IMG/VR virus record: IMGVR_UViG_3300025326_000008
DNA from: a virus
DNA: 37,515 nucleotides
Strand: one strand, 5' to 3'
Shown here: positions 1 to 37,515 of the stretch, in pieces
Layout of the letters: each line of letters starts with the position of its first letter
How positions within the stretch are numbered: position 1 is the first letter of the stretch
Made by a program: the position numbers and the translations under genes
Notes under the pieces: generated by a model
What the model saw: the letters and a program-made list of their open reading frames with translations, nothing else
Databases searched by the model: none
What the model was told of the DNA's origin: nothing

Positions 1-127
1 ACTTTGTGCTAGATATCCAAGGGCCGGTACAGTCCTTTAACGCAGAACTTAAATACCGGCCTTTTTTAATATCTTCTTTCTAAATACATCACCTAACTTG
101 GTCATATTGTCGAGGTAATTATCCATG
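1..127. repeat. 127-bp terminal overlap, copy 1 (identical to 37389..37515)
   Basis: Direct comparison: bases 1-127 (actttgtgctagatatcc...ggtaattatccatg) recur base for base at 37389-37515. This is consistent with a circular contig closed by a k-mer-length overlap, or with a short direct terminal repeat. Confidence 0.9.
22..67 (+). terminator. Plus-strand intrinsic-terminator-like hairpin of cassette F (duplicate copy of 37410..37455)
   Basis: ggccggta (22-29) pairs with taccggcc (54-61) around a 24-nt loop, followed by T6 (62-67) on the plus strand. It overlaps the stop codon of the minus-strand gene 49..399. Confidence 0.45.
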
Positions 128-399
128 TTAATTTCGTGTTCTACCGGCGGATCGTTGTCTATGACAAAACCTTCGAACATTCTCATTGGCGAATTTTCAA
201 ATAAAAACACTTCTTTCTTCCGCTTCCATTTACTCTTGCATTCTTCTGCGGTCATATAATGTGTGTGTCCTTCACAGGTTACCTTTAACATTCTATCTTG
301 TCTTTCGGCTTGTTTAACGTATTTGGCGTTTATACGAACACAAGGGAAATCTTTGTAAACGAACATTGCTTTGTCGATTGGTACTTCTATAAAATCCAT
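49..399 (-). CDS. Hypothetical protein (116 aa)
   Basis: ORF track. ATG at 399 with an AGAGGA SD-like motif about 7 nt upstream. No family recognised. Confidence 0.6.
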   Translation of the reverse strand: MDFIEVPIDKAMFVYKDFPCVRINAKYVKQAERQDRMLKVTCEGHTHYMTAEECKSKWKRKKEVFLFENSPMRMFEGFVIDNDPPVEHEINMDNYLDNMTKLGDVFRKKILKKAGI

Positions 400-436
400 T
401 AGTATCCTCTTTCTAATACTTTTTTAGCGTCTTTAA

Positions 437-586
437 TCAGGTAAGAAAGGTATCACCGTCTTTGTGAGTTTCGTGTCTTAGTTTCATAGTGTTTATATCC
501 CTACCACCTGAAGGTGAAAGAAACACGTTCCCCCCCTCCCCCCTTAGGTTAATGTAAACGATTGCTTCAGCCGAAAATTGTTTCAT
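437..586 (-). CDS. Possible small ORF (49 aa, MKQFSAEAIVYINLRGEGGN...)
   Basis: Hand translation. ATG at 586 with GGAGG about 14 nt upstream. Contains the G6-A-G7 tract. Below the ORF-track size cutoff. Confidence 0.25.
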   Translation of the reverse strand: MKQFSAEAIVYINLRGEGGNVFLSPSGGRDINTMKLRHETHKDGDTFLT

Positions 587-685
587 TTCGGGAGAAACGG
601 CCTCCTATCGTTCTAAGGCTTATGTTTCTGTTCCATCCCCACCCCTTCGGTGTTTTAGAATGTCTTAACGAGATTATTTATAGCC

Positions 686-967
686 TCACCCGTTATTTAA
701 GTTCCCCTTGGCTGTTTTTTTACTTGTGTCCATGTCTTCTTTTAATTGTTCCAGTAATACTTTGCTTTGTGCGATTTCTAACGAAGACAAGTGTCTGACT
801 TCAATGGGGTTTAGTTCGGTTTCAAATAAACAAGGAGCACACTGAGTCATTTCCGGAAACACTTTCTTAAAACCAACGTGCCAATACTTCCATATTTTCT
901 TTCCGCAGGTTTCACAATTTATAATTGCTTCGGGAGTTATGTCGGAAAAGGCTGGAGAATCTGTCAT
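686..967 (-). CDS. Hypothetical zinc-ribbon-like protein (93 aa)
   Basis: ORF track. Cys pairs CETCGKK and CAPC. ATG at 967. Confidence 0.55.
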   Translation of the reverse strand: MTDSPAFSDITPEAIINCETCGKKIWKYWHVGFKKVFPEMTQCAPCLFETELNPIEVRHLSSLEIAQSKVLLEQLKEDMDTSKKTAKGNLNNG

Positions 968-973
968 GTCTTA

Positions 974-1001
974 ATTGTAAAGAGTTTTACTGAACAATCA
1001 A
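974..1001 (-). promoter_or_regulatory. Sigma70-like promoter, -10 only 6 nt from the ATG (leaderless candidate)
   Basis: Minus strand: TTGATT (1001..996), 16-nt spacer, TACAAT (979..974), then taagac and ATG (967). Confidence 0.4.
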
Positions 1002-1089
1002 CTACCACTTAAACATACAAACTAGAAGCAAACTGTATCATGTGTTATACTTAGTGACAGGAGACAGCTCGGCATTGAAAGATGTCGGG

Positions 1090-1587
1090 CTATTTTCTTT
1101 TAAGGTGTTCTACGTTCTCGTGTTCTTTGTTAGAAGAATATAGTTTAAGATTTTTAAGTCGATTGTCTAGTTTATTTCCATTGATATGATGAACCACCTC
1201 GCCCACCAATAGATATCTTCCAGTTTCCTTTTCCATAACCAGTCGATGTTCTCTTACATAACCCATTGAATTTGCATATGGATGTTGGGACATCTTTATC
1301 AAGAAGTATCCGTGTTTTATAATTTTGCCACCCAAACCTTTGTTCCACGGAGTTCTTCCTATCATTTTAGAAGTATCTTTTATTTTCCAGTGCATTCCCA
1401 ATACGCCACTGGTCTTTCCTTTCTTAATCTCGCTCATTATTTGTTTTACTTTTGCCGAGTGTCTCTTACCGAAAAACGAGTTTTTTGGTCCGATTCTACT
1501 TTTTCCCAAACAAGATCGACTACAAAATTTAGATTTTCGATTTCTACTTTTATATGTTTTATGACAAAAGGCACAATTAAATACCAT
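1090..1587 (-). CDS. HNH homing endonuclease (HNH_3-like), paralog of 23414..23956
   Basis: Motif EHRLVMEKETGRYLLVGEVVHHINGNKLDNRLKNLKL, plus N-terminal Cys motifs (CAFCHK, FCSRSC). The track ORF begins at TTG 1611. The first ATG (1587) sits 6 nt downstream of a good -10 box, so it is preferred. Confidence 0.85.
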   Translation of the reverse strand: MVFNCAFCHKTYKSRNRKSKFCSRSCLGKSRIGPKNSFFGKRHSAKVKQIMSEIKKGKTSGVLGMHWKIKDTSKMIGRTPWNKGLGGKIIKHGYFLIKMSQHPYANSMGYVREHRLVMEKETGRYLLVGEVVHHINGNKLDNRLKNLKLYSSNKEHENVEHLKRK

Positions 1588-1593
1588 GAAGAT

Positions 1594-1622
1594 ATGATAC
1601 ACCCAAGCCAAACTAAATGCAA
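1594..1622 (-). promoter_or_regulatory. Sigma70-like promoter abutting the HNH start (leaderless candidate)
   Basis: Minus strand: TTGCAT (1622..1617), 17-nt spacer, TATCAT (1599..1594), then atcttc and ATG (1587). Confidence 0.45.
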
Positions 1623-2582
1623 CTAGCTATTGGCTTTTAATATGTCGTTGTGATAAATGATTTCTTTTCCGCCCGATTTTAATGTAACCGCACAACCATA
1701 CATTGATTCTACATCTTGTTGAGCATAACCAATTTTTCGTGCATATTCATCTGTGGGTTTATAGGGGCCAAGTGATATGTGGTGTACAATTCTCGCTACT
1801 CCCCCAAACTGGTTTACGGTTTGTTCTGAGTGTCCTTTGGTGTGGGTGTGTGCGTTGAAGTAAATGTCTGCACCTTGAATTTCCTGAGAAGCCCTTTTAC
1901 TGGCCCATGTGTTATCTCTAATAGATGAACCCCTAAGTCTATGTCCACCTGTAATTCGATACTCTTGGTCGTCTACTTTTGCGGTTAAGTGTCCTATACC
2001 TTGCATATAGTAAGCTCCCATGCTGTTCATAATTGCATATGGGTCAATTCCCATTTTTTTTGCCCACCCGTCATGGTCTCCGCCAAACGCTATTAAGAGT
2101 TTTCTGTTCATCGCCAAATGGCTTACAAGCGATTTCATATAAGCATACTGTTCCGGCACCTGTTCTATCTGCTCCATTTGTGCCGGATTGAAGAAAAACC
2201 CATCTATTAAGTCTCCAACTAAAATTACATACGAATTAGGTGTCTCAACAATTGCCTTAATTTCTTTTTCTAACCTATCGTAATGGGTAAAAGGAGAACC
2301 TGTGTGTGCATCTCCTATAAAATTTAGGGTTGTATCTCCCTTAAACTGAATACTTACGTGGTCTAGTTCTGCATCTGAAGTCTCTTTCCATTCTGTCTGT
2401 CGGTGAATAAACCTATCAGACCAATAACTGAAATCTCTAGGGAACGTCTTGGGGGTCTCCATAATCGGAGTGTCTGTTGATTTGCGTCTGATTTCTTTGT
2501 CAGATTCAAAACTTCCGTCTGGTAAAAAGATTCCTCTTTCAGGCATATTGTCTCCTATGTAAATGACACCTTTGTTCGCCAT
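1623..2582 (-). CDS. Calcineurin-like metallophosphoesterase
   Basis: Motifs in canonical order: GDAHTG (DxH), VGDLIDG (GDxxD), GGDHD (GNHD/E-like), NAHTHTKGH (GHxH-like). An alternative start, MPERG at 2546, would overlap the stop of the small ORF 2539..2685. Confidence 0.8.
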   Translation of the reverse strand: MANKGVIYIGDNMPERGIFLPDGSFESDKEIRRKSTDTPIMETPKTFPRDFSYWSDRFIHRQTEWKETSDAELDHVSIQFKGDTTLNFIGDAHTGSPFTHYDRLEKEIKAIVETPNSYVILVGDLIDGFFFNPAQMEQIEQVPEQYAYMKSLVSHLAMNRKLLIAFGGDHDGWAKKMGIDPYAIMNSMGAYYMQGIGHLTAKVDDQEYRITGGHRLRGSSIRDNTWASKRASQEIQGADIYFNAHTHTKGHSEQTVNQFGGVARIVHHISLGPYKPTDEYARKIGYAQQDVESMYGCAVTLKSGGKEIIYHNDILKANS

Positions 2583-2685
2583 CCTTGCTGGTTAAGGCTC
2601 CATGTTTATTTATGAAAATAAAAAATACCAATCCCAAAACAGACAAAATCCCCTCTATAATTAGAAAACCGAGCAGTAATTTCAT
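2539..2685 (-). CDS. Possible small membrane protein (48 aa, MKLLLGFLIIEGILSVLGLVFFIFINK...)
   Basis: Hand translation. ATG 6 nt after the stop of 2692..2895. One clear TM segment. Its stop overlaps the alternative ATG (2546) of the phosphoesterase as ATGCCTGA. Confidence 0.3.
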   Translation of the reverse strand: MKLLLGFLIIEGILSVLGLVFFIFINKHGALTSKDGEQRCHLHRRQYA

Positions 2686-2691
2686 ATAGAC

Positions 2692-2895
2692 TCACCTTCT
2701 TTCGATAACTAAATTATTTATCTCTAGTCTTATTTCAGTCAGTTTTTCTTTTACTTTTTGTCTATCTAGTTCTTGAAGTTTGTCCAGCGAAATTCCTGCA
2801 AGGGTTTGATTATTAGTTGAAAGTGCTTCAGCATACAAAGTAAGAAGCCCTTGTCGGGCTTGGTCTTCTAAAACAGAATTGTAGATTTCGGTCAT
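2692..2895 (-). CDS. Hypothetical protein (67 aa, helical/coiled-coil-like)
   Basis: ORF track. ATGA overlap with the upstream gene. Confidence 0.5.
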   Translation of the reverse strand: MTEIYNSVLEDQARQGLLTLYAEALSTNNQTLAGISLDKLQELDRQKVKEKLTEIRLEINNLVIERR

Positions 2896-3140
2896 TTGGT
2901 CCCTCCTATAAGTTGTCCTGCTTTATACACTCCACTACTGGCAAGTCCAACGGCTAATCCTATTTCCATACTCGGAAGTCCAAACCATTTAAGGAATCCA
3001 AATAGTGTTCCAGCTATAACGGCAGTCATAAAGAACACAAATGATTTCCAATTCTTATCTAAAGCAAATTGGATACCATTTACAAGTCCTATTAAAACAA
3101 AAGCGGCCATTGCATAAATTGCTAAATCCATAATAGTCAC
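2892..3140 (-). CDS. Small membrane protein, holin-like (2-3 TM)
   Basis: Hydrophobic segments AIYAMAAFVLIGLVNGI, FVFFMTAVIAGTLFGFL and IGLAVGLASSGVY. Lies next to the M23 lysin. Start is GTG 3140 (GTGA overlap) or ATG 3131. Confidence 0.5.
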   Translation of the reverse strand: MTIMDLAIYAMAAFVLIGLVNGIQFALDKNWKSFVFFMTAVIAGTLFGFLKWFGLPSMEIGLAVGLASSGVYKAGQLIGGTK

Positions 3141-3382
3141 CCCCTTGTCAAATAACTAAACGCCAAGAAAATAATAATCAATTTTCCCCACCAAACTAAC
3201 TCATACGCAAATCTATCAATTTTGTCTTTTGATTTTTTACCATACATCATTTTTTCTTTTTCCGTTCTAATTAGCTTCTTAACCTCTTTCCAAAACTTAG
3301 TCCATGCAGGGTTTACCTCACTAGAAACTCTATCCCACCTCCGAATTTTAGCTGCCAGTTTTCTCTGTTCATTTTTTGTCAT
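3137..3382 (-). CDS. Small protein with basic N-terminus and C-terminal TM anchor (81 aa)
   Basis: ORF track. C-terminal WWGKLIIIFLAFSYL. Lies in the lysis neighbourhood. Confidence 0.5.
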   Translation of the reverse strand: MTKNEQRKLAAKIRRWDRVSSEVNPAWTKFWKEVKKLIRTEKEKMMYGKKSKDKIDRFAYELVWWGKLIIIFLAFSYLTRG

Positions 3383-3413
3383 AACTGCTTGCTTTTAAGG
3401 GGCAAGCGTAACC

Positions 3414-4094
3414 TCAATCCAAGATATTTCTCGCATTTTGTATCTTGGTCTTTATTTGCTGAATTTCGTTGTCTTTATTAACAAGCTGTGCTTTTTGGTC
3501 ATTCATGGTACTTCTAACAGCTTGCATCTCCATTGTTCCCCATGGTGTACCGAAGTCATATTTGCTCTGGTCGTTTATTGGGGCTGTTACTGGTGCCGCC
3601 ATCCAAGTATTTATGAAAGCAATTGGGTCTTCCCAGTATTGATTTAATTCACTTGTAGTATTGGCGATATTGTCTATCCCAAAAGCTACAGGGTCTACTT
3701 TGAATATAGCAAAATGAAGATGTGCATATGGAGTACCACTTTTTCCGAGACGACCTATTATTTGACCCTCTGTGACCTCCTGTACGCCATTGAGAAAGCC
3801 CGTATCCCCTAAATGGCAGCAATGTACCCATCTGGTTCCCCAAGCTCCCTCAATGCGGTACACGAGGTGTCGGCCAAATCCTGTTGTCGGGTGGGAAGAA
3901 AAGTGATAGTAAACTATCTTTCCGTTGGCTATTGCTTTTATCTCTTGTCCTAGGTCCGTATCCCCACCTGTTTTAAGGTTTAGGTCTACACCTTCATGAT
4001 AACCGTAAGAGGTCTGTGCTCCAAATCCTTGAGCATTGTACCAATCCTTTTCAAAAGAAATCTTTGAACCGTCGGCTGTTACTGGATAACGCAT
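3414..4094 (-). CDS. M23-family peptidase (putative endolysin)
   Basis: HxxxD motif in GYHEGVDLN and HxH motif in PYAHLHFAIF, with the usual spacing. Flanked by small membrane proteins. Confidence 0.85.
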   Translation of the reverse strand: MRYPVTADGSKISFEKDWYNAQGFGAQTSYGYHEGVDLNLKTGGDTDLGQEIKAIANGKIVYYHFSSHPTTGFGRHLVYRIEGAWGTRWVHCCHLGDTGFLNGVQEVTEGQIIGRLGKSGTPYAHLHFAIFKVDPVAFGIDNIANTTSELNQYWEDPIAFINTWMAAPVTAPINDQSKYDFGTPWGTMEMQAVRSTMNDQKAQLVNKDNEIQQIKTKIQNARNILD

Positions 4095-4097
4095 GTT

Positions 4098-4493
4098 TTA
4101 TTTTGTTACTTCTTCTTTAATCTCCTTAACGTCTTTTTTAATTACTTTGACATCACTTTTAGTTTGGGCAATGTTTTTACTATCATCTTCCTTTTTATAT
4201 TTTTTGTGAAACAGGTAGTTAAGGTAAAGTCCAACACCTAATAAAGTAATTGGATTTATTGTGGCGATTGCTCTACCTATATTACTATTTGCTCCGTGAA
4301 ACAAAGTAAGATAGCGTGAGATTGCTATGACTACTGAACCAAGAAATATCGCAAAGGTTAGTGTTTTAAGAAAAACCAATCCAATCCCATCTTTGGTTTT
4401 AAGCGTTCTCAAAAACAGATAAAGGAACATGAGTGAGGTCAGGACATAAAGTCCGAAGCCGATAAAGAGTATGTATTCCATTAAAGTGTCCAT
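4098..4493 (-). CDS. Multi-TM membrane protein with charged C-terminal tail (holin-like, 131 aa)
   Basis: Several TM segments (ILFIGFGLYVLTSLMFLYLF, LTFAIFLGSVVIAI, ITLLGVGLYLNYLF) and a K/E-rich tail. The track ORF begins at TTG 4523. ATG 4493 lies 1 nt after the upstream stop. Confidence 0.5.
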   Translation of the reverse strand: MDTLMEYILFIGFGLYVLTSLMFLYLFLRTLKTKDGIGLVFLKTLTFAIFLGSVVIAISRYLTLFHGANSNIGRAIATINPITLLGVGLYLNYLFHKKYKKEDDSKNIAQTKSDVKVIKKDVKEIKEEVTK

Positions 4494-4494
4494 A

Positions 4495-4758
4495 TTATAG
4501 ATTAAATACCATCTTAACTCCAACTAAGCCTAGTACGCCTGCAACCAAAGGTATAATTACATACTTAAACATCGTCTGTAACCCATCTACTTTACCATCA
4601 ACTCTTTCAAACCCCTGGGCATTAAGAGTATTTTGCGTATTTAACATCTCTACTATTCTACCTGTTACCATGGCCTGTTGTTTAGTGCTCTCTGAGATGA
4701 CTGTTATCGCTTCCGTAGTTTTTTTAACAAAGTCAATAATCTCTGTTTGTTGTGTCAT
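4495..4758 (-). CDS. Small protein with C-terminal TM anchor (87 aa)
   Basis: ORF track. C-terminal YVIIPLVAGVLGLVGVKMVF. ATGA overlap with the upstream gene. Confidence 0.5.
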   Translation of the reverse strand: MTQQTEIIDFVKKTTEAITVISESTKQQAMVTGRIVEMLNTQNTLNAQGFERVDGKVDGLQTMFKYVIIPLVAGVLGLVGVKMVFNL

Positions 4759-5756
4759 AACATTGCAAAGAAACCTGCTGATGGTACGGTATAAGTCACT
4801 ACTAATTTAGGTTTATTGGAACCGTAATCAGATGAACGAAAAACAATCGAGGCGGACACACTACCAGACCATGTAGGTGCTGAATTGTCAATATCACAAC
4901 TCAATAAATGTCCATATTTGCTTATACCCGTTTTGGAAATGCTTGCTATACCATCCGCATTAAAAGTCCAGTCGTTGTATCCGCTCGCATTCCATGCCGA
5001 AAGGGCTATGTCGTTTGCATACCTTGTTGAACCAAATTTAGCAATTGCATAATCTCCTGTGGCTAATCCTGTATTTGAGGTTGGGTTGGAACTAACTATT
5101 CCAAAACCTTGACTTAAATAGTCGCCTATTGAATTTCCGTATCCCGAAAAAGTTGCTGCAGTGATAATTACAGTGATACCCAATGAAGATGTATCAAACA
5201 AACTAACCCCTCTACTATTAGAAGTGTAGACATTGGGTGAACCCGAACAAGATAATTGAGCATAAGTAGTAGTACGGGTATCATCCACCGAAGTACCAGC
5301 ACCTGATCTGATCGTGGCAAAGTCGCTATCTGTGATTCTATTGATTTCACCATCGACACTTGTGCTTTCTGGGTGTGCATCTGGATTGAAAGTTGCAGGA
5401 GAAGCTAGATAAATTAAAGGAAGTTTGTTTTCAAGTTGTTTCGTTTCTCCCATAAAGTGAGGAATTACAAAAGGTCTTTCTTTTGGGGTAATTGAACGTA
5501 AAACTTCGGGCATATCTGCATGTAAACAATCTACCGCAGTTAAAACATCGGCGAAGTGTTTTACATAAGGAGAACGAGAATGAAAAGTTGCTCTAAATGT
5601 GTTTTTGTCTAATTGTTCGTGTATTCCATCTGGGGTAATTTTAACAATCGGGTTTTTATATTTAACTCCAAATTGCGAGATAAAATCACGGCCATAAGAA
5701 GTATTGGCAAAAGCAACCAATTCTCTTTGGTATTTCTTAAAGAGTGGTCTTATCAT
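4755..5756 (-). CDS. Hypothetical virion protein, possibly tail-fibre associated or receptor binding (333 aa)
   Basis: Lies immediately downstream of the tail-fibre-like gene. S/T/G/N-rich beta-type C-terminal half. No family recognised. Confidence 0.45.
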   Translation of the reverse strand: MIRPLFKKYQRELVAFANTSYGRDFISQFGVKYKNPIVKITPDGIHEQLDKNTFRATFHSRSPYVKHFADVLTAVDCLHADMPEVLRSITPKERPFVIPHFMGETKQLENKLPLIYLASPATFNPDAHPESTSVDGEINRITDSDFATIRSGAGTSVDDTRTTTYAQLSCSGSPNVYTSNSRGVSLFDTSSLGITVIITAATFSGYGNSIGDYLSQGFGIVSSNPTSNTGLATGDYAIAKFGSTRYANDIALSAWNASGYNDWTFNADGIASISKTGISKYGHLLSCDIDNSAPTWSGSVSASIVFRSSDYGSNKPKLVVTYTVPSAGFFAML

Positions 5757-5762
5757 ATCTGT

Positions 5763-6692
5763 CTATGCTACCCCCACACAATGCCATTTAGAAGTATCCG
5801 CACGCCAAACAACTGCAATATCAATACGAGCCGTTGTCACTGTGGTTGTGGGAAGGGTTGCACCCGCACTTGATTCAAATTGAGTATCATAGGTTAAAGC
5901 TCTTGCACCAGTTCCCGTTACCGCAAGCCATAAAGTCTGGCCATCCGTAGGAGTACCTGTTGGATTATTAAACTTTAAAGCTCCCGCTTGGGCTGTAACT
6001 ATAAAAGTATCTAAATTATCACAATTAAGTGAAGTACCTGTGTCTGTGGTGTAGTTTGTAGCAGATAAAACTCTTTTCTTGGTCTTCACCCCACCGGTTC
6101 CCTTGGGAACTAGGTTAATATCAATATTTGTATCTCCCCCTGTTGCTGAAATAATTGGGCCACTACCTGTTGCATTATTTGAAATAGTGAGTTCGTTTAC
6201 TGCTGAACCCACGGCTGTTACTTTAATAAGCTCGTTTCCACTAGAATCATTTATACCTGTGGTAACCTGGGGAGAAGTGGCCTTAAGAAGTCCTGCTCCA
6301 AACGTTTTAGCACCTGTCACTGTCTGTGCCCCTGCAAGCATGGCTACTTTGGTGGCATCGTGCGCACCTGTTTGACCATGTTCAACCAAAATGCCGTCTA
6401 TAATGTCGTCACGGTCTCTGGCATTATCTATATACTCAACCGTCGGAGAGGTGTGAGATTGGTCGCTGGTTCCGTCCACTCCTCTTTCTTCAATAACAAA
6501 GTTAGATCCGGAGATCCGACCTAAAATTCTTTCTATTTTACCTGCAACATCTCTGTCGAATGTCAAAACCAAGTCGGTATCTGTCGGAACCCCGGCAACA
6601 GAGGATAGTGTTATCGTCTCTCCTGTCCCTGTACCAAACGAATTACTAGTTGTGGAATAGAGTGACTGGGACTTCCTAAACAAATCTGCCAC
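5763..6692 (-). CDS. Tail fibre-like protein (309 aa)
   Basis: GTG start with an AAAGGA motif upstream. The segment NELTISNNATGSGPIISATGGDTNIDINLVPKGTGGVK resembles a motif common in phage tail fibres. Position fits the tail module. Confidence 0.65.
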   Translation of the reverse strand: MADLFRKSQSLYSTTSNSFGTGTGETITLSSVAGVPTDTDLVLTFDRDVAGKIERILGRISGSNFVIEERGVDGTSDQSHTSPTVEYIDNARDRDDIIDGILVEHGQTGAHDATKVAMLAGAQTVTGAKTFGAGLLKATSPQVTTGINDSSGNELIKVTAVGSAVNELTISNNATGSGPIISATGGDTNIDINLVPKGTGGVKTKKRVLSATNYTTDTGTSLNCDNLDTFIVTAQAGALKFNNPTGTPTDGQTLWLAVTGTGARALTYDTQFESSAGATLPTTTVTTARIDIAVVWRADTSKWHCVGVA

Positions 6693-6739
6693 TTTATTTG
6701 ATCCTTTCTATTGTGTGTTTAAACATATATTTAATCCAT

Positions 6740-6764
6740 AAAAAAGACGCACAACTTGTGCGCC
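6740..6764 (-). terminator. Intrinsic terminator of cassette E
   Basis: Minus strand: ggcgcaca-agt-tgtgcgtc followed by U6. It contains one G-U pair that would be an A-C mismatch on the plus strand. Confidence 0.65.
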
Positions 6765-6805
6765 TCTGTCCATAAACTACGGATAACGGGCTTACTGACT
6801 CCTTT

Positions 6806-6834
6806 TGTATATCATTTATCATTATCTTTGTCAA
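6806..6834 (-). promoter_or_regulatory. Promoter of cassette E (extended -10)
   Basis: Minus strand: TTGACA (6834..6829), 17-nt spacer ending aaaTGA, TATACA (6811..6806). It starts 2 nt after the stop of 6836..8794. Confidence 0.55.
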
Positions 6835-6835
6835 T

Positions 6836-8794
6836 TTAGACCGCTTTCCAAGCACGAGGTGAATTCACCTTTAACGGTCTGCCTTCAAGAATAATTCCAA
6901 GTAATACGTAGTCTGAGTCGATAGTCGAAGTAGTGAGCCTGAATTGAACGTCTCTCAACTTCTTTCTGACGGCTACATACCTAATATCTGCCGAGTCTGA
7001 AAATAGTGAAACTGTCCCTGCGCTGTCCCCTAGTTGAACACTTCCCATCGGATCATATCCAAAACCCGACAATGAATACTCCGGTGAGATCGTAGCCGAG
7101 GTAATTCCTCTAAACCCTCCTCTTTTCTCACTTCCTGAGACTTCGAAGTTAAGTACACCTCTTGGAGCACCCAATTTAATAAAAACCTTATCTACACGGG
7201 CAAATTCCTTCCAAAGTTTGTCTAACGGATAACGACCTGAAGTGTAGTCGGTAGTAAAAGCTACTCCCAAATCCCCTTGAATATTCTCGGCTATTTTAAT
7301 TAGTTTGGTTCCGGTTAAAGGAACGTAGAGCAAATGAGTATCTCCATTGGTATCCGTAGACTCAAAGAACTGTTTAGCTCCGATTGTCCACTCAACTATC
7401 CAGCAACCCCTCTCGGTGTCTAGGATAATAATTCTCGTATTCCCTGCTGTTGAGGTTGGAACTGAGATAAATACTTTAGCATCGTAGAAGTATGAGCAAA
7501 TACCAGGGATTTTGCTTCCTTCAAGGGAGTTCCAATAAGGCCGTATCTTTGCGCTTATCTCCTCCGTTCTTAATATACCGAAATAGTTTTGTCGTGGCCC
7601 TAAATTAAACCAACCTCTCCTGTTTGGGAACATTATGTCATTCGTTGTCTGGACTACTCCCAAAAGCGATTCTGTACCAAACGAACCTACGACCTTCTGT
7701 GCTGAGGGGACTGAGAAGGTAGTCGATCCTACAGTAGCACTCGTTATCTGTATCTGCCAAACCGCCCCTTTACCTTCAGGGGTTTTACAAAGCGTGGTAA
7801 GTCGCCCCTCACCTTGGCCTGATTGATAATGAACTACCGCCTGTGGGATCTCACGGCCTCCTTTTTCAAGGTTTATCCACCCACCTCCGTAAAAGTCCGA
7901 GAATACTCCGATAAACTGCCCCGTACCTGAGAAGTAAACTTTGTACATATCATCATCGTTATTGGTGGCCCAAATTCTATTACCCGACACACACATGCTC
8001 TTAAACTTAGGTGCACTGGTTGTATTATCCTCCGGAGGAATGACGTAAGGATTAAGTTCAAGTGAGCCATCATCTACAAACGAAGCCGCAGTTGTAGAAG
8101 TTAGGAGTGTTTCATCTCCTTCTTCGTCTGAGATATATAGTTGATACCTTTGGGCGTTTGAAAGAGCCGTCCAAGACCAAGTAATTTTATCTCCACTTGT
8201 CCAAGCGTCTCTCGCTTCATTAACCGCACACGAAGCCTCAGTAGAACCCGTAGTCTCACCTATTTCGTTAAGTGCGGTAACTTGTGCATAATAGATAGTA
8301 GACCCCGCAGAAAGGGTGCTTGATTTAACCCCCGATAAACCCGTAGGAGCGTTTATTGAGTTATAAGTCGAAAGAACCGTCCCGTTATATCTAGCTAGAG
8401 AGTCTGTACCGTTTGCTATATAAAGGTATCCGGTGATCTGCATGAAGTAACACTGAACATCTGCTGTGAAGGTGGCTCCTGAGATAGAACTCCACGCTCC
8501 CCCGTCAGTTGATTTATATGCCACACCACCTGCGATTGCGATTATTTCTGTAGTACCGTCGCTTTTAACGTATTCTGCCGCTCCGTCAATCGTATCTGAA
8601 AGAGAGGCTCCGTAATAAGCCGTTCCCCATCTTGGCTTCCACTGACCATCGCCGACCAAAATTAAATTCTTACTAGTGAGAGCTTCGTCCAACCCTATCC
8701 TGGCCTCGTTGAGGAGCTTGTTGGTTCCTTTGTAAGTGGTCTGCTCTATATGAATCTTTTTATTGCCTGTCTTATTTTGTGGAAGGTTAATCAT
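6836..8794 (-). CDS. Large tail/nozzle-like structural protein (about 652 aa)
   Basis: Long ORF in the tail module, beta-rich. The track ORF extends to 8863 but overlaps the HNH gene. ATG 8794 gives an 8-nt overlap (ATGATTAA). The exact start is uncertain (8794, 8809 or 8863). Confidence 0.5.
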   Translation of the reverse strand: MINLPQNKTGNKKIHIEQTTYKGTNKLLNEARIGLDEALTSKNLILVGDGQWKPRWGTAYYGASLSDTIDGAAEYVKSDGTTEIIAIAGGVAYKSTDGGAWSSISGATFTADVQCYFMQITGYLYIANGTDSLARYNGTVLSTYNSINAPTGLSGVKSSTLSAGSTIYYAQVTALNEIGETTGSTEASCAVNEARDAWTSGDKITWSWTALSNAQRYQLYISDEEGDETLLTSTTAASFVDDGSLELNPYVIPPEDNTTSAPKFKSMCVSGNRIWATNNDDDMYKVYFSGTGQFIGVFSDFYGGGWINLEKGGREIPQAVVHYQSGQGEGRLTTLCKTPEGKGAVWQIQITSATVGSTTFSVPSAQKVVGSFGTESLLGVVQTTNDIMFPNRRGWFNLGPRQNYFGILRTEEISAKIRPYWNSLEGSKIPGICSYFYDAKVFISVPTSTAGNTRIIILDTERGCWIVEWTIGAKQFFESTDTNGDTHLLYVPLTGTKLIKIAENIQGDLGVAFTTDYTSGRYPLDKLWKEFARVDKVFIKLGAPRGVLNFEVSGSEKRGGFRGITSATISPEYSLSGFGYDPMGSVQLGDSAGTVSLFSDSADIRYVAVRKKLRDVQFRLTTSTIDSDYVLLGIILEGRPLKVNSPRAWKAV

Positions 8795-9362
8795 GAAAAA
8801 TATAATCATCCTTTCTAATTCCCCTACCTGCATAGTTGTCTGTCTGCCTATGACATTCGACACAAAGCACCCTTCCGTTATCTATGGCAAACCTTAGTTC
8901 GGGGTAAAGTGCCCATGATTTAATGTGATCAGCGTGAAGTGTTCCATCTTTCTGTCCGCAGTTTTGACAAGTGTGGTCATCCCTCATGAAGACCGCAGCC
9001 CTCCAAATGCCATACTCTTTTGACCCTCTCATTCTTTTTGTCTCTGTTCCGTTTCCGAGTCCTTTATTCCATGAAATGTTCCCCTTTTTTATTTCCGTTG
9101 TGGGGCTAAAGTGTTTTCCTTTTTTATCTAATGACTCACACCTTTTTGAACACCTTTTCCTCAAATTGGCCCATGATTTGAAAACAAAAAACTCCTTGTG
9201 GCAATACTGACAAATTAAACCAACCTTTTGAGTTCTACCTTTATAGAAGCACTCCATAGAGCAATACTTTTTTCTATTCCAAACGCCAACGCCCATCCGG
9301 TATGGACACTTAATTGTCTTTTGACAAAACTGACATTTCTTTGTTCTTTGTGTGGCTTTCAT
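8787..9362 (-). CDS. HNH endonuclease with multiple Cys motifs
   Basis: HADHIKSWALYPELRFAIDNGRVLCVECHRQT (H-N-H with CxxCH), plus CQFCQK, CSMEC, CQYCHK and CSKRC. The first ATG is at 9362 (the track start at 9371 is TTG). Confidence 0.85.
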   Translation of the reverse strand: MKATQRTKKCQFCQKTIKCPYRMGVGVWNRKKYCSMECFYKGRTQKVGLICQYCHKEFFVFKSWANLRKRCSKRCESLDKKGKHFSPTTEIKKGNISWNKGLGNGTETKRMRGSKEYGIWRAAVFMRDDHTCQNCGQKDGTLHADHIKSWALYPELRFAIDNGRVLCVECHRQTDNYAGRGIRKDDYIFHD

Positions 9363-9367
9363 ACATA

Positions 9368-10093
9368 TCAACGATTTGTTGGATTACTTGAACTTGCGAA
9401 ACCCATGTCCCCTGTGCCAAATCCTTCTAAATTATCTAAACTACTCTCGATATTAAACGGAACCCCCCAGAAGCCCGAGTTATTAACTGATTTCATCTGT
9501 TTAAGTAACCCTTCGGCTACAGTAAAGAAGTTTCCGTCTATACTGTCTGTAGACTCGCTCATGTGTGCGGCTATGAAGTAACAAAGAAAATTAGGATCGC
9601 TTGGTTCTAAAACTGTACTTGTGGCTGAACTTTGGGTAGCGGCCTTGTAATAAGGATAGTTTATTGTCCCTCCTGTAGTCGGAGTAGAGAGAGGGTTAAA
9701 CTGTAAACTATGCCCTGCTTTAGCGTTACCCTTGAAATAAACCCAATTATCGGTACTATTGGCGTACTTTCCTACTTCCTCACTAGGTAATACGTGCCAA
9801 AATGTAACCCCACCCGCACTGTCGGTAGTAGTTACATATCCCCCTTCTCGTACAAAGTCTGTAGGTGTATCGTAAGTAAAGACGGCTGCGGATACTGTTT
9901 TATCCCCCGTTGAAGCACTTGTTAGGTCAGTCCACAATTCTCTCCAAGTGGTGTTATCAAAGTGTTCCCACCTCTGGACTCCCATATTAAGGAAGGATCG
10001 TGCCGTTAAGTATTCTGAGTCGGTTGTATCCCACGTATCACTATCTTTTTCAAGAAGTGAGAAGACGTTGTTGATGATTGATTGTTCTGTCAT
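9368..10093 (-). CDS. Hypothetical virion protein (241 aa), possibly adaptor or tail-tube associated
   Basis: Lies between the internal-virion-like giant protein and the tail genes. ATG at 10093 (the track start at 10099 is TTG). No family recognised. Confidence 0.4.
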   Translation of the reverse strand: MTEQSIINNVFSLLEKDSDTWDTTDSEYLTARSFLNMGVQRWEHFDNTTWRELWTDLTSASTGDKTVSAAVFTYDTPTDFVREGGYVTTTDSAGGVTFWHVLPSEEVGKYANSTDNWVYFKGNAKAGHSLQFNPLSTPTTGGTINYPYYKAATQSSATSTVLEPSDPNFLCYFIAAHMSESTDSIDGNFFTVAEGLLKQMKSVNNSGFWGVPFNIESSLDNLEGFGTGDMGFASSSNPTNR

Positions 10094-10105
10094 GTTCAAG
10101 CCAAT

Positions 10106-10133
10106 AAAAAAGACGCAATTCGAAAATTGCGCC
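10106..10133 (-). terminator. Intrinsic terminator of cassette D
   Basis: Minus strand: ggcgcaatt-UUCG-aattgcgtc followed by U6, then 12 nt to ATG 10093. One G-U pair is valid only on the minus strand. Confidence 0.7.
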
Positions 10134-10167
10134 TTCCTCCCCAGACATGGGGATACCTAGCAATTCC

Positions 10168-10196
10168 CTTATATCATTTTTAAAACACATTGTCAA
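10168..10196 (-). promoter_or_regulatory. Promoter of cassette D (extended -10)
   Basis: Minus strand: TTGACA (10196..10191), 17-nt spacer ending aaaTGA, TATAAG (10173..10168). The leader holds a 6-bp hairpin, tcccca-tgtc-tgggga (10138..10153). Confidence 0.55.
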
Positions 10197-10240
10197 AGTT
10201 ATCCGAGCAAACTTCTAACTATCTCCGATAATTTACAGTT

Positions 10241-13200
10241 TTACTTGATAGTGTATCTCCTAATCGTTGACTTGGTTATTTTAGGTTTCTTAAATTTAAT
10301 AGTTGGTAATTTGGGTGCGGCACGCCTTTTAAGGGTAATTGTAGGGACTTTGGATTTAGTGAACTTGACGGTTATCTTTTTACCTTTCTTGGCTTTTTTG
10401 GGAGCCTTGGTCTTGTCGTAAGCGATAGAAAGTGCGTTTATCTTTTCGCTTGCTACTTCTTGAGTGATGGCTCCTGCCTCGTAAGCGTCGTATATCTTGT
10501 TTACTTGAGTTGATATGCCAGACTTGTATCTCGATATGGCTTCTTTGCCAATAGCTGTAGATTTATCAAATGTTGGGTATTCAAAAGATTTGTCGAGGTC
10601 AACTTCTATAAGTTCACCATCTTTTACATAACTTATATTTCCACCACTGACTGATTCACCACTTTCGGCAGCGTTTACTTCAATCCCATTGGACTTGGTG
10701 TTGGTAGTCTTCGGTTTGTCTTTTTTTCTAGCTTCCAAAACAGAATCGTAATATTGCTGAGCTTTGGCTGGATCAGTCTTTAATAACTTCTTATAAGTTT
10801 CTGACTGTTTATCTCCTAGAACTGAAGTGTTTGTATCAAAATACTCTCTAGCTTCGGGTGTTGAATATTGACCAAAAACCGCTCTCTGTATGTTTCTAAG
10901 CGGTGTTTGTTCTGTTGGGAACCTGACCTTGCCGGTTGCCGACTCGCTATATCCTTTTTCGGTTGCCCCAATACCTTCAATACTTCTTTTTATTTGTTGA
11001 CCTGCAAACGGAGGGAGTATCTTGAAAAGCGGATCTTGTAGGCCTTTGGTAACCAAGAGTCCCGAACCAAATCTTGTCGGATCCCCTTTACCGAAGAACT
11101 GCTCTCTTGTTGGCAACTGAGTATCACCGACCTTTGCTCCATATTCGGGATAAGCCGCAGCTAAAGATTGACCAAGTGGAACATTTGAGATAACTTCTCC
11201 CGCAAGCCTTCCTCCAGCCCTCATTAGTCCTATTTTCTTGTCTTCTTCTTCTTTGTAGGCATTGTAGGCATCTATCGACGCCTGGATCGGGTCTAAAGAC
11301 ACATCGCTTCCTCTTATTTTTTCCGCTGTCCTGTTAAATACATAAGAAGCGGCAAAGAATGTTGCAAGTTTTCCGAATTGCTTTTCTCCTACCCAATCAC
11401 CCATTACGTGCCATAAATTAGCAACTTCTAACTGGAAAGGTGCCACCATTTGAAACACCTTCGACTTTTGTATTAGAGGGACTTCACCTATGCCCCTACC
11501 CGCAACCATACCTCTCGTTGCATCATCTGCAAACTTAATAGGGTTCGGGACTTTATTTGAGAGTGCTTTTGCGTATTCTGAGTTCCAAATGTATTTAGTT
11601 CCGACATTATCTAAAACCGTGACCATCCATGCTGCAAACTTTCTGGTATTATTTATCATTCCTCTATCAAACCTGTCGAAAGCACCACTCCCATACCTCT
11701 CTGTAATAAAGTTTGACTTTTTGATGGGCGTTGCCTCATCGAAAATGTTTGCAATAGTATAACCTAAACCTTTAATTGAATTTCCAGGTCCAGCGTCTGC
11801 TATCCCCTGTGGTACATTGAATATCTGTGCCAAAGATGAACTTGCATTACCTAGAATAACATTGGCCTTTACCCTATTGTTTAGCCAATTTATTACACTC
11901 ATAGCTTTTCTTCCCCCTGGTATTACTTTTTGGATAAACCTATCTGCCGGGTTGGTTTTGCCTGCGAGATCTCTTGAAAAATCGTGTAGATATTCTATAA
12001 ATCCATTTAGTTTTGGATCAGCTTCTGTCTGTTTTGCTAAGTCATCGGCCAAAGCTCCAAACTTACTCGTAAAAGGATCAATGTTTTTACTGTACTCGGC
12101 GGCTTTAACATAATCTATAAATCCACCAACCGCATCCACGTCCGTTTGTCCGCCCAACCTCTTTTGAGCAAATGACAGCCACTTTGATTTGGGTTTGGTA
12201 AATTCACTCGTACCAGCTAGCGAAGACTTAATGTTGGCTGGACTATCAAATATGTTTAGTAGTCCAGATATTCCTCGGCTCATTTCTCTAAAGTGTCTGT
12301 AGTAGTCTTGGCGTTTTGGTATCAGCTTTTCTGGATTGTTTGGATAGATACGCTTCATGACGGCATTTACTTCATCAAGTAGTTGGTCGTATTCTTTTCT
12401 AAACCATTGATCAGCTTTAACTATGTTGTCAGCCTTCTTTTGTCCAAACTGTTGAACTATTTCTTCATAGGTTAGCTTATCCTCACCAAACATTTGAGTT
12501 GCAGCACTTTCCTTACTTCCCTTTTTAATGCCCAAATCAATCTCAATTTCTTTGTTTATTCTTTTTGACCAATTTGCATAATTTCTTGATAAATTACCTT
12601 TGGCCTGATCAAACGGATCAAGTAAAACCCTTTTAATGTTTTCAAAACCCTTCCCATATACTTCTTTGAAGTTTCTATAAACATCTCTTGTGTAAGCCTT
12701 GAATCCAGAAATATCTTTTAAGTCTTCCGCACCAACGCCTCCAACCTTAGTATTTTTTGATATAGACTTGCCTATGTCTTCTACGTTAGCCTTGGACTGC
12801 ATATAAGGTGTTCTTGTTGCACCCTCTTGTGCAAAGAGTGTTTTTTGCCATTCTTTATAATCATTATTTGCCGTTATTTTAGCTGCTCTTTCTTGTTGTA
12901 GTTTGAGTTTCTTGAGACCCGCTTCGGTTGGGACGGCACTATATGTTTTCTGTGGTATAATATCTTGTGGTACAGATACGGGTTTTACTGGTTGTGTCGG
13001 GTCTTTCACTAATCCTAGTGACTTTCCTATTTCTTCTACGTCTATAAAACCTCTTTCATATTTTGAGTCTGATACTTCATTAAATTTTATATCTTTCCCG
13101 CTCATGTTTACTTCACTTGGGAATTTTCCTTTTAATTCTGATAATATTTTGGCAAATTGTCCCAAAGCATTTCTTGTGTATTTAATTGTCGCTTCTCCAG

Positions 13201-14197
13201 TTTCTTTGATAAATGGTTTAAGTGCTCCGTATATATTCCCCACCACTTTACTTGCACCAGCAAATCCTATTTCAGAAGCGGAACCAAAAGCTATATTTTG
13301 AGCTATATACTTTTCTCTGTCTTTTTCGGGTAAATCTCCCAATGACATTAAAAGTCCCTCAATTCCACCTTTGGCTGCAAGAGATCCAACCTTAAACCAA
13401 TTGCTCATATTTTTGGTTAGATTTAGTAATTTTGTTGTTTCTCCGAATATCTTTGTATTAGTTGGATTCTTTACAAATCCAATCATGTTTCCTGCCGTTA
13501 CTAACGGATCAAACTCCATACCCAATATTTTTATATTCCTTTGTGGTACATTGGGAGATTCGATATCACCCATTCCTTGTGTTACACCGGAAGCGACTCG
13601 TCTAAGTGTGTCCGATGATGCAATTTGCGGTTGATTGACAACAAAGTTTGCACCCTGGTACAGAGGACTTGCCACCGCAGCAAAATTTCCTATACCATAG
13701 GCAGCTTTGGCCAGACCTTGTACAACCTTACCCTTGTCATTGGTTTTAATACCCGTTCCAATTAGATTTCCGGCATCTATCATCTTATTAGCACTACCCA
13801 TACCCGTTCTAAATGAATTTGTAAACATACCAGCCATACCTTGAACTCCAGCTATCGGGACATTGACAATCGGTTGTATGTATTTTTGTAGAGGTTGAGG
13901 TGTTATTTGTTGCACGCCCGACCTTAGATAGTTTCCGAAAGCTGTTGGTAATTGGGGAATTGCATTTTGTACTCTCTGGATACCACCCTCAATTCCACCA
14001 GGTGTTGCTCTGTCTAAATTTCCCCAAAAGTTGTTTCCGTTATTGGAAGTGGGATTAAAATAGGGGTGTTGTACCACCTTTTTTACTGAGTTATATGCAT
14101 TAACAGGAGGAATTAAATTAAAAGCCGTCCCACCAACAGTCTGTACACCCTGTTGAAGTCTCTTTTTTAATTCGTCTGCGATGTCTTTAAGTGTCAT
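10241..14197 (-). CDS. Giant virion protein (1318 aa), internal/ejection-protein-like
   Basis: Single long ORF between the Q-rich protein and the tail genes, as in podovirus internal-core modules. No catalytic motif recognised. Confidence 0.5.
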   Translation of the reverse strand: MTLKDIADELKKRLQQGVQTVGGTAFNLIPPVNAYNSVKKVVQHPYFNPTSNNGNNFWGNLDRATPGGIEGGIQRVQNAIPQLPTAFGNYLRSGVQQITPQPLQKYIQPIVNVPIAGVQGMAGMFTNSFRTGMGSANKMIDAGNLIGTGIKTNDKGKVVQGLAKAAYGIGNFAAVASPLYQGANFVVNQPQIASSDTLRRVASGVTQGMGDIESPNVPQRNIKILGMEFDPLVTAGNMIGFVKNPTNTKIFGETTKLLNLTKNMSNWFKVGSLAAKGGIEGLLMSLGDLPEKDREKYIAQNIAFGSASEIGFAGASKVVGNIYGALKPFIKETGEATIKYTRNALGQFAKILSELKGKFPSEVNMSGKDIKFNEVSDSKYERGFIDVEEIGKSLGLVKDPTQPVKPVSVPQDIIPQKTYSAVPTEAGLKKLKLQQERAAKITANNDYKEWQKTLFAQEGATRTPYMQSKANVEDIGKSISKNTKVGGVGAEDLKDISGFKAYTRDVYRNFKEVYGKGFENIKRVLLDPFDQAKGNLSRNYANWSKRINKEIEIDLGIKKGSKESAATQMFGEDKLTYEEIVQQFGQKKADNIVKADQWFRKEYDQLLDEVNAVMKRIYPNNPEKLIPKRQDYYRHFREMSRGISGLLNIFDSPANIKSSLAGTSEFTKPKSKWLSFAQKRLGGQTDVDAVGGFIDYVKAAEYSKNIDPFTSKFGALADDLAKQTEADPKLNGFIEYLHDFSRDLAGKTNPADRFIQKVIPGGRKAMSVINWLNNRVKANVILGNASSSLAQIFNVPQGIADAGPGNSIKGLGYTIANIFDEATPIKKSNFITERYGSGAFDRFDRGMINNTRKFAAWMVTVLDNVGTKYIWNSEYAKALSNKVPNPIKFADDATRGMVAGRGIGEVPLIQKSKVFQMVAPFQLEVANLWHVMGDWVGEKQFGKLATFFAASYVFNRTAEKIRGSDVSLDPIQASIDAYNAYKEEEDKKIGLMRAGGRLAGEVISNVPLGQSLAAAYPEYGAKVGDTQLPTREQFFGKGDPTRFGSGLLVTKGLQDPLFKILPPFAGQQIKRSIEGIGATEKGYSESATGKVRFPTEQTPLRNIQRAVFGQYSTPEAREYFDTNTSVLGDKQSETYKKLLKTDPAKAQQYYDSVLEARKKDKPKTTNTKSNGIEVNAAESGESVSGGNISYVKDGELIEVDLDKSFEYPTFDKSTAIGKEAISRYKSGISTQVNKIYDAYEAGAITQEVASEKINALSIAYDKTKAPKKAKKGKKITVKFTKSKVPTITLKRRAAPKLPTIKFKKPKITKSTIRRYTIK

Positions 14198-14209
14198 ACT
14201 GGTTCTGGC

Positions 14210-15433
14210 CTATAAGCCAGCCAGTCGCTTTAGCTCATCCTCTACTGAGGCGTTAGTTCCACCAAATTTAGCTGTCGATGTTCCTGCGGGAGCAAACTGA
14301 GGCGTTCCTGTGATCTGCCCGTATTGCTGTTGTGGGGCCGTGTAAGCTCCAATTCCTGCCATGTTTTGTTTGAGTTGCGCCAAGTTTGTAGCGTTACTCA
14401 TAGCCCAGCTCTCAAGGGATGCCTGTCGTTGAGCTGTTTGATTCTGAATAGCTGTAAGTTTCGTGATGGCTGCCTGGTAGAGATTGGTTGTAAGACTCTG
14501 TAAATCTTGAGACTTAGATAGTTGACCCTGAGCTTTGGCTGTTTGTAATTGCTGTTGTGCTGAGGCAAACCAATCGGCTATCTGACCGATTCTTGTATCT
14601 CTTTCACCTGCGAGTCTATTTTTCTCCTGCATATAGATATTGTTTAATTTAGAACCTCTGTCGGCTATATCACTTAATATTGAGGCTGTTTGGGCTTGAA
14701 CATCTCCTCTTTGCTGGCTTCCTAGTTTAGTAAGTCCGTAAGCATATTGATTAACTGCCGAAGAGTCTCCAGCCCCCATTGATCCAAGATAGGTATTTCC
14801 GGCATTCATCAAGTTTCGAATGTTTGAGGAAATGTCTTTTAAGGTCTTGACTTGGTTGGTTTGGGTCTTACCTGCCTGAATATCAAGATCGGCTTGGTTT
14901 TGATCTTTTTGAAGTCCTAAATCTGTTACATTGGTATTGTAGGAAGTGTTAGCTATTCCTTCTTGGGCTGTTTTCTGCCCTGGGAGGCTGGTATTGAGCA
15001 TATTATCCAATTCACCGAAGTAGTTTGAATATCCACCCTCGATTTGCTGTCTCATAATGTCTTCGTAAGAAGGGCCAGAAGAACCCTCTCTTTGTTTGGC
15101 TTCCCAATCAGCCTGTGCGGCAACTGGATCCCAACCTTTATATTGATCAGATGGGAACGCACCCGTGTTTGTCGGGGCGGGATTTGCTGGAGGATTCGAG
15201 GTGTTTTCACCTAAAACTTGCGGGGTGCTTGCGTAGGTATTAAGGTAGCTCTGTTGCTGTGTAGGGTTCATCTGATATGTCCCCGTTTTGTTGAGATCTG
15301 CTGTAGCTGGATTTTGATACTGATCCATAACCAAATCCGACCCTCCCGAACTATATCGAGTAAAGCCGAGTAGGTCTGAAATCCTTTCGGTTATTCCGAA
15401 ATCTGGTGTTCCCCATGATCCTGTATGTGACAT
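14210..15433 (-). CDS. Q/N/T-rich coiled-coil virion protein (407 aa)
   Basis: ORF track. Low-complexity Q-rich helical C-terminal half. Lies directly upstream of the 1318-aa gene. A TATAAG box (15445..15440) sits 6 nt upstream of the ATG. Confidence 0.5.
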   Translation of the reverse strand: MSHTGSWGTPDFGITERISDLLGFTRYSSGGSDLVMDQYQNPATADLNKTGTYQMNPTQQQSYLNTYASTPQVLGENTSNPPANPAPTNTGAFPSDQYKGWDPVAAQADWEAKQREGSSGPSYEDIMRQQIEGGYSNYFGELDNMLNTSLPGQKTAQEGIANTSYNTNVTDLGLQKDQNQADLDIQAGKTQTNQVKTLKDISSNIRNLMNAGNTYLGSMGAGDSSAVNQYAYGLTKLGSQQRGDVQAQTASILSDIADRGSKLNNIYMQEKNRLAGERDTRIGQIADWFASAQQQLQTAKAQGQLSKSQDLQSLTTNLYQAAITKLTAIQNQTAQRQASLESWAMSNATNLAQLKQNMAGIGAYTAPQQQYGQITGTPQFAPAGTSTAKFGGTNASVEDELKRLAGL

Positions 15434-15455
15434 ATTTGACTTATAGTGTTATAAT
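15427..15455 (+). promoter_or_regulatory. Plus-strand sigma70-like promoter with extended -10, 6 nt from the ATG (leaderless candidate)
   Basis: GTGACA (15427-15432), 17-nt spacer ending TGT, TATAAT (15450-15455), then taactt and ATG (15462). Confidence 0.5.
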
Positions 15456-15461
15456 TAACTT

Positions 15462-15668
15462 ATGATTAAAGCCTTTTTAGTCGGTCTTTATTATCTTGGT
15501 TTGGCATTCTACCTTTGGTTTTACTTTGCTAACCAGGGAATGGAATTTGCGGATAATTTCAGAGCTAATACCAATAAGGTGTTTATTCTTGTGGTAATAA
15601 TTCCTAATATCGTTCTATTCTTATTCCTTTTAAGGTATCTAAAATCCAAACTCACTTCTCCTCATTGA
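15462..15668 (+). CDS. Small two-TM membrane protein (68 aa), the only convincing plus-strand gene
   Basis: ORF track: LVGLYYLGLAFYLWFYF and VFILVVIIPNIVLFLFLL. It has its own promoter. The caveat is that AT-rich antisense sequence can mimic hydrophobic ORFs. Confidence 0.5.
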   Translation: MIKAFLVGLYYLGLAFYLWFYFANQGMEFADNFRANTNKVFILVVIIPNIVLFLFLLRYLKSKLTSPH

Positions 15669-15946
15669 GGCTTCGCCTCAGGGGAGTCCGTCTACAAACT
15701 GCTTACCTAGCCATCCTCCCTTCACTTCCCTCTTCTCTCTATTCCGTATTCTTAAGCGTTACGCTTGAAGTTTCCGTTTTTAGATTAAGTCGGTCGTTTG
15801 GTCGGCCTGATACCTCATCTACTATCAGGTGTAGCCTTCTAGACTTGCGATCTAGTTGGAATTCCTTAAGGTCGATTTGCGGCCGCATCTCGATTAGGTA
15901 AGTTCGTTTTTACGGAACTCCAACTAAACAACAAGTTTTAACCAAT
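15669..15946 (-). ncRNA. Candidate structured RNA or long structured leader (minus strand inferred)
   Basis: No ORF of 60 aa or more looks protein-like here. Visibly more GC-rich than its surroundings. Hairpins: 15806..15829 (7 bp), 15839..15855 (loop is GCAA on the minus strand), 15667..15679. A 12-bp long-range helix, 15854..15865 with 15914..15925, is complete only on the minus strand (G-U versus A-C). Confidence 0.35.
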
Positions 15947-15973
15947 AAAAAAACCACCCAAACAATCGGGTGG
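15947..15973 (-). terminator. Intrinsic terminator of cassette A
   Basis: Minus strand: ccaccc-gattgttt-gggtgg followed by U7. Confidence 0.65.
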
Positions 15974-16014
15974 CCCTCCGTGCGTAAATACGCACTAAAC
16001 TAGCCTATGAATAA

Positions 16015-16043
16015 TATATATCATTTCTCACTTTTGTTGTCAA
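16015..16043 (-). promoter_or_regulatory. Promoter of cassette A (extended -10)
   Basis: Minus strand: TTGACA (16043..16038), 17-nt spacer ending aaaTGA, TATATA (16020..16015). The TGA is also the stop codon of the glycosyltransferase gene. The leader hairpin gtgcgt-attt-acgcac lies at 15980..15995. Confidence 0.55.
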
Positions 16044-17160
16044 GTATTCCCCTAAAATAGTTAGCGTACTTATCCACATTGGCCTGCATGGTGTGATTCT
16101 CTTTAATATATTTATACGCCTCCTCTGCCATCTCTTTGCCTTTATCCGGATTCTCTATTAAATATGAAAGGTGGTTAACCCAATCTTCGGTACTCGAAGC
16201 TAGTAGCCCTCTTTCAGGATGGTTGGCTAGAACGTCATTGTAAGGGTCGATCCTTTCCATAATACAAGGTGTTTTACTTGCGGAGTATTCTAAGTATTTA
16301 ATATACGACTTCGCACGACTGTAATTGCTCCATGTTAAAGGTGCGACATATATATCGCACTCACTAGCCATATTGGGCCACACTTCGTCAATAAACCTAT
16401 ATACGTTGTACCTTCCTAGGGTGTACTTATACTTGTACCCAAATAAGGCTTTGAGTTGTGGCATATAGAAAGTAGTCTTGAATCTTACTTGCGGGTACTT
16501 GTCCATGATTATTCTCATAGCTTTAGTGAATTCGGGTTTGTTTACATCGGGATAATGTGAGGCCCCTCCTATATAGCCTATGGTTATTTCATCTGTTTTA
16601 ACCTTAGGTGGGATCTTCTTAAAATCATACTTAGTCAGGTCAACGTAATTAGGAAGGACGGTAATGTCTTTAATCGGTCTTTGGGTGTGTTCTACAATCT
16701 TGTATTTTAGAAAAGGATTTGTTGTAGTGAGGGAGTCTGCGTCTAAGATAATCGCAGTTCTGTTAAATAGCTTCTCACTACCTGGTTCATAATCCCCTTT
16801 GTAATAAGGGTGTGTGGGATCGACCGCCCAGATATTATCGTCTAAGTCTAAAGCTACTTTCATTCCGTACTTCATCCCTTGCACCCTTAACTCAAGATAG
16901 AACTTAACCGAGTCTGCGTATGAGAAATACATAATGTCGTAGTATTTGGACAGATCCTCGGTATTCGTAAACTTACTCGTCTTTCCACCTACTAGCTCGT
17001 AGGATATATCTACCTCAAATTCATCCTTGGGTAAGTAGGTTAGAGGGCTAATAGTTCTAGCGTAATCAACTCCACCTACATACATAATTTCTTGACCGGT
17101 ACTTTGGTTGGTTTTTAACTTGAAATTAGTCAGTGATCCTAATACTTTTATTTTCTTCAT
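16021..17160 (-). CDS. Glycosyltransferase, GT-B fold (GT1/GT4-like), 379 aa
   Basis: C-terminal half resembles the Glycos_transf_1 region (DIYVAPL...YIKYLEYSASKTPCIM). Start chosen at MKKIKVLGS (ATG 17160), giving an ATGA overlap with the upstream methyltransferase. The track ORF extends to 17193. Confidence 0.7.
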   Translation of the reverse strand: MKKIKVLGSLTNFKLKTNQSTGQEIMYVGGVDYARTISPLTYLPKDEFEVDISYELVGGKTSKFTNTEDLSKYYDIMYFSYADSVKFYLELRVQGMKYGMKVALDLDDNIWAVDPTHPYYKGDYEPGSEKLFNRTAIILDADSLTTTNPFLKYKIVEHTQRPIKDITVLPNYVDLTKYDFKKIPPKVKTDEITIGYIGGASHYPDVNKPEFTKAMRIIMDKYPQVRFKTTFYMPQLKALFGYKYKYTLGRYNVYRFIDEVWPNMASECDIYVAPLTWSNYSRAKSYIKYLEYSASKTPCIMERIDPYNDVLANHPERGLLASSTEDWVNHLSYLIENPDKGKEMAEEAYKYIKENHTMQANVDKYANYFRGILDNKSEK

Positions 17161-17615
17161 GATACCTTGCGGAGGGTGAGGTGGCACTCCCACGGGAATC
17201 TGTCCCTGTCCATTCCTATAATTTCAAACTTACACTTGGTCATACAATGTCCTCCGAATGCTTTGTCTGTAAAGTAACCGAAAAACACATCCGCCTGTTC
17301 TGGGATGTATTTAACATGGGTCGGATCTAAGAATGCGTGGGGATGGGGTAAAGTGGGAACTCGAATATCCAACACTCCACCTATCTTCAGAAACGAGCCT
17401 AATTGCTCCATCAAAGCTACTGTATCTTGGAAATGCTCTACAAAATGATGGGCGAATACTGCGTCGTATAAATAAGGAGGCTTGAAGTCAAATACCGAAC
17501 ACAACCACTTTTGTCCGTGATCTATATTGTCTAATCCCTCAGTATTAGGAATCCACCTAGTTATATCAGAACACCCTACGTTTAATGCTCGGTTTACTTC
17601 AATTTTCTTTTCCAT
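17157..17615 (-). CDS. Class I SAM-dependent methyltransferase-like protein (152 aa)
   Basis: ALNVGCS (motif I-like) and YDAVFAHHFVEHFQDTVALMEQLGSFLKIGGVLDI, a Methyltransf_11-like pattern. Confidence 0.6.
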   Translation of the reverse strand: MEKKIEVNRALNVGCSDITRWIPNTEGLDNIDHGQKWLCSVFDFKPPYLYDAVFAHHFVEHFQDTVALMEQLGSFLKIGGVLDIRVPTLPHPHAFLDPTHVKYIPEQADVFFGYFTDKAFGGHCMTKCKFEIIGMDRDRFPWECHLTLRKVS

Positions 17616-18495
17616 AGATAGTTTTTAGAATCTCTTTAACCGGATCGCCTGGATAGTTCAAACATTCTTTTCTAAACCACTCACGATCCTTTTTATTTAA
17701 GTCGGGATCTTTGATACAGAGTTCTATTTGTTTATTAAGCGACTCTAAAGGGACTTGAATAGCTGCGGGACTGATTTGGCTTATAAACTCTTCTCTTGTG
17801 TAAGTCTTACCTAATAGATCCTTTTGAGTCCAGTTATCAACTGAAATATAGGGGATGTCCATTAAGTGAGTCAAAGCTCCGAAAGTCCCCTCTCCTATCC
17901 CCACAACCACGTCCGCCCAACTTAAGGTGTGGAAACAAGTATCTATGTGGTTTAGCCCCTGTCTGTCAGTTGAGAGAGGGCGAGGGTAATCGGCAGGGTT
18001 ATTCTCGCCTTCCAAAAGTTTGCTGAATACGTCATATTTACATTCTTTAAGTTCGGCGGCTACTTCTAGATTCTCTTGAAGTTCTCTATCCCAATGTCTG
18101 GGTGCAAACAATACACGCTTGTCTTTATGTTCCCGTCTTGGAATTATCTTTTTTGTTAAAAGTGTTCCCGTAACCACAACTTTTTCTTTAGGAATGCCCG
18201 CTTTTACCAGCCAGCTTTTTGTCCAATTACCCCAAGCCATGAACGTATCCGCAATCAAAGGTCTATTAAGAGGTGGAATATAATCGTTTATAGAGAGAAG
18301 TCCGTGTTCGGCTACTATCACACGCTTGCCGAGCATCTTAGCCTGAACTGCTATTTCTTCCATGTTCCCTATAACATCCTGCCACATAACTAGCGTGTCG
18401 GCTTCGTGCCAGTCTTGTACTAGATCACCTGTTTTATGAAGTTCATTAACCAACTCGTCTAAAATACCATTAAAGTTAAATAATGTTATTTTCAC
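17599..18495 (-). CDS. Putative sugar or sugar-phosphate transferase, family not recognised (298 aa)
   Basis: Embedded in the sugar island. Two-Rossmann-like layout guessed from alternating hydrophobic and charged blocks. GTG start with GTGA overlap. The functional call is weak. Confidence 0.3.
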   Translation of the reverse strand: MKITLFNFNGILDELVNELHKTGDLVQDWHEADTLVMWQDVIGNMEEIAVQAKMLGKRVIVAEHGLLSINDYIPPLNRPLIADTFMAWGNWTKSWLVKAGIPKEKVVVTGTLLTKKIIPRREHKDKRVLFAPRHWDRELQENLEVAAELKECKYDVFSKLLEGENNPADYPRPLSTDRQGLNHIDTCFHTLSWADVVVGIGEGTFGALTHLMDIPYISVDNWTQKDLLGKTYTREEFISQISPAAIQVPLESLNKQIELCIKDPDLNKKDREWFRKECLNYPGDPVKEILKTIYGKEN

Positions 18496-19175
18496 TTCCT
18501 CTCCTTCCCCTCACTGCCCATCATAATCTCATATTTAAGTTCGGCCATCTTCCAATCTTCGGGGGAATCCACATCCTGACTCTCGGACTCTTTAACTATT
18601 AAAGGAATTGACTTTGAAAGGAACAAAACCCTCTCTTTTAAAAGTGCATCGGTTTTTAATAAATAAAATTGGCCCACATCGTGGTATCTTGGTTCGAAGT
18701 CTTGAGTGTTGTGGTGGTAGGCTTCGTAATCAACTATTTTGACAAGTCCATCGTCTATGTGAACCGACCTTTGGGGGGGATAGCCATACTGAACCATCGG
18801 GAACACCCCATTTCCTTGTTTAATTAACTCAAATGCTTCGTTTAAGAGTTTGGGTGTAGCAAATACCGCCGTGGCGTGTAGCATTAAACAGTATTCAGGT
18901 TCAATCCAATTACGTTGGATATAATCTAAGAGTACTTCCGTAGTGGTCGTCCTATCGTCAGCTAAGTGTGCGGGTCTATCATCTACTTCAGCCCCATATT
19001 TTCTAGCTACTTCGGCTATCTCCCCGTCTTCAGTAGAAACAATCGGAGTAATACCTAGCTCTTTCAGATAACGGATAGGATACGAGATAATTGGTTGTCC
19101 ACAAAACTCCTTGATATTTTTTCTTGGAAGCCTGACGGAGCCCCCTCTCGCCGGTATAAACGCAAGTGTTTTCAT
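18492..19175 (-). CDS. Cytidylyltransferase of the CMP-NeuAc/CMP-pseudaminic/CMP-Kdo synthetase family (227 aa)
   Basis: N-terminal signature LAFIPARGGSVRLPRKNIKEFCGQPIISYPI, then VSTEDGEIAEVARKYGAEV and RPAHLADDRTTT. This is typical of acylneuraminate cytidylyltransferase-like enzymes. Confidence 0.8.
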   Translation of the reverse strand: MKTLAFIPARGGSVRLPRKNIKEFCGQPIISYPIRYLKELGITPIVSTEDGEIAEVARKYGAEVDDRPAHLADDRTTTTEVLLDYIQRNWIEPEYCLMLHATAVFATPKLLNEAFELIKQGNGVFPMVQYGYPPQRSVHIDDGLVKIVDYEAYHHNTQDFEPRYHDVGQFYLLKTDALLKERVLFLSKSIPLIVKESESQDVDSPEDWKMAELKYEIMMGSEGKERK

Positions 19176-19963
19176 GGTTGTCTCCTTAATTTCGGTTCTT
19201 TACTATTTATCTCACCGTTTAGATATCTTTTAACAATATCGTTGTTGTAAATATTATATATCATTCTTAAATGTTGTGGTTTGAAGTCGCTTTCAAGGAA
19301 GTTCTTTCCCCCCTCCGGCTTTTGTGGGTATTTTATCCAGTCGGGGTACATTTTAAGTAGTCTACAAGCTTCCTTAGTCGATTCTAACACGTTTTTACAG
19401 GCAACATCATGTATCCCATCATCTTTGTCTAGTTTTGGTGTTACTTGATGGATAATGTCTCCTCCATCGGGTGTATCGACGATGTAATGAAACGTTGTAC
19501 CCGCCCAATTTGGTTCTAACATATAAAAAGGCCAGAATAGAGTAGCCGCACCCCTGTAACGTGGTGATAAGCCCAAGTGTAGGTTAATTGTGTCTTTTGG
19601 AAGCGCCGACATTAAAGGTTCCCTAATCATTCCCGATCCAAATACTAAAACTATATCCGGCATTATGTTTTCCATGAAATCAACGCTGTTTAATGAGTTG
19701 AGTTCTTCTTTGTTTACCTTGAGTAGCGGAAACTTAGGATCTTCTTGTTTACCAAAGTATTTCTCCTCGGCCTGTAATCTATCCCAGAAGTGTCTTGTCC
19801 AGTTACTCTTATCCTTAGCATCTGCGCTAGCTTCAATCGTAGGAACGGCATTTCCTCTGGTCTGCATAATTCCACCCATAACGGGGAACTCTTTAGCAAT
19901 CTCGTTTATATAGTAAAGGTGTCTGGGTTGATCTCCGCCCACCCAGCCGATTCTCTCACTCAC
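19172..19963 (-). CDS. Formyltransferase-domain protein (263 aa)
   Basis: INLHLGLSPRYRGAATLFWPFY and DTPDGGDIIHQ resemble the Formyl_trans_N core (N.H.SLLP.YRG ... D.G.II.Q). GTG start with GTGA overlap. Confidence 0.7.
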   Translation of the reverse strand: MSERIGWVGGDQPRHLYYINEIAKEFPVMGGIMQTRGNAVPTIEASADAKDKSNWTRHFWDRLQAEEKYFGKQEDPKFPLLKVNKEELNSLNSVDFMENIMPDIVLVFGSGMIREPLMSALPKDTINLHLGLSPRYRGAATLFWPFYMLEPNWAGTTFHYIVDTPDGGDIIHQVTPKLDKDDGIHDVACKNVLESTKEACRLLKMYPDWIKYPQKPEGGKNFLESDFKPQHLRMIYNIYNNDIVKRYLNGEINSKEPKLRRQP

Positions 19964-21162
19964 TTAATTAAACCCTCCTTTTTAAGCAACTCCGATGTTT
20001 TGATTAAATCACCCATCGATATACCGGTACTCTCGGCAATGTCTAATAGAGACTTACCCGAATTGAACATCACTGTAAGTATATTCTCCGTACTCTTGTC
20101 GTTCTGGTTGTTTCCTCCGAGTGTCGGATATAGTTCACGTTTGGAAAGCATGGGTTCACATGACGGATTAAGGCTCTCGATAACATTGTCACCTTCTATT
20201 GCCTCGATCATTCTTTTAGCACTCTCAAGCGTCTTCTGATAATCGACTTTAAAGTATTCTCTGTCTAATGAAGTATGGTAGTACGAACCATAAAGTCCGC
20301 CCTTATTTAAGATAATTGTCGGTATCCTAAATGCGGGAGAAGATAATTGTCTTTCATCACTACCTCTTACACTAAACGGAGTGCCTTGTTTGCCTGTTGC
20401 CTGTCGGGCTATCCTATCCATATATGAATTACCCAAAAAGGATTGTTTAAAACCAACTGGTTCAGATATCGTACCCACAACATGACTCAGTACAACCGCA
20501 CCTCTGACGTTGGATACATCGTGTGTCGCTAAGTAAGATATCATTCCTATTGTTTCGGGGGCAATTATAAATCTATAAGTATGTTTCGTTTTACCCATAC
20601 TTGCGAGCAAATCAGCCCACAATGCCATTCCGGCTACGTTATCGTTAATCATGCTTGGGTGGCAACAATACGTTGAGATAATATATTCGTCTTCATCACC
20701 CTCTATAATTTTCTCTCCATAAGTCATTGAACCATCTTTAAACTCCGAGTCTATCCTGGCATGATACATAAGTTTGGGGTTCATATTCTTGTAAGAGTCT
20801 CCGTCTACGCAAAATCCCCAATCCTTTTTATAGTAAGAAGTTCTATAAGGTATTCCGTGAGCAAAATCACTCTTGTATAAATGAAGTTTCAACTCATCGT
20901 ATTCCATATTTTTCTCTATTGGCTCACTGTAGGACACAACGTGGAGAAAATCCTTTTTATAGTCAGCCCACACCTTACCGGTTTCGTCTGACAACACTGC
21001 ATCTCTTATTACCCACTCTTGCGGAATCGTCCAGTCAAACACTTTAGTTCCTGAAGGAATCTCGTGTATATCAAAGTCTGCTTTCTCTCGTAGGATGTCT
21101 AGGCTCTTGCGAACCCCGTCTCCTGTGATACTGCGGTCTATCTGCATTAAGCGTTCTATCAT
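19960..21162 (-). CDS. Aminopeptidase-like domain protein of the COG4310 (DUF2172/DUF4910) type with a C-terminal winged-helix-like tail (400 aa)
   Basis: RSITGDGVRKSL, PSGTKVFDWTIPQEW and YCCHPSMINDNVAGMA resemble the family commonly found in polysaccharide and glycosylation loci. Confidence 0.7.
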   Translation of the reverse strand: MIERLMQIDRSITGDGVRKSLDILREKADFDIHEIPSGTKVFDWTIPQEWVIRDAVLSDETGKVWADYKKDFLHVVSYSEPIEKNMEYDELKLHLYKSDFAHGIPYRTSYYKKDWGFCVDGDSYKNMNPKLMYHARIDSEFKDGSMTYGEKIIEGDEDEYIISTYCCHPSMINDNVAGMALWADLLASMGKTKHTYRFIIAPETIGMISYLATHDVSNVRGAVVLSHVVGTISEPVGFKQSFLGNSYMDRIARQATGKQGTPFSVRGSDERQLSSPAFRIPTIILNKGGLYGSYYHTSLDREYFKVDYQKTLESAKRMIEAIEGDNVIESLNPSCEPMLSKRELYPTLGGNNQNDKSTENILTVMFNSGKSLLDIAESTGISMGDLIKTSELLKKEGLIK

Positions 21163-21755
21163 TAGATCATTTCAGTTATCGGTTGAACCCTCATCACTTC
21201 TTTGTTTCTTTTAACGTCAATCGGGAAGTCCTCTAAATCCTTACTTTCCCAATACTGCAACGCTTCTTCCATTTGTTTGAGGTTCTTAAACTCATCTTTG
21301 GGTGTAGTTATCTCGAAGTACTGGTCAACCCCTCTGGGAGCTGCGAATAGCCCAAACGGAGTTCCTAATTCAACATCCCCTATTCTTTTGGCGTACTCTA
21401 ATTCTTGCCATGTGTTAGGGGGCATCTTCTCATCAAAGAAACCTACCTTTTCTACCGCTTTACGGGTAAACATTGAAAATGAAGACACAAAGTCTGTATA
21501 GTATTGAATGTATCTATCCTCATCGAATCCTATGCGTTTATTTATTCCCCCTCTGGCCCACATTAACGCATGAATACCTGTAGCTTCTGAAGTTTCTATG
21601 AATTTCTCGTAAACTTGGTCGTCTAAGACTTTGCAGTTATCCTCGACTAAAAAGAAGTAATCTTTGTCTGTTTTAAGCATTTCACGCAGAGCTTTGTTTT
21701 TCTCTTTTGCTATATCCCCCGAAAGAGAGATTGTTTTGGTGCAGTATTTAAGCAT
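21162..21755 (-). CDS. GT-A (GT2-like) glycosyltransferase-like protein (197 aa)
   Basis: DYFFLVEDNCKV (DxD-like) and FSMFTRKAVEKVGFFDE (GT2-like). The ATG directly follows the U-tract of terminator C. Confidence 0.5.
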   Translation of the reverse strand: MLKYCTKTISLSGDIAKEKNKALREMLKTDKDYFFLVEDNCKVLDDQVYEKFIETSEATGIHALMWARGGINKRIGFDEDRYIQYYTDFVSSFSMFTRKAVEKVGFFDEKMPPNTWQELEYAKRIGDVELGTPFGLFAAPRGVDQYFEITTPKDEFKNLKQMEEALQYWESKDLEDFPIDVKRNKEVMRVQPITEMI

Positions 21756-21786
21756 AAAAAAAGCCCACGTCCCTTCAGACGTGAGC
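21756..21786 (-). terminator. Intrinsic terminator of cassette C
   Basis: Minus strand: gctcacgtc-tgaagg-gacgtgggc (9 bp, one G-U valid only on the minus strand), followed by U7 and immediately ATG 21755. Confidence 0.7.
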
Positions 21787-21833
21787 CCGATCTACAAATG
21801 GATCAAGACCCTTAAATTAACCTATCAGGTCGC

Positions 21834-21842
21834 ATTATATCA
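21834..21842 (-). promoter_or_regulatory. Extended -10 element of cassette C (weak -35)
   Basis: Minus strand: TGATATAAT. The hexamer at the 17-nt spacing is TATATA, a poor -35 match. Confidence 0.4.
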
Positions 21843-21868
21843 CAACCAGACAAGGATATATAGAGGGT

Positions 21869-23332
21869 CTAAAGAGCTAGGATGAGGCTTTCGCTTATTT
21901 TATAGAAGACTTTACCTTTTGTATTGATCACCAATCTACTTACGCCACCACTAGAAATCGACGGTGTAGGTTGACTACTTACTAAACTGATAACACCCGG
22001 GGATACAGTAACATACCTTACTGTATCGACCGTTGGTGATGGTTGTGTTCCAATTAAACTCTGTACACCTACACTTATTGTCTTATCTCCGCCCATTGAG
22101 ACATCGGGAGAGAAACTTGTAAAAGTAAGTGTTTGAACATCGGGACTTACACTTACGCTCTCAGTGGCTGTTATATTTGCCGTTGGTTGGCTAAATGTCG
22201 CACTTTGAGCACTAGGAGAGGTTGTAACGTCTGCTCCAGTTAAAACTTGTGGGCTGATTTGACTAAGTGTTCCAGACTGAACATTAGGACTTACTGTTTT
22301 ATCTGCCGTTGCAGTAACTGTCGGACTAGCTGTACTAAAGGTAGCCGATTGGACTGTCGGGCTTACTGTCGGGTTCTTAGTTGTTGTTATTGTAGGACTA
22401 ACTTGAGAAAAGGTAGCTGATTGAATGCCTGCACTTACTCCGTCCCCTACTGTAATCTGAATACTTTGTTGACTAAAGGTTGCGCCCTGAACGGCTGGGG
22501 AGACTGTAACACTTTTAAGGGCTGTAATCGTTGGGGCTGGTTGAGAAAACGTACTAGATTGTACCGAAGGGCTAACTGTTTTGTTGGCTGTTACTGTAAC
22601 CGTTGCTGCTGGTTGACTACCTGTTAAGGTTTGTACTCCTGCGTTTACTGTTACATTGGTAACAGAATTGGGCATTATCTGAAATCCAATTACTCCAACG
22701 GGATCGTTTGCTGTTGAAATCGTACCTCCTGTAACAGTCCCAGGGTTAGCAGTAGGGGTGCAGGTTTGAAGTCCTAATTGTGAGTCTGGGGTGGTGGCAC
22801 TCTGGGCATATTCGGCAACCGCCTCAGTCCAATCTCCACCTGACTCACCCGTAGCACTAACCAATCCGTTATCGTCTGCCTGAAAAATACAAGCAACAGC
22901 TAACGCACCGACAGTTGTTGTGGTTACAGTTGGAAAGGCTGGGTCAGTGGCATGATATTGGTGGGCAAAACTACCCGAAGGAACAATTTGACTAATCGTT
23001 CCAGAGGTTCTTCCACTAAAGCTATAAATCCTTCCGGTACGCATTGTGGTAACTGCAGGAGTGCCGAAAGATATTGCGTCGCTATCTTCATCACCAATAG
23101 CTATTTTTCCAAATATCCAATGCTTATAAAGGTTTGCCCCCATCACATACCCATCGGTTGTTAAGAGAGTCCAGTCTGCGGGGGTTGATGGGGTAGTCGC
23201 CACGCCCTCATAAGCTACATGGGCAATTAAAACATCCCCAGCGTCAACCGTCGCTGGACAAGTTGGGTTTAAGTCTCCACTACTCGCTTCAGTAGTTACA
23301 CCATTCCCCTCACCTTTATATGCGACGGCCAT
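21869..23332 (-). CDS. Ser/Thr-rich tandem-repeat virion protein, fibre or decoration-like (487 aa)
   Basis: A globular N-terminal region of about 230 aa, then about ten repeats of 23-24 aa (consensus roughly TVSPxVQSATFSQPxPTITxxxx), then a short C-terminal tail. Confidence 0.6.
   Translation of the reverse strand: MAVAYKGEGNGVTTEASSGDLNPTCPATVDAGDVLIAHVAYEGVATTPSTPADWTLLTTDGYVMGANLYKHWIFGKIAIGDEDSDAISFGTPAVTTMRTGRIYSFSGRTSGTISQIVPSGSFAHQYHATDPAFPTVTTTTVGALAVACIFQADDNGLVSATGESGGDWTEAVAEYAQSATTPDSQLGLQTCTPTANPGTVTGGTISTANDPVGVIGFQIMPNSVTNVTVNAGVQTLTGSQPAATVTVTANKTVSPSVQSSTFSQPAPTITALKSVTVSPAVQGATFSQQSIQITVGDGVSAGIQSATFSQVSPTITTTKNPTVSPTVQSATFSTASPTVTATADKTVSPNVQSGTLSQISPQVLTGADVTTSPSAQSATFSQPTANITATESVSVSPDVQTLTFTSFSPDVSMGGDKTISVGVQSLIGTQPSPTVDTVRYVTVSPGVISLVSSQPTPSISSGGVSRLVINTKGKVFYKISESLILAL
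21953..22640 (-). repeat. About ten diverged tandem coding repeats of roughly 69-72 nt
   Basis: Seen in translation: TVSPSVQSSTFSQPAPTITALKS, VTVSPAVQGATFSQQSIQITVGDG, TVSPTVQSATFSTASPTVTATADK, TVSPNVQSGTLSQISPQVLTGADV, and so on. Boundaries are approximate. Confidence 0.7.
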
Positions 23333-23413
23333 TTATACACGCAAACACGGACTTAGTTAAAGCCCGTGTCTGTCTCTCCTTTCGTTATTCTTTACCATTG
23401 GTTAAGGTCGGAG

Positions 23414-23956
23414 TTATTGGAAGTTAAGTATTTTAAGAAGTTCGTCGTAGTTTATTTCTTCCTTACATCTAGGACACTTTACTTTAAAATCTTTACTTCT
23501 AACTCCATCTAAATGTCTCGTTGTCCAGAGTTCTAGATTTTCAATTCTATTATCGGATTTATTACCATTTATATGGTGTATTTTTTCCCAAGGTAGTAAA
23601 TATCTACCTAGTTCCTTCTCCATTACTAAACGGTGCTCAAAAACATATTTACCACCGACAGCGTTCGGATGTGTTGGAACGTGCACTTTTCTATATCCTT
23701 TAAAGTTGATTTTTCCACCACTCCAGTTGTAATGTTTGTATCCTTTTATCCCATATCTTTCGGGATTGTATTTTCCCGCACATTTTTTGGAACAAAAGTT
23801 ACCAAACAAACCCTGACTCATTCGAGAGGGAACAACTGTATATTTTTTACTACAATATTTACATTCCCTCTCTACGAGCCGAGTGTGCCATCCGGTTACT
23901 CTATTAACGAGCCACCATTGTCCAAAGGAATCTTTTTCTTTTATATACTTTGTCAT
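23414..23956 (-). CDS. HNH homing endonuclease (HNH_3-like), paralog of 1090..1587
   Basis: FEHRLVMEKELGRYLLPWEKIHHINGNKSDNRIENLELW, plus CKYCSKK, FCSKKC and a C-terminal CPRCKEE. Confidence 0.85.
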   Translation of the reverse strand: MTKYIKEKDSFGQWWLVNRVTGWHTRLVERECKYCSKKYTVVPSRMSQGLFGNFCSKKCAGKYNPERYGIKGYKHYNWSGGKINFKGYRKVHVPTHPNAVGGKYVFEHRLVMEKELGRYLLPWEKIHHINGNKSDNRIENLELWTTRHLDGVRSKDFKVKCPRCKEEINYDELLKILNFQ

Positions 23957-23964
23957 TTGGTCAT

Positions 23965-23993
23965 ATTATATACTTAATTATAACCTAGTGCAA
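23965..23993 (-). promoter_or_regulatory. Sigma70-like promoter 8 nt upstream of the HNH ATG (leaderless candidate)
   Basis: Minus strand: TTGCAC (23993..23988), 17-nt spacer, TATAAT (23970..23965), then atgaccaa and ATG (23956). Confidence 0.5.
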
Positions 23994-24003
23994 GTATACC
24001 AAC

Positions 24004-24417
24004 CTAATTCAAATTTATGATCCCCTCTGAGTTCCAACTCACGGTAAATGTTCCACTTGAACTTACTTGGTATGAACCAAAATCAAAGTAACAAATCAAA
24101 GCCGATGCGGCTGTTGTGTCGTATAGAACTGCTCCATACGCTGAAAGTGAAGACGAAGCCCATATAACATCTGCTCCATCCCACACACCCTCGTCTCCTC
24201 CGTTATCTTGTGAGACTGAGAGTCCTGACAATGCTCTTCCACCTGCTGTATAACCTGTTCCGGTTATTTGGCCTGAAACATCTGAGATCTTTTTGTGAGT
24301 ATCAATGTTTGGTGTGTAGGCTTGATAGACCAACATCACTTTAACTGAATCATTATCGAGATCCATGTCTCCGTTCATTATCTGCTTCTTAAAACTGTTG
24401 TAAATTGCGTTTGCCAT
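24004..24417 (-). CDS. Hypothetical virion-module protein (137 aa)
   Basis: ORF track. AGGAAGGA SD-like motif about 12 nt upstream of the ATG. Lies in the head-tail region. Confidence 0.5.
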   Translation of the reverse strand: MANAIYNSFKKQIMNGDMDLDNDSVKVMLVYQAYTPNIDTHKKISDVSGQITGTGYTAGGRALSGLSVSQDNGGDEGVWDGADVIWASSSLSAYGAVLYDTTAASALICYFDFGSYQVSSSGTFTVSWNSEGIINLN

Positions 24418-24423
24418 CTAAAA

Positions 24424-24588
24424 TCACATCCTTCCTTGAACACCCATCTTTATTGCATCCAGGCGTATAGTAATATTCTTTTGTAAATCTTTACACATTT
24501 TATGTACTAATTTCTGCTCATCCTCTACCCAAATAAATATATTGTCTTTAACTTTTCCCTGACACATAGAACAAGTCGGTTTTCTCAT
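24424..24588 (-). CDS. Possible small Cys-containing protein (54 aa, MRKPTCSMCQGKVKDN...)
   Basis: Hand translation. ATGA overlap with the stop of 24585..24911. It fills an otherwise empty 167-nt gap. Confidence 0.35.
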   Translation of the reverse strand: MRKPTCSMCQGKVKDNIFIWVEDEQKLVHKMCKDLQKNITIRLDAIKMGVQGRM

Positions 24589-24911
24589 GAGTAAGTCAAG
24601 GCTGTCAGATCAGTTGCTACGTTGTCGAAATTACTGTCCCCATTCGCAAAAGTAATTACCGTTCCTGTCGTTTCGTCAATCTTTTTAACTTGCCACTTAG
24701 CCGTTGCCTGAGGTGTACCTGGTGCGGCTATGGCTAGGTAAGTAACCGATCCCACAACTGTAATCTTTACAGCTACAGCATCAGCTTGATTGCGTGTTAG
24801 ATTCACTCCGTCATATCCTAGAGGTTCTGCTGTAGGAACCTTAAAAGTATCATCAAATCCCCAATTCTGCATCGCTTGGGGTGTGTATCTGGTTTTAGAG
24901 AACGTTGTCAT
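24585..24911 (-). CDS. Hypothetical head-module protein (108 aa)
   Basis: ORF track. Beta-rich small protein downstream of the capsid gene. Confidence 0.5.
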   Translation of the reverse strand: MTTFSKTRYTPQAMQNWGFDDTFKVPTAEPLGYDGVNLTRNQADAVAVKITVVGSVTYLAIAAPGTPQATAKWQVKKIDETTGTVITFANGDSNFDNVATDLTALTYS

Positions 24912-25311
24912 GTTTTCGTGTTTCTAAACTTTTTAGGTATTTAACAAATTCCGATAGCTTAATTATTCTTTGGGCTTGTGATTCTATCTTGTCGATACCT
25001 GCAAACTTCTCCAAGTTCTTTAGTTTTTCTTTGGCTTGCTTAATTGTGTCTCCCATTTCCCCGCTTTTAACTAATCCTTTAAGATAGTCTTCAATAACTT
25101 GTACATCCTCAACCATATCTGCCTCATCCCATGTCAACTTAATGTCTAAATAGTCCGCAGTGAAGGGGAGTTTATTTTCTTGCTCATACATAGTGAAAAG
25201 TGGGTCAACCAATGGGGTTGTATTAACCTCAGGCTTGGGGGTTACCTTGTTTTCAGCCACAACGGGTTCAGGTTCCGGTGCTGACCTAAATGTTGTCGAT
25301 GTATCATTCAT
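24895..25311 (-). CDS. Hypothetical acidic/helical protein (138 aa)
   Basis: ORF track. ATG at 25311. Confidence 0.5.
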   Translation of the reverse strand: MNDTSTTFRSAPEPEPVVAENKVTPKPEVNTTPLVDPLFTMYEQENKLPFTADYLDIKLTWDEADMVEDVQVIEDYLKGLVKSGEMGDTIKQAKEKLKNLEKFAGIDKIESQAQRIIKLSEFVKYLKSLETRKHDNVL

Positions 25312-25672
25312 TTTTATACTTACTATGCTTATTTACATAATCGTTGATGTCTAAAACATTTCCTGTTCGTCCTGCTTTCATTTCTCTAACTAAAGACTTT
25401 CTCATAGATCTAATGGCCGAGGTTTCGTTGACTATTTTCTTTAGACTCTCTTTAGCCAACTTTCGATAGTGTTCGGGCGTAAGAGGGTCGTCTATTGTTC
25501 TTTCTAACTCCATCACATCCTCCACCCTGTCCTCCGGCACTCCATACCTGTCTTTGGTTACAATATACCTAATTTCTCTTAATCTTTTCTCTGCAACCAA
25601 CTTTTCCTCCTCTAATTTGTTAGAGTCTTTAAGTATGGCTACTAATTTAGTTACTTCTAGTCCGTAGTTCAC
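25304..25672 (-). CDS. Hypothetical protein (122 aa)
   Basis: ORF track. GTG start with a GTGA overlap. Confidence 0.5.
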   Translation of the reverse strand: MNYGLEVTKLVAILKDSNKLEEEKLVAEKRLREIRYIVTKDRYGVPEDRVEDVMELERTIDDPLTPEHYRKLAKESLKKIVNETSAIRSMRKSLVREMKAGRTGNVLDINDYVNKHSKYKNE

Positions 25673-25806
25673 TTTTTCTTTTTAACCTCCTTCTCAACTG
25701 GCTCTACTAAGGCTTCAAGTTTTTCCCACTCTGCTGACTCCGCTCCGGTCTTCATTTCTATCTTCCTTAGTTCTTCTAATCTTTCAATTTGTACTGCTGT
25801 CATCAT
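25669..25806 (-). CDS. Small hypothetical protein (45 aa from MMTAVQIERLEEL)
   Basis: ATG 25806 preceded by AGAGGTGA with a 5-nt spacing. The longer track ORF (to 25863) lacks such a signal. Confidence 0.5.
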   Translation of the reverse strand: MMTAVQIERLEELRKIEMKTGAESAEWEKLEALVEPVEKEVKKKK

Positions 25807-25832
25807 ATTTATCACCTCTTTCCTGTTTGTTT

Positions 25833-25862
25833 TGAGTGGAAACCAAGAGCAGTTGCCACTCA
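25833..25862 (-). other. 7-bp stem-loop just downstream of the capsid gene (no U-tract)
   Basis: tgagtgg (25833-25839) pairs with ccactca (25856-25862). It could be an mRNA-stabilising or processing hairpin. Confidence 0.35.
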
Positions 25863-25871
25863 TACAAACAC

Positions 25872-26789
25872 TTAAGCCGACCTAAAGCTGTAGCCCCAAG
25901 TCGAGTTAAGAACCTTTGCTACATACGAACCAGCCCATGCAATATCAACCCACCTTCCGGTGACGTTGTTAGAGTCGGGGCCAGAAACGATATATAACTT
26001 TGGTTGATCCCCTTCTAAATCATAAGCACCGAATGAATCGGCACCATGAATGAAGTTGTAGTAGGTCGTAACGGTTGAGGATGAGCCTGTTCCAACTGCC
26101 GACATTTTGTTTGTCGAGAGCAAGAATCTAACTCCATGAACCTCTCCGATCTCACCATTGTACAAATCTTTCGGATCTGTGTACTGTCTGACTCCCAGCC
26201 ATGTAGAGTCGGCCATAAGTCCTGTCTTAGACACCGGTTGCACTTTCCCGATGTAAAATCCATCTGGATAGCGTTGAGCCTTTGCTGATTCAAGATTCTG
26301 TACGACTGTTCTAACGTCTGTTAAGTCCAGTGTGTCTGATGTTTTGATAGATGACGCTTTTTTGCTATTCGCAAAGCCGGCTGTAAAGCCTGCCGATAGA
26401 GCGTTACCCGTGAGTCTGTCGATGGTTTCACCCATGTTTTGACCCAAAACCTCTATATTCTCTGCATTGTTTTTATCAATGCCCACTAAGGTCAAGAATT
26501 TAGAAATCTTCCCACGATTTCCGTACTCAGCGAGAGTACATGAAACTGCGGAACCTTCCATCAAAGACACTGCTGGGTTTGCACCTTCCGAAAGTGCTGT
26601 GGTCGCCAAACTCATTGGAGTCTTTCTGTTAAAGACAATGCTCTTTCCAGAGTTTTTCCCATGAGTAGACTTCTGCGCACCTTCTGACAATACTATGCTT
26701 GCCTTTGCTCTTTTGAGAAAGATCTTCTCATAATACGTCATCACTTCGGTTGATAAATCACCAGTTGTTCTGTTTAATGCTTCTGCCAT
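25872..26789 (-). CDS. Major capsid protein (HK97-fold, N4-gp56-like pattern), 305 aa
   Basis: Lies after the scaffold gene. The N-terminal pattern YYEKIFLKRAKASIVLSEGAQKSTHGKNSGKSIVFNR resembles this capsid family. Size is typical. Confidence 0.7.
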   Translation of the reverse strand: MAEALNRTTGDLSTEVMTYYEKIFLKRAKASIVLSEGAQKSTHGKNSGKSIVFNRKTPMSLATTALSEGANPAVSLMEGSAVSCTLAEYGNRGKISKFLTLVGIDKNNAENIEVLGQNMGETIDRLTGNALSAGFTAGFANSKKASSIKTSDTLDLTDVRTVVQNLESAKAQRYPDGFYIGKVQPVSKTGLMADSTWLGVRQYTDPKDLYNGEIGEVHGVRFLLSTNKMSAVGTGSSSTVTTYYNFIHGADSFGAYDLEGDQPKLYIVSGPDSNNVTGRWVDIAWAGSYVAKVLNSTWGYSFRSA

Positions 26790-26913
26790 TTTGTTTGTAA
26801 TAATCTACGACTCTTTTGAGTTCCTCTAAATTATTACGATATATTCACCTCCTTCTACTAAAACATTCACCCTACACCTGTAAGGTAAAGCCAATCTCTT
26901 AACGGGGTTTCTC

Positions 26914-27678
26914 TTAATGATAGACCTCGCCAAGTTTCTTCTTCATCTCCTCGATGCTAAGCTCAGAAAACGGTTTCTCTTGTTCCTGAACCTGCGTAGG
27001 TCTCATGGCTTGCTGGGATACCTGTTTAGTTATCGTATCCGCTTGACCTTGCGCTTGTTTGTCTACAGCTTTTTTGTAGGGTTTCATCAGACTATCTACA
27101 AACTTCCTTACGGGAGCAGTAGGGTTAGACTGAATACTAGCTAGTGTTGCTTGAGAAACTGACTCGGATAAATCCTTGTCAAAGACCTCAGAATCCGGAT
27201 CTAGTTCGGGGTATGCCTTTATGGCCTCAATGGCCTCGTTTTGCACACGGTGGATATTTTCTTGCTGAGCAAGTCGTATCTGCGTAAGTGCGTCGCTTCT
27301 TCGCAATACCTCCTCTAGAGTCAGTTCATCACCGGAGTCGGGGGTAGGTTGATAGGGTACGGGTTGTTGCGCCGTCATCCTTTTAACCTGTTCCGCCAAC
27401 GACTCGGCTTTGGCCTCAGCTACTTCAGCTTTGGCTTCTGCTGTCTTTTTCTCATCAACTAGTTCCCTAATACGGGAACCGGCTGTTTTTCTACCTTCAA
27501 CTTCGGGTGATACCTCAGGAGTAGCTTCTTCCGTCGATTCGGCTACAACTTCTTCACTCTTTGTTTCCGGTTGTAACTCCTCGGTACTTACCTTGGATTC
27601 TTCTGTAGCGGGCGATTCTACATCGATTTGACTTTCGTCAGCTTTTAACGCCTCATCTATATTTGGTTCTTGTTTCAT
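26914..27678 (-). CDS. Scaffolding-like protein (254 aa from MKQEPNIDE)
   Basis: Highly acidic and helical, E/A/K-rich, between portal and capsid. ATG 27678 is preceded by GGGGTGAG. The track start at 27714 is GTG. Confidence 0.55.
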   Translation of the reverse strand: MKQEPNIDEALKADESQIDVESPATEESKVSTEELQPETKSEEVVAESTEEATPEVSPEVEGRKTAGSRIRELVDEKKTAEAKAEVAEAKAESLAEQVKRMTAQQPVPYQPTPDSGDELTLEEVLRRSDALTQIRLAQQENIHRVQNEAIEAIKAYPELDPDSEVFDKDLSESVSQATLASIQSNPTAPVRKFVDSLMKPYKKAVDKQAQGQADTITKQVSQQAMRPTQVQEQEKPFSELSIEEMKKKLGEVYH

Positions 27679-27793
27679 TATTCTCACCCCATCTCTAGTA
27701 AGAACTCCTTGCACGATATGTCGGCAAGAGCTTACACAAAGCTCATAAAGAGCTTGGTGGTAGGTGTTATATAGACACCCACCGCCAAAACCT

Positions 27794-28045
27794 CTATGTC
27801 ATCCCTAACTCTTTTCGAGTTTTAAGAACAGCTTGTCCGCCTTCTTCACCAACCATGATTTTGTCTTTGCCAATAAAGATTGCGTGTTCGAGATCACACG
27901 AACCGCAAATAAGATAATATCCAGACTGCCTCCATAGATGATTACCTTTAGGCTCAAACGAGTAATCTGGCCTGCTCCAGTCAGCTTCTTCGACAATCGG
28001 TTTAACTTCCCCTTTTTCATTGTTCTTCTGCTCGTCTTGCTGCAT
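27794..28045 (-). CDS. Hypothetical protein (83 aa from MQQDEQ)
   Basis: ORF track. First ATG at 28045 (the track start at 28060 is TTG). Contains CGSCDLEH. Confidence 0.45.
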   Translation of the reverse strand: MQQDEQKNNEKGEVKPIVEEADWSRPDYSFEPKGNHLWRQSGYYLICGSCDLEHAIFIGKDKIMVGEEGGQAVLKTRKELGMT

Positions 28046-28334
28046 CGAATTTAGAGACAAAGTTGTTTAATACAAACTTTGCCAACTCTTTGACCATTGT
28101 CCTTTGTCCGAGTTCTTCCATACTCAACCCTTGAGACATCGCCTCACTCACTAATTGATCTAAATATTCTTCAAGCCTCACTTTGTACGCTTTACCTAGC
28201 TCCCACCCTTTAAAGTGTGTTATATATGCTAGGGCCGATTGATCTCCGGTTAGGCCTTTTTCTTCACCTATCTCTTCGACCTTAGATGTAAACTCTTGAT
28301 AGAAATTTGGTTTTATTGCGCTTTTATCTTCCAT
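28017..28334 (-). CDS. Hypothetical protein (105 aa)
   Basis: ORF track. Overlaps the portal stop by 11 nt. Confidence 0.5.
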   Translation of the reverse strand: MEDKSAIKPNFYQEFTSKVEEIGEEKGLTGDQSALAYITHFKGWELGKAYKVRLEEYLDQLVSEAMSQGLSMEELGQRTMVKELAKFVLNNFVSKFDAARRAEEQ

Positions 28335-30231
28335 TAATCATTCCTCCTTGCATTGGTTGACCTTGTGGCATCCCTTGAGGGGGCACACCCTGTGGTGGCA
28401 GTCCTTGAGGCATGGGTGGTTGTGCTGGCATACCATCCGGGCCTACAGGTGGAGGTTGTGGGGGAACTTGGTTTACACTCTGAGATGTCATGCCTTGAAT
28501 AACCTGCATTAACTTTTCTCTGTCTTCGGCCATCTTTCCTTCTATGTCATCTTCTGTGTCTACAACGATCTTGTCCCAATCTTGAATGCCGGAAGCGCTT
28601 ACGATCCTTGTTAGAGACTCTCCGAACATAAATTGTTTCTTTTCTTTCTTTAACTGAAGTAATAGTGGGCTTTCGGCCTCACCCGTTTGTGGATTGATCT
28701 GAATGCCGTTAGACATCAATCCAAATAGGCTAATAAGAGATTGGTTTTGTTTTTCTTTGTCGGCTGCGAAGGTTGAACCCTCAACAATCTCATAATCGTA
28801 GAGAGTAGAACCGAATTTGCTCTTGGGAATCTCCAACTTACCGCTCTTTTCATCAAACATTCCTTCAATTTCAGGATAGGTCTGCTTTAATTTGTCAATT
28901 TCGTCTCCAAACATCCTTACAGCTACCGATCCGGTCATCTTTTTACTTATCAAGTTCACAAACTTCTTCATTACAGAGGTCATAAACCTTTCTGTATAGA
29001 ATCTATCTACCGTATCTCTGGCGTTTTCTCTTGAGGCTTGCATCTTTAGAGCCTGAGGAGTCTTACCGAAGCCTGGATCACTCTCTCTTGTGTTTGTAGT
29101 ATCGGTTGTACCGAACATATTTAATAAGGAGGCGTTCATGGCTCCGTAAACTTGGTTGAACTCGGCTATTCCTTGAGGAGAGAGGTTAAGAGTTGAAGCT
29201 CCGTTCATGGCTTGGGGGCCTTTCATCAGCCATTTAGCAGCCGCAGCCCATTTAATTGAACTTTGATCGCTTACTGCGTCTTCGTTAATAAGTACCGGAG
29301 GGAAAATGGACACTTTAACTGCATCTAAGTAGAGGTTCCAAAGTGAGTTAATTCCATACTGCATGGGTTTACCTCTTTCAAAGTCACCCATCCCCATGAA
29401 GTCATCTAAGAGAGGGATAGAGTATTTGTTGACTATTGGAAGCTCTCCGTTCTCGTGGGGGTTGTCCTGATCTCTAAACTCCATGTCCGCATCCACACAC
29501 CAGTCAATCCAACGGTCTTTCTCGTATAGTGAAATGACCTTAAACTTGCCGGAGTTTTTAGCCGCTTCTTCTTCGGGATAGTCGTGTTCCTCTCTGGCGC
29601 TCTTCTCGTCTTGATCTCTTTGCCCTCTACTACCGGCTTTGTCCTTGAGTGCCTTAATGATCTTATCAATATTCTTGTATCCTTTAGCCTTAGATAGTCC
29701 TTCAAAATAACTGAGTGGTTGCCAGCTTTTAACACCTATCTTGTCGCTATCCTCAACCGACACTCTTCCTACCTGAGGGAGGATGTTTCTCATCGAAATC
29801 AACCACATATCCGGCCCTGTGTATCCGTCGGGTCTTTTAGCTTGCCAATCTACCAATGCAAAAAAGTTTCCGTATATATTTGAGTAGAGGTTCATCATCC
29901 TGGCTTTAGTAAGGAAGTCGAATTGAGCGTTAGCGTTAGGAAGGACATATTTATCTAATATAAGGTTCATTAAAGCCTCACCACCCAAATCATTCTTACT
30001 AATGCCTTTAATTTTACCTGTAGGGAGTTGAGCCATGACTCTTGCGCTTCTATCTAGTGCTATTGTGGGGAGTTTGGGGTCAAACATCTGACTCTTGGTC
30101 TTGCCTGATATGTCATCCGACAAATACCCATGAAGAATGTTCTCGTATTCAGTCCATAGTGGCCTTTTAACACGGAGATAGTCCTCAGCCTTTTGCTCGA
30201 AATCTAATATGTCGTTTCTTAATTTTGACAT
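28324..30231 (-). CDS. Portal protein (635 aa) with a P/Q-rich C-terminal tail
   Basis: Size and position (after the terminase genes, before scaffold and capsid). The C-terminus reads PPQPPPVGPDGMPAQPPMPQGLPPQGVPPQGMPQGQPMQGG. Confidence 0.65.
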   Translation of the reverse strand: MSKLRNDILDFEQKAEDYLRVKRPLWTEYENILHGYLSDDISGKTKSQMFDPKLPTIALDRSARVMAQLPTGKIKGISKNDLGGEALMNLILDKYVLPNANAQFDFLTKARMMNLYSNIYGNFFALVDWQAKRPDGYTGPDMWLISMRNILPQVGRVSVEDSDKIGVKSWQPLSYFEGLSKAKGYKNIDKIIKALKDKAGSRGQRDQDEKSAREEHDYPEEEAAKNSGKFKVISLYEKDRWIDWCVDADMEFRDQDNPHENGELPIVNKYSIPLLDDFMGMGDFERGKPMQYGINSLWNLYLDAVKVSIFPPVLINEDAVSDQSSIKWAAAAKWLMKGPQAMNGASTLNLSPQGIAEFNQVYGAMNASLLNMFGTTDTTNTRESDPGFGKTPQALKMQASRENARDTVDRFYTERFMTSVMKKFVNLISKKMTGSVAVRMFGDEIDKLKQTYPEIEGMFDEKSGKLEIPKSKFGSTLYDYEIVEGSTFAADKEKQNQSLISLFGLMSNGIQINPQTGEAESPLLLQLKKEKKQFMFGESLTRIVSASGIQDWDKIVVDTEDDIEGKMAEDREKLMQVIQGMTSQSVNQVPPQPPPVGPDGMPAQPPMPQGLPPQGVPPQGMPQGQPMQGGMINGR

Positions 30232-30257
30232 GAAAAAAGGCCCCCTTTTCGGGAGCC
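30232..30257 (-). terminator. Intrinsic terminator of cassette B, abutting the portal ATG
   Basis: Minus strand: ggctccc-gaaaa-gggggcc (one G-U valid only on the minus strand), U6, one C, then ATG 30231. Confidence 0.65.
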
Positions 30258-30289
30258 CACGATACGTATGTCGTAAGACTAACTAAATA

Positions 30290-30318
30290 AAAATATCATT
30301 TGTTAGCACTTCTGTCAA
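30290..30318 (-). promoter_or_regulatory. Promoter of cassette B (extended -10)
   Basis: Minus strand: TTGACA (30318..30313), 17-nt spacer ending aaaTGA, TATTTT (30295..30290). Confidence 0.5.
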
Positions 30319-30482
30319 ATAACTGCTATTTTTTGTCCACAGAGTACCTTTTTCTCTTACTTAATACCAAATTAAGGGTCTTAGTTACCGGAAGACCTTT
30401 ACTTATCAATATATTTCCACTAATCGTACCGTATTCAAGATCCTGAACTTGTTTGTCTATCGCACCGAATAATTTAACTATT

Positions 30483-30677
30483 TCATCTCCTTTCATGGGT
30501 TATTATGGTTAGTTCTTGATACATGAATGATTCCAGTTGAACGTAATCCACTATATGCTTTCCATCTACTCTAATAACAAATGAATATAGTCCATCTTTC
30601 TTGTCCAGCATATCTCTAGCCATGTCGAGATAGACTTGTGTGTTGTGAGAACTTATTTCTTGTTTTACAGCCTCCAT
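30483..30677 (-). CDS. Hypothetical protein (64 aa)
   Basis: ORF track. 13-nt overlap with the upstream gene. Confidence 0.5.
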   Translation of the reverse strand: MEAVKQEISSHNTQVYLDMARDMLDKKDGLYSFVIRVDGKHIVDYVQLESFMYQELTIITHERR

Positions 30678-31309
30678 GTTTTGTCTAAATACTCCTTTTT
30701 GAACTTCTCCATGTCTGTAAAAAAGTTTGGTCTCTTGTCTCCGCCTTTTGAGTCGTGAACCATGACTATCGGCACTGTGAGTAGCTTGTAGCCCTTCTTA
30801 ATGAATTCTAACGATATGATGTGGTCGTAGAAGTCCCAGGTGGCGTAATCTTTGTCCGGTATCCCCACATCCTCTAATATCTTCTTTGTGGTTATCAAAC
30901 ACACTCCGTCTAAACTAACTACCTCACTAAATGGCCCGAATACACTTAATTCATTCCCCTTCTCTCCTTTGTGGAAGATCTGTCCTGATAATATGTGTCC
31001 TAAATATCTCTCTTGAGAAAACCACCAAGGTTGGTCTTTGTGTAGAACTGTCGTGCCGGCAGTCCCTATCATTCCCACTTTACCTTTTAAGTATTTAGCG
31101 GGGTCGGGAAATCCTATGAATTGAGTATCCTGGTGAGTAAAACATATATATTCTCCTTTAGCTTTAGCCACTCCTTTACGCCAAGCATCGAAGAATGAAG
31201 TGGCACCATATATCGGAATTAACTCAAACGGCATTCCTAGAGCCTCTAGTGAAGCCTTTAGTCTCTCAACTTGTTTTTTATCGGTTGTAGGGGTAATGAA
31301 TGAAATCAT
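30665..31309 (-). CDS. GT-A type glycosyltransferase-like protein (214 aa)
   Basis: ISFITPT..., then GEYICFTHQDTQF (DxD-equivalent region as in 'glycosyltransferase like family 2' proteins). ATGA overlap with the terL stop. Confidence 0.55.
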   Translation of the reverse strand: MISFITPTTDKKQVERLKASLEALGMPFELIPIYGATSFFDAWRKGVAKAKGEYICFTHQDTQFIGFPDPAKYLKGKVGMIGTAGTTVLHKDQPWWFSQERYLGHILSGQIFHKGEKGNELSVFGPFSEVVSLDGVCLITTKKILEDVGIPDKDYATWDFYDHIISLEFIKKGYKLLTVPIVMVHDSKGGDKRPNFFTDMEKFKKEYLDKTWRL

Positions 31310-32565
31310 ATTGTGGCTAATGGTATAGACTCGTCTTGTAAGTGAACTTCGTCATCGTAAGGCTTTAGACTCTCCATGGCATATCTGCCAGCATCAAGTA
31401 AATTATTATACATATCTATTGGGGTGTTAATTGTTTCTCCGGTCTTCTTGTCGATCCTCCAAGCATAATTCTCTTGCTCTTCTTTAAGGTGGATGCTTCT
31501 TTTAGTATAATAAACTGTCTGTGCTTGAACATATTGTATGCCCTGATTAACTGATCCTGGCCCCTTTTGAGACGGCACAAGACTTACACCATAACTAATT
31601 AGTTCATCATTACTCTTAGGTTCTGCACTGTCTGGAACTAACAAAACGTCTTCTCTCATTTTAATAACGTCTGATATGTCTTTGTTACTCATACCTTTAC
31701 GGTAACAAACTTCGTCCCAAATAAAGGAATTGTTCCAACTGTAAACATCCACTATTCCTGTGGGGTCATTTGAATAACCATAATCAAGCCCCCTGCGTCT
31801 AAGCCTGGCTTCGGGGGGTACATCATCTATTTCGATGAAATTATAAATCCTTCCAAGTACCGTTTCAGGAACGTAGCCTTTAATCATGTTGTAGTAATGT
31901 TCCGGCTTGGTCTCTTTGTACGCTTCGTATTGGGCAATAGATGCAGGAGCCATGTTAACTTCATTAGAATGATAGTCCGAGACAATGGCCATTGAGTCTG
32001 TTGCTGTTGACTTTAACTTGGGTATAAAAAACCCTTTCTGTTCACTCTTTTCCAAATCAAACCACCTTTTAATAATCCAGTGGTTCTTAGCCGGAGGATT
32101 AAGTAAAAGAATTATTGTAATATTCCCCTTAACAGTACGAAGTGAATCATCCAACTGCATGAAGTCTTCTTCCGGTATCTCATCAGCTTCTTCAATTATC
32201 ACACAGTTGTAACTAGCTAACGACTTTAACTTGCTCTTTTGGTCACCTGAAGACTTCCTAAACCCTACGGCGTTAATACTATTCTCTCCATAAGTCAAAG
32301 ACATTGTGCTTTCGTTTATCTTGACTTTATTGGTTAGTCCCGCCTCGTCTATTCTGTCAGTTATCTCTCTATAAATTGAATTACGGATGTCGCCTAGAAT
32401 ATAACGCATTGTGGCTGCTCTGAAGTATTCCGGGGCTATTAGTTTGGCTACTGCATATTGTGAAGCGACTGTTGAACGACCGGCACCACGACCCCCTAAA
32501 AGGATAAAATACCTAGGATGTTCTATGAATAAGGGTCTAAAAACTTCATTTACTTTCTGAATCAT
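31306..32565 (-). CDS. terL: Terminase large subunit (419 aa)
   Basis: P-loop LLGGRGAGRST, Walker B-like CVIIEEADE and a C-terminal nuclease-like half. Lies adjacent to the small subunit gene. Confidence 0.9.
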   Translation of the reverse strand: MIQKVNEVFRPLFIEHPRYFILLGGRGAGRSTVASQYAVAKLIAPEYFRAATMRYILGDIRNSIYREITDRIDEAGLTNKVKINESTMSLTYGENSINAVGFRKSSGDQKSKLKSLASYNCVIIEEADEIPEEDFMQLDDSLRTVKGNITIILLLNPPAKNHWIIKRWFDLEKSEQKGFFIPKLKSTATDSMAIVSDYHSNEVNMAPASIAQYEAYKETKPEHYYNMIKGYVPETVLGRIYNFIEIDDVPPEARLRRRGLDYGYSNDPTGIVDVYSWNNSFIWDEVCYRKGMSNKDISDVIKMREDVLLVPDSAEPKSNDELISYGVSLVPSQKGPGSVNQGIQYVQAQTVYYTKRSIHLKEEQENYAWRIDKKTGETINTPIDMYNNLLDAGRYAMESLKPYDDEVHLQDESIPLATI

Positions 32566-33007
32566 TTTTAAAGTCTGAAAAAACTATCGTATTCGTTTCT
32601 ATCTTTTCGCCTAGTGAAGTAATATCTGTTTCGTTCTTATCTTTCCAATCAAAGTTATTCTTTGCATTAAATATAAGTCCAGGTGTGAAAGTGTGCTTTT
32701 CGTTCATTCTACTCTCAACATCTTCTTCAACTCTGTTTCTGGCTTCTTTTATAGTGAGCAGAAATTCGTCCTTATTTGCATAGTCAACCAGTGTTCTTCT
32801 ACTCATTCCCAATCGTCTTGCAAGTCCACTCATTGTATAAGGTGCCGGAGAACTTATCATTATCTCTGTCTTCTTTGTATCATCCCAGATCTTAACGGCA
32901 CGGTCTTCACACCATTGAAAATACTCGTCTATTATTATTTGCATATCTTCTGGTGTTTTATAAAAAGGAGGTCTACCTACTGGGTTTTTTGAAATCTTAT
33001 CGGGCAT
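32546..33007 (-). CDS. terS: Terminase small subunit (153 aa)
   Basis: GRPPFYKTPEDMQIIIDEYFQWC ... SGLARRLGMSRRTLVDYANK ... GLIFNAKNNFDWKDK matches the Terminase_2-like small-subunit pattern. Confidence 0.8.
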   Translation of the reverse strand: MPDKISKNPVGRPPFYKTPEDMQIIIDEYFQWCEDRAVKIWDDTKKTEIMISSPAPYTMSGLARRLGMSRRTLVDYANKDEFLLTIKEARNRVEEDVESRMNEKHTFTPGLIFNAKNNFDWKDKNETDITSLGEKIETNTIVFSDFKNDSESK

Positions 33008-33015
33008 ACCCTAAT

Positions 33016-33042
33016 ATTATACTACATTTACTTTTGATACAA
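33016..33042 (-). promoter_or_regulatory. Possible promoter with -10 box 8 nt upstream of the terS ATG
   Basis: Minus strand: TTGTAT (33042..33037), 15-nt spacer (short), TATAAT (33021..33016), then attagggt and ATG 33007. Confidence 0.35.
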
Positions 33043-33086
33043 AATTATAGTTGCCGTTACTCCTAAAAAGAAACCTAATAAAAACA

Positions 33087-33236
33087 TCATTTCTTTCCTG
33101 TTTGCTCCCCTAAGATTCCAGCCCCCAGTTCTTTAATTATTTTCCATAACCTTGCGTGCTTTGCCCTATAACCCTTTTGATATCCACGCTTAAAGGCTAG
33201 TTTTTGTGTTGCTTCTATGTCTAAAAATATATTCAT
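33087..33236 (-). CDS. Possible small protein (49 aa, MNIFLDIEATQKLAFKRGYQKGYRAKH...)
   Basis: Hand translation. Below the ORF-track cutoff. Fills a gap in the minus-strand gene train. Confidence 0.35.
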   Translation of the reverse strand: MNIFLDIEATQKLAFKRGYQKGYRAKHARLWKIIKELGAGILGEQTGKK

Positions 33237-33257
33237 ATCCTAATCAATTATTGGGTG

Positions 33258-33428
33258 TTATTTATTATCCTCACCCCTAGCCTCTATCACATCTTTAGAA
33301 TCTGCCCAACCCTTTATTGTCATCCATTCTTCTTTGCCACAACTTTCAATTGTAGGGATTGGTGCTTCACAAACTCTTACAAAACTACCATCGTATTTCC
33401 AAATATGTTTGTGTTGTTTCTTTTTCAT
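33258..33428 (-). CDS. Possible small protein (56 aa, MKKKQHKHIWKYDGSFVRVCEAPIPTIESCGKEEW...)
   Basis: Hand translation. ATG 18 nt after the upstream stop. Confidence 0.35.
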   Translation of the reverse strand: MKKKQHKHIWKYDGSFVRVCEAPIPTIESCGKEEWMTIKGWADSKDVIEARGEDNK

Positions 33429-33446
33429 TCTTAGTAAATCAGGGTG

Positions 33447-33602
33447 TTATCCATCAAAGCGTATATAATGATAAGGTCTAAGACAATTTGCACAATACTT
33501 TGGTATTTCTTTTCCCAACCAAAAAGGTGAAGTTTCATTTACTTGCCACGCACAATCACAATATTTTACTTTTTTATATTTAACTACTTTTGGTATTTTC
33601 AT
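33447..33602 (-). CDS. Possible small zinc-ribbon protein (51 aa, ...KYCDCAWQ...KYCANCLRPY...)
   Basis: Hand translation. Strong SD (TAAGGAGAGAAA-ATG) that overlaps the stop of the 288-aa gene. Confidence 0.5.
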   Translation of the reverse strand: MKIPKVVKYKKVKYCDCAWQVNETSPFWLGKEIPKYCANCLRPYHYIRFDG

Positions 33603-33611
33603 TTTCTCTCC

Positions 33612-34478
33612 TTATCCTCTATACTTCTTTAAATCCTGTTTTGTTCCCTTCCAGAGAATTTTTGCTTTCGGGCCACCCAGTAAGTACCAATTAGTTCCAT
33701 CTGTTGTCCCCACAAGCCCCATCTTCCACAATTTGACTGCGGATTTGAATGGATAGCCTTTTTCTTTAACCTTTGAACAATACTTCCACTTCTTAATTCC
33801 TTTGTATAGAGAGCCGTTATAGGCCCTAACCGAGTCCCAAACCGAGGCCCCAACCGAGTCCCTAACCGAGGCCCTAACCGAGTCCCAAACCGAGGCCCCA
33901 ACCGAGTCCCTAACCGAGGCCCAAACCGAGTCCCAAACCGAGTCCCAAACCGAGTCCCCAACCGAGTCCCTAACCGAGGCCCCAACCGAGTCCCTAACCG
34001 AGGCCCAAACCGAGGCCCCAACCGAGTCCCCAACCGAGTCCCTAACCGAGGCCCAAACCGAGTCCCCAACCGAGTCCCACTTCGCCAAGAGTTTAAGATG
34101 TCTTGTACTTATCTTTGGAGGTTTAATCCTAAAAGGATGGATGGGTTTAATTGCTTCTTTTAGATTGATTCTTGAATAAACTAATTTCTGCCACTTTTTA
34201 CAAGCGTCATAACAAGGTTTCTCATAACTTTTATCTAACCAAGAGGGTGTAACCGCTTCGTCAATCTTAAATACCCACTTTTGTTTTGGGTTAAGATAAT
34301 TGCCATCTTTGGGGTTGATTTCAATTCTTGCAAAAGTGTTTTCAGGAGGCATTACATCATCTTTTAACTCTTTGTCTTTTTTGACATACAAAGTCTGGAG
34401 TTCATCGTGAGAATCTACTCCTCCTTTCCAATATACTTTTTTACTTTTGGTTATTAAAATACTTACAGCCTTACACAT
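33612..34478 (-). CDS. Protein with 21 consecutive (D/A)SV(R/W/G) tetrapeptide repeats (288 aa)
   Basis: ORF track. An N-terminal domain of 134 aa, the repeat block, then a basic C-terminal domain of about 70 aa (YNGSLYKGIKKWKY...WYLLGGPKAKILWKG). GAAAGGA motif upstream of the ATG. Confidence 0.7.
   Translation of the reverse strand: MCKAVSILITKSKKVYWKGGVDSHDELQTLYVKKDKELKDDVMPPENTFARIEINPKDGNYLNPKQKWVFKIDEAVTPSWLDKSYEKPCYDACKKWQKLVYSRINLKEAIKPIHPFRIKPPKISTRHLKLLAKWDSVGDSVWASVRDSVGDSVGASVWASVRDSVGASVRDSVGDSVWDSVWDSVWASVRDSVGASVWDSVRASVRDSVGASVWDSVRAYNGSLYKGIKKWKYCSKVKEKGYPFKSAVKLWKMGLVGTTDGTNWYLLGGPKAKILWKGTKQDLKKYRG
33825..34076 (-). repeat. 21 x 12-nt perfect-register tandem repeat: coding strand G[A/C]C TCG GTT [A/T/G]GG
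   Basis: All 21 units were parsed by hand. On the plus strand each is CC[T/A/C]AACCGAG[T/G]C. Ten of 12 positions are invariant, including every synonymous third position. Confidence 0.95.
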
Positions 34479-34518
34479 TTTTATAATTTCTTATCCTTTC
34501 GTTATTAAAGACTTTAGT

Positions 34519-34610
34519 GGTGCGGGTAAACCTGTAATGTTGCCTTTCGGCCCTGCACAGGAACCCTCAGTAAATTACGTCAGGCCTGATAATTTTCTAT
34601 TACCCGCACC
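34519..34610 (-). ncRNA. Candidate structured RNA or regulatory element closed by an 11-bp helix
   Basis: ggtgcgggtaa (34519-34529) pairs perfectly with ttacccgcacc (34600-34610). Inside are a cctgt/acagg helix (34531-35 with 34557-61), a gcc-GAAA-ggc hairpin (the loop is GNRA only on the minus strand), and the 10-nt palindrome tcaggcctga (34580-34589). It lies in the intergenic gap before the repeat-protein gene. Confidence 0.35.
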
Positions 34611-34619
34611 CCAAAATCC

Positions 34620-34781
34620 TCAACTTACAATCCAAAATAATCCCCCTATTGACGTAATTATAAGTACAAATCCTAAGAAAATTGCTATTACATCATGGTC
34701 ATCTTCGGCCGTGGCTATATTATAAAGCACTATTACAGAGAAAATTGCGAATGGTATGAAGCCGAGAAATTTAGGTATCAT
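34620..34781 (-). CDS. Possible small two-TM protein (53 aa, MIPKFLGFIPFAIFSVIVLYNI...IAIFLGFVLIITSIGGLFWIVS)
   Basis: Hand translation. ATGA overlap with the upstream small ORF. Confidence 0.4.
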   Translation of the reverse strand: MIPKFLGFIPFAIFSVIVLYNIATAEDDHDVIAIFLGFVLIITSIGGLFWIVS

Positions 34782-34933
34782 TTAAGTTTCAACTCACCTT
34801 CAAAGGCACCATACAGTTTAATTTTCCCATTATCCTCGTAAACAAACTCGTCAGTTGCATCTATTGTTTTACCGACTAATTCTGGATAACCAAAGGCTTT
34901 CTTAAAATGTATTTTGTAATCTTGTATTTTCAT
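34778..34933 (-). CDS. Possible small soluble protein (51 aa, MKIQDYKIHFKKAFGYPELVGK...)
   Basis: Hand translation. ATGA overlaps at both ends. Confidence 0.4.
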   Translation of the reverse strand: MKIQDYKIHFKKAFGYPELVGKTIDATDEFVYEDNGKIKLYGAFEGELKLK

Positions 34934-35001
34934 TTTAGTCTGTCAATTATAACTACAAGTAAAACTACTACTGCTATTATTATTATAAACAGGGGTGTCA
35001 T
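34930..35001 (-). CDS. Possible 23-aa TM micropeptide (MTPLFIIIIAVVVLLVVIIDRLK)
   Basis: Hand translation. ATGA overlaps with both neighbours. Very short, so speculative. Confidence 0.2.
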   Translation of the reverse strand: MTPLFIIIIAVVVLLVVIIDRLK

Positions 35002-35309
35002 TTTCGGTTGGTTATAATCCCTTCTAAATAATCTTCCATTTGTTTGCCGGTCCACCTTGTGCAACAAAATTCTATCTTTTCATGGCAAGGTTGGCAGGCG
35101 AGTACAACCCTTCTTAAATCCGTAACTTCCCGGCGTTTCTTTGTATGTGCAAATCCTAGAAAATTATCGTGCTTACACCCTTCTAAGTTAAGCTCGCAAG
35201 TTGTAATTCCTTTTGCTTCAAAATCCTTTTTAAGTTGCTTTCGTATTCTATTCCAAATTTGTACCTTACTCAATTTAACTTGTTTAAGTGGTTTAGGTAC
35301 GGGTATCAT
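34998..35309 (-). CDS. Zinc-binding HNH/NinG-like nuclease-like protein (103 aa)
   Basis: TCELNLEGCKHDNFLGFAHTKKRRE ... VVLACQPCHEKIE follows a Cx5-6C ... H ... CxxCH arrangement. Confidence 0.45.
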   Translation of the reverse strand: MIPVPKPLKQVKLSKVQIWNRIRKQLKKDFEAKGITTCELNLEGCKHDNFLGFAHTKKRREVTDLRRVVLACQPCHEKIEFCCTRWTGKQMEDYLEGIITNRK

Positions 35310-35337
35310 TTAATTATTGTTGCTTCGTAACTCATAT

Positions 35338-35805
35338 TTATATATTTTTACCACAAGTCCACCTGACAAAACTCATTCCGTCATTAACAAACATCCGGTA
35401 AGCGTAATCAGTTGAACATTTAACGTCTGTGGCACACCAATCGCTTACGTGAGGGTGATATACATTATTTATTTGCCAGTATCCTCTATCTACCCCCACC
35501 CCACCCCAAATTCTATTATCATTTTTTGCATTGGGATTAAGTGTTTTATTCTCACACTCAAGTAGTTTAAGTGCTTCTTCGGCATCGGCTCCGAATTTAT
35601 ATCTTATATAGCCTTTAATATCTGTGGGAACCGGTATTACCCCTACAGTTATTACTTCAGAGGTAATATGAGTCGTTGTATCGAGTTGAGGGGCTTCTTG
35701 GGCCAGTACACGAGTCTTGGGTGCGTGTTGGATGTCATATCCCACTACCGCAGTTAAAATCATGACGGTTATGAATATGTTTCTAATAATTGTACTTGTT
35801 GTCAT
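35338..35805 (-). CDS. Lytic transglycosylase (SLT/lysozyme-like) with an N-terminal signal anchor
   Basis: LLECENKTLNPNAKNDN ... GVDRGYWQINNVYH resembles the SLT catalytic-Glu and GLMQI-like motifs. N-terminal TM IIRNIFITVMILTAVVGY. ATG 35805 is preferred over the GTG at 35832. Confidence 0.7.
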   Translation of the reverse strand: MTTSTIIRNIFITVMILTAVVGYDIQHAPKTRVLAQEAPQLDTTTHITSEVITVGVIPVPTDIKGYIRYKFGADAEEALKLLECENKTLNPNAKNDNRIWGGVGVDRGYWQINNVYHPHVSDWCATDVKCSTDYAYRMFVNDGMSFVRWTCGKNI

Positions 35806-35987
35806 ATAAGGCCGGATAATCAAACCTCTCACAGTTACAATTATCCAGGCCTAGGTGTAGTAGTGGGCGAGTCCTCCACACTAGCTTTGGCCTTATATAT
35901 CAACGAGTTATAATTACAAAGAGCAAAATTATAATAGCTATCCAAATAAATAAAAAGTTAAATAAATCCCAATTATCATTCAACCAG

Positions 35988-36188
35988 TTACTCGTTCGAT
36001 TCATCATAGTCTTTTTGACTTGCATATCCTTCTTTGTATTTACTTGTTTGTTCGGCAAAGTCTTCTTGAAAGCAAGTCATACATTGTGTGTATTCCCGGT
36101 TGTTGCCGTGTCTATCTATTCCGTACTTTCTAAACTTACGGCCGCACTTACATACTATAATCGGATTTTCTTTAAATGCTTGTATCAT
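35988..36188 (-). CDS. Small zinc-ribbon protein (66 aa)
   Basis: ORF track. CKCGRKF ... CMTC. Confidence 0.5.
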   Translation of the reverse strand: MIQAFKENPIIVCKCGRKFRKYGIDRHGNNREYTQCMTCFQEDFAEQTSKYKEGYASQKDYDESNE

Positions 36189-36339
36189 GTTTTTTGTTGT
36201 TATCTATACACCACTTGAGTCCGTCAATTTTGCCTTGTCTATAAAAACTCTTTAACCAAGACTCCGCCATTTCTTTTTGGTGTTCCGGCAATTCCAATGA
36301 CCATATATCTTTAATTGCTTCCTTGATTTGTTTTTTCAT
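36172..36339 (-). CDS. Possible small protein (55 aa, MKKQIKEAIKDIWSLELPEHQKEMAESW...)
   Basis: Hand translation. ATGA overlap with the upstream stop and a 17-nt overlap with the next gene. Confidence 0.35.
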   Translation of the reverse strand: MKKQIKEAIKDIWSLELPEHQKEMAESWLKSFYRQGKIDGLKWCIDNNKKHDTSI

Positions 36340-36773
36340 TCTTTCCATTCGTCTATCGGATCTACATCAATCTTTTGTTGTGTCAATTCGGCTACTCTAC
36401 TCTCATAACTTTCAGGCGAACATATAAATTTACATCCGGTTGTCGTCCTAGTAGTAAAGTCATAGTGTCCGTTTTCGCAAGTCCAATAAGTCTTACCGTC
36501 TTTCTTGCTTACTATAATTTTTAACTTGCCGCTATCTACCGGACAAAGTTTGCCGGTTACATATTCTATTTCCTTTTTGGCACCAAACACGGCTCTCAAT
36601 TGCGGTTTGTAGCCTAAAGTTTCTAATTTGTTTTCAAGTGCGGTTATCTTGGCTAAAAGTACCTCACCGGACATTTCTCTTAAAGTGAATAAAGTGTTAT
36701 ATCCTTTTGGCGTGACTACACTTAGCGTGGCACTTGCCGGGGCTTCACCGATAATGTTTGTTTGGTCTTTCAT
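36336..36773 (-). CDS. Hypothetical early protein with a C-terminal topoisomerase-type zinc-ribbon-like motif (145 aa)
   Basis: GKLCPVDSGKLKIIVSKKDGKTYWTCENGHYDF...GCKFIC. Likely nucleic-acid binding. Function unknown. Confidence 0.5.
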   Translation of the reverse strand: MKDQTNIIGEAPASATLSVVTPKGYNTLFTLREMSGEVLLAKITALENKLETLGYKPQLRAVFGAKKEIEYVTGKLCPVDSGKLKIIVSKKDGKTYWTCENGHYDFTTRTTTGCKFICSPESYESRVAELTQQKIDVDPIDEWKE

Positions 36774-36967
36774 GTTATTTTTTCAGCATCCAAGTTTGGC
36801 ATAGCGTCTTGTAGTCTTTCTCTATTTTCTTCTCTCTTAACTATCTGCCAGAGTCTTTGTGAACTTAATTGATATTTGTGTACCATTTCTATATAACTTA
36901 GACCCGCTTTAAAGTCGTTGTAAATCGCTTCGTTTCTTGTGGTTTCTTCTTGTGTTGCGTGTCCCAT
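36770..36967 (-). CDS. Small HTH DNA-binding protein (65 aa), candidate regulator
   Basis: LSYIEMVHKYQLSSQRLWQIVKRE looks like a sigma region 4/HTH motif. It is the first gene after a near-consensus promoter. Confidence 0.45.
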   Translation of the reverse strand: MGHATQEETTRNEAIYNDFKAGLSYIEMVHKYQLSSQRLWQIVKREENRERLQDAMPNLDAEKIT

Positions 36968-36974
36968 GATTAGT

Positions 36975-37002
36975 ATTATAAAGACTATTTAAAGTTTGTC
37001 AA
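36975..37002 (-). promoter_or_regulatory. Near-consensus sigma70 promoter 7 nt upstream of the ATG (leaderless candidate)
   Basis: Minus strand: TTGACA (37002..36997), 16-nt spacer, TATAAT (36980..36975), then actaatc and ATG 36967. Confidence 0.6.
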
Positions 37003-37014
37003 TAGGCAAGTTGT

Positions 37015-37161
37015 CTAGCCTTGGTTATCGCTTGGATAAACCTTGCGGCATTTAAGACAATAAAGGCGGTGTCCGGTAGGAAAAGGTATTCTTGTACCGC
37101 AACCTTTACAATATTTAGTTTTATACCTTGTAAGTTCGGCTTTGGTTAGTTTTTCATTCAT
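37015..37161 (-). CDS. Small zinc-ribbon protein (48 aa from MNEKLTKAEL)
   Basis: YCKGCGTRIPFP...YCLKCRKVY. ATG 37161 gives an 8-nt overlap with the upstream gene. The track ORF extends to ATG 37203, a 50-nt overlap. Confidence 0.45.
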   Translation of the reverse strand: MNEKLTKAELTRYKTKYCKGCGTRIPFPTGHRLYCLKCRKVYPSDNQG

Positions 37162-37351
37162 TGAATAGTTTTTTTGCAATCTCTGGCGTAACCAACCCGG
37201 CATCGGGGTCTACCCAATCAGGGGAACCACTAATGAAGGTGATTATTTTGGGAAGCAATTTGGTTTTGAATCTAAACACGAAAGCCGGATCCCATTTAGA
37301 AGGTGGCCTGTTATAACAAAAGTCTAATCCTTTAAGTAATTCATCTTTCAT
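37154..37351 (-). CDS. Hypothetical protein (65 aa)
   Basis: ORF track. ATG at 37351. Confidence 0.5.
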   Translation of the reverse strand: MKDELLKGLDFCYNRPPSKWDPAFVFRFKTKLLPKIITFISGSPDWVDPDAGLVTPEIAKKLFNE

Positions 37352-37362
37352 TTTAGTAGCAC

Positions 37363-37391
37363 TTGACCGACTTGACTGCCAATGATATACT
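37363..37391 (+). promoter_or_regulatory. Plus-strand promoter of cassette F (same extended -10 motif as cassettes A-E)
   Basis: TTGACC (37363-37368), 17-nt spacer ending aaTGA, TATACT (37386-37391). A perfect direct repeat ACTTGAC-cg-ACTTGAC spans the -35 region. Confidence 0.5.
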
Positions 37392-37515
37392 TTGTGCTAG
37401 ATATCCAAGGGCCGGTACAGTCCTTTAACGCAGAACTTAAATACCGGCCTTTTTTAATATCTTCTTTCTAAATACATCACCTAACTTGGTCATATTGTCG
37501 AGGTAATTATCCATG
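37389..37515. repeat. 127-bp terminal overlap, copy 2 (identical to 1..127)
   Basis: See copy 1. Bases 37437..37515 duplicate the 3' part of gene 49..399. Confidence 0.9.
37410..37455 (+). terminator. Plus-strand intrinsic-terminator-like hairpin of cassette F
   Basis: ggccggta (37410-37417) pairs with taccggcc (37442-37449), followed by T6 (37450-37455). It starts about 12 nt downstream of the predicted TSS. The 24-nt loop is large for a terminator. Confidence 0.45.

Follow-up and report, generated by a model that had tools for sequence, protein, structure and literature searches.

The DNA analysed here (the window) is a 37,515-nt stretch from an uncultured phage (IMG/VR virus record IMGVR_UViG_3300025326_000008). 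Its minus strand carries five cassettes, A to E, each made up of a promoter, a leader and an intrinsic terminator, and the coordinates and sequences given for them in a preliminary description were correct on rechecking. The promoter motif described there as common to all five, TTGACA-N17-TATAnn with a TG, is present in A, B, D and E but not in C, which has only TGATATAAT (21842-21834, minus strand) without a -35 hexamer. Similarly, B to E do lie directly before late genes, but A does not.

Cassette B precedes the portal gene. Its promoter (30290-30318) consists of TTGACA at 30318-30313, a 17-nt spacer with TG, and TGA-TATTTT ending at 30290. It is followed by a leader hairpin, H1 (30259-30274, ACGA-cauacgua-UCGU), with UUAGUCUU just 5' of it, and by a terminator (30232-30258, GGGCUCCC-gaaaa-GGGGGCC, -15.2 kcal/mol), whose stem occupies 30258-30239 and whose U6 tract (30238-30233) is separated by a single C from the portal ATG at 30231. 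Two small minus-strand ORFs, which form one BLAST cluster, lie 5' of the cassette at 30326-30677 (30483-30677 and 30326-30496). A structure model of the second matched no PDB entry and no antiterminator structure.

The other cassettes also run promoter, leader, terminator. The terminator of C (21756-21788, a 12-bp stem and U7, -17.6 kcal/mol) directly abuts ATG 21755, where the first glycosyltransferase gene of the sugar island begins. Cassette D comprises a promoter (10168-10196, TTGACA-N14-TGA-TATAAG), a leader hairpin (10153-10138, UCCCCA-uguc-UGGGGA; leader z = -4.1) and a terminator with a UUCG loop and U6 (10135-10106), 12 nt past which stands ATG 10093 of an adaptor-like gene with a weak SU10_adaptor match. 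In E the promoter (6806-6834, TTGACA-N14-TGA-TATACA) is followed by an irregular stem (6799-6768) and a terminator stem with U6 (6766-6740), 47 nt before GTG 6692 of the fibre gene. D and E also have GGCGCA...TGCGTCTTTTTTAT in common, as had been noted. The promoter of A (16015-16043; TTGACA at 16043-16038, N14, TGA-TATATA ending at 16015) overlaps the stop of a glycosyltransferase gene (16021-17193) and leads into a hairpin (15995-15980, GUGCGU-auuu-ACGCAC) and a terminator hairpin with U7 (15979-15947), the leader folding at -28.2 kcal/mol (z = -4.7). The 514 nt 3' of A hold a membrane ORF on the opposite strand (15462-15668) together with the promoter of that ORF (15427-15455), and only beyond them comes gene 14210-15433; no minus-strand promoter-like sites are listed between terminator A and this gene.

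The plus strand carries a sixth unit (37363-37455), which overlaps the 3' end of gene 49-399 in antisense and has a promoter TTGACC-N14-TGA-TATACT (37363-37391) and a long-loop hairpin with T6 (37409-37455). It appears again at 1-67 because of the terminal overlap of the sequence. A similar opposite-strand unit is seen in the relative L148 (7118-7082), and neither unit has a gene downstream.

These elements are well above chance in the window. TTGACA-N14-TGATATA with at most two mismatches occurs six times against 1.4 expected, a number reached in 0/100 shuffles, and four of the six matches fall precisely on A, B, D and E. A scan for hairpins with T tracts returned five strong minus-strand sites (-11.9 kcal/mol or lower), which are exactly cassettes A to E, and the five leaders have folding energies of -18 to -28 kcal/mol (z = -2.4 to -4.7). 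The cassettes differ from one another in leader sequence, H1 loop and 5' motif. TAGGnT words are indeed present in leaders A, C and D, but their proposed role as a sigma-dependent pause element has no statistical support, minimal TAnnnT elements showing no enrichment in the initial transcribed regions of the family (23/63 versus 21.7 in shuffled sequences, P = 0.40).

The promoter-before-terminator order is conserved in related phages. Among 67 distinct relatives with 50-80% portal identity, 59 have promoter, leader of about 57 nt, H1, terminator, U5-8 and start codon in this order upstream of the portal gene, with a TTGAC-type -35 standing 79-125 nt 5' of the portal ATG; in 32 of these 59 the gap between T tract and start codon is 0-2 nt. 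Most of the remaining eight have an extended -10 without a -35, or a match to the RNA model further upstream. By our reading, several relatives have an ATG or GTG right after the U tract although the portal start is called further downstream. The pair of small ORFs sits just upstream of the portal cassette in 34/35 long loci, and in relatives the -35 hexamer falls inside the last codons of the second (...KRKKY.LDK). Among the relatives is a prophage whose neighbouring genes resemble those of Candidatus Roizmanbacteria, a CPR bacterium. The positions of A and C recur at equivalent gene junctions in L008, L052 and L090: a promoter overlaps or lies just past the homologous glycosyltransferase gene in all three, and the L090 equivalent of C (8184-8209) precedes that phage's sugar island. 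In L148 a TGATATAAT-type element stands before a hairpin-T6-ATG unit (3809-3839). The arrangement is also strand-specific, since in 23 long relatives a promoter lies within 100 nt upstream of 31/52 coding-strand terminators versus 1/26 on the other strand.

Both hairpins of the portal leader, H1 and the terminator, are under selection at the RNA level. A MAFFT alignment of 17 sequences had 96% of cells paired and double changes in 10/11 pairs (0/500 shuffles), compared with 37-55% paired in slid controls, and a covariance-model alignment of 53 distinct sequences was 98% paired, with 27 G-U in two basal terminator-stem pairs. The window type of H1 is kept in nine distinct relatives of the window clade (94% paired, 0/500 shuffles), with compensatory changes in all four pairs. 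Searches with the covariance model gave 63 sites. None is on the non-coding strand, and apart from two or three they directly precede the portal gene. The portal leader also has a conserved single-stranded AGCYRATR motif, and the word CTAAT recurs in the H1 loop. The many G-U pairs and compensatory changes on the coding strand argue that the structures act as coding-strand RNA, as had been proposed for the minus strand of the window from G-U pairs in four of the five stems; the correct count is five of five.

The claim that portal, sugar island and adaptor/tail genes need read-through also stands, because B, C and D leave no space for a further promoter after the terminator. In L090 an ordinary terminator (3395-3439) is followed by promoter, leader, terminator and portal ATG, so that the L090 portal gene has to be transcribed across the terminator of its cassette. 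Portal and other late genes are thus readable only through a stop signal, as in the lambda late switch.

Our best explanation, in which we place slightly less than even confidence, is that the cassettes are self-limited late transcription units with conditional read-through, following the logic of lambda PR'-tR'/Q and AlpA. Host RNA polymerase with the primary sigma factor would initiate at the near-consensus extended -10 promoter, transcribe a leader of about 45-85 nt (median 57), and then reach a canonical intrinsic terminator with its U tract against the next gene's start codon. In the portal cassettes the leader is made up of a short unpaired motif, an H1 of 4-6 bp and a linker of 3-6 nt. 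Termination is probably efficient, so that by default the majority of transcripts would stop there as short RNA. Read-through would be regulated rather than constant, and the portal, sugar island, internal/tail, adaptor and fibre genes would be expressed once a trans-acting factor had made the polymerase terminator-resistant later in infection, from several loading points instead of one. After read-through, the hairpin and U tract would serve as 5' untranslated region for an mRNA that lacks a Shine-Dalgarno sequence. Precedents for this logic include AlpA (PMC7969949), Q (bioRxiv 10.1101/651190; PMC6606751) and BrrG (bioRxiv 10.1101/2024.11.20.624540).

No recognisable factor for Q-type antitermination, the logic initially suggested, came to light. 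Among the window proteins that were scanned against Pfam and PHROGs, none was homologous to Q, N, Nun, NusG/RfaH/LoaP or an alternative sigma factor. By eye, the promoter spacers have in common AAATGA ahead of the -10 and nothing that resembles a binding element of the Q or AlpA type. Of two early proteins put forward as regulators, the 145-aa protein (36336-36773) has a predicted fold that matches neither Q nor any other antiterminator structure, and its homologues are named Zn-ribbon ssDNA-binding proteins. The fetched relatives keep the portal leader but lack homologues of the Mor-like protein (36770-36967) and of all other early window proteins. As the leader is conserved across differing early gene sets, its partner may be the polymerase itself, some other host component or a conserved structural-module protein, rather than an early protein of the window. 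We count against conditional read-through the absence of an antiterminator or sigma homologue, the lack of enrichment of -10-like elements and the poor conservation of early proteins, and also cassette A and the plus-strand unit, which have no gene directly downstream and better fit stand-alone RNA genes.

This last point leads to a rather doubtful alternative, that the cassettes are primarily small-RNA genes of 45-85 nt, with their own strong promoter and Rho-independent terminator. Their RNA, a single-stranded 5' motif, central hairpin, A/U linker and terminator with U tail, would either affect host or phage targets in trans or titrate a protein, and downstream genes would be fed by leakage. 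Such an architecture is typical of bacterial small RNAs, and the conserved AGCYRATR motif, the recurring CTAAT word and the units at 37363-37455 (plus strand) and L148 7118-7082 are consistent with it. No Rfam family matches the motif, the weak similarities being all to sRNAs or leaders (e.g. isrD, 19 bits), and in Stx phages the short RNA made from a lambda-type PR' has a function of its own as an sRNA (PMC7547250). However, with the U tract so close to the portal start (32/59) and no other promoter, the unit is also the sole route to portal mRNA. The five window leaders differ and therefore have no common seed, and complementarity of cassette RNA to the rest of the genome does not exceed 10-11 nt, which is chance level. 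A small-RNA role is in any case compatible with conditional read-through, not exclusive of it.

It is unlikely that the cassettes are instead constitutive attenuators or insulators, in which fixed partial termination sets the ratios between late gene blocks without an antiterminator. The terminator would cut back both incoming transcription and that of its own promoter. H1 and the terminator hairpin would insulate folding and stabilise mRNA 5' ends, and the U-rich tract would be where ribosomes land on mRNAs that lack a Shine-Dalgarno sequence. A conserved leader amid varying early gene sets is expected if only host machinery is involved; most window genes lack a Shine-Dalgarno sequence, the start codons that we read right after the U tract in several relatives would suit such a landing site, and no conserved alternative pairing was found. 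Against this, G+C-rich 7-12-bp stems with U6-U8 (-12 to -18 kcal/mol) are the signature of efficient terminators, a weaker promoter would be more economical than a near-consensus one with a fixed strong stop right behind it, and L090 has a separate terminator for upstream transcripts.

Far less probable is a leader that serves as a cis-acting RNA antiterminator or protein-binding operator, whether put-like and acting directly on RNA polymerase, nut-like with a linear box and a hairpin to which a small basic protein and Nus factors bind, or an operator through which a conserved structural-module protein regulates itself. The linear motif adjoining a short hairpin resembles a boxA-boxB layout, selection is on RNA structure and not DNA sequence, and the element travels with the structural module, not the early genes. 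Yet H1 loops and 5' motifs differ among the window cassettes, so one RNA-binding protein is unlikely to read all five; an always-working put-type element would make its own terminator pointless, and neither an arginine-rich N-like protein nor an Rfam family was recognised. A T7-like promoter with a processing hairpin was rejected.

Among known systems, the lambdoid PR'/tR'/Q switches (Q-lambda, Q21, Q82) likewise have a constitutive sigma-70 promoter, a close intrinsic terminator and late genes that are read once the polymerase is terminator-resistant, and their accumulating short terminated RNA can itself be an sRNA (StxS, PMC7547250). They have one unit per genome, with the terminator at +194, whereas the window has five or six, with terminators at about +45-85, a U tract that abuts the start codon and a covarying leader hairpin, and with no Q homologue or Q-binding element recognised and no statistical support for a -10-like pause element. 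AlpA of Pseudomonas aeruginosa, a small DNA-binding protein, similarly allows bypass of intrinsic terminators immediately before the first gene and acts at more than one locus (PMC7969949; PMC9371919). It does not resemble Q in sequence, which shows how homology searches can miss a factor of this type. AlpA depends on a specific element located between -35 and -10, whereas the window promoters share AAATGA only, and the small helix-turn-helix protein of the window is Mor-type and not conserved in relatives. Lambda N/nut (boxA and boxB) has the same succession of promoter, leader RNA with linear motif and short hairpin, terminator and genes, but in the cassettes the motif is not boxA, the hairpin abuts it, leaders within one genome differ and no N-like protein was found. 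The put RNA is formed by a pair of larger stem-loops and is not known to be a terminator in its own right, in which the cassettes differ from it. In HK022 put (PMC9378689), LoaP (PMC12691694) and conAn (PMC8191782), too, a structured promoter-near leader governs terminator passage in a mobile element, although LoaP and conAn need dedicated proteins not seen in the window.

The five minus-strand cassettes of the window, each consisting of a promoter, a short leader and an intrinsic terminator, agree in all coordinates and sequences with the preliminary description when the DNA is read directly: A (16043-15947), B (30318-30232, in front of the portal gene), C (21842-21756, in front of the sugar island), D (10196-10106, in front of an adaptor-like gene) and E (6834-6740, in front of the fibre gene). 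Sigma-70-type promoters are made up of TTGACA- and TATAAT-like hexamers 16-18 bp apart, with an optional TG at -15/-14. Promoters A, B, D and E are of this type, with a perfect -35, a spacer of 17 and the TG, the last -10 position not being T in three of the four; cassette C has an extended -10 only. Six matches to TTGACA-N14-TGATATA with at most two mismatches were found against 1.4 expected, four of them being cassettes A, B, D and E and the other two plus-strand promoters. Intrinsic terminators comprise, on the strand that is transcribed, a G+C-rich hairpin with a U tract directly after it, and five window sites have this form, with 7-14 pairs, U6-U7 and energies of -11.9 to -17.6 kcal/mol. 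A scan for hairpins with T tracts, using folding energies, returned five strong minus-strand terminators (<= -11.9 kcal/mol), which are exactly those of cassettes A-E, and at every strong coding-strand terminator of the window a promoter sits 31-40 nt ahead of the stem (for C, the extended -10 only). The proposed folding of the leaders gave z-scores of -2.4 to -4.7 across the window, and a smaller hairpin lies ahead of the terminator in four of the five centroid folds, only C lacking one.

The claim that the cassettes stand directly ahead of late genes fails for A, where an opposite-strand membrane ORF with its own promoter intervenes. This small ORF (15427-15901, plus strand) lies between cassette A and the gene for a 407-aa protein, and transcripts continuing past the terminator of cassette A would run antisense to it; an unrelated opposite-strand ORF occupies the equivalent position in the related locus L052 (16731-17165, minus strand). 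A sixth unit, at 37363-37455 on the plus strand and so opposite to the gene strand, comprises a cassette-type promoter, 17 nt, and a hairpin with T6. It overlaps the 3' end of gene 49-399 in antisense and is reminiscent of the lambda oop RNA; a similar unit is found at 7118-7082 of L148, a locus from another phage group with a common early module.

The ends of the window are identical (1-127 = 37389-37515), which makes it a complete genome of 37,388 bp, either circular or with terminal redundancy; its portal protein is also found on a public contig of 37,525 bases. Nearly all genes lie on the minus strand. The Mor-like helix-turn-helix protein and the Zn-ribbon protein come first, behind a perfect consensus promoter, followed by the small and large terminase, a glycosyltransferase and two small ORFs, and then by the portal, a scaffold-like protein and the major capsid protein. 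The sugar island, rich in glycosyltransferases, is next, then the 407-aa and 1318-aa proteins, the adaptor-like protein, a 675-aa protein and the fibre, and finally peptidase and nuclease genes. Three HNH endonuclease genes (Pfam HNH or HNH_3; 1090-1611, 8787-9371 and 23414-23956) are scattered through the structural and nuclease regions and are probably homing endonucleases, and gene 34998-35309 looks HNH-like by eye, with no Pfam match. Within gene 33612-34478, a 12-nt unit in about 21 copies (33824-34079) encodes a DSVx-type tetrapeptide repeat (DSVG, ASVW, DSVR and similar). No cultured relative was matched among 50,697 phage records (megablast of 12 kb; tblastn of the portal).

Metagenomes hold more than 850 portal homologues. 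From 91 related loci that were fetched, 67 distinct portal upstream regions were compared, and the order of promoter before terminator, which the preliminary description had proposed to seek in related phages, is present in full ahead of the portal in 59 of them. In these, TTGAC lies 79-125 nt upstream of the portal start codon, followed by a -10 element, often with TG, and the distance between the start codon and the T5-T8 tract after the G+C-rich stem is 0-2 nt in 32, 3-12 nt in 19 and larger in eight. Most of the eight regions lacking the full arrangement have an extended -10 and no -35, or an RNA-model match further upstream. Across 23 long relatives, a promoter stands within 100 nt upstream of 31/52 coding-strand terminators vs 1/26 on the opposite strand. 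Equivalents of cassette A follow the homologous last glycosyltransferase gene in L008, L052 and L090, with a homologue of gene 14210-15433 next in L052 and L090, and a type-C cassette precedes the sugar island of L090. For cassette D, gene 9368-10093 had no relatives in the viral contigs searched; for E, relatives of the fibre gene share just a widespread domain and lack the cassette. Cassettes at different gene junctions and in different genomes carry near-identical or identical terminators (portal cassettes of L004 and L036, L090 8184-8209, window positions 10106-10135 and 6740-6766), a pattern that looks like copying of the cassette as a unit.

The cassette terminators would stop the transcripts of their own promoters, and late gene expression would then require that they be overcome. 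This reading draws on two observations: no promoter follows the terminator, and in L090 an ordinary terminator lies upstream of the portal cassette promoter, which leaves, as the only route to portal transcripts in that locus, initiation at the cassette promoter and passage through the terminator of the same cassette. Conditional read-through is accordingly ranked first among the explanations, as a tentative preference.

The leader itself is conserved as RNA. The portal leader of most relatives consists, from 5' to 3', of AGCYRATR, a hairpin (H1), a linker ending in TTAA, and the terminator; position 6 of the motif is A in 52/52, and H1 has 4-6 bp with a loop that often begins TMTAAT. An unfitted MAFFT alignment of 17 sequences has 96% of cells paired and both sides changed in 10 of the 11 pairs, values matched by none of 500 shuffles, with a partner-sliding control at 37-55% pairing. 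A covariance model derived from this alignment found 63 sites, all on the coding strand and all but two or three adjoining the portal gene upstream. When 53 distinct sequences were aligned by the model, 98% of cells pair, in an alignment that leans toward the model and with controls far lower. The terminator stem of the relatives also covaries, T5-T8 following it, and its two basal pairs include 27 G-U pairs; the structure is therefore read as coding-strand RNA. The distance from the -10 to AGCYRATR varies from 6 to 22 nt, which suggests that the motif belongs with H1 rather than with the start site. The window's own clade lies outside the reach of the model and has an H1 of the form NNRA-CAUWCGUA-UYNN, with compensatory changes in four of four pairs (nine distinct sequences). 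RNAalifold predicted nothing on the mixed MAFFT alignment, because variable H1 loops were misaligned, and a uniform subset with the covariance model was used instead. No Rfam 15 family matched the leaders (best 17-21 bits vs gathering thresholds of 37-55), and an exact-pattern scan of viral contigs for H1 and linker gave one match, attributable to chance. In the leaders of relatives, the bases flanking H1 tend to be identical (alignment A4, columns 8/54, the purine before H1 and the base after: G..G 12 and A..A 13 vs G..A 5 and A..G 4; Fisher P = 0.015). A three-codon mini-ORF, ATG-NNN-CTN-TAA, overlies H1 in only 13/53 distinct leaders. The conserved linker word TTAAGG was considered as a Shine-Dalgarno sequence; we ascribe it instead to the A tract together with the basal part of the terminator stem.

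Two other explanations were weighed against conditional read-through. The cassettes could be small-RNA genes, a live rival that we rank below conditional read-through. The predicted short RNA of the portal cassettes has a median of 57 nt; when the genome was searched for sequences antisense to the window leaders, only 10-11-mers were found, as expected by chance. A rival of nearly equal weight is that the cassettes are fixed attenuators. In a separate reading, attenuators with alternative hairpins, of the trp or riboswitch type, have a conserved antiterminator pairing that rivals the terminator; none was found in the leaders, the 5' arm of the terminator pairing upstream in only 26% of truncated folds. 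T7-like units combine a phage RNA polymerase and its specific promoters with an RNase III hairpin, and this alternative is dismissed, since no RNA polymerase was matched by the window proteins scanned, the promoters are of sigma-70 consensus and the hairpins carry U tracts.

The Pfam and PHROGs matches of the window proteins scanned include none to families of Q, N, NusG paralogues, sigma factors or RNA polymerases. The Mor-like protein (gene 36770-36967) passes the Pfam cut-off, and homologues of the 145-aa early protein (gene 36336-36773) are named Zn-ribbon ssDNA-binding proteins. The predicted structure of the latter (pLDDT 78) gave no PDB match below E = 0.3 and no Q structure among the matches; a divergent Q-like fold may exist in some window protein lacking a structure model. 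For the Mor-like protein and all other early proteins of the window, homologues are absent from those fetched relatives that have retained the leader, among them L091 (78% portal identity, 7.8 kb of upstream sequence), and the Mor-like HMM had no match in portal-family loci. In the L148 group, the Mor-like and Zn-ribbon pair recurs together with a TGATATAAT-hairpin-T6-ATG unit and a promoter-terminator unit on the opposite strand; this co-occurrence is suggestive of a link, not decisive. L148 also carries TnpB/Cas12f-like, Cpn60 chaperonin and Acb2/Tad1-like genes (12307-16865). Given the missing antiterminator families and the unconserved early proteins, the putative partner of the conserved leader is more likely host machinery or a conserved structural-module protein. 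Two overlapping small ORFs just upstream of cassette B (30326-30677, minus strand) form one BLAST cluster with homologues in 34/35 long loci, always placed after the terminase/glycosyltransferase genes and before the portal cassette. The product of one (30326-30496) is modelled as a helix, a beta hairpin and a basic KRKRY tail (pLDDT 71), with no match in Pfam or, searched with the predicted structure, in the PDB.

L076 is a prophage on a 138-kb contig (Ga0208373_1000130). From position 5430 on it matches the 35-kb contig L075 at 99.9% identity, and mraZ and neighbouring bacterial genes lie upstream of the junction at about 5430. The 90%-identity cluster of its mraZ product includes Candidatus Roizmanbacteria proteins, which argues that L076 infects a CPR bacterium. 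Other relatives were binned with Gracilibacteria, Saccharibacteria, Gammaproteobacteria and Chloroflexi, such binning being unreliable for short contigs. At least part of the phage family therefore infects CPR bacteria. A Shine-Dalgarno sequence is absent from most window genes. The start of the Mor-like gene lies 7 nt past a perfect TTGACA-16-TATAAT promoter (36965-37002) and that of the small terminase gene 8 nt past TATAAT (33005-33020), and from their sequences both mRNAs look leaderless.

To our knowledge, gene regulation in Candidatus Roizmanbacteria-type bacteria and their phages is largely unexplored. A more specific proposal, which we hold to be improbable, is that the 5' motif and H1 form a new cis-acting RNA signal of CPR phages that recruits host polymerase-associated factors or a packaging/head-module protein and switches its own terminator off. 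If so, they would represent a new antitermination class, or a new class of autoregulation of portal synthesis, independent of Q, N, put and NusG paralogues, and the cassette would spread between gene junctions as a copyable module. The analysis yields a well-defined, strongly covarying RNA element outside Rfam and a covariance model that detects it, and it cautions that, when genomes of this kind are annotated, a terminator is not to be taken as the end of an operon. Short of a motif-by-motif comparison with a large catalogue of viral structured RNAs (PMC10690425), no earlier account is known to us of a genome with several promoter-leader-terminator cassettes and a covarying hairpin in the leader that abuts the portal start codon.

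Compared with known systems, the layout of motif and hairpin is similar to that of lambda nut, the motif of the window family being AGCYRATR and not CGCTCTTA. Lambda N antitermination depends on a boxA consensus, a boxB hairpin and an N protein rich in arginine; nothing N-like was recognised among the window proteins scanned, and CGCTCTAA was rejected as boxA because the word is the covarying H1 stem and loop. The put RNA of HK022 has two specific stem-loops that act on RNA polymerase with no protein. Lambdoid Q antitermination uses a phage-encoded Q-family protein and a sigma-dependent pause element, a -10-like hexamer in the initial transcribed region. Words of the -10-like kind are present in some leaders (TAGGCT in A, TAGGTT in C, TAGTCT in B) and do not form a statistically supported class (TAnnnT in 23/63 initial transcribed regions vs 21.7 in shuffles, P = 0.40); TGnTA is enriched (15 vs 5.8 in 63 leaders). 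Q and AlpA systems also have a factor-binding DNA element in or beside the promoter, common to all target promoters, and alignment by eye of the six window promoter spacers showed only AAA-TGA before the -10 in common. Of the lambdoid-type interpretation, the read-through logic stands, and the Q-specific features do not. As in Q and AlpA systems, the terminator lies between the promoter and the first regulated gene in both the window cassettes and the relatives. The control logic of the lambdoid late switch, in which a promoter is locked by its own terminator, would then be used at several points of the late region in a large family of uncultured phages. This logic resembles that of lambda PR'-tR'/Q, of BrrG (bioRxiv 10.1101/2024.11.20.624540) and of AlpA, for which two target operons are directly preceded by intrinsic terminators (PMC7969949).

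Follow-up and report, generated by a model that had tools for sequence, protein, structure and literature searches.

A late-operon sugar island in an uncultured short-tailed phage and its putative role in virion glycosylation with a pseudaminic-acid-type sugar

To our knowledge, no cultured phage coats its own tail protein with a sugar of the pseudaminic-acid class. Mycobacteriophages Che8, Corndog and Myrna carry virion proteins that are glycosylated by phage-encoded glycosyltransferases (PMC12363180), and other phages use GT-B enzymes to put unusual sugars, including Kdo, on 5hmC, one such gene cluster containing a cytidylyltransferase (bioRxiv 10.1101/2023.12.21.572611). Here we analysed a window of 37,515 nucleotides, the whole stretch of DNA under study, which holds the complete 37,388-bp genome of an uncultured short-tailed phage (127-bp terminal repeat). 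A sugar island within the late structural operon takes up ~15% of this genome. Its best-supported reading, to which we give an even chance, is putative virion glycosylation with a pseudaminic-acid-type sugar.

The island consists of seven overlapping genes on the minus strand (21755-16021), and these, together with the upstream gene of a 487-aa protein, make up eight open reading frames lying exactly where the original prediction had placed them. Successive island genes overlap by 1, 4, 4, 4, 17 and 4 nt, the last value becoming 37 nt if the final gene uses a GTG start, and Shine-Dalgarno-like sequences precede several of them, which bears out the predicted contiguity and translational coupling. 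The position inside the structural block likewise holds: the major head protein gene (25872-26789) and head-completion genes lie on one side, and genes for a 407-aa, a 1318-aa and an SU10-adaptor-like protein on the tail side. Hairpins resembling intrinsic terminators bracket the island inside the operon on the minus strand. The hairpin at 21761-21788 (a 12-bp stem and a trailing T run) stands between the 487-aa gene and the island and abuts the ATG of the first island gene at 21755, so that expression past it would be via read-through. The transcription unit of the island closes at the hairpin of 15948-15979, which has a 14-bp stem with a T run behind it and lies 42 nt past the stop codon of the last gene. 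No integrase or repressor match was obtained in the complete genome, no transmembrane segment in any island protein, and no Wzx, Wzy, WecA or GtrA/B.

The enzyme that points most directly to the sugar is a 227-aa cytidylyltransferase (18492-19175, minus strand). This protein matches the NCBIfam equivalog TIGR03584 for PseF (1.4e-62; 211.3 bits, cut-off 205.7), Pfam PF02348 (6.9e-17) and the NeuA structure 9ftb in the PDB (7e-37), while its cellular homologues, at up to 47% identity, bear the name pseudaminic acid cytidylyltransferase and are located in flagellin O-glycosylation islands. Judged by these matches, it falls within the CMP-nonulosonate synthetase family, as the original prediction of a CMP-sugar synthetase anticipated, and is specifically PseF-like. 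Since the score exceeds the cut-off by only 5.6 bits, and PseB-like proteins of relatives fall below theirs, the sugar may instead be a nonulosonate of a related kind, or else a di-N-acyl-trideoxyhexose. Next to it is encoded a 263-aa sugar N-formyltransferase of ArnA-FT/PseJ-like type (19172-19963, minus strand), which matches Formyl_trans_N (PF00551; 38 bits, cut-off 26.1), ArnA (9e-7) and PseJ (6ci2; 3.5e-4), and whose N-H-D triad of N127, H129 and D166 is intact and invariant across 9 phage orthologues. The adjoining 400-aa protein (19960-21162, minus strand) belongs to the CA_C2195 family, with DUF4910 (1.3e-56), DUF2172 (2.2e-24) and HTH_47 (7.9e-12) matches and a PDB match to 3k9t (2.3e-79); this family has an aminopeptidase-like fold (PMC4000134). 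In cells the two form a conserved gene pair, the DUF4910 gene standing directly upstream of that for the formyltransferase homologue at 52 of 58 loci. NeuB is encoded within 8 kb of the pair in 26 of the 58 loci, and the closest cellular pair, from Anaerolineales, belongs to a Wzy-type surface-polysaccharide locus that lacks NeuB.

The remaining island genes encode putative transferases and a methyltransferase. The first gene (21162-21755, minus strand) encodes a short GT-A-like glycosyltransferase of 197 aa, or 172 aa from an internal start, which matches phrog_2456 glycosyltransferase (2.1e-14) and phrog_1579 (1.9e-6) and gave no match in Pfam or in PDB sequences; orthologues with 51-70% identity occupy the first island position in related phages L007, L017 and L035. 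The conserved last gene (16021-17193, minus strand) encodes a GT4-family GT-B enzyme of 390 aa from the GTG, or 379 aa from an ATG at 17160, with matches to PF13524 (29.4 bits, cut-off 25) and phrog_7162 (1.5e-24); a homologue with 28.5% identity is the last gene of an analogous island in MW202801.1. These PHROG, Pfam and PDB matches back the GT-A-like, COG4310-like (DUF4910), formyltransferase and GT4-like assignments made earlier. The 298-aa protein (17599-18495, minus strand), left unassigned in the original prediction as transferase-like, has no Pfam, NCBIfam or PDB sequence match. Its structure model (pLDDT 91.1) finds UDP-GlcNAc 2-epimerases as best Foldseek matches (E 7e-10, TM 0.53-0.66), and a weak hhalign alignment pairs its D40/E63 with D95/E117 of WecB; from the model we confidently predict a GT-B/UDP-GlcNAc-2-epimerase fold for this NDP-sugar enzyme. 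Candidate reactions are those of a PseG/NeuC-like NDP-sugar hydrolase, a 2-epimerase or a transferase, and fusions of the domain to MT24-GT2-GT4 in other proteins suggest a transferase or donor-supplying epimerase over a hydrolase. The 298-aa protein and the GT4 form the universal core of the island, the GT4 being encoded next to the 298-aa homologue in every locus with flanks. A 152-aa putative SAM methyltransferase (17157-17615, minus strand) matches Methyltransf_12/23/11 at E 7e-4 to 6e-2; as all these matches lie under the Pfam cut-offs, the predicted methyltransferase stands as a weak assignment, and its orthologues (42-68% identity) hold the same island position in relatives. Family membership shows the kinds of enzyme present, namely a PseF-type synthetase, an N-formyltransferase, a DUF4910 protein, a 2-epimerase-fold enzyme, a small methyltransferase and glycosyltransferases. 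The soluble glycosyltransferases number three to four: the 197-aa GT-A, the GT4, a 214-aa GT-A outside the island and possibly the 298-aa protein.

The 487-aa minor-tail-like protein (21869-23332, minus strand) is the candidate glycosylation substrate and is inferred to be a virion protein. Its N-terminal beta domain (aa 1-~225, nt 22660-23332) is conserved at 40-87% identity across 133 phage proteins with variable C-termini, and is modelled at pLDDT ~85; the fold has 58 matches at E<=1e-3 in BFVD, many annotated as minor tail protein, and no match in the PDB. The C-terminal part (aa ~225-470, nt 21923-22660) consists of ten ~24-aa Ser/Thr-rich repeats, as originally described, nine of 24 aa and one of 22 aa, with an S+T content of 35%, and no tandem repeat was found at the DNA level. 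The view of this protein as an ideal O-glycosylation substrate is upheld in part. The S/T content of its repeat region ranks 2nd of 119 family members and the fold is that of a minor tail protein, but the 24-aa repeat is a structural one common to the whole family and G/F/A-rich in most homologues, and is predicted, at low model confidence, to be beta strand rather than mucin-like coil. In five of the seven phage lineages (L011, L044, L046, L106 and the present phage) members of the family are encoded near sugar (GT/MT) genes, and a homologue is present in 0 of 12 other island-bearing loci checked, which shows that the proposed co-occurrence of island and repeat protein is not obligatory.

Among uncultured SU10-like podoviruses the island is lineage-wide and hypervariable, and lies between capsid/head and tail genes in all related lineages examined, in line with the proposed linkage to structural genes. 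Its variable content includes PseB-like, NeuB, LicD, radical SAM and NodB-like proteins and extra methyltransferases; such phage-to-phage variation is expected of a surface glycan under diversifying selection. Specifically, L015 and L017 each encode a dehydratase resembling PseB (TIGR03589, 1e-99 to 1e-101; 333-338 bits, under the cut-off of 408), L015 has an additional methyltransferase matching the Pse-associated methylase TIGR03587 (5e-17), and the distant relative L025 encodes NeuB+SAF (1.8e-74), a cytidylyltransferase, DUF4910, GT2 and LicD. In the closest relative, L017 (major capsid protein 90% identical), the gene immediately 5' of that for the GT-A encodes a 1011-aa LamG/discoidin protein containing two Ser-rich (SPSVSV)n tracts of ~240 aa each. 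This protein is unrelated to the 487-aa protein and takes the same position 5' of the island. In L007 the island follows the major capsid protein and one further gene, with no repeat protein between.

On the most probable reading, the phage sugar-coats its own Ser/Thr-rich tail protein with a sialic-acid-like sugar of the pseudaminic-acid type. The island would then be a late-expressed cassette whose products tailor and activate a nonulosonic sugar of this type and pass it to an acceptor, working alongside a host pathway. Host PseB and PseC would supply UDP-4-amino-4,6-dideoxy-AltNAc, which the phage formyltransferase with DUF4910 may N-formylate in place of the usual acetylation, corresponding to the PseJ step; the 298-aa enzyme would perform a PseG/NeuC-like NDP-releasing or epimerising step, host PseI would condense the product with PEP, and phage PseF would yield the CMP-activated sugar, for example CMP-Pse5Ac7Fo. 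A PseJ-dependent route to Pse5Ac7Fo is described, and a PseF takes Pse5Ac7Fo as well as Pse5Ac7Ac (PMC11040635). The methyltransferase and glycosyltransferases would finally assemble the glycan on Ser/Thr of phage structural proteins in the cytoplasm during assembly, with the 487-aa protein, unusually Ser/Thr-rich in its repeats within its family, as prime candidate target. A protein target in the cytoplasm agrees with island expression that is late and framed by terminators, with the solubility of the enzymes and with the lack of an integrase. As predicted, tblastn of the complete genome found no NeuB/PseI homologue, nor PseB, PseC, PseG(GT28) or Maf, and the missing PseB, PseC and PseI imply host supply by a Pse-making host. 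Counting against virion glycosylation are these gaps, the lack of a Maf-type pseudaminyltransferase, the polysaccharide setting of the closest cellular DUF4910-formyltransferase pair, the absence of the 487 family from the 12 other loci, and its family-wide, beta-strand-predicted, mostly G/F/A-rich repeat. The virion-decoration proposal is backed by the PseF-like enzyme and structural linkage and weakened by the lack of obligatory 487 co-occurrence and by an adjacency of tail-fibre and sugar genes that suits host-receptor modification equally well.

Such host-surface modification is the main rival, somewhat unlikely in our estimate. The phage enzymes would act on a host lipid-linked polysaccharide unit, teichoic-type polymer, S-layer or flagellin glycan, exported in altered form by host flippase and polymerase, and an altered fibre receptor would block superinfection or keep progeny from being trapped on debris. 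The flagellin islands of cellular PseF homologues agree with this, as do the Wzy/Wzz/WecA-type surface-polysaccharide loci of the cellular DUF4910-formyltransferase pair and nearest homologues, and GT4 enzymes often use lipid-linked acceptors without having transmembrane segments. In temperate L046 and L106, TylF-MT and GT9 (+GT2) genes follow the 487-family fibre gene and precede the integrase, the classic position of seroconversion genes by a tailspike; conversion of Acinetobacter capsule Pse by prophage-encoded enzymes is also reported (PMC12053666). However, the complete genome has no integrase or repressor match, the island encodes no flippase, polymerase, lipid-carrier transferase or membrane protein, expression behind a terminator in a late structural operon comes too late for remodelling an existing envelope, and the fixed capsid-tail position in many lytic-looking relatives would be unexplained.

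A small chance goes to a purely auxiliary metabolic boost, in which the phage augments or redirects the host nonulosonate pool (formylated Pse), the glycosyltransferases serve other purposes and no phage protein is modified. The partial pathway with host-dependent steps, the mosaic gene content exchangeable among relatives and the PHROGs class of the homologues ('moron, auxiliary metabolic gene and host takeover') suit it, whereas the translationally coupled encoding of PseF with three to four transferases implies a complete make-and-attach unit, and both the 298-aa/GT4 core, even fused in other proteins, and the place in the structural operon are conserved. DNA hypermodification, listed earlier as an alternative, would have the glycosyltransferases place a CMP-activated acid sugar on some modified base of phage DNA, much as metagenomic phage clusters give Kdo- and heptose-modified 5hmC. 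It is very unlikely: nowhere in the complete genome of 37.4 kb is there a gene for a cytosine C5-methyltransferase, TET/5mYOX, dCMP/dUMP hydroxymethylase or DNA polymerase, the island is in the late operon away from replication genes, and neighbours and relatives indicate protein or polysaccharide glycosylation.

Additionally, we observed an eighth sugar gene beyond the region of the original prediction, flanked by the genes for the large terminase and the portal (30665-31309, minus strand), which encodes the 214-aa GT-A glycosyltransferase (PF13712 Glyco_tranf_2_5, 1e-16; 61.8 bits, cut-off 27). The matching slot in L046 and L106, two phages that likewise encode a 487-family protein, is filled by a Pfam GT2 gene; by tblastn these GT2 genes are not detectable homologues of the gene described here.

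The seven island genes lie within the late region of a complete phage genome. The two window ends (1–127 and 37389–37515) share an exact direct repeat of 127 bp, which indicates a genome of 37,388 bp that was circularly assembled (or is terminally redundant). Several ENA and JGI metagenomes contain the identical phage (100% identity), on at least 22 contigs in all; no nucleotide similarity to deposited phages was found, and Rfam and tRNA scans of the window gave no match. All substantial ORFs are on the minus strand. The late region, likewise on the minus strand, includes genes for the small terminase (32546–33007), the large terminase (31306–32565), the portal (28324–30231), and the major head protein, or MCP (25872–26789). 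A 214-aa glycosyltransferase (GT) gene matching PF13712 Glyco_tranf_2_5 at 1e-16 (30665–31309, minus strand) is located between the large terminase and portal genes. The MCP gene is followed by four small head-completion genes, a gene for a 137-aa phrog_644 protein, an HNH endonuclease gene, the gene for the 487-aa protein, and the island; beyond the island come genes for a 407-aa protein (14210–15433, minus), a 1318-aa protein (10241–14197, minus), an SU10-adaptor-like protein (9368–10099), and further tail and lysis proteins. Neither the 407-aa nor the 1318-aa protein received a Pfam or PHROG assignment. At about 28% identity, the head protein resembles its counterpart in the Bacillus podoviruses Page and Pascal, and relatives match the Pfam models for SU10/P22 portal, SU10 MCP, and SU10 adaptor, so the earlier description of the phage as podovirus-like is reasonable. 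Family searches of most ORFs of at least 100 aa revealed no integrase, DNA polymerase, or base-modifying enzyme.

The island genes are contiguous and coupled, as originally predicted, with overlaps of 1, 4, 4, 4, 17, and 4 nt. A strong terminator-like hairpin lies 3′ of the 487-aa gene and another 3′ of the last island gene, GT4, which makes the island a read-through unit within late transcription. The GT-A-like 197-aa protein (21162–21755, minus) matches phrog_2456 at 2e-14, with the N-terminal ~60 profile positions absent. The 400-aa protein combines DUF4910, DUF2172, and HTH_47 (Pfam 1e-56) and resembles PDB entry 3k9t (2e-79); it thus has the three-domain architecture, the 3k9t similarity, and the sugar-gene neighbourhood of the CA_C2195 family. 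The 263-aa formyltransferase (FT) scores 38 bits against PF00551 (cut-off 26.1) and matches ArnA and PseJ in the PDB at 9e-7 and 3.5e-4, respectively. Its residues N127, H129 (within N127-L-H129), and D166 are all preserved, do not vary among nine orthologues, and align with N102, H104, and D140 of ArnA.

The 227-aa cytidylyltransferase passes the TIGR03584 PseF equivalog cut-off by a margin of 5.6 bits only (211.3 vs 205.7 bits, E 1.4e-62) in a full-length match (4–216/1–221), and among solved structures a NeuA is closest (7e-37). The N-terminal CTP-binding motif of the PseF family is PARxGSKxxxxKN. Residues 7–22 of the 227-aa protein carry this motif as IPARGGSVRLPRKNIK and align to IPARGGSKRIPRKNIK in NeuA 9ftb. 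Both the score and the retained motif uphold the predicted place of this protein in the CMP-nonulosonate synthetase family, and the marginal score suggests a PseF-type, putative CMP-pseudaminic acid (CMP-Pse) synthetase. The proposed SAM-dependent methyltransferase (MT, 152 aa) could be matched, though only below Pfam cut-offs. The GT4 protein, of 390 aa or 379 aa from the ATG, matches PF13524 (29.4 bits, cut-off 25) and phrog_7162 (1.5e-24), with PF13692 and PF00534 scores slightly under their cut-offs. Sequence searches of the PDB with the 197-aa, 390-aa, 298-aa, and 487-aa proteins returned nothing useful. Tblastn of the complete genome with NeuB, PseB, PseC, GT28-type PseG, and Maf queries found no match, which agrees with the expected lack of a NeuB/PseI-type synthase; the window genome therefore has PseF without the remaining genes of the Pse pathway. 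None of the island proteins has a transmembrane segment (Kyte-Doolittle maximum below 1.3), and no lipid-carrier, flippase, or polymerase genes were found.

With respect to the GT-A-like protein, its truncation removes the first beta-alpha-beta unit. The annotated start codon, an ATG, directly adjoins the terminator hairpin on its upstream side and lacks a Shine-Dalgarno sequence, and some public gene calls start internally (172 aa).

The 298-aa protein belongs to a small family, with 64 clusters in a set of 5.8 billion proteins, all on contigs of at most 43 kb, and 235 clusters in an exhaustive search of 1.84 billion; a pattern scan of 185,579 reference genomes did not find it. It has no Pfam, NCBIfam, or PDB profile match, including none to the UDP-GlcNAc 2-epimerase superfamily (PF02350). 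An AlphaFold model built from 30 sequences reached a pLDDT of 91.1, and Foldseek assigned it a GT-B fold, with UDP-GlcNAc 2-epimerases as top matches (E 7e-10, TM 0.53–0.66) and GT-B transferases ranking close behind. A low-confidence hhalign comparison with E. coli WecB (probability 1.4%) places the invariant WQD and EHGLLS motifs opposite HGD (D95) and VEAGLR (E117); in the same weak alignment, the invariant D40 and E63 pair with D95 and E117, while E131 is left without equivalent. In four larger proteins of 675–1352 aa (P0313, P0314, P0387, and P0400), the 298-aa domain is fused to Methyltransf_24, GT2, and GT4 domains, echoing the phage gene order 298-MT-GT4. One fused relative gives a marginal Epimerase_2 match at 1e-3, the only such match. 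The fold matches, together with the fusions, point to a probable NDP-sugar enzyme that would work with GT4, by hydrolysis (PseG/NeuC-like), epimerisation, or transfer. The pairing of GT4 with the 298-aa protein may have a parallel in GtfA/GtfB, which belong to serine-rich-repeat-protein systems. A true PseG (GT28-like, TIGR03590) was considered and rejected on sequence, there being no NCBIfam match; likewise, the Glyco_tran_28_C protein of the flagellin glycosylation locus L043 has no tblastn match in the window.

Cellular homologues place these enzymes in sugar-modification loci. The phage PseF proteins form their own clade at 56–91% identity, and cellular proteins drop to at most 47%; the latter, of which those of Clostridia come nearest, are annotated as pseudaminic acid cytidylyltransferases, for example in Lachnospiraceae and Peptostreptococcaceae MAGs, and one is part of a classical flagellin glycosylation island, together with Maf, PseB-like, aminotransferase, NeuB, GT28, and flagellin genes. 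The FT subfamily is represented in 59 loci of Bacteria and Archaea, the closest being from Anaerolineales (53–60% identity). DUF4910 is encoded directly upstream of the FT homologue in 52 of the 58 cellular loci (L047–L104); of the 58, 26 have NeuB within 8 kb. The paired loci span Anaerolineales, Planctomycetes, Pelagibacter, Prochlorococcus, Saccharibacteria, Nitrosopumilaceae, Haloarcula, and others, and the nearest one from Anaerolineales is a Wzy/Wzz/WecA-type polysaccharide cluster. DUF4910 and FT are thus a specific, near-obligate gene pair, which extends the neighbourhood inference linking the DUF4910 family (CA_C2195) to sugar-modification genes (PMC4000134). In addition, PseJ is the formyltransferase of the Pse5Ac7Fo route, and for a PseF, Pse5Ac7Fo is as efficient a substrate as Pse5Ac7Ac (PMC11040635).

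Related phage loci were mapped by BLAST and Pfam. The head protein of L017 is 90% identical to that of the window, and its island runs GT-A, PseB-like dehydratase (TIGR03589, 2e-99), HNH, FT, 298, MT, and GT4, followed by a 407-aa homologue, a giant protein, and the adaptor. L015 and L019–L021 show the order MCP, two small genes, PseB-like, FT, 298, several MTs (one matching the Pse-associated methylase TIGR03587 at 5e-17), and GT4, after which come further MTs, a GH5-domain protein, and the adaptor. Islands of the window type, containing DUF4910 and PseF, are found in L007, where the island begins one gene past the MCP, and in L028, L035, and L038. More distant are L022 and L024–L026, whose 298-aa proteins are 33–36% identical and whose order is portal, head genes, GT4, 298, a 141-aa protein, DUF4910, cytidylyltransferase, GT2, NeuB+SAF (1.8e-74), LicD, and adaptor. 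In a deposited uncultured podovirus from Manatee Spring, MW202801.1 (L108, 19272–24303), MCP and tail genes are separated by an analogous island, consisting of a radical-SAM/Fe-S oxidoreductase, a GT, a PhyH dioxygenase, an MT, a NodB-like deacetylase, and a terminal GT4 homologous to that of the window. The position between capsid and tail genes and the core of 298 and GT4 are thus conserved, while tailoring genes turn over. Identities are mosaic (L007: MCP 64% but PseF 90%; L017: MCP 90% but 298-aa protein 45%), indicating that island modules are exchanged between phages. A candidate PseF elsewhere in L017, P0302, was rejected, as it belongs to a bacterial flagellin island. The L017/L018 counterpart of the large post-island protein is 1621–1705 aa long, with weak Acetyltransf_1 and LPD38 matches.

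The 487-aa protein (21869–23332, minus) had been proposed as an O-glycosylation substrate on account of some ten Ser/Thr-rich repeats. Ten repeats are indeed present, nine of 24 aa and one of 22 aa, covering residues ~225–470 with 35% Ser+Thr; there is no tandem repeat at the DNA level in the gene. The N-terminal ~225 residues are 40–87% identical in 133 phage proteins, while the C-termini of the family differ, comprising 20–25-aa repeats, FN3-like regions, or LamG domains. It is the only window protein common to those otherwise unrelated phages. The model of the N-domain is confident and has 58 BFVD matches at E≤1e-3, many of them actinophage "minor tail proteins", while a PDB fold search with the 487-aa model gave no significant match. 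The repeat is a family-wide structural unit, reading xGxGxxxFTGFAPTV in most members; in the window, S/T replace G/F/A, and the C-terminal S+T fraction ranks second among 119.

Island and repeat protein do not co-occur obligatorily: the 12 further loci with an island that were checked all lack a 487 homologue. Viewed from the 487 family outward, sugar genes lie within ~4 kb in the window and in three phage loci: L011 has MT and GT1 genes near the 487 homologue and a GT4-like gene after the MCP, and L046 and L106 have TylF-MT and GT9 genes downstream of it, plus a GT2 gene in L046. In L044, genes for an SDR, a pyruvyl transferase, and an MT lie 3–8 kb downstream; near the homologues in L013/L014 and L107, no sugar genes were found. 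Directly upstream of GT-A in L017, where the public gene call put three reverse-strand genes, we identified a 1011-aa ORF (L017:4169–7204, plus strand) that combines a LamG-like N-domain with an F5/8-type-C domain (5e-5) and two (SPSVSV)n tracts of ~240 aa each. Homology between its N-domain and that of the 487-aa protein was rejected (hhalign probability 0.25%). The window phage and L017, its closest relative, thus each have a fibre-like protein rich in Ser/Thr immediately upstream of the island, though the two proteins are not homologous.

Two further observations concern the neighbours of the 487 family. The 137-aa phrog_644 gene (24004–24417, minus) precedes the 487 gene with only an HNH insertion between them, and in an unrelated phage a 28%-identical homologue (L013:7978–8433) directly precedes the 487 homologue; the 137-aa protein may be a functional partner of the family. 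L046 and L106, which both have a 487-family protein, hold a Pfam GT2 gene in the same TerL-portal slot as the 214-aa GT gene of the window, with no BLAST-level similarity to it.

The enzymes fall into their families by sequence comparison; we infer the substrate order, the sugar, and the acceptor of the following route. Host PseB and PseC would act first, followed by the phage FT with DUF4910, the phage 298-aa enzyme, host PseI, and phage PseF, and the MT and GTs would finally modify Ser/Thr residues of virion proteins, the foremost candidate being the 487-aa tail protein. An entire uncultured SU10-like podovirus lineage may use the cassette to re-route a host pathway and coat its virions with sialic-acid-like nonulosonic sugars, for instance N-formyl-pseudaminic acid, carried by tail or decoration proteins rich in Ser/Thr, a reading that we hold tentatively and regard as possible rather than probable. 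A virion target is the best reading in view of the late-operon position, the soluble enzymes, the missing integrase, the recurring S/T-rich neighbour, and the mycobacteriophage precedent; against it stand the lack of an obligatory partner protein, three host-dependent steps, the marginal PseF score, and the polysaccharide contexts of cellular homologues. The main rival, in which the island modifies the host receptor, fits the known tendency of seroconversion genes to accompany fibre genes, most of all in the temperate L046 and L106, and we consider it unlikely, though deserving attention.

Lysogenic conversion of the gtrABC-like kind was rated low, as the island is without membrane proteins and the complete genome without an integrase match. 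A pure metabolic boost fits poorly and is improbable. Glycosylation of the phage DNA is the most remote of these readings: neither a C5-MT with 5mYOX/TET nor a hydroxymethylase was seen among the proteins searched, and the genome is complete.

Virion glycosylation by phage enzymes has an experimentally proven precedent in mycobacteriophages, of which Che8, Corndog, and Myrna glycosylate their own virion proteins with phage-encoded GTs, as summarised in PMC12363180. These GTs act in the cytoplasm, on proteins of the capsid or tail; the window similarly has GTs and an MT beside structural genes and an S/T-rich candidate substrate, as seen from the island position, the 487 repeats, and the L017 (SPSVSV)n protein. 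Those phages, however, are siphoviruses or myoviruses of actinobacterial hosts without nucleotide-sugar tailoring or CMP-nonulosonate activation, whereas the window would be a putative case in a podovirus lineage, with seven to eight genes including PseF, FT, and DUF4910. Mycobacteriophage methyltransferases also reportedly take part in virion glycosylation (Freeman et al., 2023).

Flagellin O-glycosylation islands with pseudaminic or legionaminic acid, as in Campylobacter, Helicobacter, Clostridium, and Geobacillus (L043 is an example), share the PseF-type synthetase, N-acyl tailoring enzymes, DUF4910, and MTs, and serve cytoplasmic Ser/Thr O-glycosylation of a self-assembling filament protein. 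Cells carry the full PseB, C, H/J, G, I, and F set with a Maf/MptE-like transferase, whereas the phage is without PseB, PseC, PseI, and Maf, and has GT4/GT-A enzymes and the novel 2-epimerase-fold protein instead. The phage FT shares the Formyl_trans_N core, the N-H-D triad, PDB matches, and PseF association with PseJ/ArnA-type enzymes; its similarity to PseJ is just 3.5e-4, however, and it represents a distinct subfamily nearly always paired with DUF4910. Conversion modules of temperate phages, such as gtrABC (P22/SfV-type) and prophage epaAB or O-acetyltransferases acting on Acinetobacter Pse/Leg capsules, also place sugar-modifying genes beside tail-fibre or tailspike genes and can act on host glycans containing nonulosonate. 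Their products, expressed from a prophage, are membrane proteins or lone tailoring enzymes, in contrast to the soluble enzymes, late-operon position, missing integrase, and activation with several GTs of the window. In Mimivirus fibrils and PBCV-1 Vp54, virus-encoded nucleotide-sugar tailoring (including N-acyl amino-sugar pathways) and GTs decorate the virus's own particle; these are eukaryotic giant viruses whose pathways are autonomous, unlike the host-dependent partial pathway of a 37-kb phage.

Across 50,697 deposited phage records searched by tblastn, PseF had a single match, in a record labelled Moritella viscosa; DUF4910, the 298-aa protein, and the 487 N-domain had none; and NeuB, besides the same Moritella record, was found in two uncultured giant viruses only. 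This biology is thus invisible in cultured collections, and our literature search found nothing directly relevant on phage-encoded nonulosonate pathways. The enzyme families and virion self-glycosylation are known already; the novelty lies in a podovirus whose structural operon holds a cassette for tailoring, activating, and transferring a nonulosonate. Self-glycosylation of phage particles has so far been documented only for a few mycobacteriophages and simple sugars, and a sialic-acid-like cassette would extend it to chemically very different glycans of immunological and ecological importance and to podoviruses of environmental bacteria, probably from anaerobic digesters or sediment. If the proposed route is correct, this would be the first nonulosonate-decorated phage particle, and fast turnover of cassette genes (PseB-like, NeuB, LicD, extra MTs, radical SAM, NodB-like) would yield phage "glycotypes". 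It would also give a first functional handle on two orphan families, with two testable hypotheses: that DUF4910 and its formyltransferase partner are a functional pair from Pelagibacter and Prochlorococcus to Haloarcula and Nitrosopumilaceae, and that the 2-epimerase-fold family works with GT4, to which it is sometimes fused. Virion glycans could influence host range, stability, aggregation, and recognition by grazers or immune systems, and engineered phages might receive the same kind of decoration.

The only plausible plus-strand gene of the genome is a 68-aa ORF (15427–15668) in the 587-bp gap at 15434–16020; it is moron-like, with two hydrophobic helices, and is preceded by a near-consensus extended -10 sigma-70-like promoter (GTGACA-17-TATAAT with TG). 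The corresponding junction is just 40–100 bp in L017 and L037. Three HNH homing-endonuclease-like genes break up the structural region of the window (23414–23956, 8787–9371, and 1090–1611, all minus), one of them between the 137-aa and 487-aa genes, and in relatives HNH genes are found inside the sugar island itself (L017:8716–9213 and L011:12695–13234).

What the first reader, a model, noticed from the sequence alone, without database searches (positions are those of the whole stretch)
33612..34478. 21 perfect 12-nt repeats encoding (D/A)SV(R/W/G) with only two variable nucleotides per unit
What the sequence shows:
- Bases 33825-34076 contain 21 uninterrupted units of G[A/C]C TCG GTT [A/T/G]GG on the coding strand.
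- Every unit was checked. Ten of 12 positions never vary, including all synonymous third positions (Ser is always TCG, Val always GTT).
- Variation is confined to one base that switches D/A and one that switches R/W/G. The order looks combinatorial rather than periodic.
- The block is clearly more GC-rich than the rest of the genome.
- It is flanked by ordinary-looking N- and C-terminal domains.

Interpretation: invariant wobble positions imply very recent expansion or gene conversion, or else selection acting on the DNA or RNA itself. In a genome with no recognisable replication genes, a 21 x 12-bp array inside a gene is also a candidate iteron-type origin or protein-binding array, as with the lambda origin inside gene O. 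It could equally be a slippage-prone length-variable region. I do not recognise the tetrapeptide repeat as a named family.
Basis: partly seen in the sequence, partly recalled or inferred. Interest (0 to 1): 0.7.

Follow-up and report, generated by a model that had tools for sequence, protein, structure and literature searches.

The report
Hypervariable tetrapeptide repeat in phage protein
The 21 perfect 12-base repeats encode a four-residue protein repeat (Asp/Ala-Ser-Val-Trp/Arg/Gly) in a large, uncharacterised phage protein family, kept uniform by repeat slippage and recombination except at two variable bases, and they are not a replication origin.

Summary

The array is a protein module. 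More than 4,000 uncharacterised phage proteins, and a second family of DUF6745 proteins on bacterial mobile elements, carry the same x1-Ser-Val-x4 repeat.

Codon evidence:
- Within each of about 100 arrays, the Ser and Val codons are uniform.
- Between lineages, all six Ser and all four Val codons are used. This indicates concerted evolution plus selection on the peptide.
- Variation always sits at the same two bases.
- No array mixes the two Arg codons AGG and CGG, so unit types are inherited and reshuffled, not produced by hypermutation.

Proteins with flanks identical to the window's carry 5-10 units instead of 21. This is either real length polymorphism or collapse of the repeat in short-read assemblies.

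The alternative readings (iteron origin, diversity-generating retroelement, RNA structure) were each tested and not supported.

Function is unknown. AlphaFold predicts a helical excursion from a compact body whose fold has no PDB match. I infer a fast-evolving interaction surface. The repeat class appears to be undescribed in the literature I could search.

The parts
33612..34478 (-). Gene for a 288-aa tetrapeptide-repeat protein (the stop codon is 33612-33614)
   Evidence: ORF listing. More than 4,366 homologues at E <= 1e-3, none with a Pfam domain. 224 related stretches in viral contigs.
34077..34478 (-). N-terminal globular domain, residues 1-134, 'MCKAxS...W.xGxDSH' type. Cys2 is nearly invariant; Ser6, His24 and Asp35 are invariant.
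   Evidence: Alignment A1. pLDDT above 90. No hit in Pfam, PHROGs, NCBIfam or PADLOC. Replaced by DUF7666 or other N-domains in related proteins.
34077..34145 (-). Conserved linker helix 'PIHPFxIxPPxIxxxHLxLLxxW' (residues 112-134) leading into the array
   Evidence: Conserved in every N-domain variant of the phage family. Predicted helix H125-150 runs continuously into the first units.
33825..34076 (-). Array of 21 x 12 nt, G[A/C]CTCGGTT[A/T/G]GG, encoding (D/A)-S-V-(G/W/R), residues 135-218
   Evidence: The same module with the same two variable bases occurs in 62 distinct arrays (61 from viral loci plus the window's own) and in DUF6745-gene arrays.
33615..33824 (-). C-terminal domain, residues 219-288, 'AYxGS...W.Y...GYPF...LWKxGLV...DG..W.L.GG'
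   Evidence: Alignment A1. pLDDT 82-95. It is the most widely shared part of the phage family: tblastn hit in 70 of the 80 viral loci, against 50 for the N-domain.

Best explanation
The array encodes a protein module, a tetrapeptide repeat x1-Ser-Val-x4. It lies between a conserved linker helix and the C-terminal domain of a widespread, uncharacterised phage accessory protein.

Shown:
1. The peptide is what is conserved, not the DNA. Ser-Val is kept through every synonymous codon, including switches between TCN and AGY serine codons.
2. Each array is homogenised internally. This is concerted evolution by replication slippage or unequal recombination between 12-nt units.
3. Two bases escape homogenisation in essentially every lineage: the second base of codon 1 and the first base of codon 4.
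4. Unit types are inherited and reshuffled rather than made anew. No array mixes AGG with CGG. The window and P0001 differ by one 12-unit deletion whose breakpoint lies inside a unit and creates a chimeric unit.

Inferred:
- Because Trp must be TGG and bases 11-12 are homogenised, codon 4 is locked to NGG. Its only possible residues are Trp, Arg and Gly.
- Diversity at x1 and x4 is kept by selection on the protein, since neutral variation at those bases would be homogenised like the synonymous sites.
- In the predicted alpha-helix, Ser and Val form a constant face and x4/x1 form an adjacent variable face.
- The array is a helical excursion of variable length and variable surface, projecting from a compact body made by the N- and C-domains.
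- I take it to be a fast-evolving interaction surface of proteins carried by mobile elements. What it binds is unknown.
For: - Exact anatomy.
- Family size and lack of annotation.
- Codon homogeneity within arrays and divergence between them: 75 loci. In 62 distinct arrays, position 10 is polymorphic in 62 and position 2 in 57. Mean minor-allele fractions are 0.53 and 0.35 there, against 0.005-0.033 at nine other positions and 0.076 at position 1.
- The same signature in DUF6745 genes, for example 63 and 69 units.
- 0 of 102 arrays mix AGG and CGG.
- Over 1,858 units, Ser is 98% and Val 96%; x1 is D 44% and A 40%; x4 is R 33%, W 32% and G 28%. The order is near random.
- Flanks identical to the window's with 5-10 units instead of 21. 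P0002 equals P0003 plus a 7-unit block.
- L010 and L014 have flanks 100% identical over 500 nt but different arrays.
- AlphaFold predicts helices through the array ends. pTM is 0.76-0.78 for both the 21-unit and the 2-unit proteins.
- Context is mobile elements: a temperate-phage early region, and DUF932 and a C-5 methylase next to DUF6745 genes.
- 1,131 cluster representatives carry such arrays, and 73 of 112 scanned have DUF6745.
Against: - Function is not demonstrated. There is no fold match in the PDB and no annotated relative.
- The helical model has pLDDT below 50 in the middle of the array. I could not inspect coordinates, so the packing of the N- and C-domains rests only on pTM.
- W/R/G proportions are over-dispersed between arrays (chi-square sum 265 against 144 expected). 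Selection therefore does not hold an even balance, and 7 of 72 arrays lack one residue type.
- Copy-number and unit-order differences could partly be short-read assembly artefacts. Many contigs end at the array.
- A dual role of the DNA cannot be strictly excluded.
Confidence: 0.6

Rival explanations
1. Iteron-type replication origin, or another protein-binding DNA array, embedded in a gene, like the lambda origin inside gene O. The repeats would be bound by an initiator, and the encoded peptide would be only a tolerated linker.
For: - The architecture resembles lambda gene O: N-domain, central repeats, C-domain.
- No replication genes were recognised in the window.
- In relative L146 the gene lies between the integrase and early genes and a NinG-like gene, which is where lambdoid replication genes sit.
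- The array is a GC-rich island in an AT-rich gene.
Against: - The peptide is conserved through at least 35 DNA spellings. N-domain type A occurs with at least 12 spellings. The same spelling occurs with A, A' and DUF6745-family flanks.
- Arrays range from 5 to about 90 contiguous 12-bp units and occur in chromosomal genes.
- The two variable bases would sit inside every binding site.
- Cumulative GC skew is monotonic.
- The gene matches no initiator family.
Confidence: 0.04
2. Targeted hypermutation of the two variable bases. This could be adenine-directed mutagenesis by a diversity-generating retroelement (DGR), since the unit GACTCGGTTAGG has adenines only at positions 2 and 10, or some other site-specific mutator.
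For: - In the window's unit, the adenines coincide exactly with the two variable positions.
- Heterogeneity at these two positions is about 10-100 times that of nine other positions (about 5-7 times that of position 1).
Against: - No reverse transcriptase was found among the ORFs scanned, and no template copy of the array exists in the window.
- In arrays that use AGC or AGT for Ser, the adenine at position 4 never varies.
- 20 arrays have C, T and G but no A at position 10, and 0 of 102 arrays mix AGG with CGG. Recurrent mutation would mix them.
Confidence: 0.03
3. The array is a passive, flexible or disordered spacer whose sequence matters little. It would be a neutral coding minisatellite that expands and contracts by slippage, and the W/R/G and D/A variation would be neutral.
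For: - Copy number varies widely, from 2 to about 90 units.
- The order of unit types is near random.
- Composition drifts between arrays.
- pLDDT is low in the middle of the array.
Against: - Ser is 98% and Val 96% conserved across about 100 lineages and two unrelated protein families, through Ser codon-class switches.
- If positions 2 and 10 were neutral they should be homogenised like the synonymous sites, yet they are polymorphic in 57-62 of 62 arrays.
- Related dialects keep the scheme x1-polar-aliphatic-x4.
Confidence: 0.15
4. The array is selected as an RNA or DNA secondary structure, for example a regulatory mRNA fold or a slipped-strand DNA structure, rather than for its peptide.
For: The array is GC-rich and perfectly periodic.
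Against: - The RNA minimum free energy is -94.4 kcal/mol against a shuffle mean of -102.2 (z = +1.73). 193 of 200 shuffles fold at least as well.
- The nucleotide spelling differs freely between lineages.
- There is no Rfam match.
Confidence: 0.02

Closest known systems
TAL effector repeats (Xanthomonas and Ralstonia): 34-aa repeats with repeat-variable diresidues
   Same: Both are near-identical tandem DNA repeats in which variation is confined to fixed codons, here x1 and x4. Both show a combinatorial order of unit types, changes in repeat number by recombination, and a helical repeat scaffold carrying a variable face.
   Different: The unit here is 4 aa rather than 34. There is no sequence or fold similarity. 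No ligand or code is known, and nothing here shows that one unit reads one ligand element. This comparison is from my own knowledge, not a tool result.
In-frame coding minisatellites (VNTRs) under concerted evolution, such as Plasmodium CSP NANP/NVDP tetrapeptide arrays and staphylococcal Ser-Asp repeat proteins
   Same: The unit length is a multiple of three. Copy number is variable, units are homogenised within an allele, and a few unit types are interspersed. The only library hits to the array are low-complexity matches to SD-repeat adhesins and to the PfP230 repeat.
   Different: Those are surface antigens or stalks of cellular pathogens and are mostly disordered. This array is in phage and mobile-element proteins with no signal peptide or cell-wall anchor evident in the sequence (not formally scanned). 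It has a strictly conserved Ser-Val core and is predicted to be helical.
Pfam DUF6745 (PF20530) proteins
   Same: They carry the same (D/A)SV(W/R/G) array with the same DNA signature between an N-terminal region and the C-terminal domain. 73 of 112 top array-bearing proteins are DUF6745.
   Different: The window protein's flanks are not detectably homologous to those of DUF6745 proteins (hhalign probability below 1% once arrays are removed; no Pfam hit). DUF6745 itself has no known function and no literature.
Origin iterons of phage lambda inside gene O
   Same: Both are direct repeats in the middle of a gene, between two protein domains, in the early region of a temperate-type phage.
   Different: Lambda has four iterons of about 19 bp plus an AT-rich region, and they are bound by the O protein's own N-domain. 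Here there are 21 contiguous 12-bp units, the peptide rather than the DNA is conserved, and the DNA does not co-vary with the flanking domains.
Pentapeptide-repeat proteins (Pfam PF00805)
   Same: Both are very short tandem peptide repeats with a conserved central aliphatic residue and variable outer positions.
   Different: The period is 4 rather than 5. The repeat is predicted helical, not a beta-helix. There is no Pfam match.

Membership tests
In-frame coding tandem repeat under concerted evolution | Unit length is a multiple of 3 and in frame within a conserved ORF | tested here: met
   The 12-nt units start at offset 402 (frame 0) of the 288-aa ORF. The ORF is conserved in more than 4,000 proteins.
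In-frame coding tandem repeat under concerted evolution | Units are more alike within an array than between orthologous arrays, including at synonymous sites | tested here: met
   Ser and Val codons are uniform within nearly every one of 75 arrays. Between lineages, all 6 Ser and 4 Val codons are used.
In-frame coding tandem repeat under concerted evolution | Copy-number polymorphism between otherwise identical alleles | tested here: inconclusive
   Flanks identical to the window's occur with 21, 10, 9, 7, 6 and 5 units. The nested pattern is also what repeat collapse in short-read assemblies would produce. No read data were available.
Iteron-type replication origin | A few (about 3-8) spaced direct repeats of about 17-22 bp next to an AT-rich unwinding element | tested here: not met
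   There are 21 contiguous 12-bp units with no spacers. Homologous arrays have 5 to about 90 units.
Iteron-type replication origin | The repeat DNA sequence is the conserved or co-evolving entity, matched to a cognate initiator's DNA-binding domain | tested here: not met
   There are at least 35 DNA spellings for one peptide, with no co-variation with N-domain type or family.
Iteron-type replication origin | A cognate initiator (Rep, O or DnaA-like) is encoded at or near the repeats | tested here: not met
   Neither the gene nor its neighbours match any initiator family in Pfam, PHROGs or NCBIfam. A novel initiator cannot be excluded.
Iteron-type replication origin | Compositional-skew turning point at the origin | tested here: not met
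   Cumulative GC skew falls monotonically across the window. This is weak evidence, because all genes are on one strand.
Diversity-generating retroelement (DGR) variable region | A reverse transcriptase and a template repeat nearby | tested here: not met
   No reverse transcriptase was found among the ORFs scanned. There is no second copy of the array.
Diversity-generating retroelement (DGR) variable region | Variation is restricted to positions that are adenine in the template | tested here: not met
   The adenine at position 4 is invariant in arrays using AGC or AGT for Ser. 20 arrays lack A at position 10 altogether.
Pfam DUF6745 | Match to the PF20530 C-terminal domain | tested here: not met
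   The window protein has no Pfam hit. hhalign of the flanks gives probability below 1%. Only the repeat module is shared.
TALE-like modular recognition repeats | Hypervariable residues at fixed positions of otherwise identical repeats | tested here: met
   x1 and x4 vary while Ser and Val are fixed (98% and 96%) over 1,858 units.
TALE-like modular recognition repeats | One repeat reads one unit of a linear ligand through a defined code | not testable with these tools
   No ligand is known. The near-random order and rapid turnover neither support nor exclude a code.
Pentapeptide-repeat family (PF00805) | Five-residue period matching the Pfam model | tested here: not met
   The period is 4 residues. 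There is no Pfam match in 54 members.

The most novel reading that the evidence does not exclude
The x1-Ser-Val-x4 array may be a previously unrecognised kind of modular, evolvable recognition surface. It would be the shortest known structured repeat with hypervariable positions. Recombination between 12-nt units would quickly generate new lengths and new combinations of Trp/Arg/Gly and Asp/Ala along one face of a helix. Phages and other mobile elements (this family and DUF6745) would use it to bind, or to escape from, a periodic or polymorphic host target. In function it would parallel TALE repeat-variable diresidues or variable lymphocyte receptors, but it would diversify by ordinary repeat recombination rather than by a dedicated enzyme.
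Probability: 0.12. Interest if true: 0.85.

Novelty: new variant of a known kind. Interest (0 to 1): 0.55.

Why it matters
This defines a large family of mobile-element proteins that nobody has studied. There are more than 4,000 phage proteins at 90% clustering. There are also 1,131 representatives at 50% clustering that carry such arrays, most of them DUF6745. The evolutionary signature is unusually clean: strong homogenisation of 12-nt units, with diversity persisting at exactly two bases in about 100 independent lineages and in two unrelated protein contexts. That pattern usually marks a surface under conflict-driven or specificity-driven selection, so the family is a good candidate for phage-host interaction studies.

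Two practical points follow:
- These arrays break short-read assemblies, and copy number and unit order in metagenomic contigs should not be trusted.
- A perfect tandem repeat inside a phage gene should not be read as an origin without checking whether the peptide or the DNA is what is conserved.

Tried and rejected
- **Family libraries.** Pfam, PHROGs, NCBIfam and PADLOC scans of the whole protein, both flanking domains and 54 family members gave nothing beyond low-complexity noise.
- **PDB by sequence.** A profile search gave only PfP230's repeat and a marginal 72-aa 'TLP-4' chain (E = 0.067), which I did not follow up.
- **PDB and viral structures by fold.** Foldseek with the 21-unit model and with the compact 2-unit model found nothing at E <= 0.001. 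Repeated weak hits to proteasome beta subunits (E 1.3-9), together with the conserved N-terminal Cys2, hint at an N-terminal-nucleophile (Ntn) hydrolase. This is only a lead, not a result.
- **Literature.** Searches for the peptide strings, for DUF6745 and DUF7666, and for tetrapeptide repeats in phages found no relevant paper.
- **DGR idea.** Rejected.
- **Homology between the phage-family and DUF6745-family flanks.** Rejected; the only aligned stretch, 'WRLHGG' against 'GRLH', is not significant.
- **Synteny by tblastn with the window's neighbours.** Mostly uninformative, because the family sits in very different phage backbones.
- **Selection for an even W/R/G balance.** Rejected; compositions are over-dispersed.
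- **First genome scans.** One failed and one returned nothing, for lack of a usable pattern.
- **GenBank phages.** One weak hit to the N-domain only.
- **Upstream structured element.** No Rfam match. The one other occurrence of its stem arms has an unrelated interior.
Full report
**1. The observation**

The sequence is as described. On the minus strand, window 33825-34076 consists of 21 uninterrupted 12-nt units, G[A/C]C TCG GTT [A/T/G]GG. They lie in frame inside the ORF 33612-34478, which encodes 288 aa.
- Ten of the 12 positions never vary.
- Position 2 is A in 13 units and C in 8. Position 10 is G, T and A in 7 units each.
- Tandem Repeats Finder reports this as the only tandem array in the window.
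- A two-unit pattern matches 20 times, against none in 100 shuffles.
- The array has GC 0.64, against 0.36 for the rest of the gene and 0.405 for the window.

**2. Context**

The window is a tailed-phage genome with every sizeable ORF on the minus strand.
- Just downstream of the repeat gene are the small terminase (32546-33007), the large terminase (31306-32565), a glycosyltransferase and the portal.
- Upstream are an SLT-type lysozyme (35338-35832) and small ORFs.
- No reverse transcriptase and no recognisable replication protein turned up among the ORFs scanned.
- There are no tRNAs and no Rfam matches.
- In a relative whose protein is 82% identical, the gene lies in the early or accessory region of a temperate phage. 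The order is integrase, small genes, SLT lysozyme, this gene, a NinG-like gene, then terminase.

**3. The gene family**

The protein has more than 4,366 homologues at E <= 1e-3 in the large protein collection. All are unnamed or 'hypothetical', none has a Pfam domain, and lengths run from about 200 to 336 aa. Deposited phage genomes give only one weak hit. Pfam, PHROGs, NCBIfam and PADLOC return nothing real.

The alignment shows four parts:
- an N-domain, 'MC[KQ]AFS...W.xGxDSH';
- a linker helix, 'PIHPFxIxPPxITxxHIxLLKxW';
- a variable number of x1-S-V-x4 units;
- a C-domain, 'AYxGS...GYPF...LWKxGLVPSFDGxxWRLHGG'.

The family is modular. The same linker, array and C-domain are fused to at least three N-domain types. 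These are the window's type, a diverged 'MCKFFS...DSHTSIADYFG' type, and DUF7666.

**4. The key test: synonymous sites**

I extracted the arrays from the 80 related viral loci.
- Within each array, the Ser and Val codons are almost perfectly uniform.
- Between lineages, every synonymous option is used: TCG, TCA, TCC, TCT, AGC and AGT for Ser, and GTT, GTC, GTG and GTA for Val.

In 62 distinct arrays of at least 9 units:
- position 10 is polymorphic in all 62, and position 2 in 57;
- mean minor-allele fractions there are 0.53 and 0.35;
- at nine of the other ten positions they are 0.005-0.033, and at position 1 the value is 0.076.

So the peptide is what is conserved. The uniformity within an array is concerted evolution, not selection for a particular DNA word. 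Homologues do vary freely at synonymous sites, but only between arrays.

**5. A second carrier family and a wider repeat class**

A scan of bacterial and archaeal genomes gave two kinds of hit.
- Full-length family members lie on MAG contigs assigned to many phyla. These are probably phage contigs binned with hosts.
- A different protein family carries the same (D/A)SV(W/R/G) repeat, with up to about 90 units.

The C-terminal domain of this second family is Pfam DUF6745, with E as low as 1.8e-62. There is no literature on it. Once the arrays are removed, its flanks are not detectably related to those of the phage family; hhalign probability is below 1%. Its arrays show the same DNA signature, for example 63 units of G[CA]CAGTGTT[CGT]GG and 69 units of G[CA]CAGCGTG[GAT]GG. 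Its genomic neighbours, DUF932 and a C-5 methylase, point to mobile elements.

An exhaustive search with the array peptide alone found 1,131 cluster representatives at E <= 1e-3 and 256 at E <= 1e-10. Of 112 scanned, 73 have DUF6745. The same search revealed related 'dialects'. These include (D/A)QV(W/R/G), (D/A)KV(W/R/G/E), (D/A)SL(R/G/W), xNL(W/R/Q/E) and ESV(R/W/G). All fit the scheme x1-polar-aliphatic-x4.

**6. How the variation arises**

Over 102 distinct arrays, 1,858 units in all:

| Position | Residues |
|---|---|
| x2 | Ser 98% |
| x3 | Val 96% |
| x1 | Asp 44%, Ala 40% |
| x4 | Arg 33%, Trp 32%, Gly 28% |

- The order of types is close to random; all |z| values are 3 or less.
- Codon 4 is nearly always NGG. 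Gly is GGG in 461 of 517 cases.
- No array contains both AGG and CGG. 72 arrays use only AGG and 20 use only CGG.

Recurrent point mutation at position 10 would mix the two synonymous Arg codons. Their mutual exclusion means that unit types are inherited within an array and reshuffled.

Comparisons of close relatives show the process directly.
- P0001 equals the window's units 1-7, then a chimeric DSVW unit, then the last unit. That is one 12-unit deletion with its breakpoint between positions 2 and 10 of a unit.
- P0002 equals P0003 plus a 7-unit block.
- L010 and L014 have flanks 100% identical over 500 nt, yet their arrays differ in several units.

I infer the following. Trp requires TGG and bases 11-12 are homogenised, so the only residues reachable at x4 are Trp, Arg and Gly. 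If variation at positions 2 and 10 were neutral it would be homogenised like the synonymous sites. Its persistence in about 100 lineages therefore implies selection for diversity at x1 and x4. Selection does not enforce an even balance, however. Compositions are over-dispersed between arrays (chi-square sum 265 against 144 expected). The window's 7/7/7 split is a coincidence (P = 0.038).

**7. Length polymorphism**

Five proteins have N- and C-flanks identical to the window's but carry 10, 9, 7, 6 or 5 units. Four of the five begin with the window's first units (DG DW AR DG); P0019 begins DG DG DW. All five end in a W-type unit followed by DSVR, as the window does. This is what internal deletions or expansions would produce. 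It is also what collapse of a repeat in short-read assemblies would produce, and many contigs end at the array. I therefore rate real copy-number polymorphism as likely but unproven.

**8. Structure**

AlphaFold with a 54-sequence alignment gave mean pLDDT 83 and pTM 0.76. Both flanking domains score above 90. The array is modelled as four helices continuous with the flanking helices, but pLDDT is below 50 in its middle. A natural 2-unit member gave pLDDT 90.4 and pTM 0.78, with the array reduced to a short connection between the linker helix and the C-domain.

I infer that the N- and C-domains form one compact body and that the array is a helical excursion of variable length. This rests on the pTM values, because I could not inspect the coordinates. 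In an alpha-helix, Ser and Val would lie on one face and x4/x1 on the adjacent face. That gives a constant packing stripe and a variable exposed stripe.

Foldseek found no PDB structure at E <= 0.001 for either model; the best E-values were 2.6 and 0.46. In the viral structure library, only two uncharacterised phage fragments matched. Weak hits to proteasome beta subunits, together with the near-invariant Cys2, are only a lead towards an N-terminal-nucleophile (Ntn) hydrolase.

**9. Rivals tested**

- **Iteron or origin.** The analogy to the lambda origin inside gene O is reasonable on position and architecture, and the premise of no recognisable replication genes holds. Against it:
  - The DNA spelling of the unit does not co-vary with any flanking domain. 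There are at least 35 spellings, N-domain type A occurs with at least 12 of them, and the same spelling occurs with three flank types.
  - Arrays have 5 to about 90 contiguous units and occur in chromosomal genes.
  - GC skew has no turning point.
- **DGR.** The coincidence of adenines with the variable positions in the window's unit does not generalise. Adenines in AGC or AGT Ser codons never vary, 20 arrays lack A at position 10, and the window has no reverse transcriptase among the ORFs scanned and no template copy of the array.
- **RNA structure.** The array RNA folds no better than shuffled sequence, z = +1.73.
- **Passive spacer.** This does not explain the strict conservation of Ser-Val across two families, or the maintained diversity at two positions.

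**10. Verdict**

It is one instance of a widespread and apparently undescribed tetrapeptide-repeat module in proteins of phages and other mobile elements. The repeat evolves by concerted evolution and has two hypervariable residues per unit.

The mechanism that produces the DNA pattern is well supported. The biological function is unknown. My preferred reading, a rapidly evolving helical interaction surface, is an inference. I class this as a new variant of a known kind, namely coding tandem repeats under concerted evolution with hypervariable positions. Interest is moderate to high, because the family is large and unstudied and its signature is unusually clean.

Noticed in passing
window 34479-34625 (minus strand), immediately upstream of the repeat gene's start codon: This GC-rich intergenic element of about 120-147 nt folds very strongly as RNA. 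Its minimum free energy is -51.1 kcal/mol against -30.5 +/- 3.6 for shuffles (z = -5.8), and 0 of 200 shuffles fold as well. A long closing stem encloses two small hairpins. There is no Rfam match. It is not conserved in relatives at 82-84% DNA identity. The only other viral contig with the same stem arms has an unrelated interior. It could be a structured 5' leader, a small RNA or a terminator, and it remains unexplained.
   Followed up: partly
window 33629-34069 (minus strand, alternative frame): The array keeps a second frame open, giving a 146-aa ORF 'GTRFGPRLGTRLG...'. One database variant with flanks otherwise near-identical to the window's (one N-domain substitution) (P0019, 5 units) is frameshifted after the array, so its C-terminus is read in this alternative frame. 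This is most likely a sequencing or assembly error, but it shows how easily such arrays generate spurious proteins.
   Followed up: partly
L021, L025, L031, L037, L041, L050, L069 and other viral loci: Many metagenomic contigs stop at or inside the tetrapeptide array. The repeat therefore breaks short-read assemblies, and copy number and unit order in such contigs are unreliable.
   Followed up: no
window 30665-31309 and 16021-17193 (minus strand): There are two glycosyltransferase genes in or beside the packaging and structural module (Pfam Glyco_tranf_2_5; PHROG 7162). They may glycosylate the virion. I found no evidence linking them to the Ser-rich repeat.
   Followed up: no
window 1090-1611, 8787-9371 and possibly 34998-35309 (minus strand): A 37.5-kb phage genome carries two HNH endonuclease genes (Pfam HNH_3 and HNH). 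A third small Cys/His-rich ORF lies upstream of the repeat gene and matched no family.
   Followed up: no
Proteins P0129, P0135, P0140, P0145, P0244, P0262, P0265, P0272, P0154 and P0269: DUF6745-type proteins carry other tetrapeptide dialects: (D/A)KV, (D/A)QV, (D/A)SL, xNL, ESV and xAV, each followed by W/R/G or other residues. A few array proteins have quite different flanks (P0245, P0271, P0273). I could not obtain their DNA, so I do not know whether the same two codon positions vary.
   Followed up: partly
L106 973-1704: One DUF6745 array of 61 units breaks the NGG rule. Codon 4 is NNT (GGT, CGT, GAT, AAT, AGT, TAT), giving G/R/D/N/S/Y and no Trp. The third base is still homogenised. This fits the idea that the fixed bases of codon 4 decide which residues are available.
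   Followed up: no
window 1-37515: All ORFs of 90 aa or more that look like genes are on the minus strand, and cumulative GC skew falls monotonically. No replication genes were recognised among the large ORFs scanned. Several large ORFs (1318, 675, 487, 407, 333 and 309 aa) match nothing in the libraries each was scanned against (Pfam and/or PHROGs).
   Followed up: partly

What the first reader, a model, noticed from the sequence alone, without database searches (positions are those of the whole stretch)
37363..37455. Sixth cassette on the opposite strand: predicted ~58-nt antisense RNA over the 3' end of gene 49..399
What the sequence shows:
- The same promoter type (TTGACC-17-TGATATACT) occurs once on the plus strand.
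- About 12 nt after the predicted start comes an 8-bp GC-rich hairpin plus T6 (37410-37455, equivalent to 22-67).
- No plus-strand gene lies downstream.
- The transcript would be fully complementary to the last codons, the stop codon and the 3' UTR of the minus-strand gene 49..399.

Interpretation: this resembles the lambda oop RNA arrangement, a short terminated antisense RNA over the 3' end of cII. It also suggests the cassette can work as a small-RNA gene, not only as a leader. The -35 region carries a perfect direct repeat, ACTTGAC-cg-ACTTGAC, which could be an operator. The element spans the assembly junction, which argues that the circular join is real.
Basis: partly seen in the sequence, partly recalled or inferred. 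Interest (0 to 1): 0.6.

Follow-up and report, generated by a model that had tools for sequence, protein, structure and literature searches.

The report
Conserved backward small-RNA unit in phage
At the point where this uncultured phage's late genes meet its early genes there is a tiny backward-facing transcription unit (strong promoter, about 57 bases, bulged hairpin, stop signal). Two diverged relatives keep it through compensating mutations, so it is probably a real short antisense RNA of the lambda-oop kind, not a chance motif.

Summary
TTGACC-17-TGaTATACT (37363-37391, +) is followed by a hairpin and T6 (37407-37455, = 19-67). The unit overlaps the stop codon and last codons of minus-strand gene 49..399. 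Such a composite did not occur in 150 shuffles.

Two diverged relatives (L001/L079 and L089/L090) keep a consensus-like promoter, the spacing, the hairpin shape and the T-run on the same backward strand. Eight of 17 hairpin pairs show compensatory changes.

Two other relatives (L002, L007) lack it at this spot, and 65 more distant relatives have no copy.

L004, L090 and L002 carry analogous backward units at nearby gene boundaries.

New caveats:
- The RNA sequence is not conserved; only the architecture is.
- The hairpin pairs better in the sense RNA (98% against 88% of cells).
- The ACTTGAC repeat is not conserved.

Best reading: a cis-acting oop-like antisense unit at the late-to-early boundary. 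A head-on transcriptional insulator is the main rival. No expression data could be obtained.

This scan has noted oop-like units in many other phages, so this is a new member of a known kind.

The parts
37363..37368 (+). -35 hexamer TTGACC of the backward (plus-strand) promoter
   Evidence: The homologous position in L001 and L089 reads TTGACA.
37361..37376 (+). Direct repeat ACTTGAC-cg-ACTTGAC. The second TTGAC lies only 8 nt from the -10 hexamer and so cannot serve as a -35.
   Evidence: It is not present in L001 or L089, so there is no support for an operator.
37383..37391 (+). Extended -10, TG-A-TATACT
   Evidence: L001 has TGATACAAT and L089 has TAAACT without the TG.
37396..37399 (+). 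Predicted transcription start (purines 5-8 nt after the -10 hexamer). The predicted RNA runs from about 37399 to about 37455, roughly 57 nt, and contains no ATG.
   Evidence: Inference from promoter geometry. Not measured.
37407..37451 (+). Bulged hairpin: outer stem, inner 6-bp stem, 7-nt loop and 3-nt bulge. It equals window 19-63.
   Evidence: Folds. Covariation across three lineages: 8 of 17 pairs have compensatory changes.
37450..37455 (+). T6 tract completing a plus-strand intrinsic terminator. It equals window 62-67 and is the complement of two Lys codons of the sense gene.
   Evidence: T5-T6 is kept in L001, where it is non-coding, and in L089.
37437..37515 (-). 3' end of the 116-aa gene (= 49..127 of gene 49..399). 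Its stop codon lies inside the hairpin.
   Evidence: Homologues.
37154..37351 (-). First gene after the boundary (65 aa). Its start codon lies 11 nt from the backward -35. It has no Shine-Dalgarno sequence and no convincing promoter of its own.
1043..1101 (+). Second backward unit, not in the finding: extended -10 TGtTATACT (1043-1051), hairpin 1066-1091 and tail ATTTTCTTTT. It overlaps the stop of the HNH gene and lies upstream of the 93-aa gene.
   Evidence: The fold is -20.3 kcal/mol on plus against -7.7 on minus. The analogous unit is at L004:15-110 on the minus strand.

Best explanation
This is a genuine small convergent transcription unit.

**How it would work**
- Host RNA polymerase starts at a strong sigma-70-type promoter on the strand opposite to all neighbouring genes.
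- It makes a non-coding RNA of about 57 nt, consisting of a short 5' tail and a bulged hairpin.
- It stops at the hairpin-plus-U6 terminator.
- The RNA is perfectly complementary to the 3' end of the message that runs off the last block of the late region: the stop codon and 3' UTR of the 116-aa gene.
- The sense RNA folds into the mirror-image hairpin, which is even more stable.
- I infer that the two RNAs pair in cis, loop to loop and then fully, as lambda oop does with cII mRNA.
- The duplex is then cut or destabilised. This sets the 3' end and lowers the level of the sense message, and reduces the transcript that continues into the first early-region genes.

**What is shown:** the promoter, hairpin and terminator, their statistical rarity, and their conservation with covariation in three lineages.

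**What is inferred:** that the RNA is made, that it pairs with the sense RNA, and what follows from the pairing.
For: - **Rarity.** Promoter plus terminator are far beyond chance.
- **Conservation.** Three lineages have 52-70% identity in the flanking protein. All keep TTGAC(C/A), a 16-17-nt spacer and TAnnnT, placed 14-18 nt before the hairpin, then T5-T6, on the backward strand.
- **Promoter geometry under selection.** The spacers between the hexamers are not alignable in register.
- **Non-coding T-run.** In L001 the T-run is non-coding and is still kept.
- **Hairpin covariation.** Eight of 17 pairs carry compensatory changes; 0 of 500 shuffles reach this.
- **Strand control.** The best promoter score in the gap, backward against sense, is 11.5 vs 8, 12.5 vs 9 and 10 vs 9.5.
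- **Cis rather than trans.** The loop and the 5' tail are not conserved in sequence. A cis-antisense RNA predicts this; a trans-acting RNA with a fixed seed does not.
- **Mismatches.** The C.A mismatches in the antisense stem resemble the bulges typical of natural antisense RNAs (own knowledge of CopA-type RNAs).
- **Layout.** It matches pO-oop-tO of lambda, where the terminator hairpin overlaps the 3' end of cII and cleavage depends on RNase III (PMC5869508).
Against:
- The unit is absent from two syntenic relatives, L002 and L007.
- The overlap with coding sequence is small and not conserved.
- The hairpin pairs better in the sense orientation in all three lineages. Six U.G pairs in the sense RNA become C.A mismatches in the antisense RNA, which may mean the structure is selected in the sense RNA.
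- Similar backward units sit at other gene boundaries. This fits a general boundary role better than control of one gene.
- Only three lineages are available, so the covariation statistics are thin.
Confidence: 0.45

Rival explanations
1. Head-on transcriptional insulator. What matters is the act of convergent initiation, not the RNA. Polymerases bound at and leaving the strong backward promoter collide with late-operon polymerases. Together with the stable sense-strand hairpin, they stop those polymerases from running over the late-to-early boundary on a circular or concatemeric genome. The immediate terminator only protects the late genes from antisense transcription.
For: - The sense strand has no canonical terminator other than the five that sit directly behind cassette promoters. 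Nothing canonical therefore ends the last late operon before the junction.
- Backward units recur at other gene boundaries in this sub-clade: window 1043-1101, L004, L090 and a tandem pair in L002.
- Only the architecture is conserved, not the RNA sequence.
- In the podophage LUZ19 and all 15 other Phikmvvirus species, a conserved antisense promoter in the early region was hypothesised to stop read-around into early genes (PMC10914365).
Against: - In known cases of promoter interference, elongating polymerases usually dislodge promoter-bound ones rather than the reverse (own knowledge of phage 186 pR/pL work).
- The 65-aa and Zn-ribbon genes just behind the boundary have no promoter of their own, so they seem to need read-through.
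- The form of the genome in the cell is unknown.
- L002 and L007 do without the unit at this spot.
Confidence: 0.25
2. Antitermination-responsive cassette. The unit is a seventh member of the promoter-leader-terminator family. Early in infection it yields the short RNA. Once the phage's presumed antiterminator acts, polymerase reads through and makes a long antisense transcript over the 116-aa, 93-aa and HNH genes, shutting that block off late.
For: - The promoter type is the same as in the five sense cassettes, TTGACA-17-aaTGATATA.
- There is an 11-of-12 match of the initial transcribed region to cassette 2, TGCTAGRTATCC.
- The second backward unit in L090 has the full architecture of promoter, small leader hairpin and terminator.
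Against: - The leader is only about 10 nt before the hairpin, against 30-60 nt in the sense cassettes, and it lacks their separate small hairpin.
- The shared motif is absent from relatives' cassettes.
- The antiterminator itself is hypothetical.
Confidence: 0.1
3. The selected element is the sense-strand hairpin: a T7-style RNase III processing or 3'-stabilising stem-loop between transcription blocks. The backward promoter is secondary or incidental.
For: - In the sense orientation 98% of cells pair, against 88% in the antisense orientation. All six non-Watson-Crick cells are U.G in the sense RNA.
- Sense folds are 5-8 kcal/mol more stable in every lineage.
- Two stacked helices of about 20 bp with an asymmetric bulge resemble T7 RNase III sites (own knowledge).
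Against: - It does not explain the conserved backward -35/-10 with fixed spacing, or the T-run kept where it is non-coding.
- The wobble events number about four if shared ancestry is allowed for, so the strand bias is not significant.
- The model finds no other copy of such a hairpin between other genes of the phage.
Confidence: 0.1
4. Trans-acting small RNA, type I antitoxin RNA, replication primer, or no function (a decaying leftover of a leftward operon's control region).
For: - 3'-overlapping antisense RNAs are typical of some type I toxin-antitoxin pairs (own knowledge).
- In L090 a possible opposite-strand ORF with its own extended -10 follows the second backward unit, hinting that relatives may have leftward genes.
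Against: - There is no conserved single-stranded seed.
- The overlapped proteins are charged and are not small hydrophobic toxins.
- There are no iterons and no skew switch.
- Covariation and promoter retention argue against decay.
Confidence: 0.1

Closest known systems
Phage lambda pO-oop-tO unit (OOP RNA)
   Same: - It is a short non-coding RNA made from its own sigma-70 promoter.
- It ends at an intrinsic terminator hairpin.
- It is convergent with, and overlaps, the 3' end of a protein gene.
- It acts in cis by pairing, with RNase III-dependent cleavage (PMC5869508).
   Different: - There is no sequence or Rfam relationship.
- The RNA is about 57 nt, not 77 nt.
- The coding overlap is 0-19 nt, against 52 nt in lambda.
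- It sits at the late-to-early boundary of a one-directional short-tailed phage, not between a lysogeny regulator and the replication genes.
- There is no sign of a lysis-lysogeny switch.
Antisense promoter P001 of LUZ19 and other Phikmvvirus podophages
   Same: - It is a single backward promoter at the start of the early region of a podophage whose genes all lie on one strand.
- It faces the end of the late region and is conserved among relatives.
- It was proposed to prevent read-around into early genes (PMC10914365).
   Different: - The LUZ19 promoter is read by the phage's own RNA polymerase and gives long antisense transcripts over structural genes.
- Here the promoter is host-type and the transcript is terminated after about 57 nt.
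The five sense-strand promoter-leader-terminator cassettes of this same phage
   Same: - The promoter flavour is the same (TTGAC-17-TGaTATA).
- The terminators are canonical hairpin-plus-T6-7.
- There is an 11-of-12 match to the start of cassette 2's leader.
   Different: - It lies on the opposite strand with no gene behind it.
- The leader is about 10 nt rather than 30-60 nt, with no separate small leader hairpin.
- The terminator is a long bulged hairpin.
P22 sar RNA and type I antitoxin RNAs that overlap toxin 3' ends (e.g. SR4/bsrG, RatA/txpA)
   Same: They are small cis-antisense RNAs with their own promoter and terminator inside phage or prophage DNA (own knowledge).
   Different: - sar covers a ribosome-binding site. 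Here the next start codon is 47 nt outside the RNA.
- The overlapped proteins are not small hydrophobic toxins.

Membership tests
Cis-encoded antisense small RNA of the oop type (functional class, not a sequence family) | Own promoter on the strand opposite to the target gene | tested here: met
   - TTGACC-17-TGaTATACT is present.
- It is kept as TTGACA-16-TGaTACAAT in L001 and TTGACA-17-TAAACT in L089.
- The backward reading beats the sense reading in the same gap.
Cis-encoded antisense small RNA of the oop type (functional class, not a sequence family) | Intrinsic terminator giving a short, non-coding transcript | tested here: met
   - A hairpin plus T5-T6 is present in all three lineages.
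- There is no ATG in the predicted RNA.
Cis-encoded antisense small RNA of the oop type (functional class, not a sequence family) | Overlap with the target mRNA | tested here: met
   - The unit overlaps the stop codon and 5-6 codons in the window and in L089.
- In L001 it overlaps only the 3' UTR.
Cis-encoded antisense small RNA of the oop type (functional class, not a sequence family) | The RNA is actually made and changes the level of the target | not testable with these tools
- No cultured phage or host is available.
Lambda OOP RNA as a homologous family | Sequence or structure similarity to a curated RNA family | tested here: not met
   There is no Rfam match at gathering score over the whole window, nor at E <= 10 over 37200-37515 beyond two chance-level hits.
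This phage's promoter-leader-terminator cassette family | Promoter type TTGACA-17-(a)aTGATATA followed by a canonical terminator | tested here: met
This phage's promoter-leader-terminator cassette family | Leader of 30-60 nt with a small separate hairpin, placed directly in front of a gene on the same strand | tested here: not met
   - The -10 hexamer is 15-18 nt from the hairpin, with no separate hairpin.
- No same-strand gene follows.
Type I toxin-antitoxin (3'-overlapping antitoxin RNA) | The overlapped gene encodes a small hydrophobic toxic peptide | tested here: not met
   - The overlapped protein is 116 aa and rich in Lys and Glu, with no family hit.
- In L001 the unit follows a different, 88-aa charged protein.

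The most novel reading that the evidence does not exclude
The backward promoter-terminator units (this one, the one at 1043-1101 and those in relatives) are a modular 'collision terminator'. In this reading, a phage that lacks ordinary terminators at operon ends ends or throttles sense transcription at gene-block boundaries with a strong head-on promoter, paired with a stable sense-strand hairpin. The small RNA is a by-product. That would be a way of punctuating a one-directional genome that has not been described as a dedicated element.
Probability: 0.2. Interest if true: 0.7.

Novelty: new member of a known kind. Interest (0 to 1): 0.42.

Why it matters
**What it would add**
- If the RNA is made, this is a conserved antisense regulator in a group of uncultured short-tailed phages.
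- The phage appears to run its whole programme with host polymerase and promoter-proximal terminators.
- The unit marks where the late programme ends and the early one begins. It is also one of only two elements (with the plus-strand unit at 1043-1101) that face the last late operon on a strand with no canonical terminator at that point.
- It gives a compact, testable part of about 95 bp for studying head-on transcription or antisense control.

**Limits**
- Small backward RNA units of this kind are already known from lambda, P22 and transcriptome studies of lytic phages.
- This scan has met many similar ones on other DNA.
- The gain is therefore a well-supported new example plus a boundary hypothesis, not a new principle.

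Tried and rejected
**Searches that found little or nothing**
- Nucleotide search of the junction against GenBank phages: no match.
- Rfam, at gathering score and at a permissive threshold, and tRNA/tmRNA search: nothing.
- Relatives through the 65-aa and 93-aa proteins in IMG/VR, and through the 116-aa family in GTDB genomes: none.
- First DNA pattern (AGATAT..CCA..TACA..TTAAATA) in IMG/VR: 12 hits, of which 11 were AT-rich coding chance matches.
- Invariant-column pattern: only the two known contigs.
- Covariance model R1 over 808 kb of relatives: only the training lineages.

- No whole genome is held for this window.

**Ideas rejected**
- Operator role of the ACTTGAC repeat: it is not conserved.
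- Trans-acting seed: AGATATCCAAG-like sites are not enriched (19 found against 12 expected), and the 5' tail differs in L089.
- Replication origin: the GC skew is uniform and there are no iterons.
- A conserved sense-strand promoter in the gap.
- An antisense unit at the 3' end of the second HNH gene: none is there.

**Uninformative**
- L004 cannot speak to conservation here, because a recombination breakpoint inside the 116-aa gene makes the cassette 100% identical to the window.
- The structure of the 116-aa protein has pLDDT 61, and no Foldseek hit is better than E = 0.59.

Full report
**1. What is there**

The window is one whole circular assembly. Bases 37389-37515 repeat 1-127 exactly, so the genome is 37,388 bp. 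Two independent metagenome contigs read straight across the join, so the join is real (L003 and L004).

Every credible gene but one lies on the minus strand. Read in the sense direction, the order is as follows:
- small early-type genes from 37351 downwards (65 aa, Zn-ribbon, Mor-like HTH behind a perfect TTGACA-16-TATAAT);
- terminase, portal and capsid genes;
- a long structural and lysis region;
- a metallophosphatase, an HNH gene, a 93-aa gene and the 116-aa gene 399..49.

The finding therefore sits in the 85-nt gap where the end of the late region meets the start of the early region.

**2.

- -35 TTGACC lies at 37363-37368. After 17 nt comes TG-A-TATACT at 37383-37391.
- This composite occurs once on both strands, against 0.03 expected.
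- A purine start is expected at about 37396-37399.
It has an outer stem GGCCGGTA/TACCGGCC, extendable to 11 pairs, an inner 6-bp stem, a 7-nt loop and a 3-nt bulge. T6 follows at 37450-37455 (-17 kcal/mol, z -3.7).
- The stop codon of the 116-aa gene lies inside the hairpin, and the T-run is the complement of its Lys-Lys codons.
- The predicted RNA of about 57 nt has no ATG.

I ran a shuffle test for 'extended -10, then hairpin, then T-rich tail' on one strand.

| Criterion | Expected per genome | Observed on the plus strand |
|---|---|---|
| Any composite | 0.35 | 3 |
| dG <= -14 | 0.07 | 2 |
| dG <= -14 and -35 of at least 5/6 | 0 of 150 shuffles | 1 (this unit) |

**3. Relatives**

The 116-aa protein has few relatives. 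They fall into five lineages.

| Lineage | Identity of the 116-aa protein | Unit at this boundary? |
|---|---|---|
| Window group (L003, L004) | 100% and 89% | Yes, identical sequence |
| L001 = L005 = L079 | 70% | Yes |
| L089 = L090 | 52% | Yes |
| L002 = L088 | 50% | No |
| L007 = L087 | 55% | No |

- L004 is not informative. A recombination breakpoint in the middle of the 116-aa gene leaves the cassette 100% identical to the window.
- **L001** carries the unit one gene further on, behind an extra 88-aa gene. On the backward strand it reads TTGACA-16-TGaTACAAT, then 17 nt, a bulged hairpin and T5.
- **L089** carries it directly behind the 116-aa homologue, again with the stop codon inside the hairpin. 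It reads TTGACA-17-TAAACT, then 14 nt, a hairpin and T6.
- The spacers between the promoter hexamers cannot be aligned in register, yet the hexamers and their spacing are kept.
- In L001 the T-run is non-coding and is still kept.
- In a gap-free three-way alignment, 8 of 17 hairpin pairs carry compensatory double changes. None of 500 shuffles reaches this, and slid controls collapse.
- In L002 and L007 the 116-aa gene abuts the next gene, and the unit is absent there.
- A covariance model built from the three copies finds nothing else in 808 kb of relatives. An IMG/VR scan for the invariant columns finds only the two known contigs.

The element is thus real and under selection, but it is confined to a small sub-clade and can be dispensed with.

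**4. Strand control**

An earlier check in this scan (note e1-2648716) warned that backward promoter look-alikes can be as common forwards. I therefore scored both strands of the gap.

| Lineage | Best backward score | Best sense score |
|---|---|---|
| Window | 11.5 | 8 |
| L079 | 12.5 | 9 |
| L090 | 10 | 9.5 |

- In the window only one other plus-strand site combines at least 10 of 12 hexamer matches with a TG. That site drives the single plus-strand gene at 15462.
- The T-run is on the backward strand in all three lineages. The sense strand has no U-tract after the hairpin.

The hairpin gives the opposite signal.
- It pairs better in the sense RNA: 98% of cells against 88%.
- All six mismatches in the antisense orientation are C.A, which are U.G wobbles in the sense RNA.
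- Sense folds are 5-8 kcal/mol more stable in every lineage.
- Allowing for shared ancestry, this is about four events. It is suggestive, not significant.
- It fits either a second role of the hairpin in the sense RNA or the bulged stems typical of antisense RNAs.

**5. New observations that change the picture**

- A second plus-strand unit lies at 1043-1101. It has TGtTATACT, a hairpin at 1066-1091 that is strongly plus-specific (-20.3 against -7.7 kcal/mol), and a T-rich tail. It overlaps the stop of the HNH gene and lies just upstream of the 93-aa gene's own promoter.
- L004 has the analogous unit with a different hairpin sequence.
- L090 has a second backward unit just upstream of its 116-aa gene, with a small leader hairpin.
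- L002 has two tandem backward units at another boundary.
- The distant relative L061 has a weak one 5.3 kb upstream of its terminase gene, about where this one lies.
- In 730 kb from 65 terminase relatives, same-strand cassettes outnumber backward ones 19 to 2. The backward units are therefore a speciality of this sub-clade's boundary region.
- The window's sense strand has no canonical terminator other than the five directly behind cassette promoters. Nothing canonical stops the last late operon from reading over the junction.
- The 65-aa gene behind the junction has neither a Shine-Dalgarno sequence nor a promoter of its own.

**6. How it most likely works**

Shown: a conserved convergent promoter, a bulged hairpin and a terminator at a gene-block boundary.

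Inferred: host polymerase makes an RNA of about 57 nt that is fully complementary to the 3' end of the sense transcript.

Only the architecture is conserved, not the loop or the 5' tail, so a cis mode is far more likely than a trans-acting seed.

| Reading | Weight |
|---|---|
| oop-like antisense RNA: pairing, processing or destabilisation of the sense 3' end, less read-through | 0.45 |
| Collision-type insulator in which the RNA is a by-product | 0.25 |
| Read-through under antitermination, giving a long late antisense transcript | 0.10 |
| Sense-strand processing or stabilising hairpin as the primary element | 0.10 |
| Everything else | 0.10 |

The insulator reading draws support from the missing sense terminators, from the recurrence of such units at other boundaries, and from the LUZ19/Phikmvvirus precedent. 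In those phages a conserved backward promoter in the early region was proposed to stop read-around (PMC10914365).

**7. Comparison with what is known**

- The unit works like lambda pO-oop-tO (PMC5869508) but is not homologous to it or to any Rfam family.
- It shares the promoter flavour of this phage's five sense cassettes, and an 11-of-12 stretch with cassette 2. It fails that family's leader and gene-context features, and the shared stretch is not seen in relatives.
- It is not a type I toxin-antitoxin pair. The overlapped proteins are charged, 88-116 aa, and have no family. The AlphaFold model of the 116-aa protein is weak and matches nothing significantly.

**8. Verdict**

This is a real, conserved small antisense unit. 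The operator idea is unsupported, and the target is a boundary rather than a particular ORF.

It is a new member of a known kind. This scan has already recorded many oop-like units on other DNA, though none resembles this sequence. Interest is moderate. The boundary-insulator reading is the part worth an experiment.

Noticed in passing
window 1043-1101 (+): There is a second backward promoter-hairpin-T-rich unit (TGtTATACT; hairpin 1066-1091). It overlaps the stop of the HNH gene and sits back to back with the 93-aa gene's TTGATT-16-TACAAT promoter. The hairpin is strongly plus-strand specific.
   Followed up: partly
L090:195-300 (-) and L090:1-170 (-): The L089/L090 lineage has a second backward unit (TTGAAG-17-TATAAT, small leader hairpin, terminator) just upstream of its 116-aa gene. 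Behind it is a TGATATAAT box 5 nt before a GTG-started opposite-strand ORF that runs off the contig end. It has no homologue in any fetched locus, so relatives may carry a leftward gene.
   Followed up: partly
L002:2195-2349 (-): Two tandem backward promoter-hairpin-T units lie at the boundary between a 61-aa and a 77-aa gene, in the lineage that lacks the unit behind its 116-aa gene.
   Followed up: partly
window, minus strand, whole genome: The only strong canonical sense-strand terminators are the five directly behind cassette promoters (6766, 10135, 15974, 21787, 30258). No terminator closes the late region before the early genes.
   Followed up: partly
L004:860-1020 against window 399..49: There is a recombination breakpoint in the middle of the 116-aa gene. 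Upstream of it L004 is about 60-75% identical to the window; downstream it is 98-100% identical for 1.2 kb. This is mosaic exchange inside a gene.
   Followed up: yes
window 530-544 and L089:383-396: A long G-run on the sense strand (G6-A-G7 in the window, G5-C-G7 in L089) lies upstream of the 116-aa gene in both lineages, at different distances (about 130 nt and about 20 nt). Its role is unknown.
   Followed up: no
window 37154-37351 (-): The first gene after the boundary has no Shine-Dalgarno sequence and no convincing promoter. Its start codon lies 11 nt from the backward -35, so its expression seems to depend on read-through across the unit.
   Followed up: partly
window 10160-10175 (-) and 37394-37406 (+): The initial transcribed regions of sense cassette 2 and of this unit share TGCTAG(G/A)TATCC (11 of 12) at a similar distance from the -10 hexamer. 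The motif is absent from relatives' cassettes.
   Followed up: partly
window 49-399 (-): The 116-aa protein is conserved in five lineages but has no Pfam or PHROG family. The AlphaFold model has pLDDT 61. The top Foldseek rows are Holliday-junction resolvases (Hjc, RecU) at non-significant E-values of 0.6-3.
   Followed up: partly
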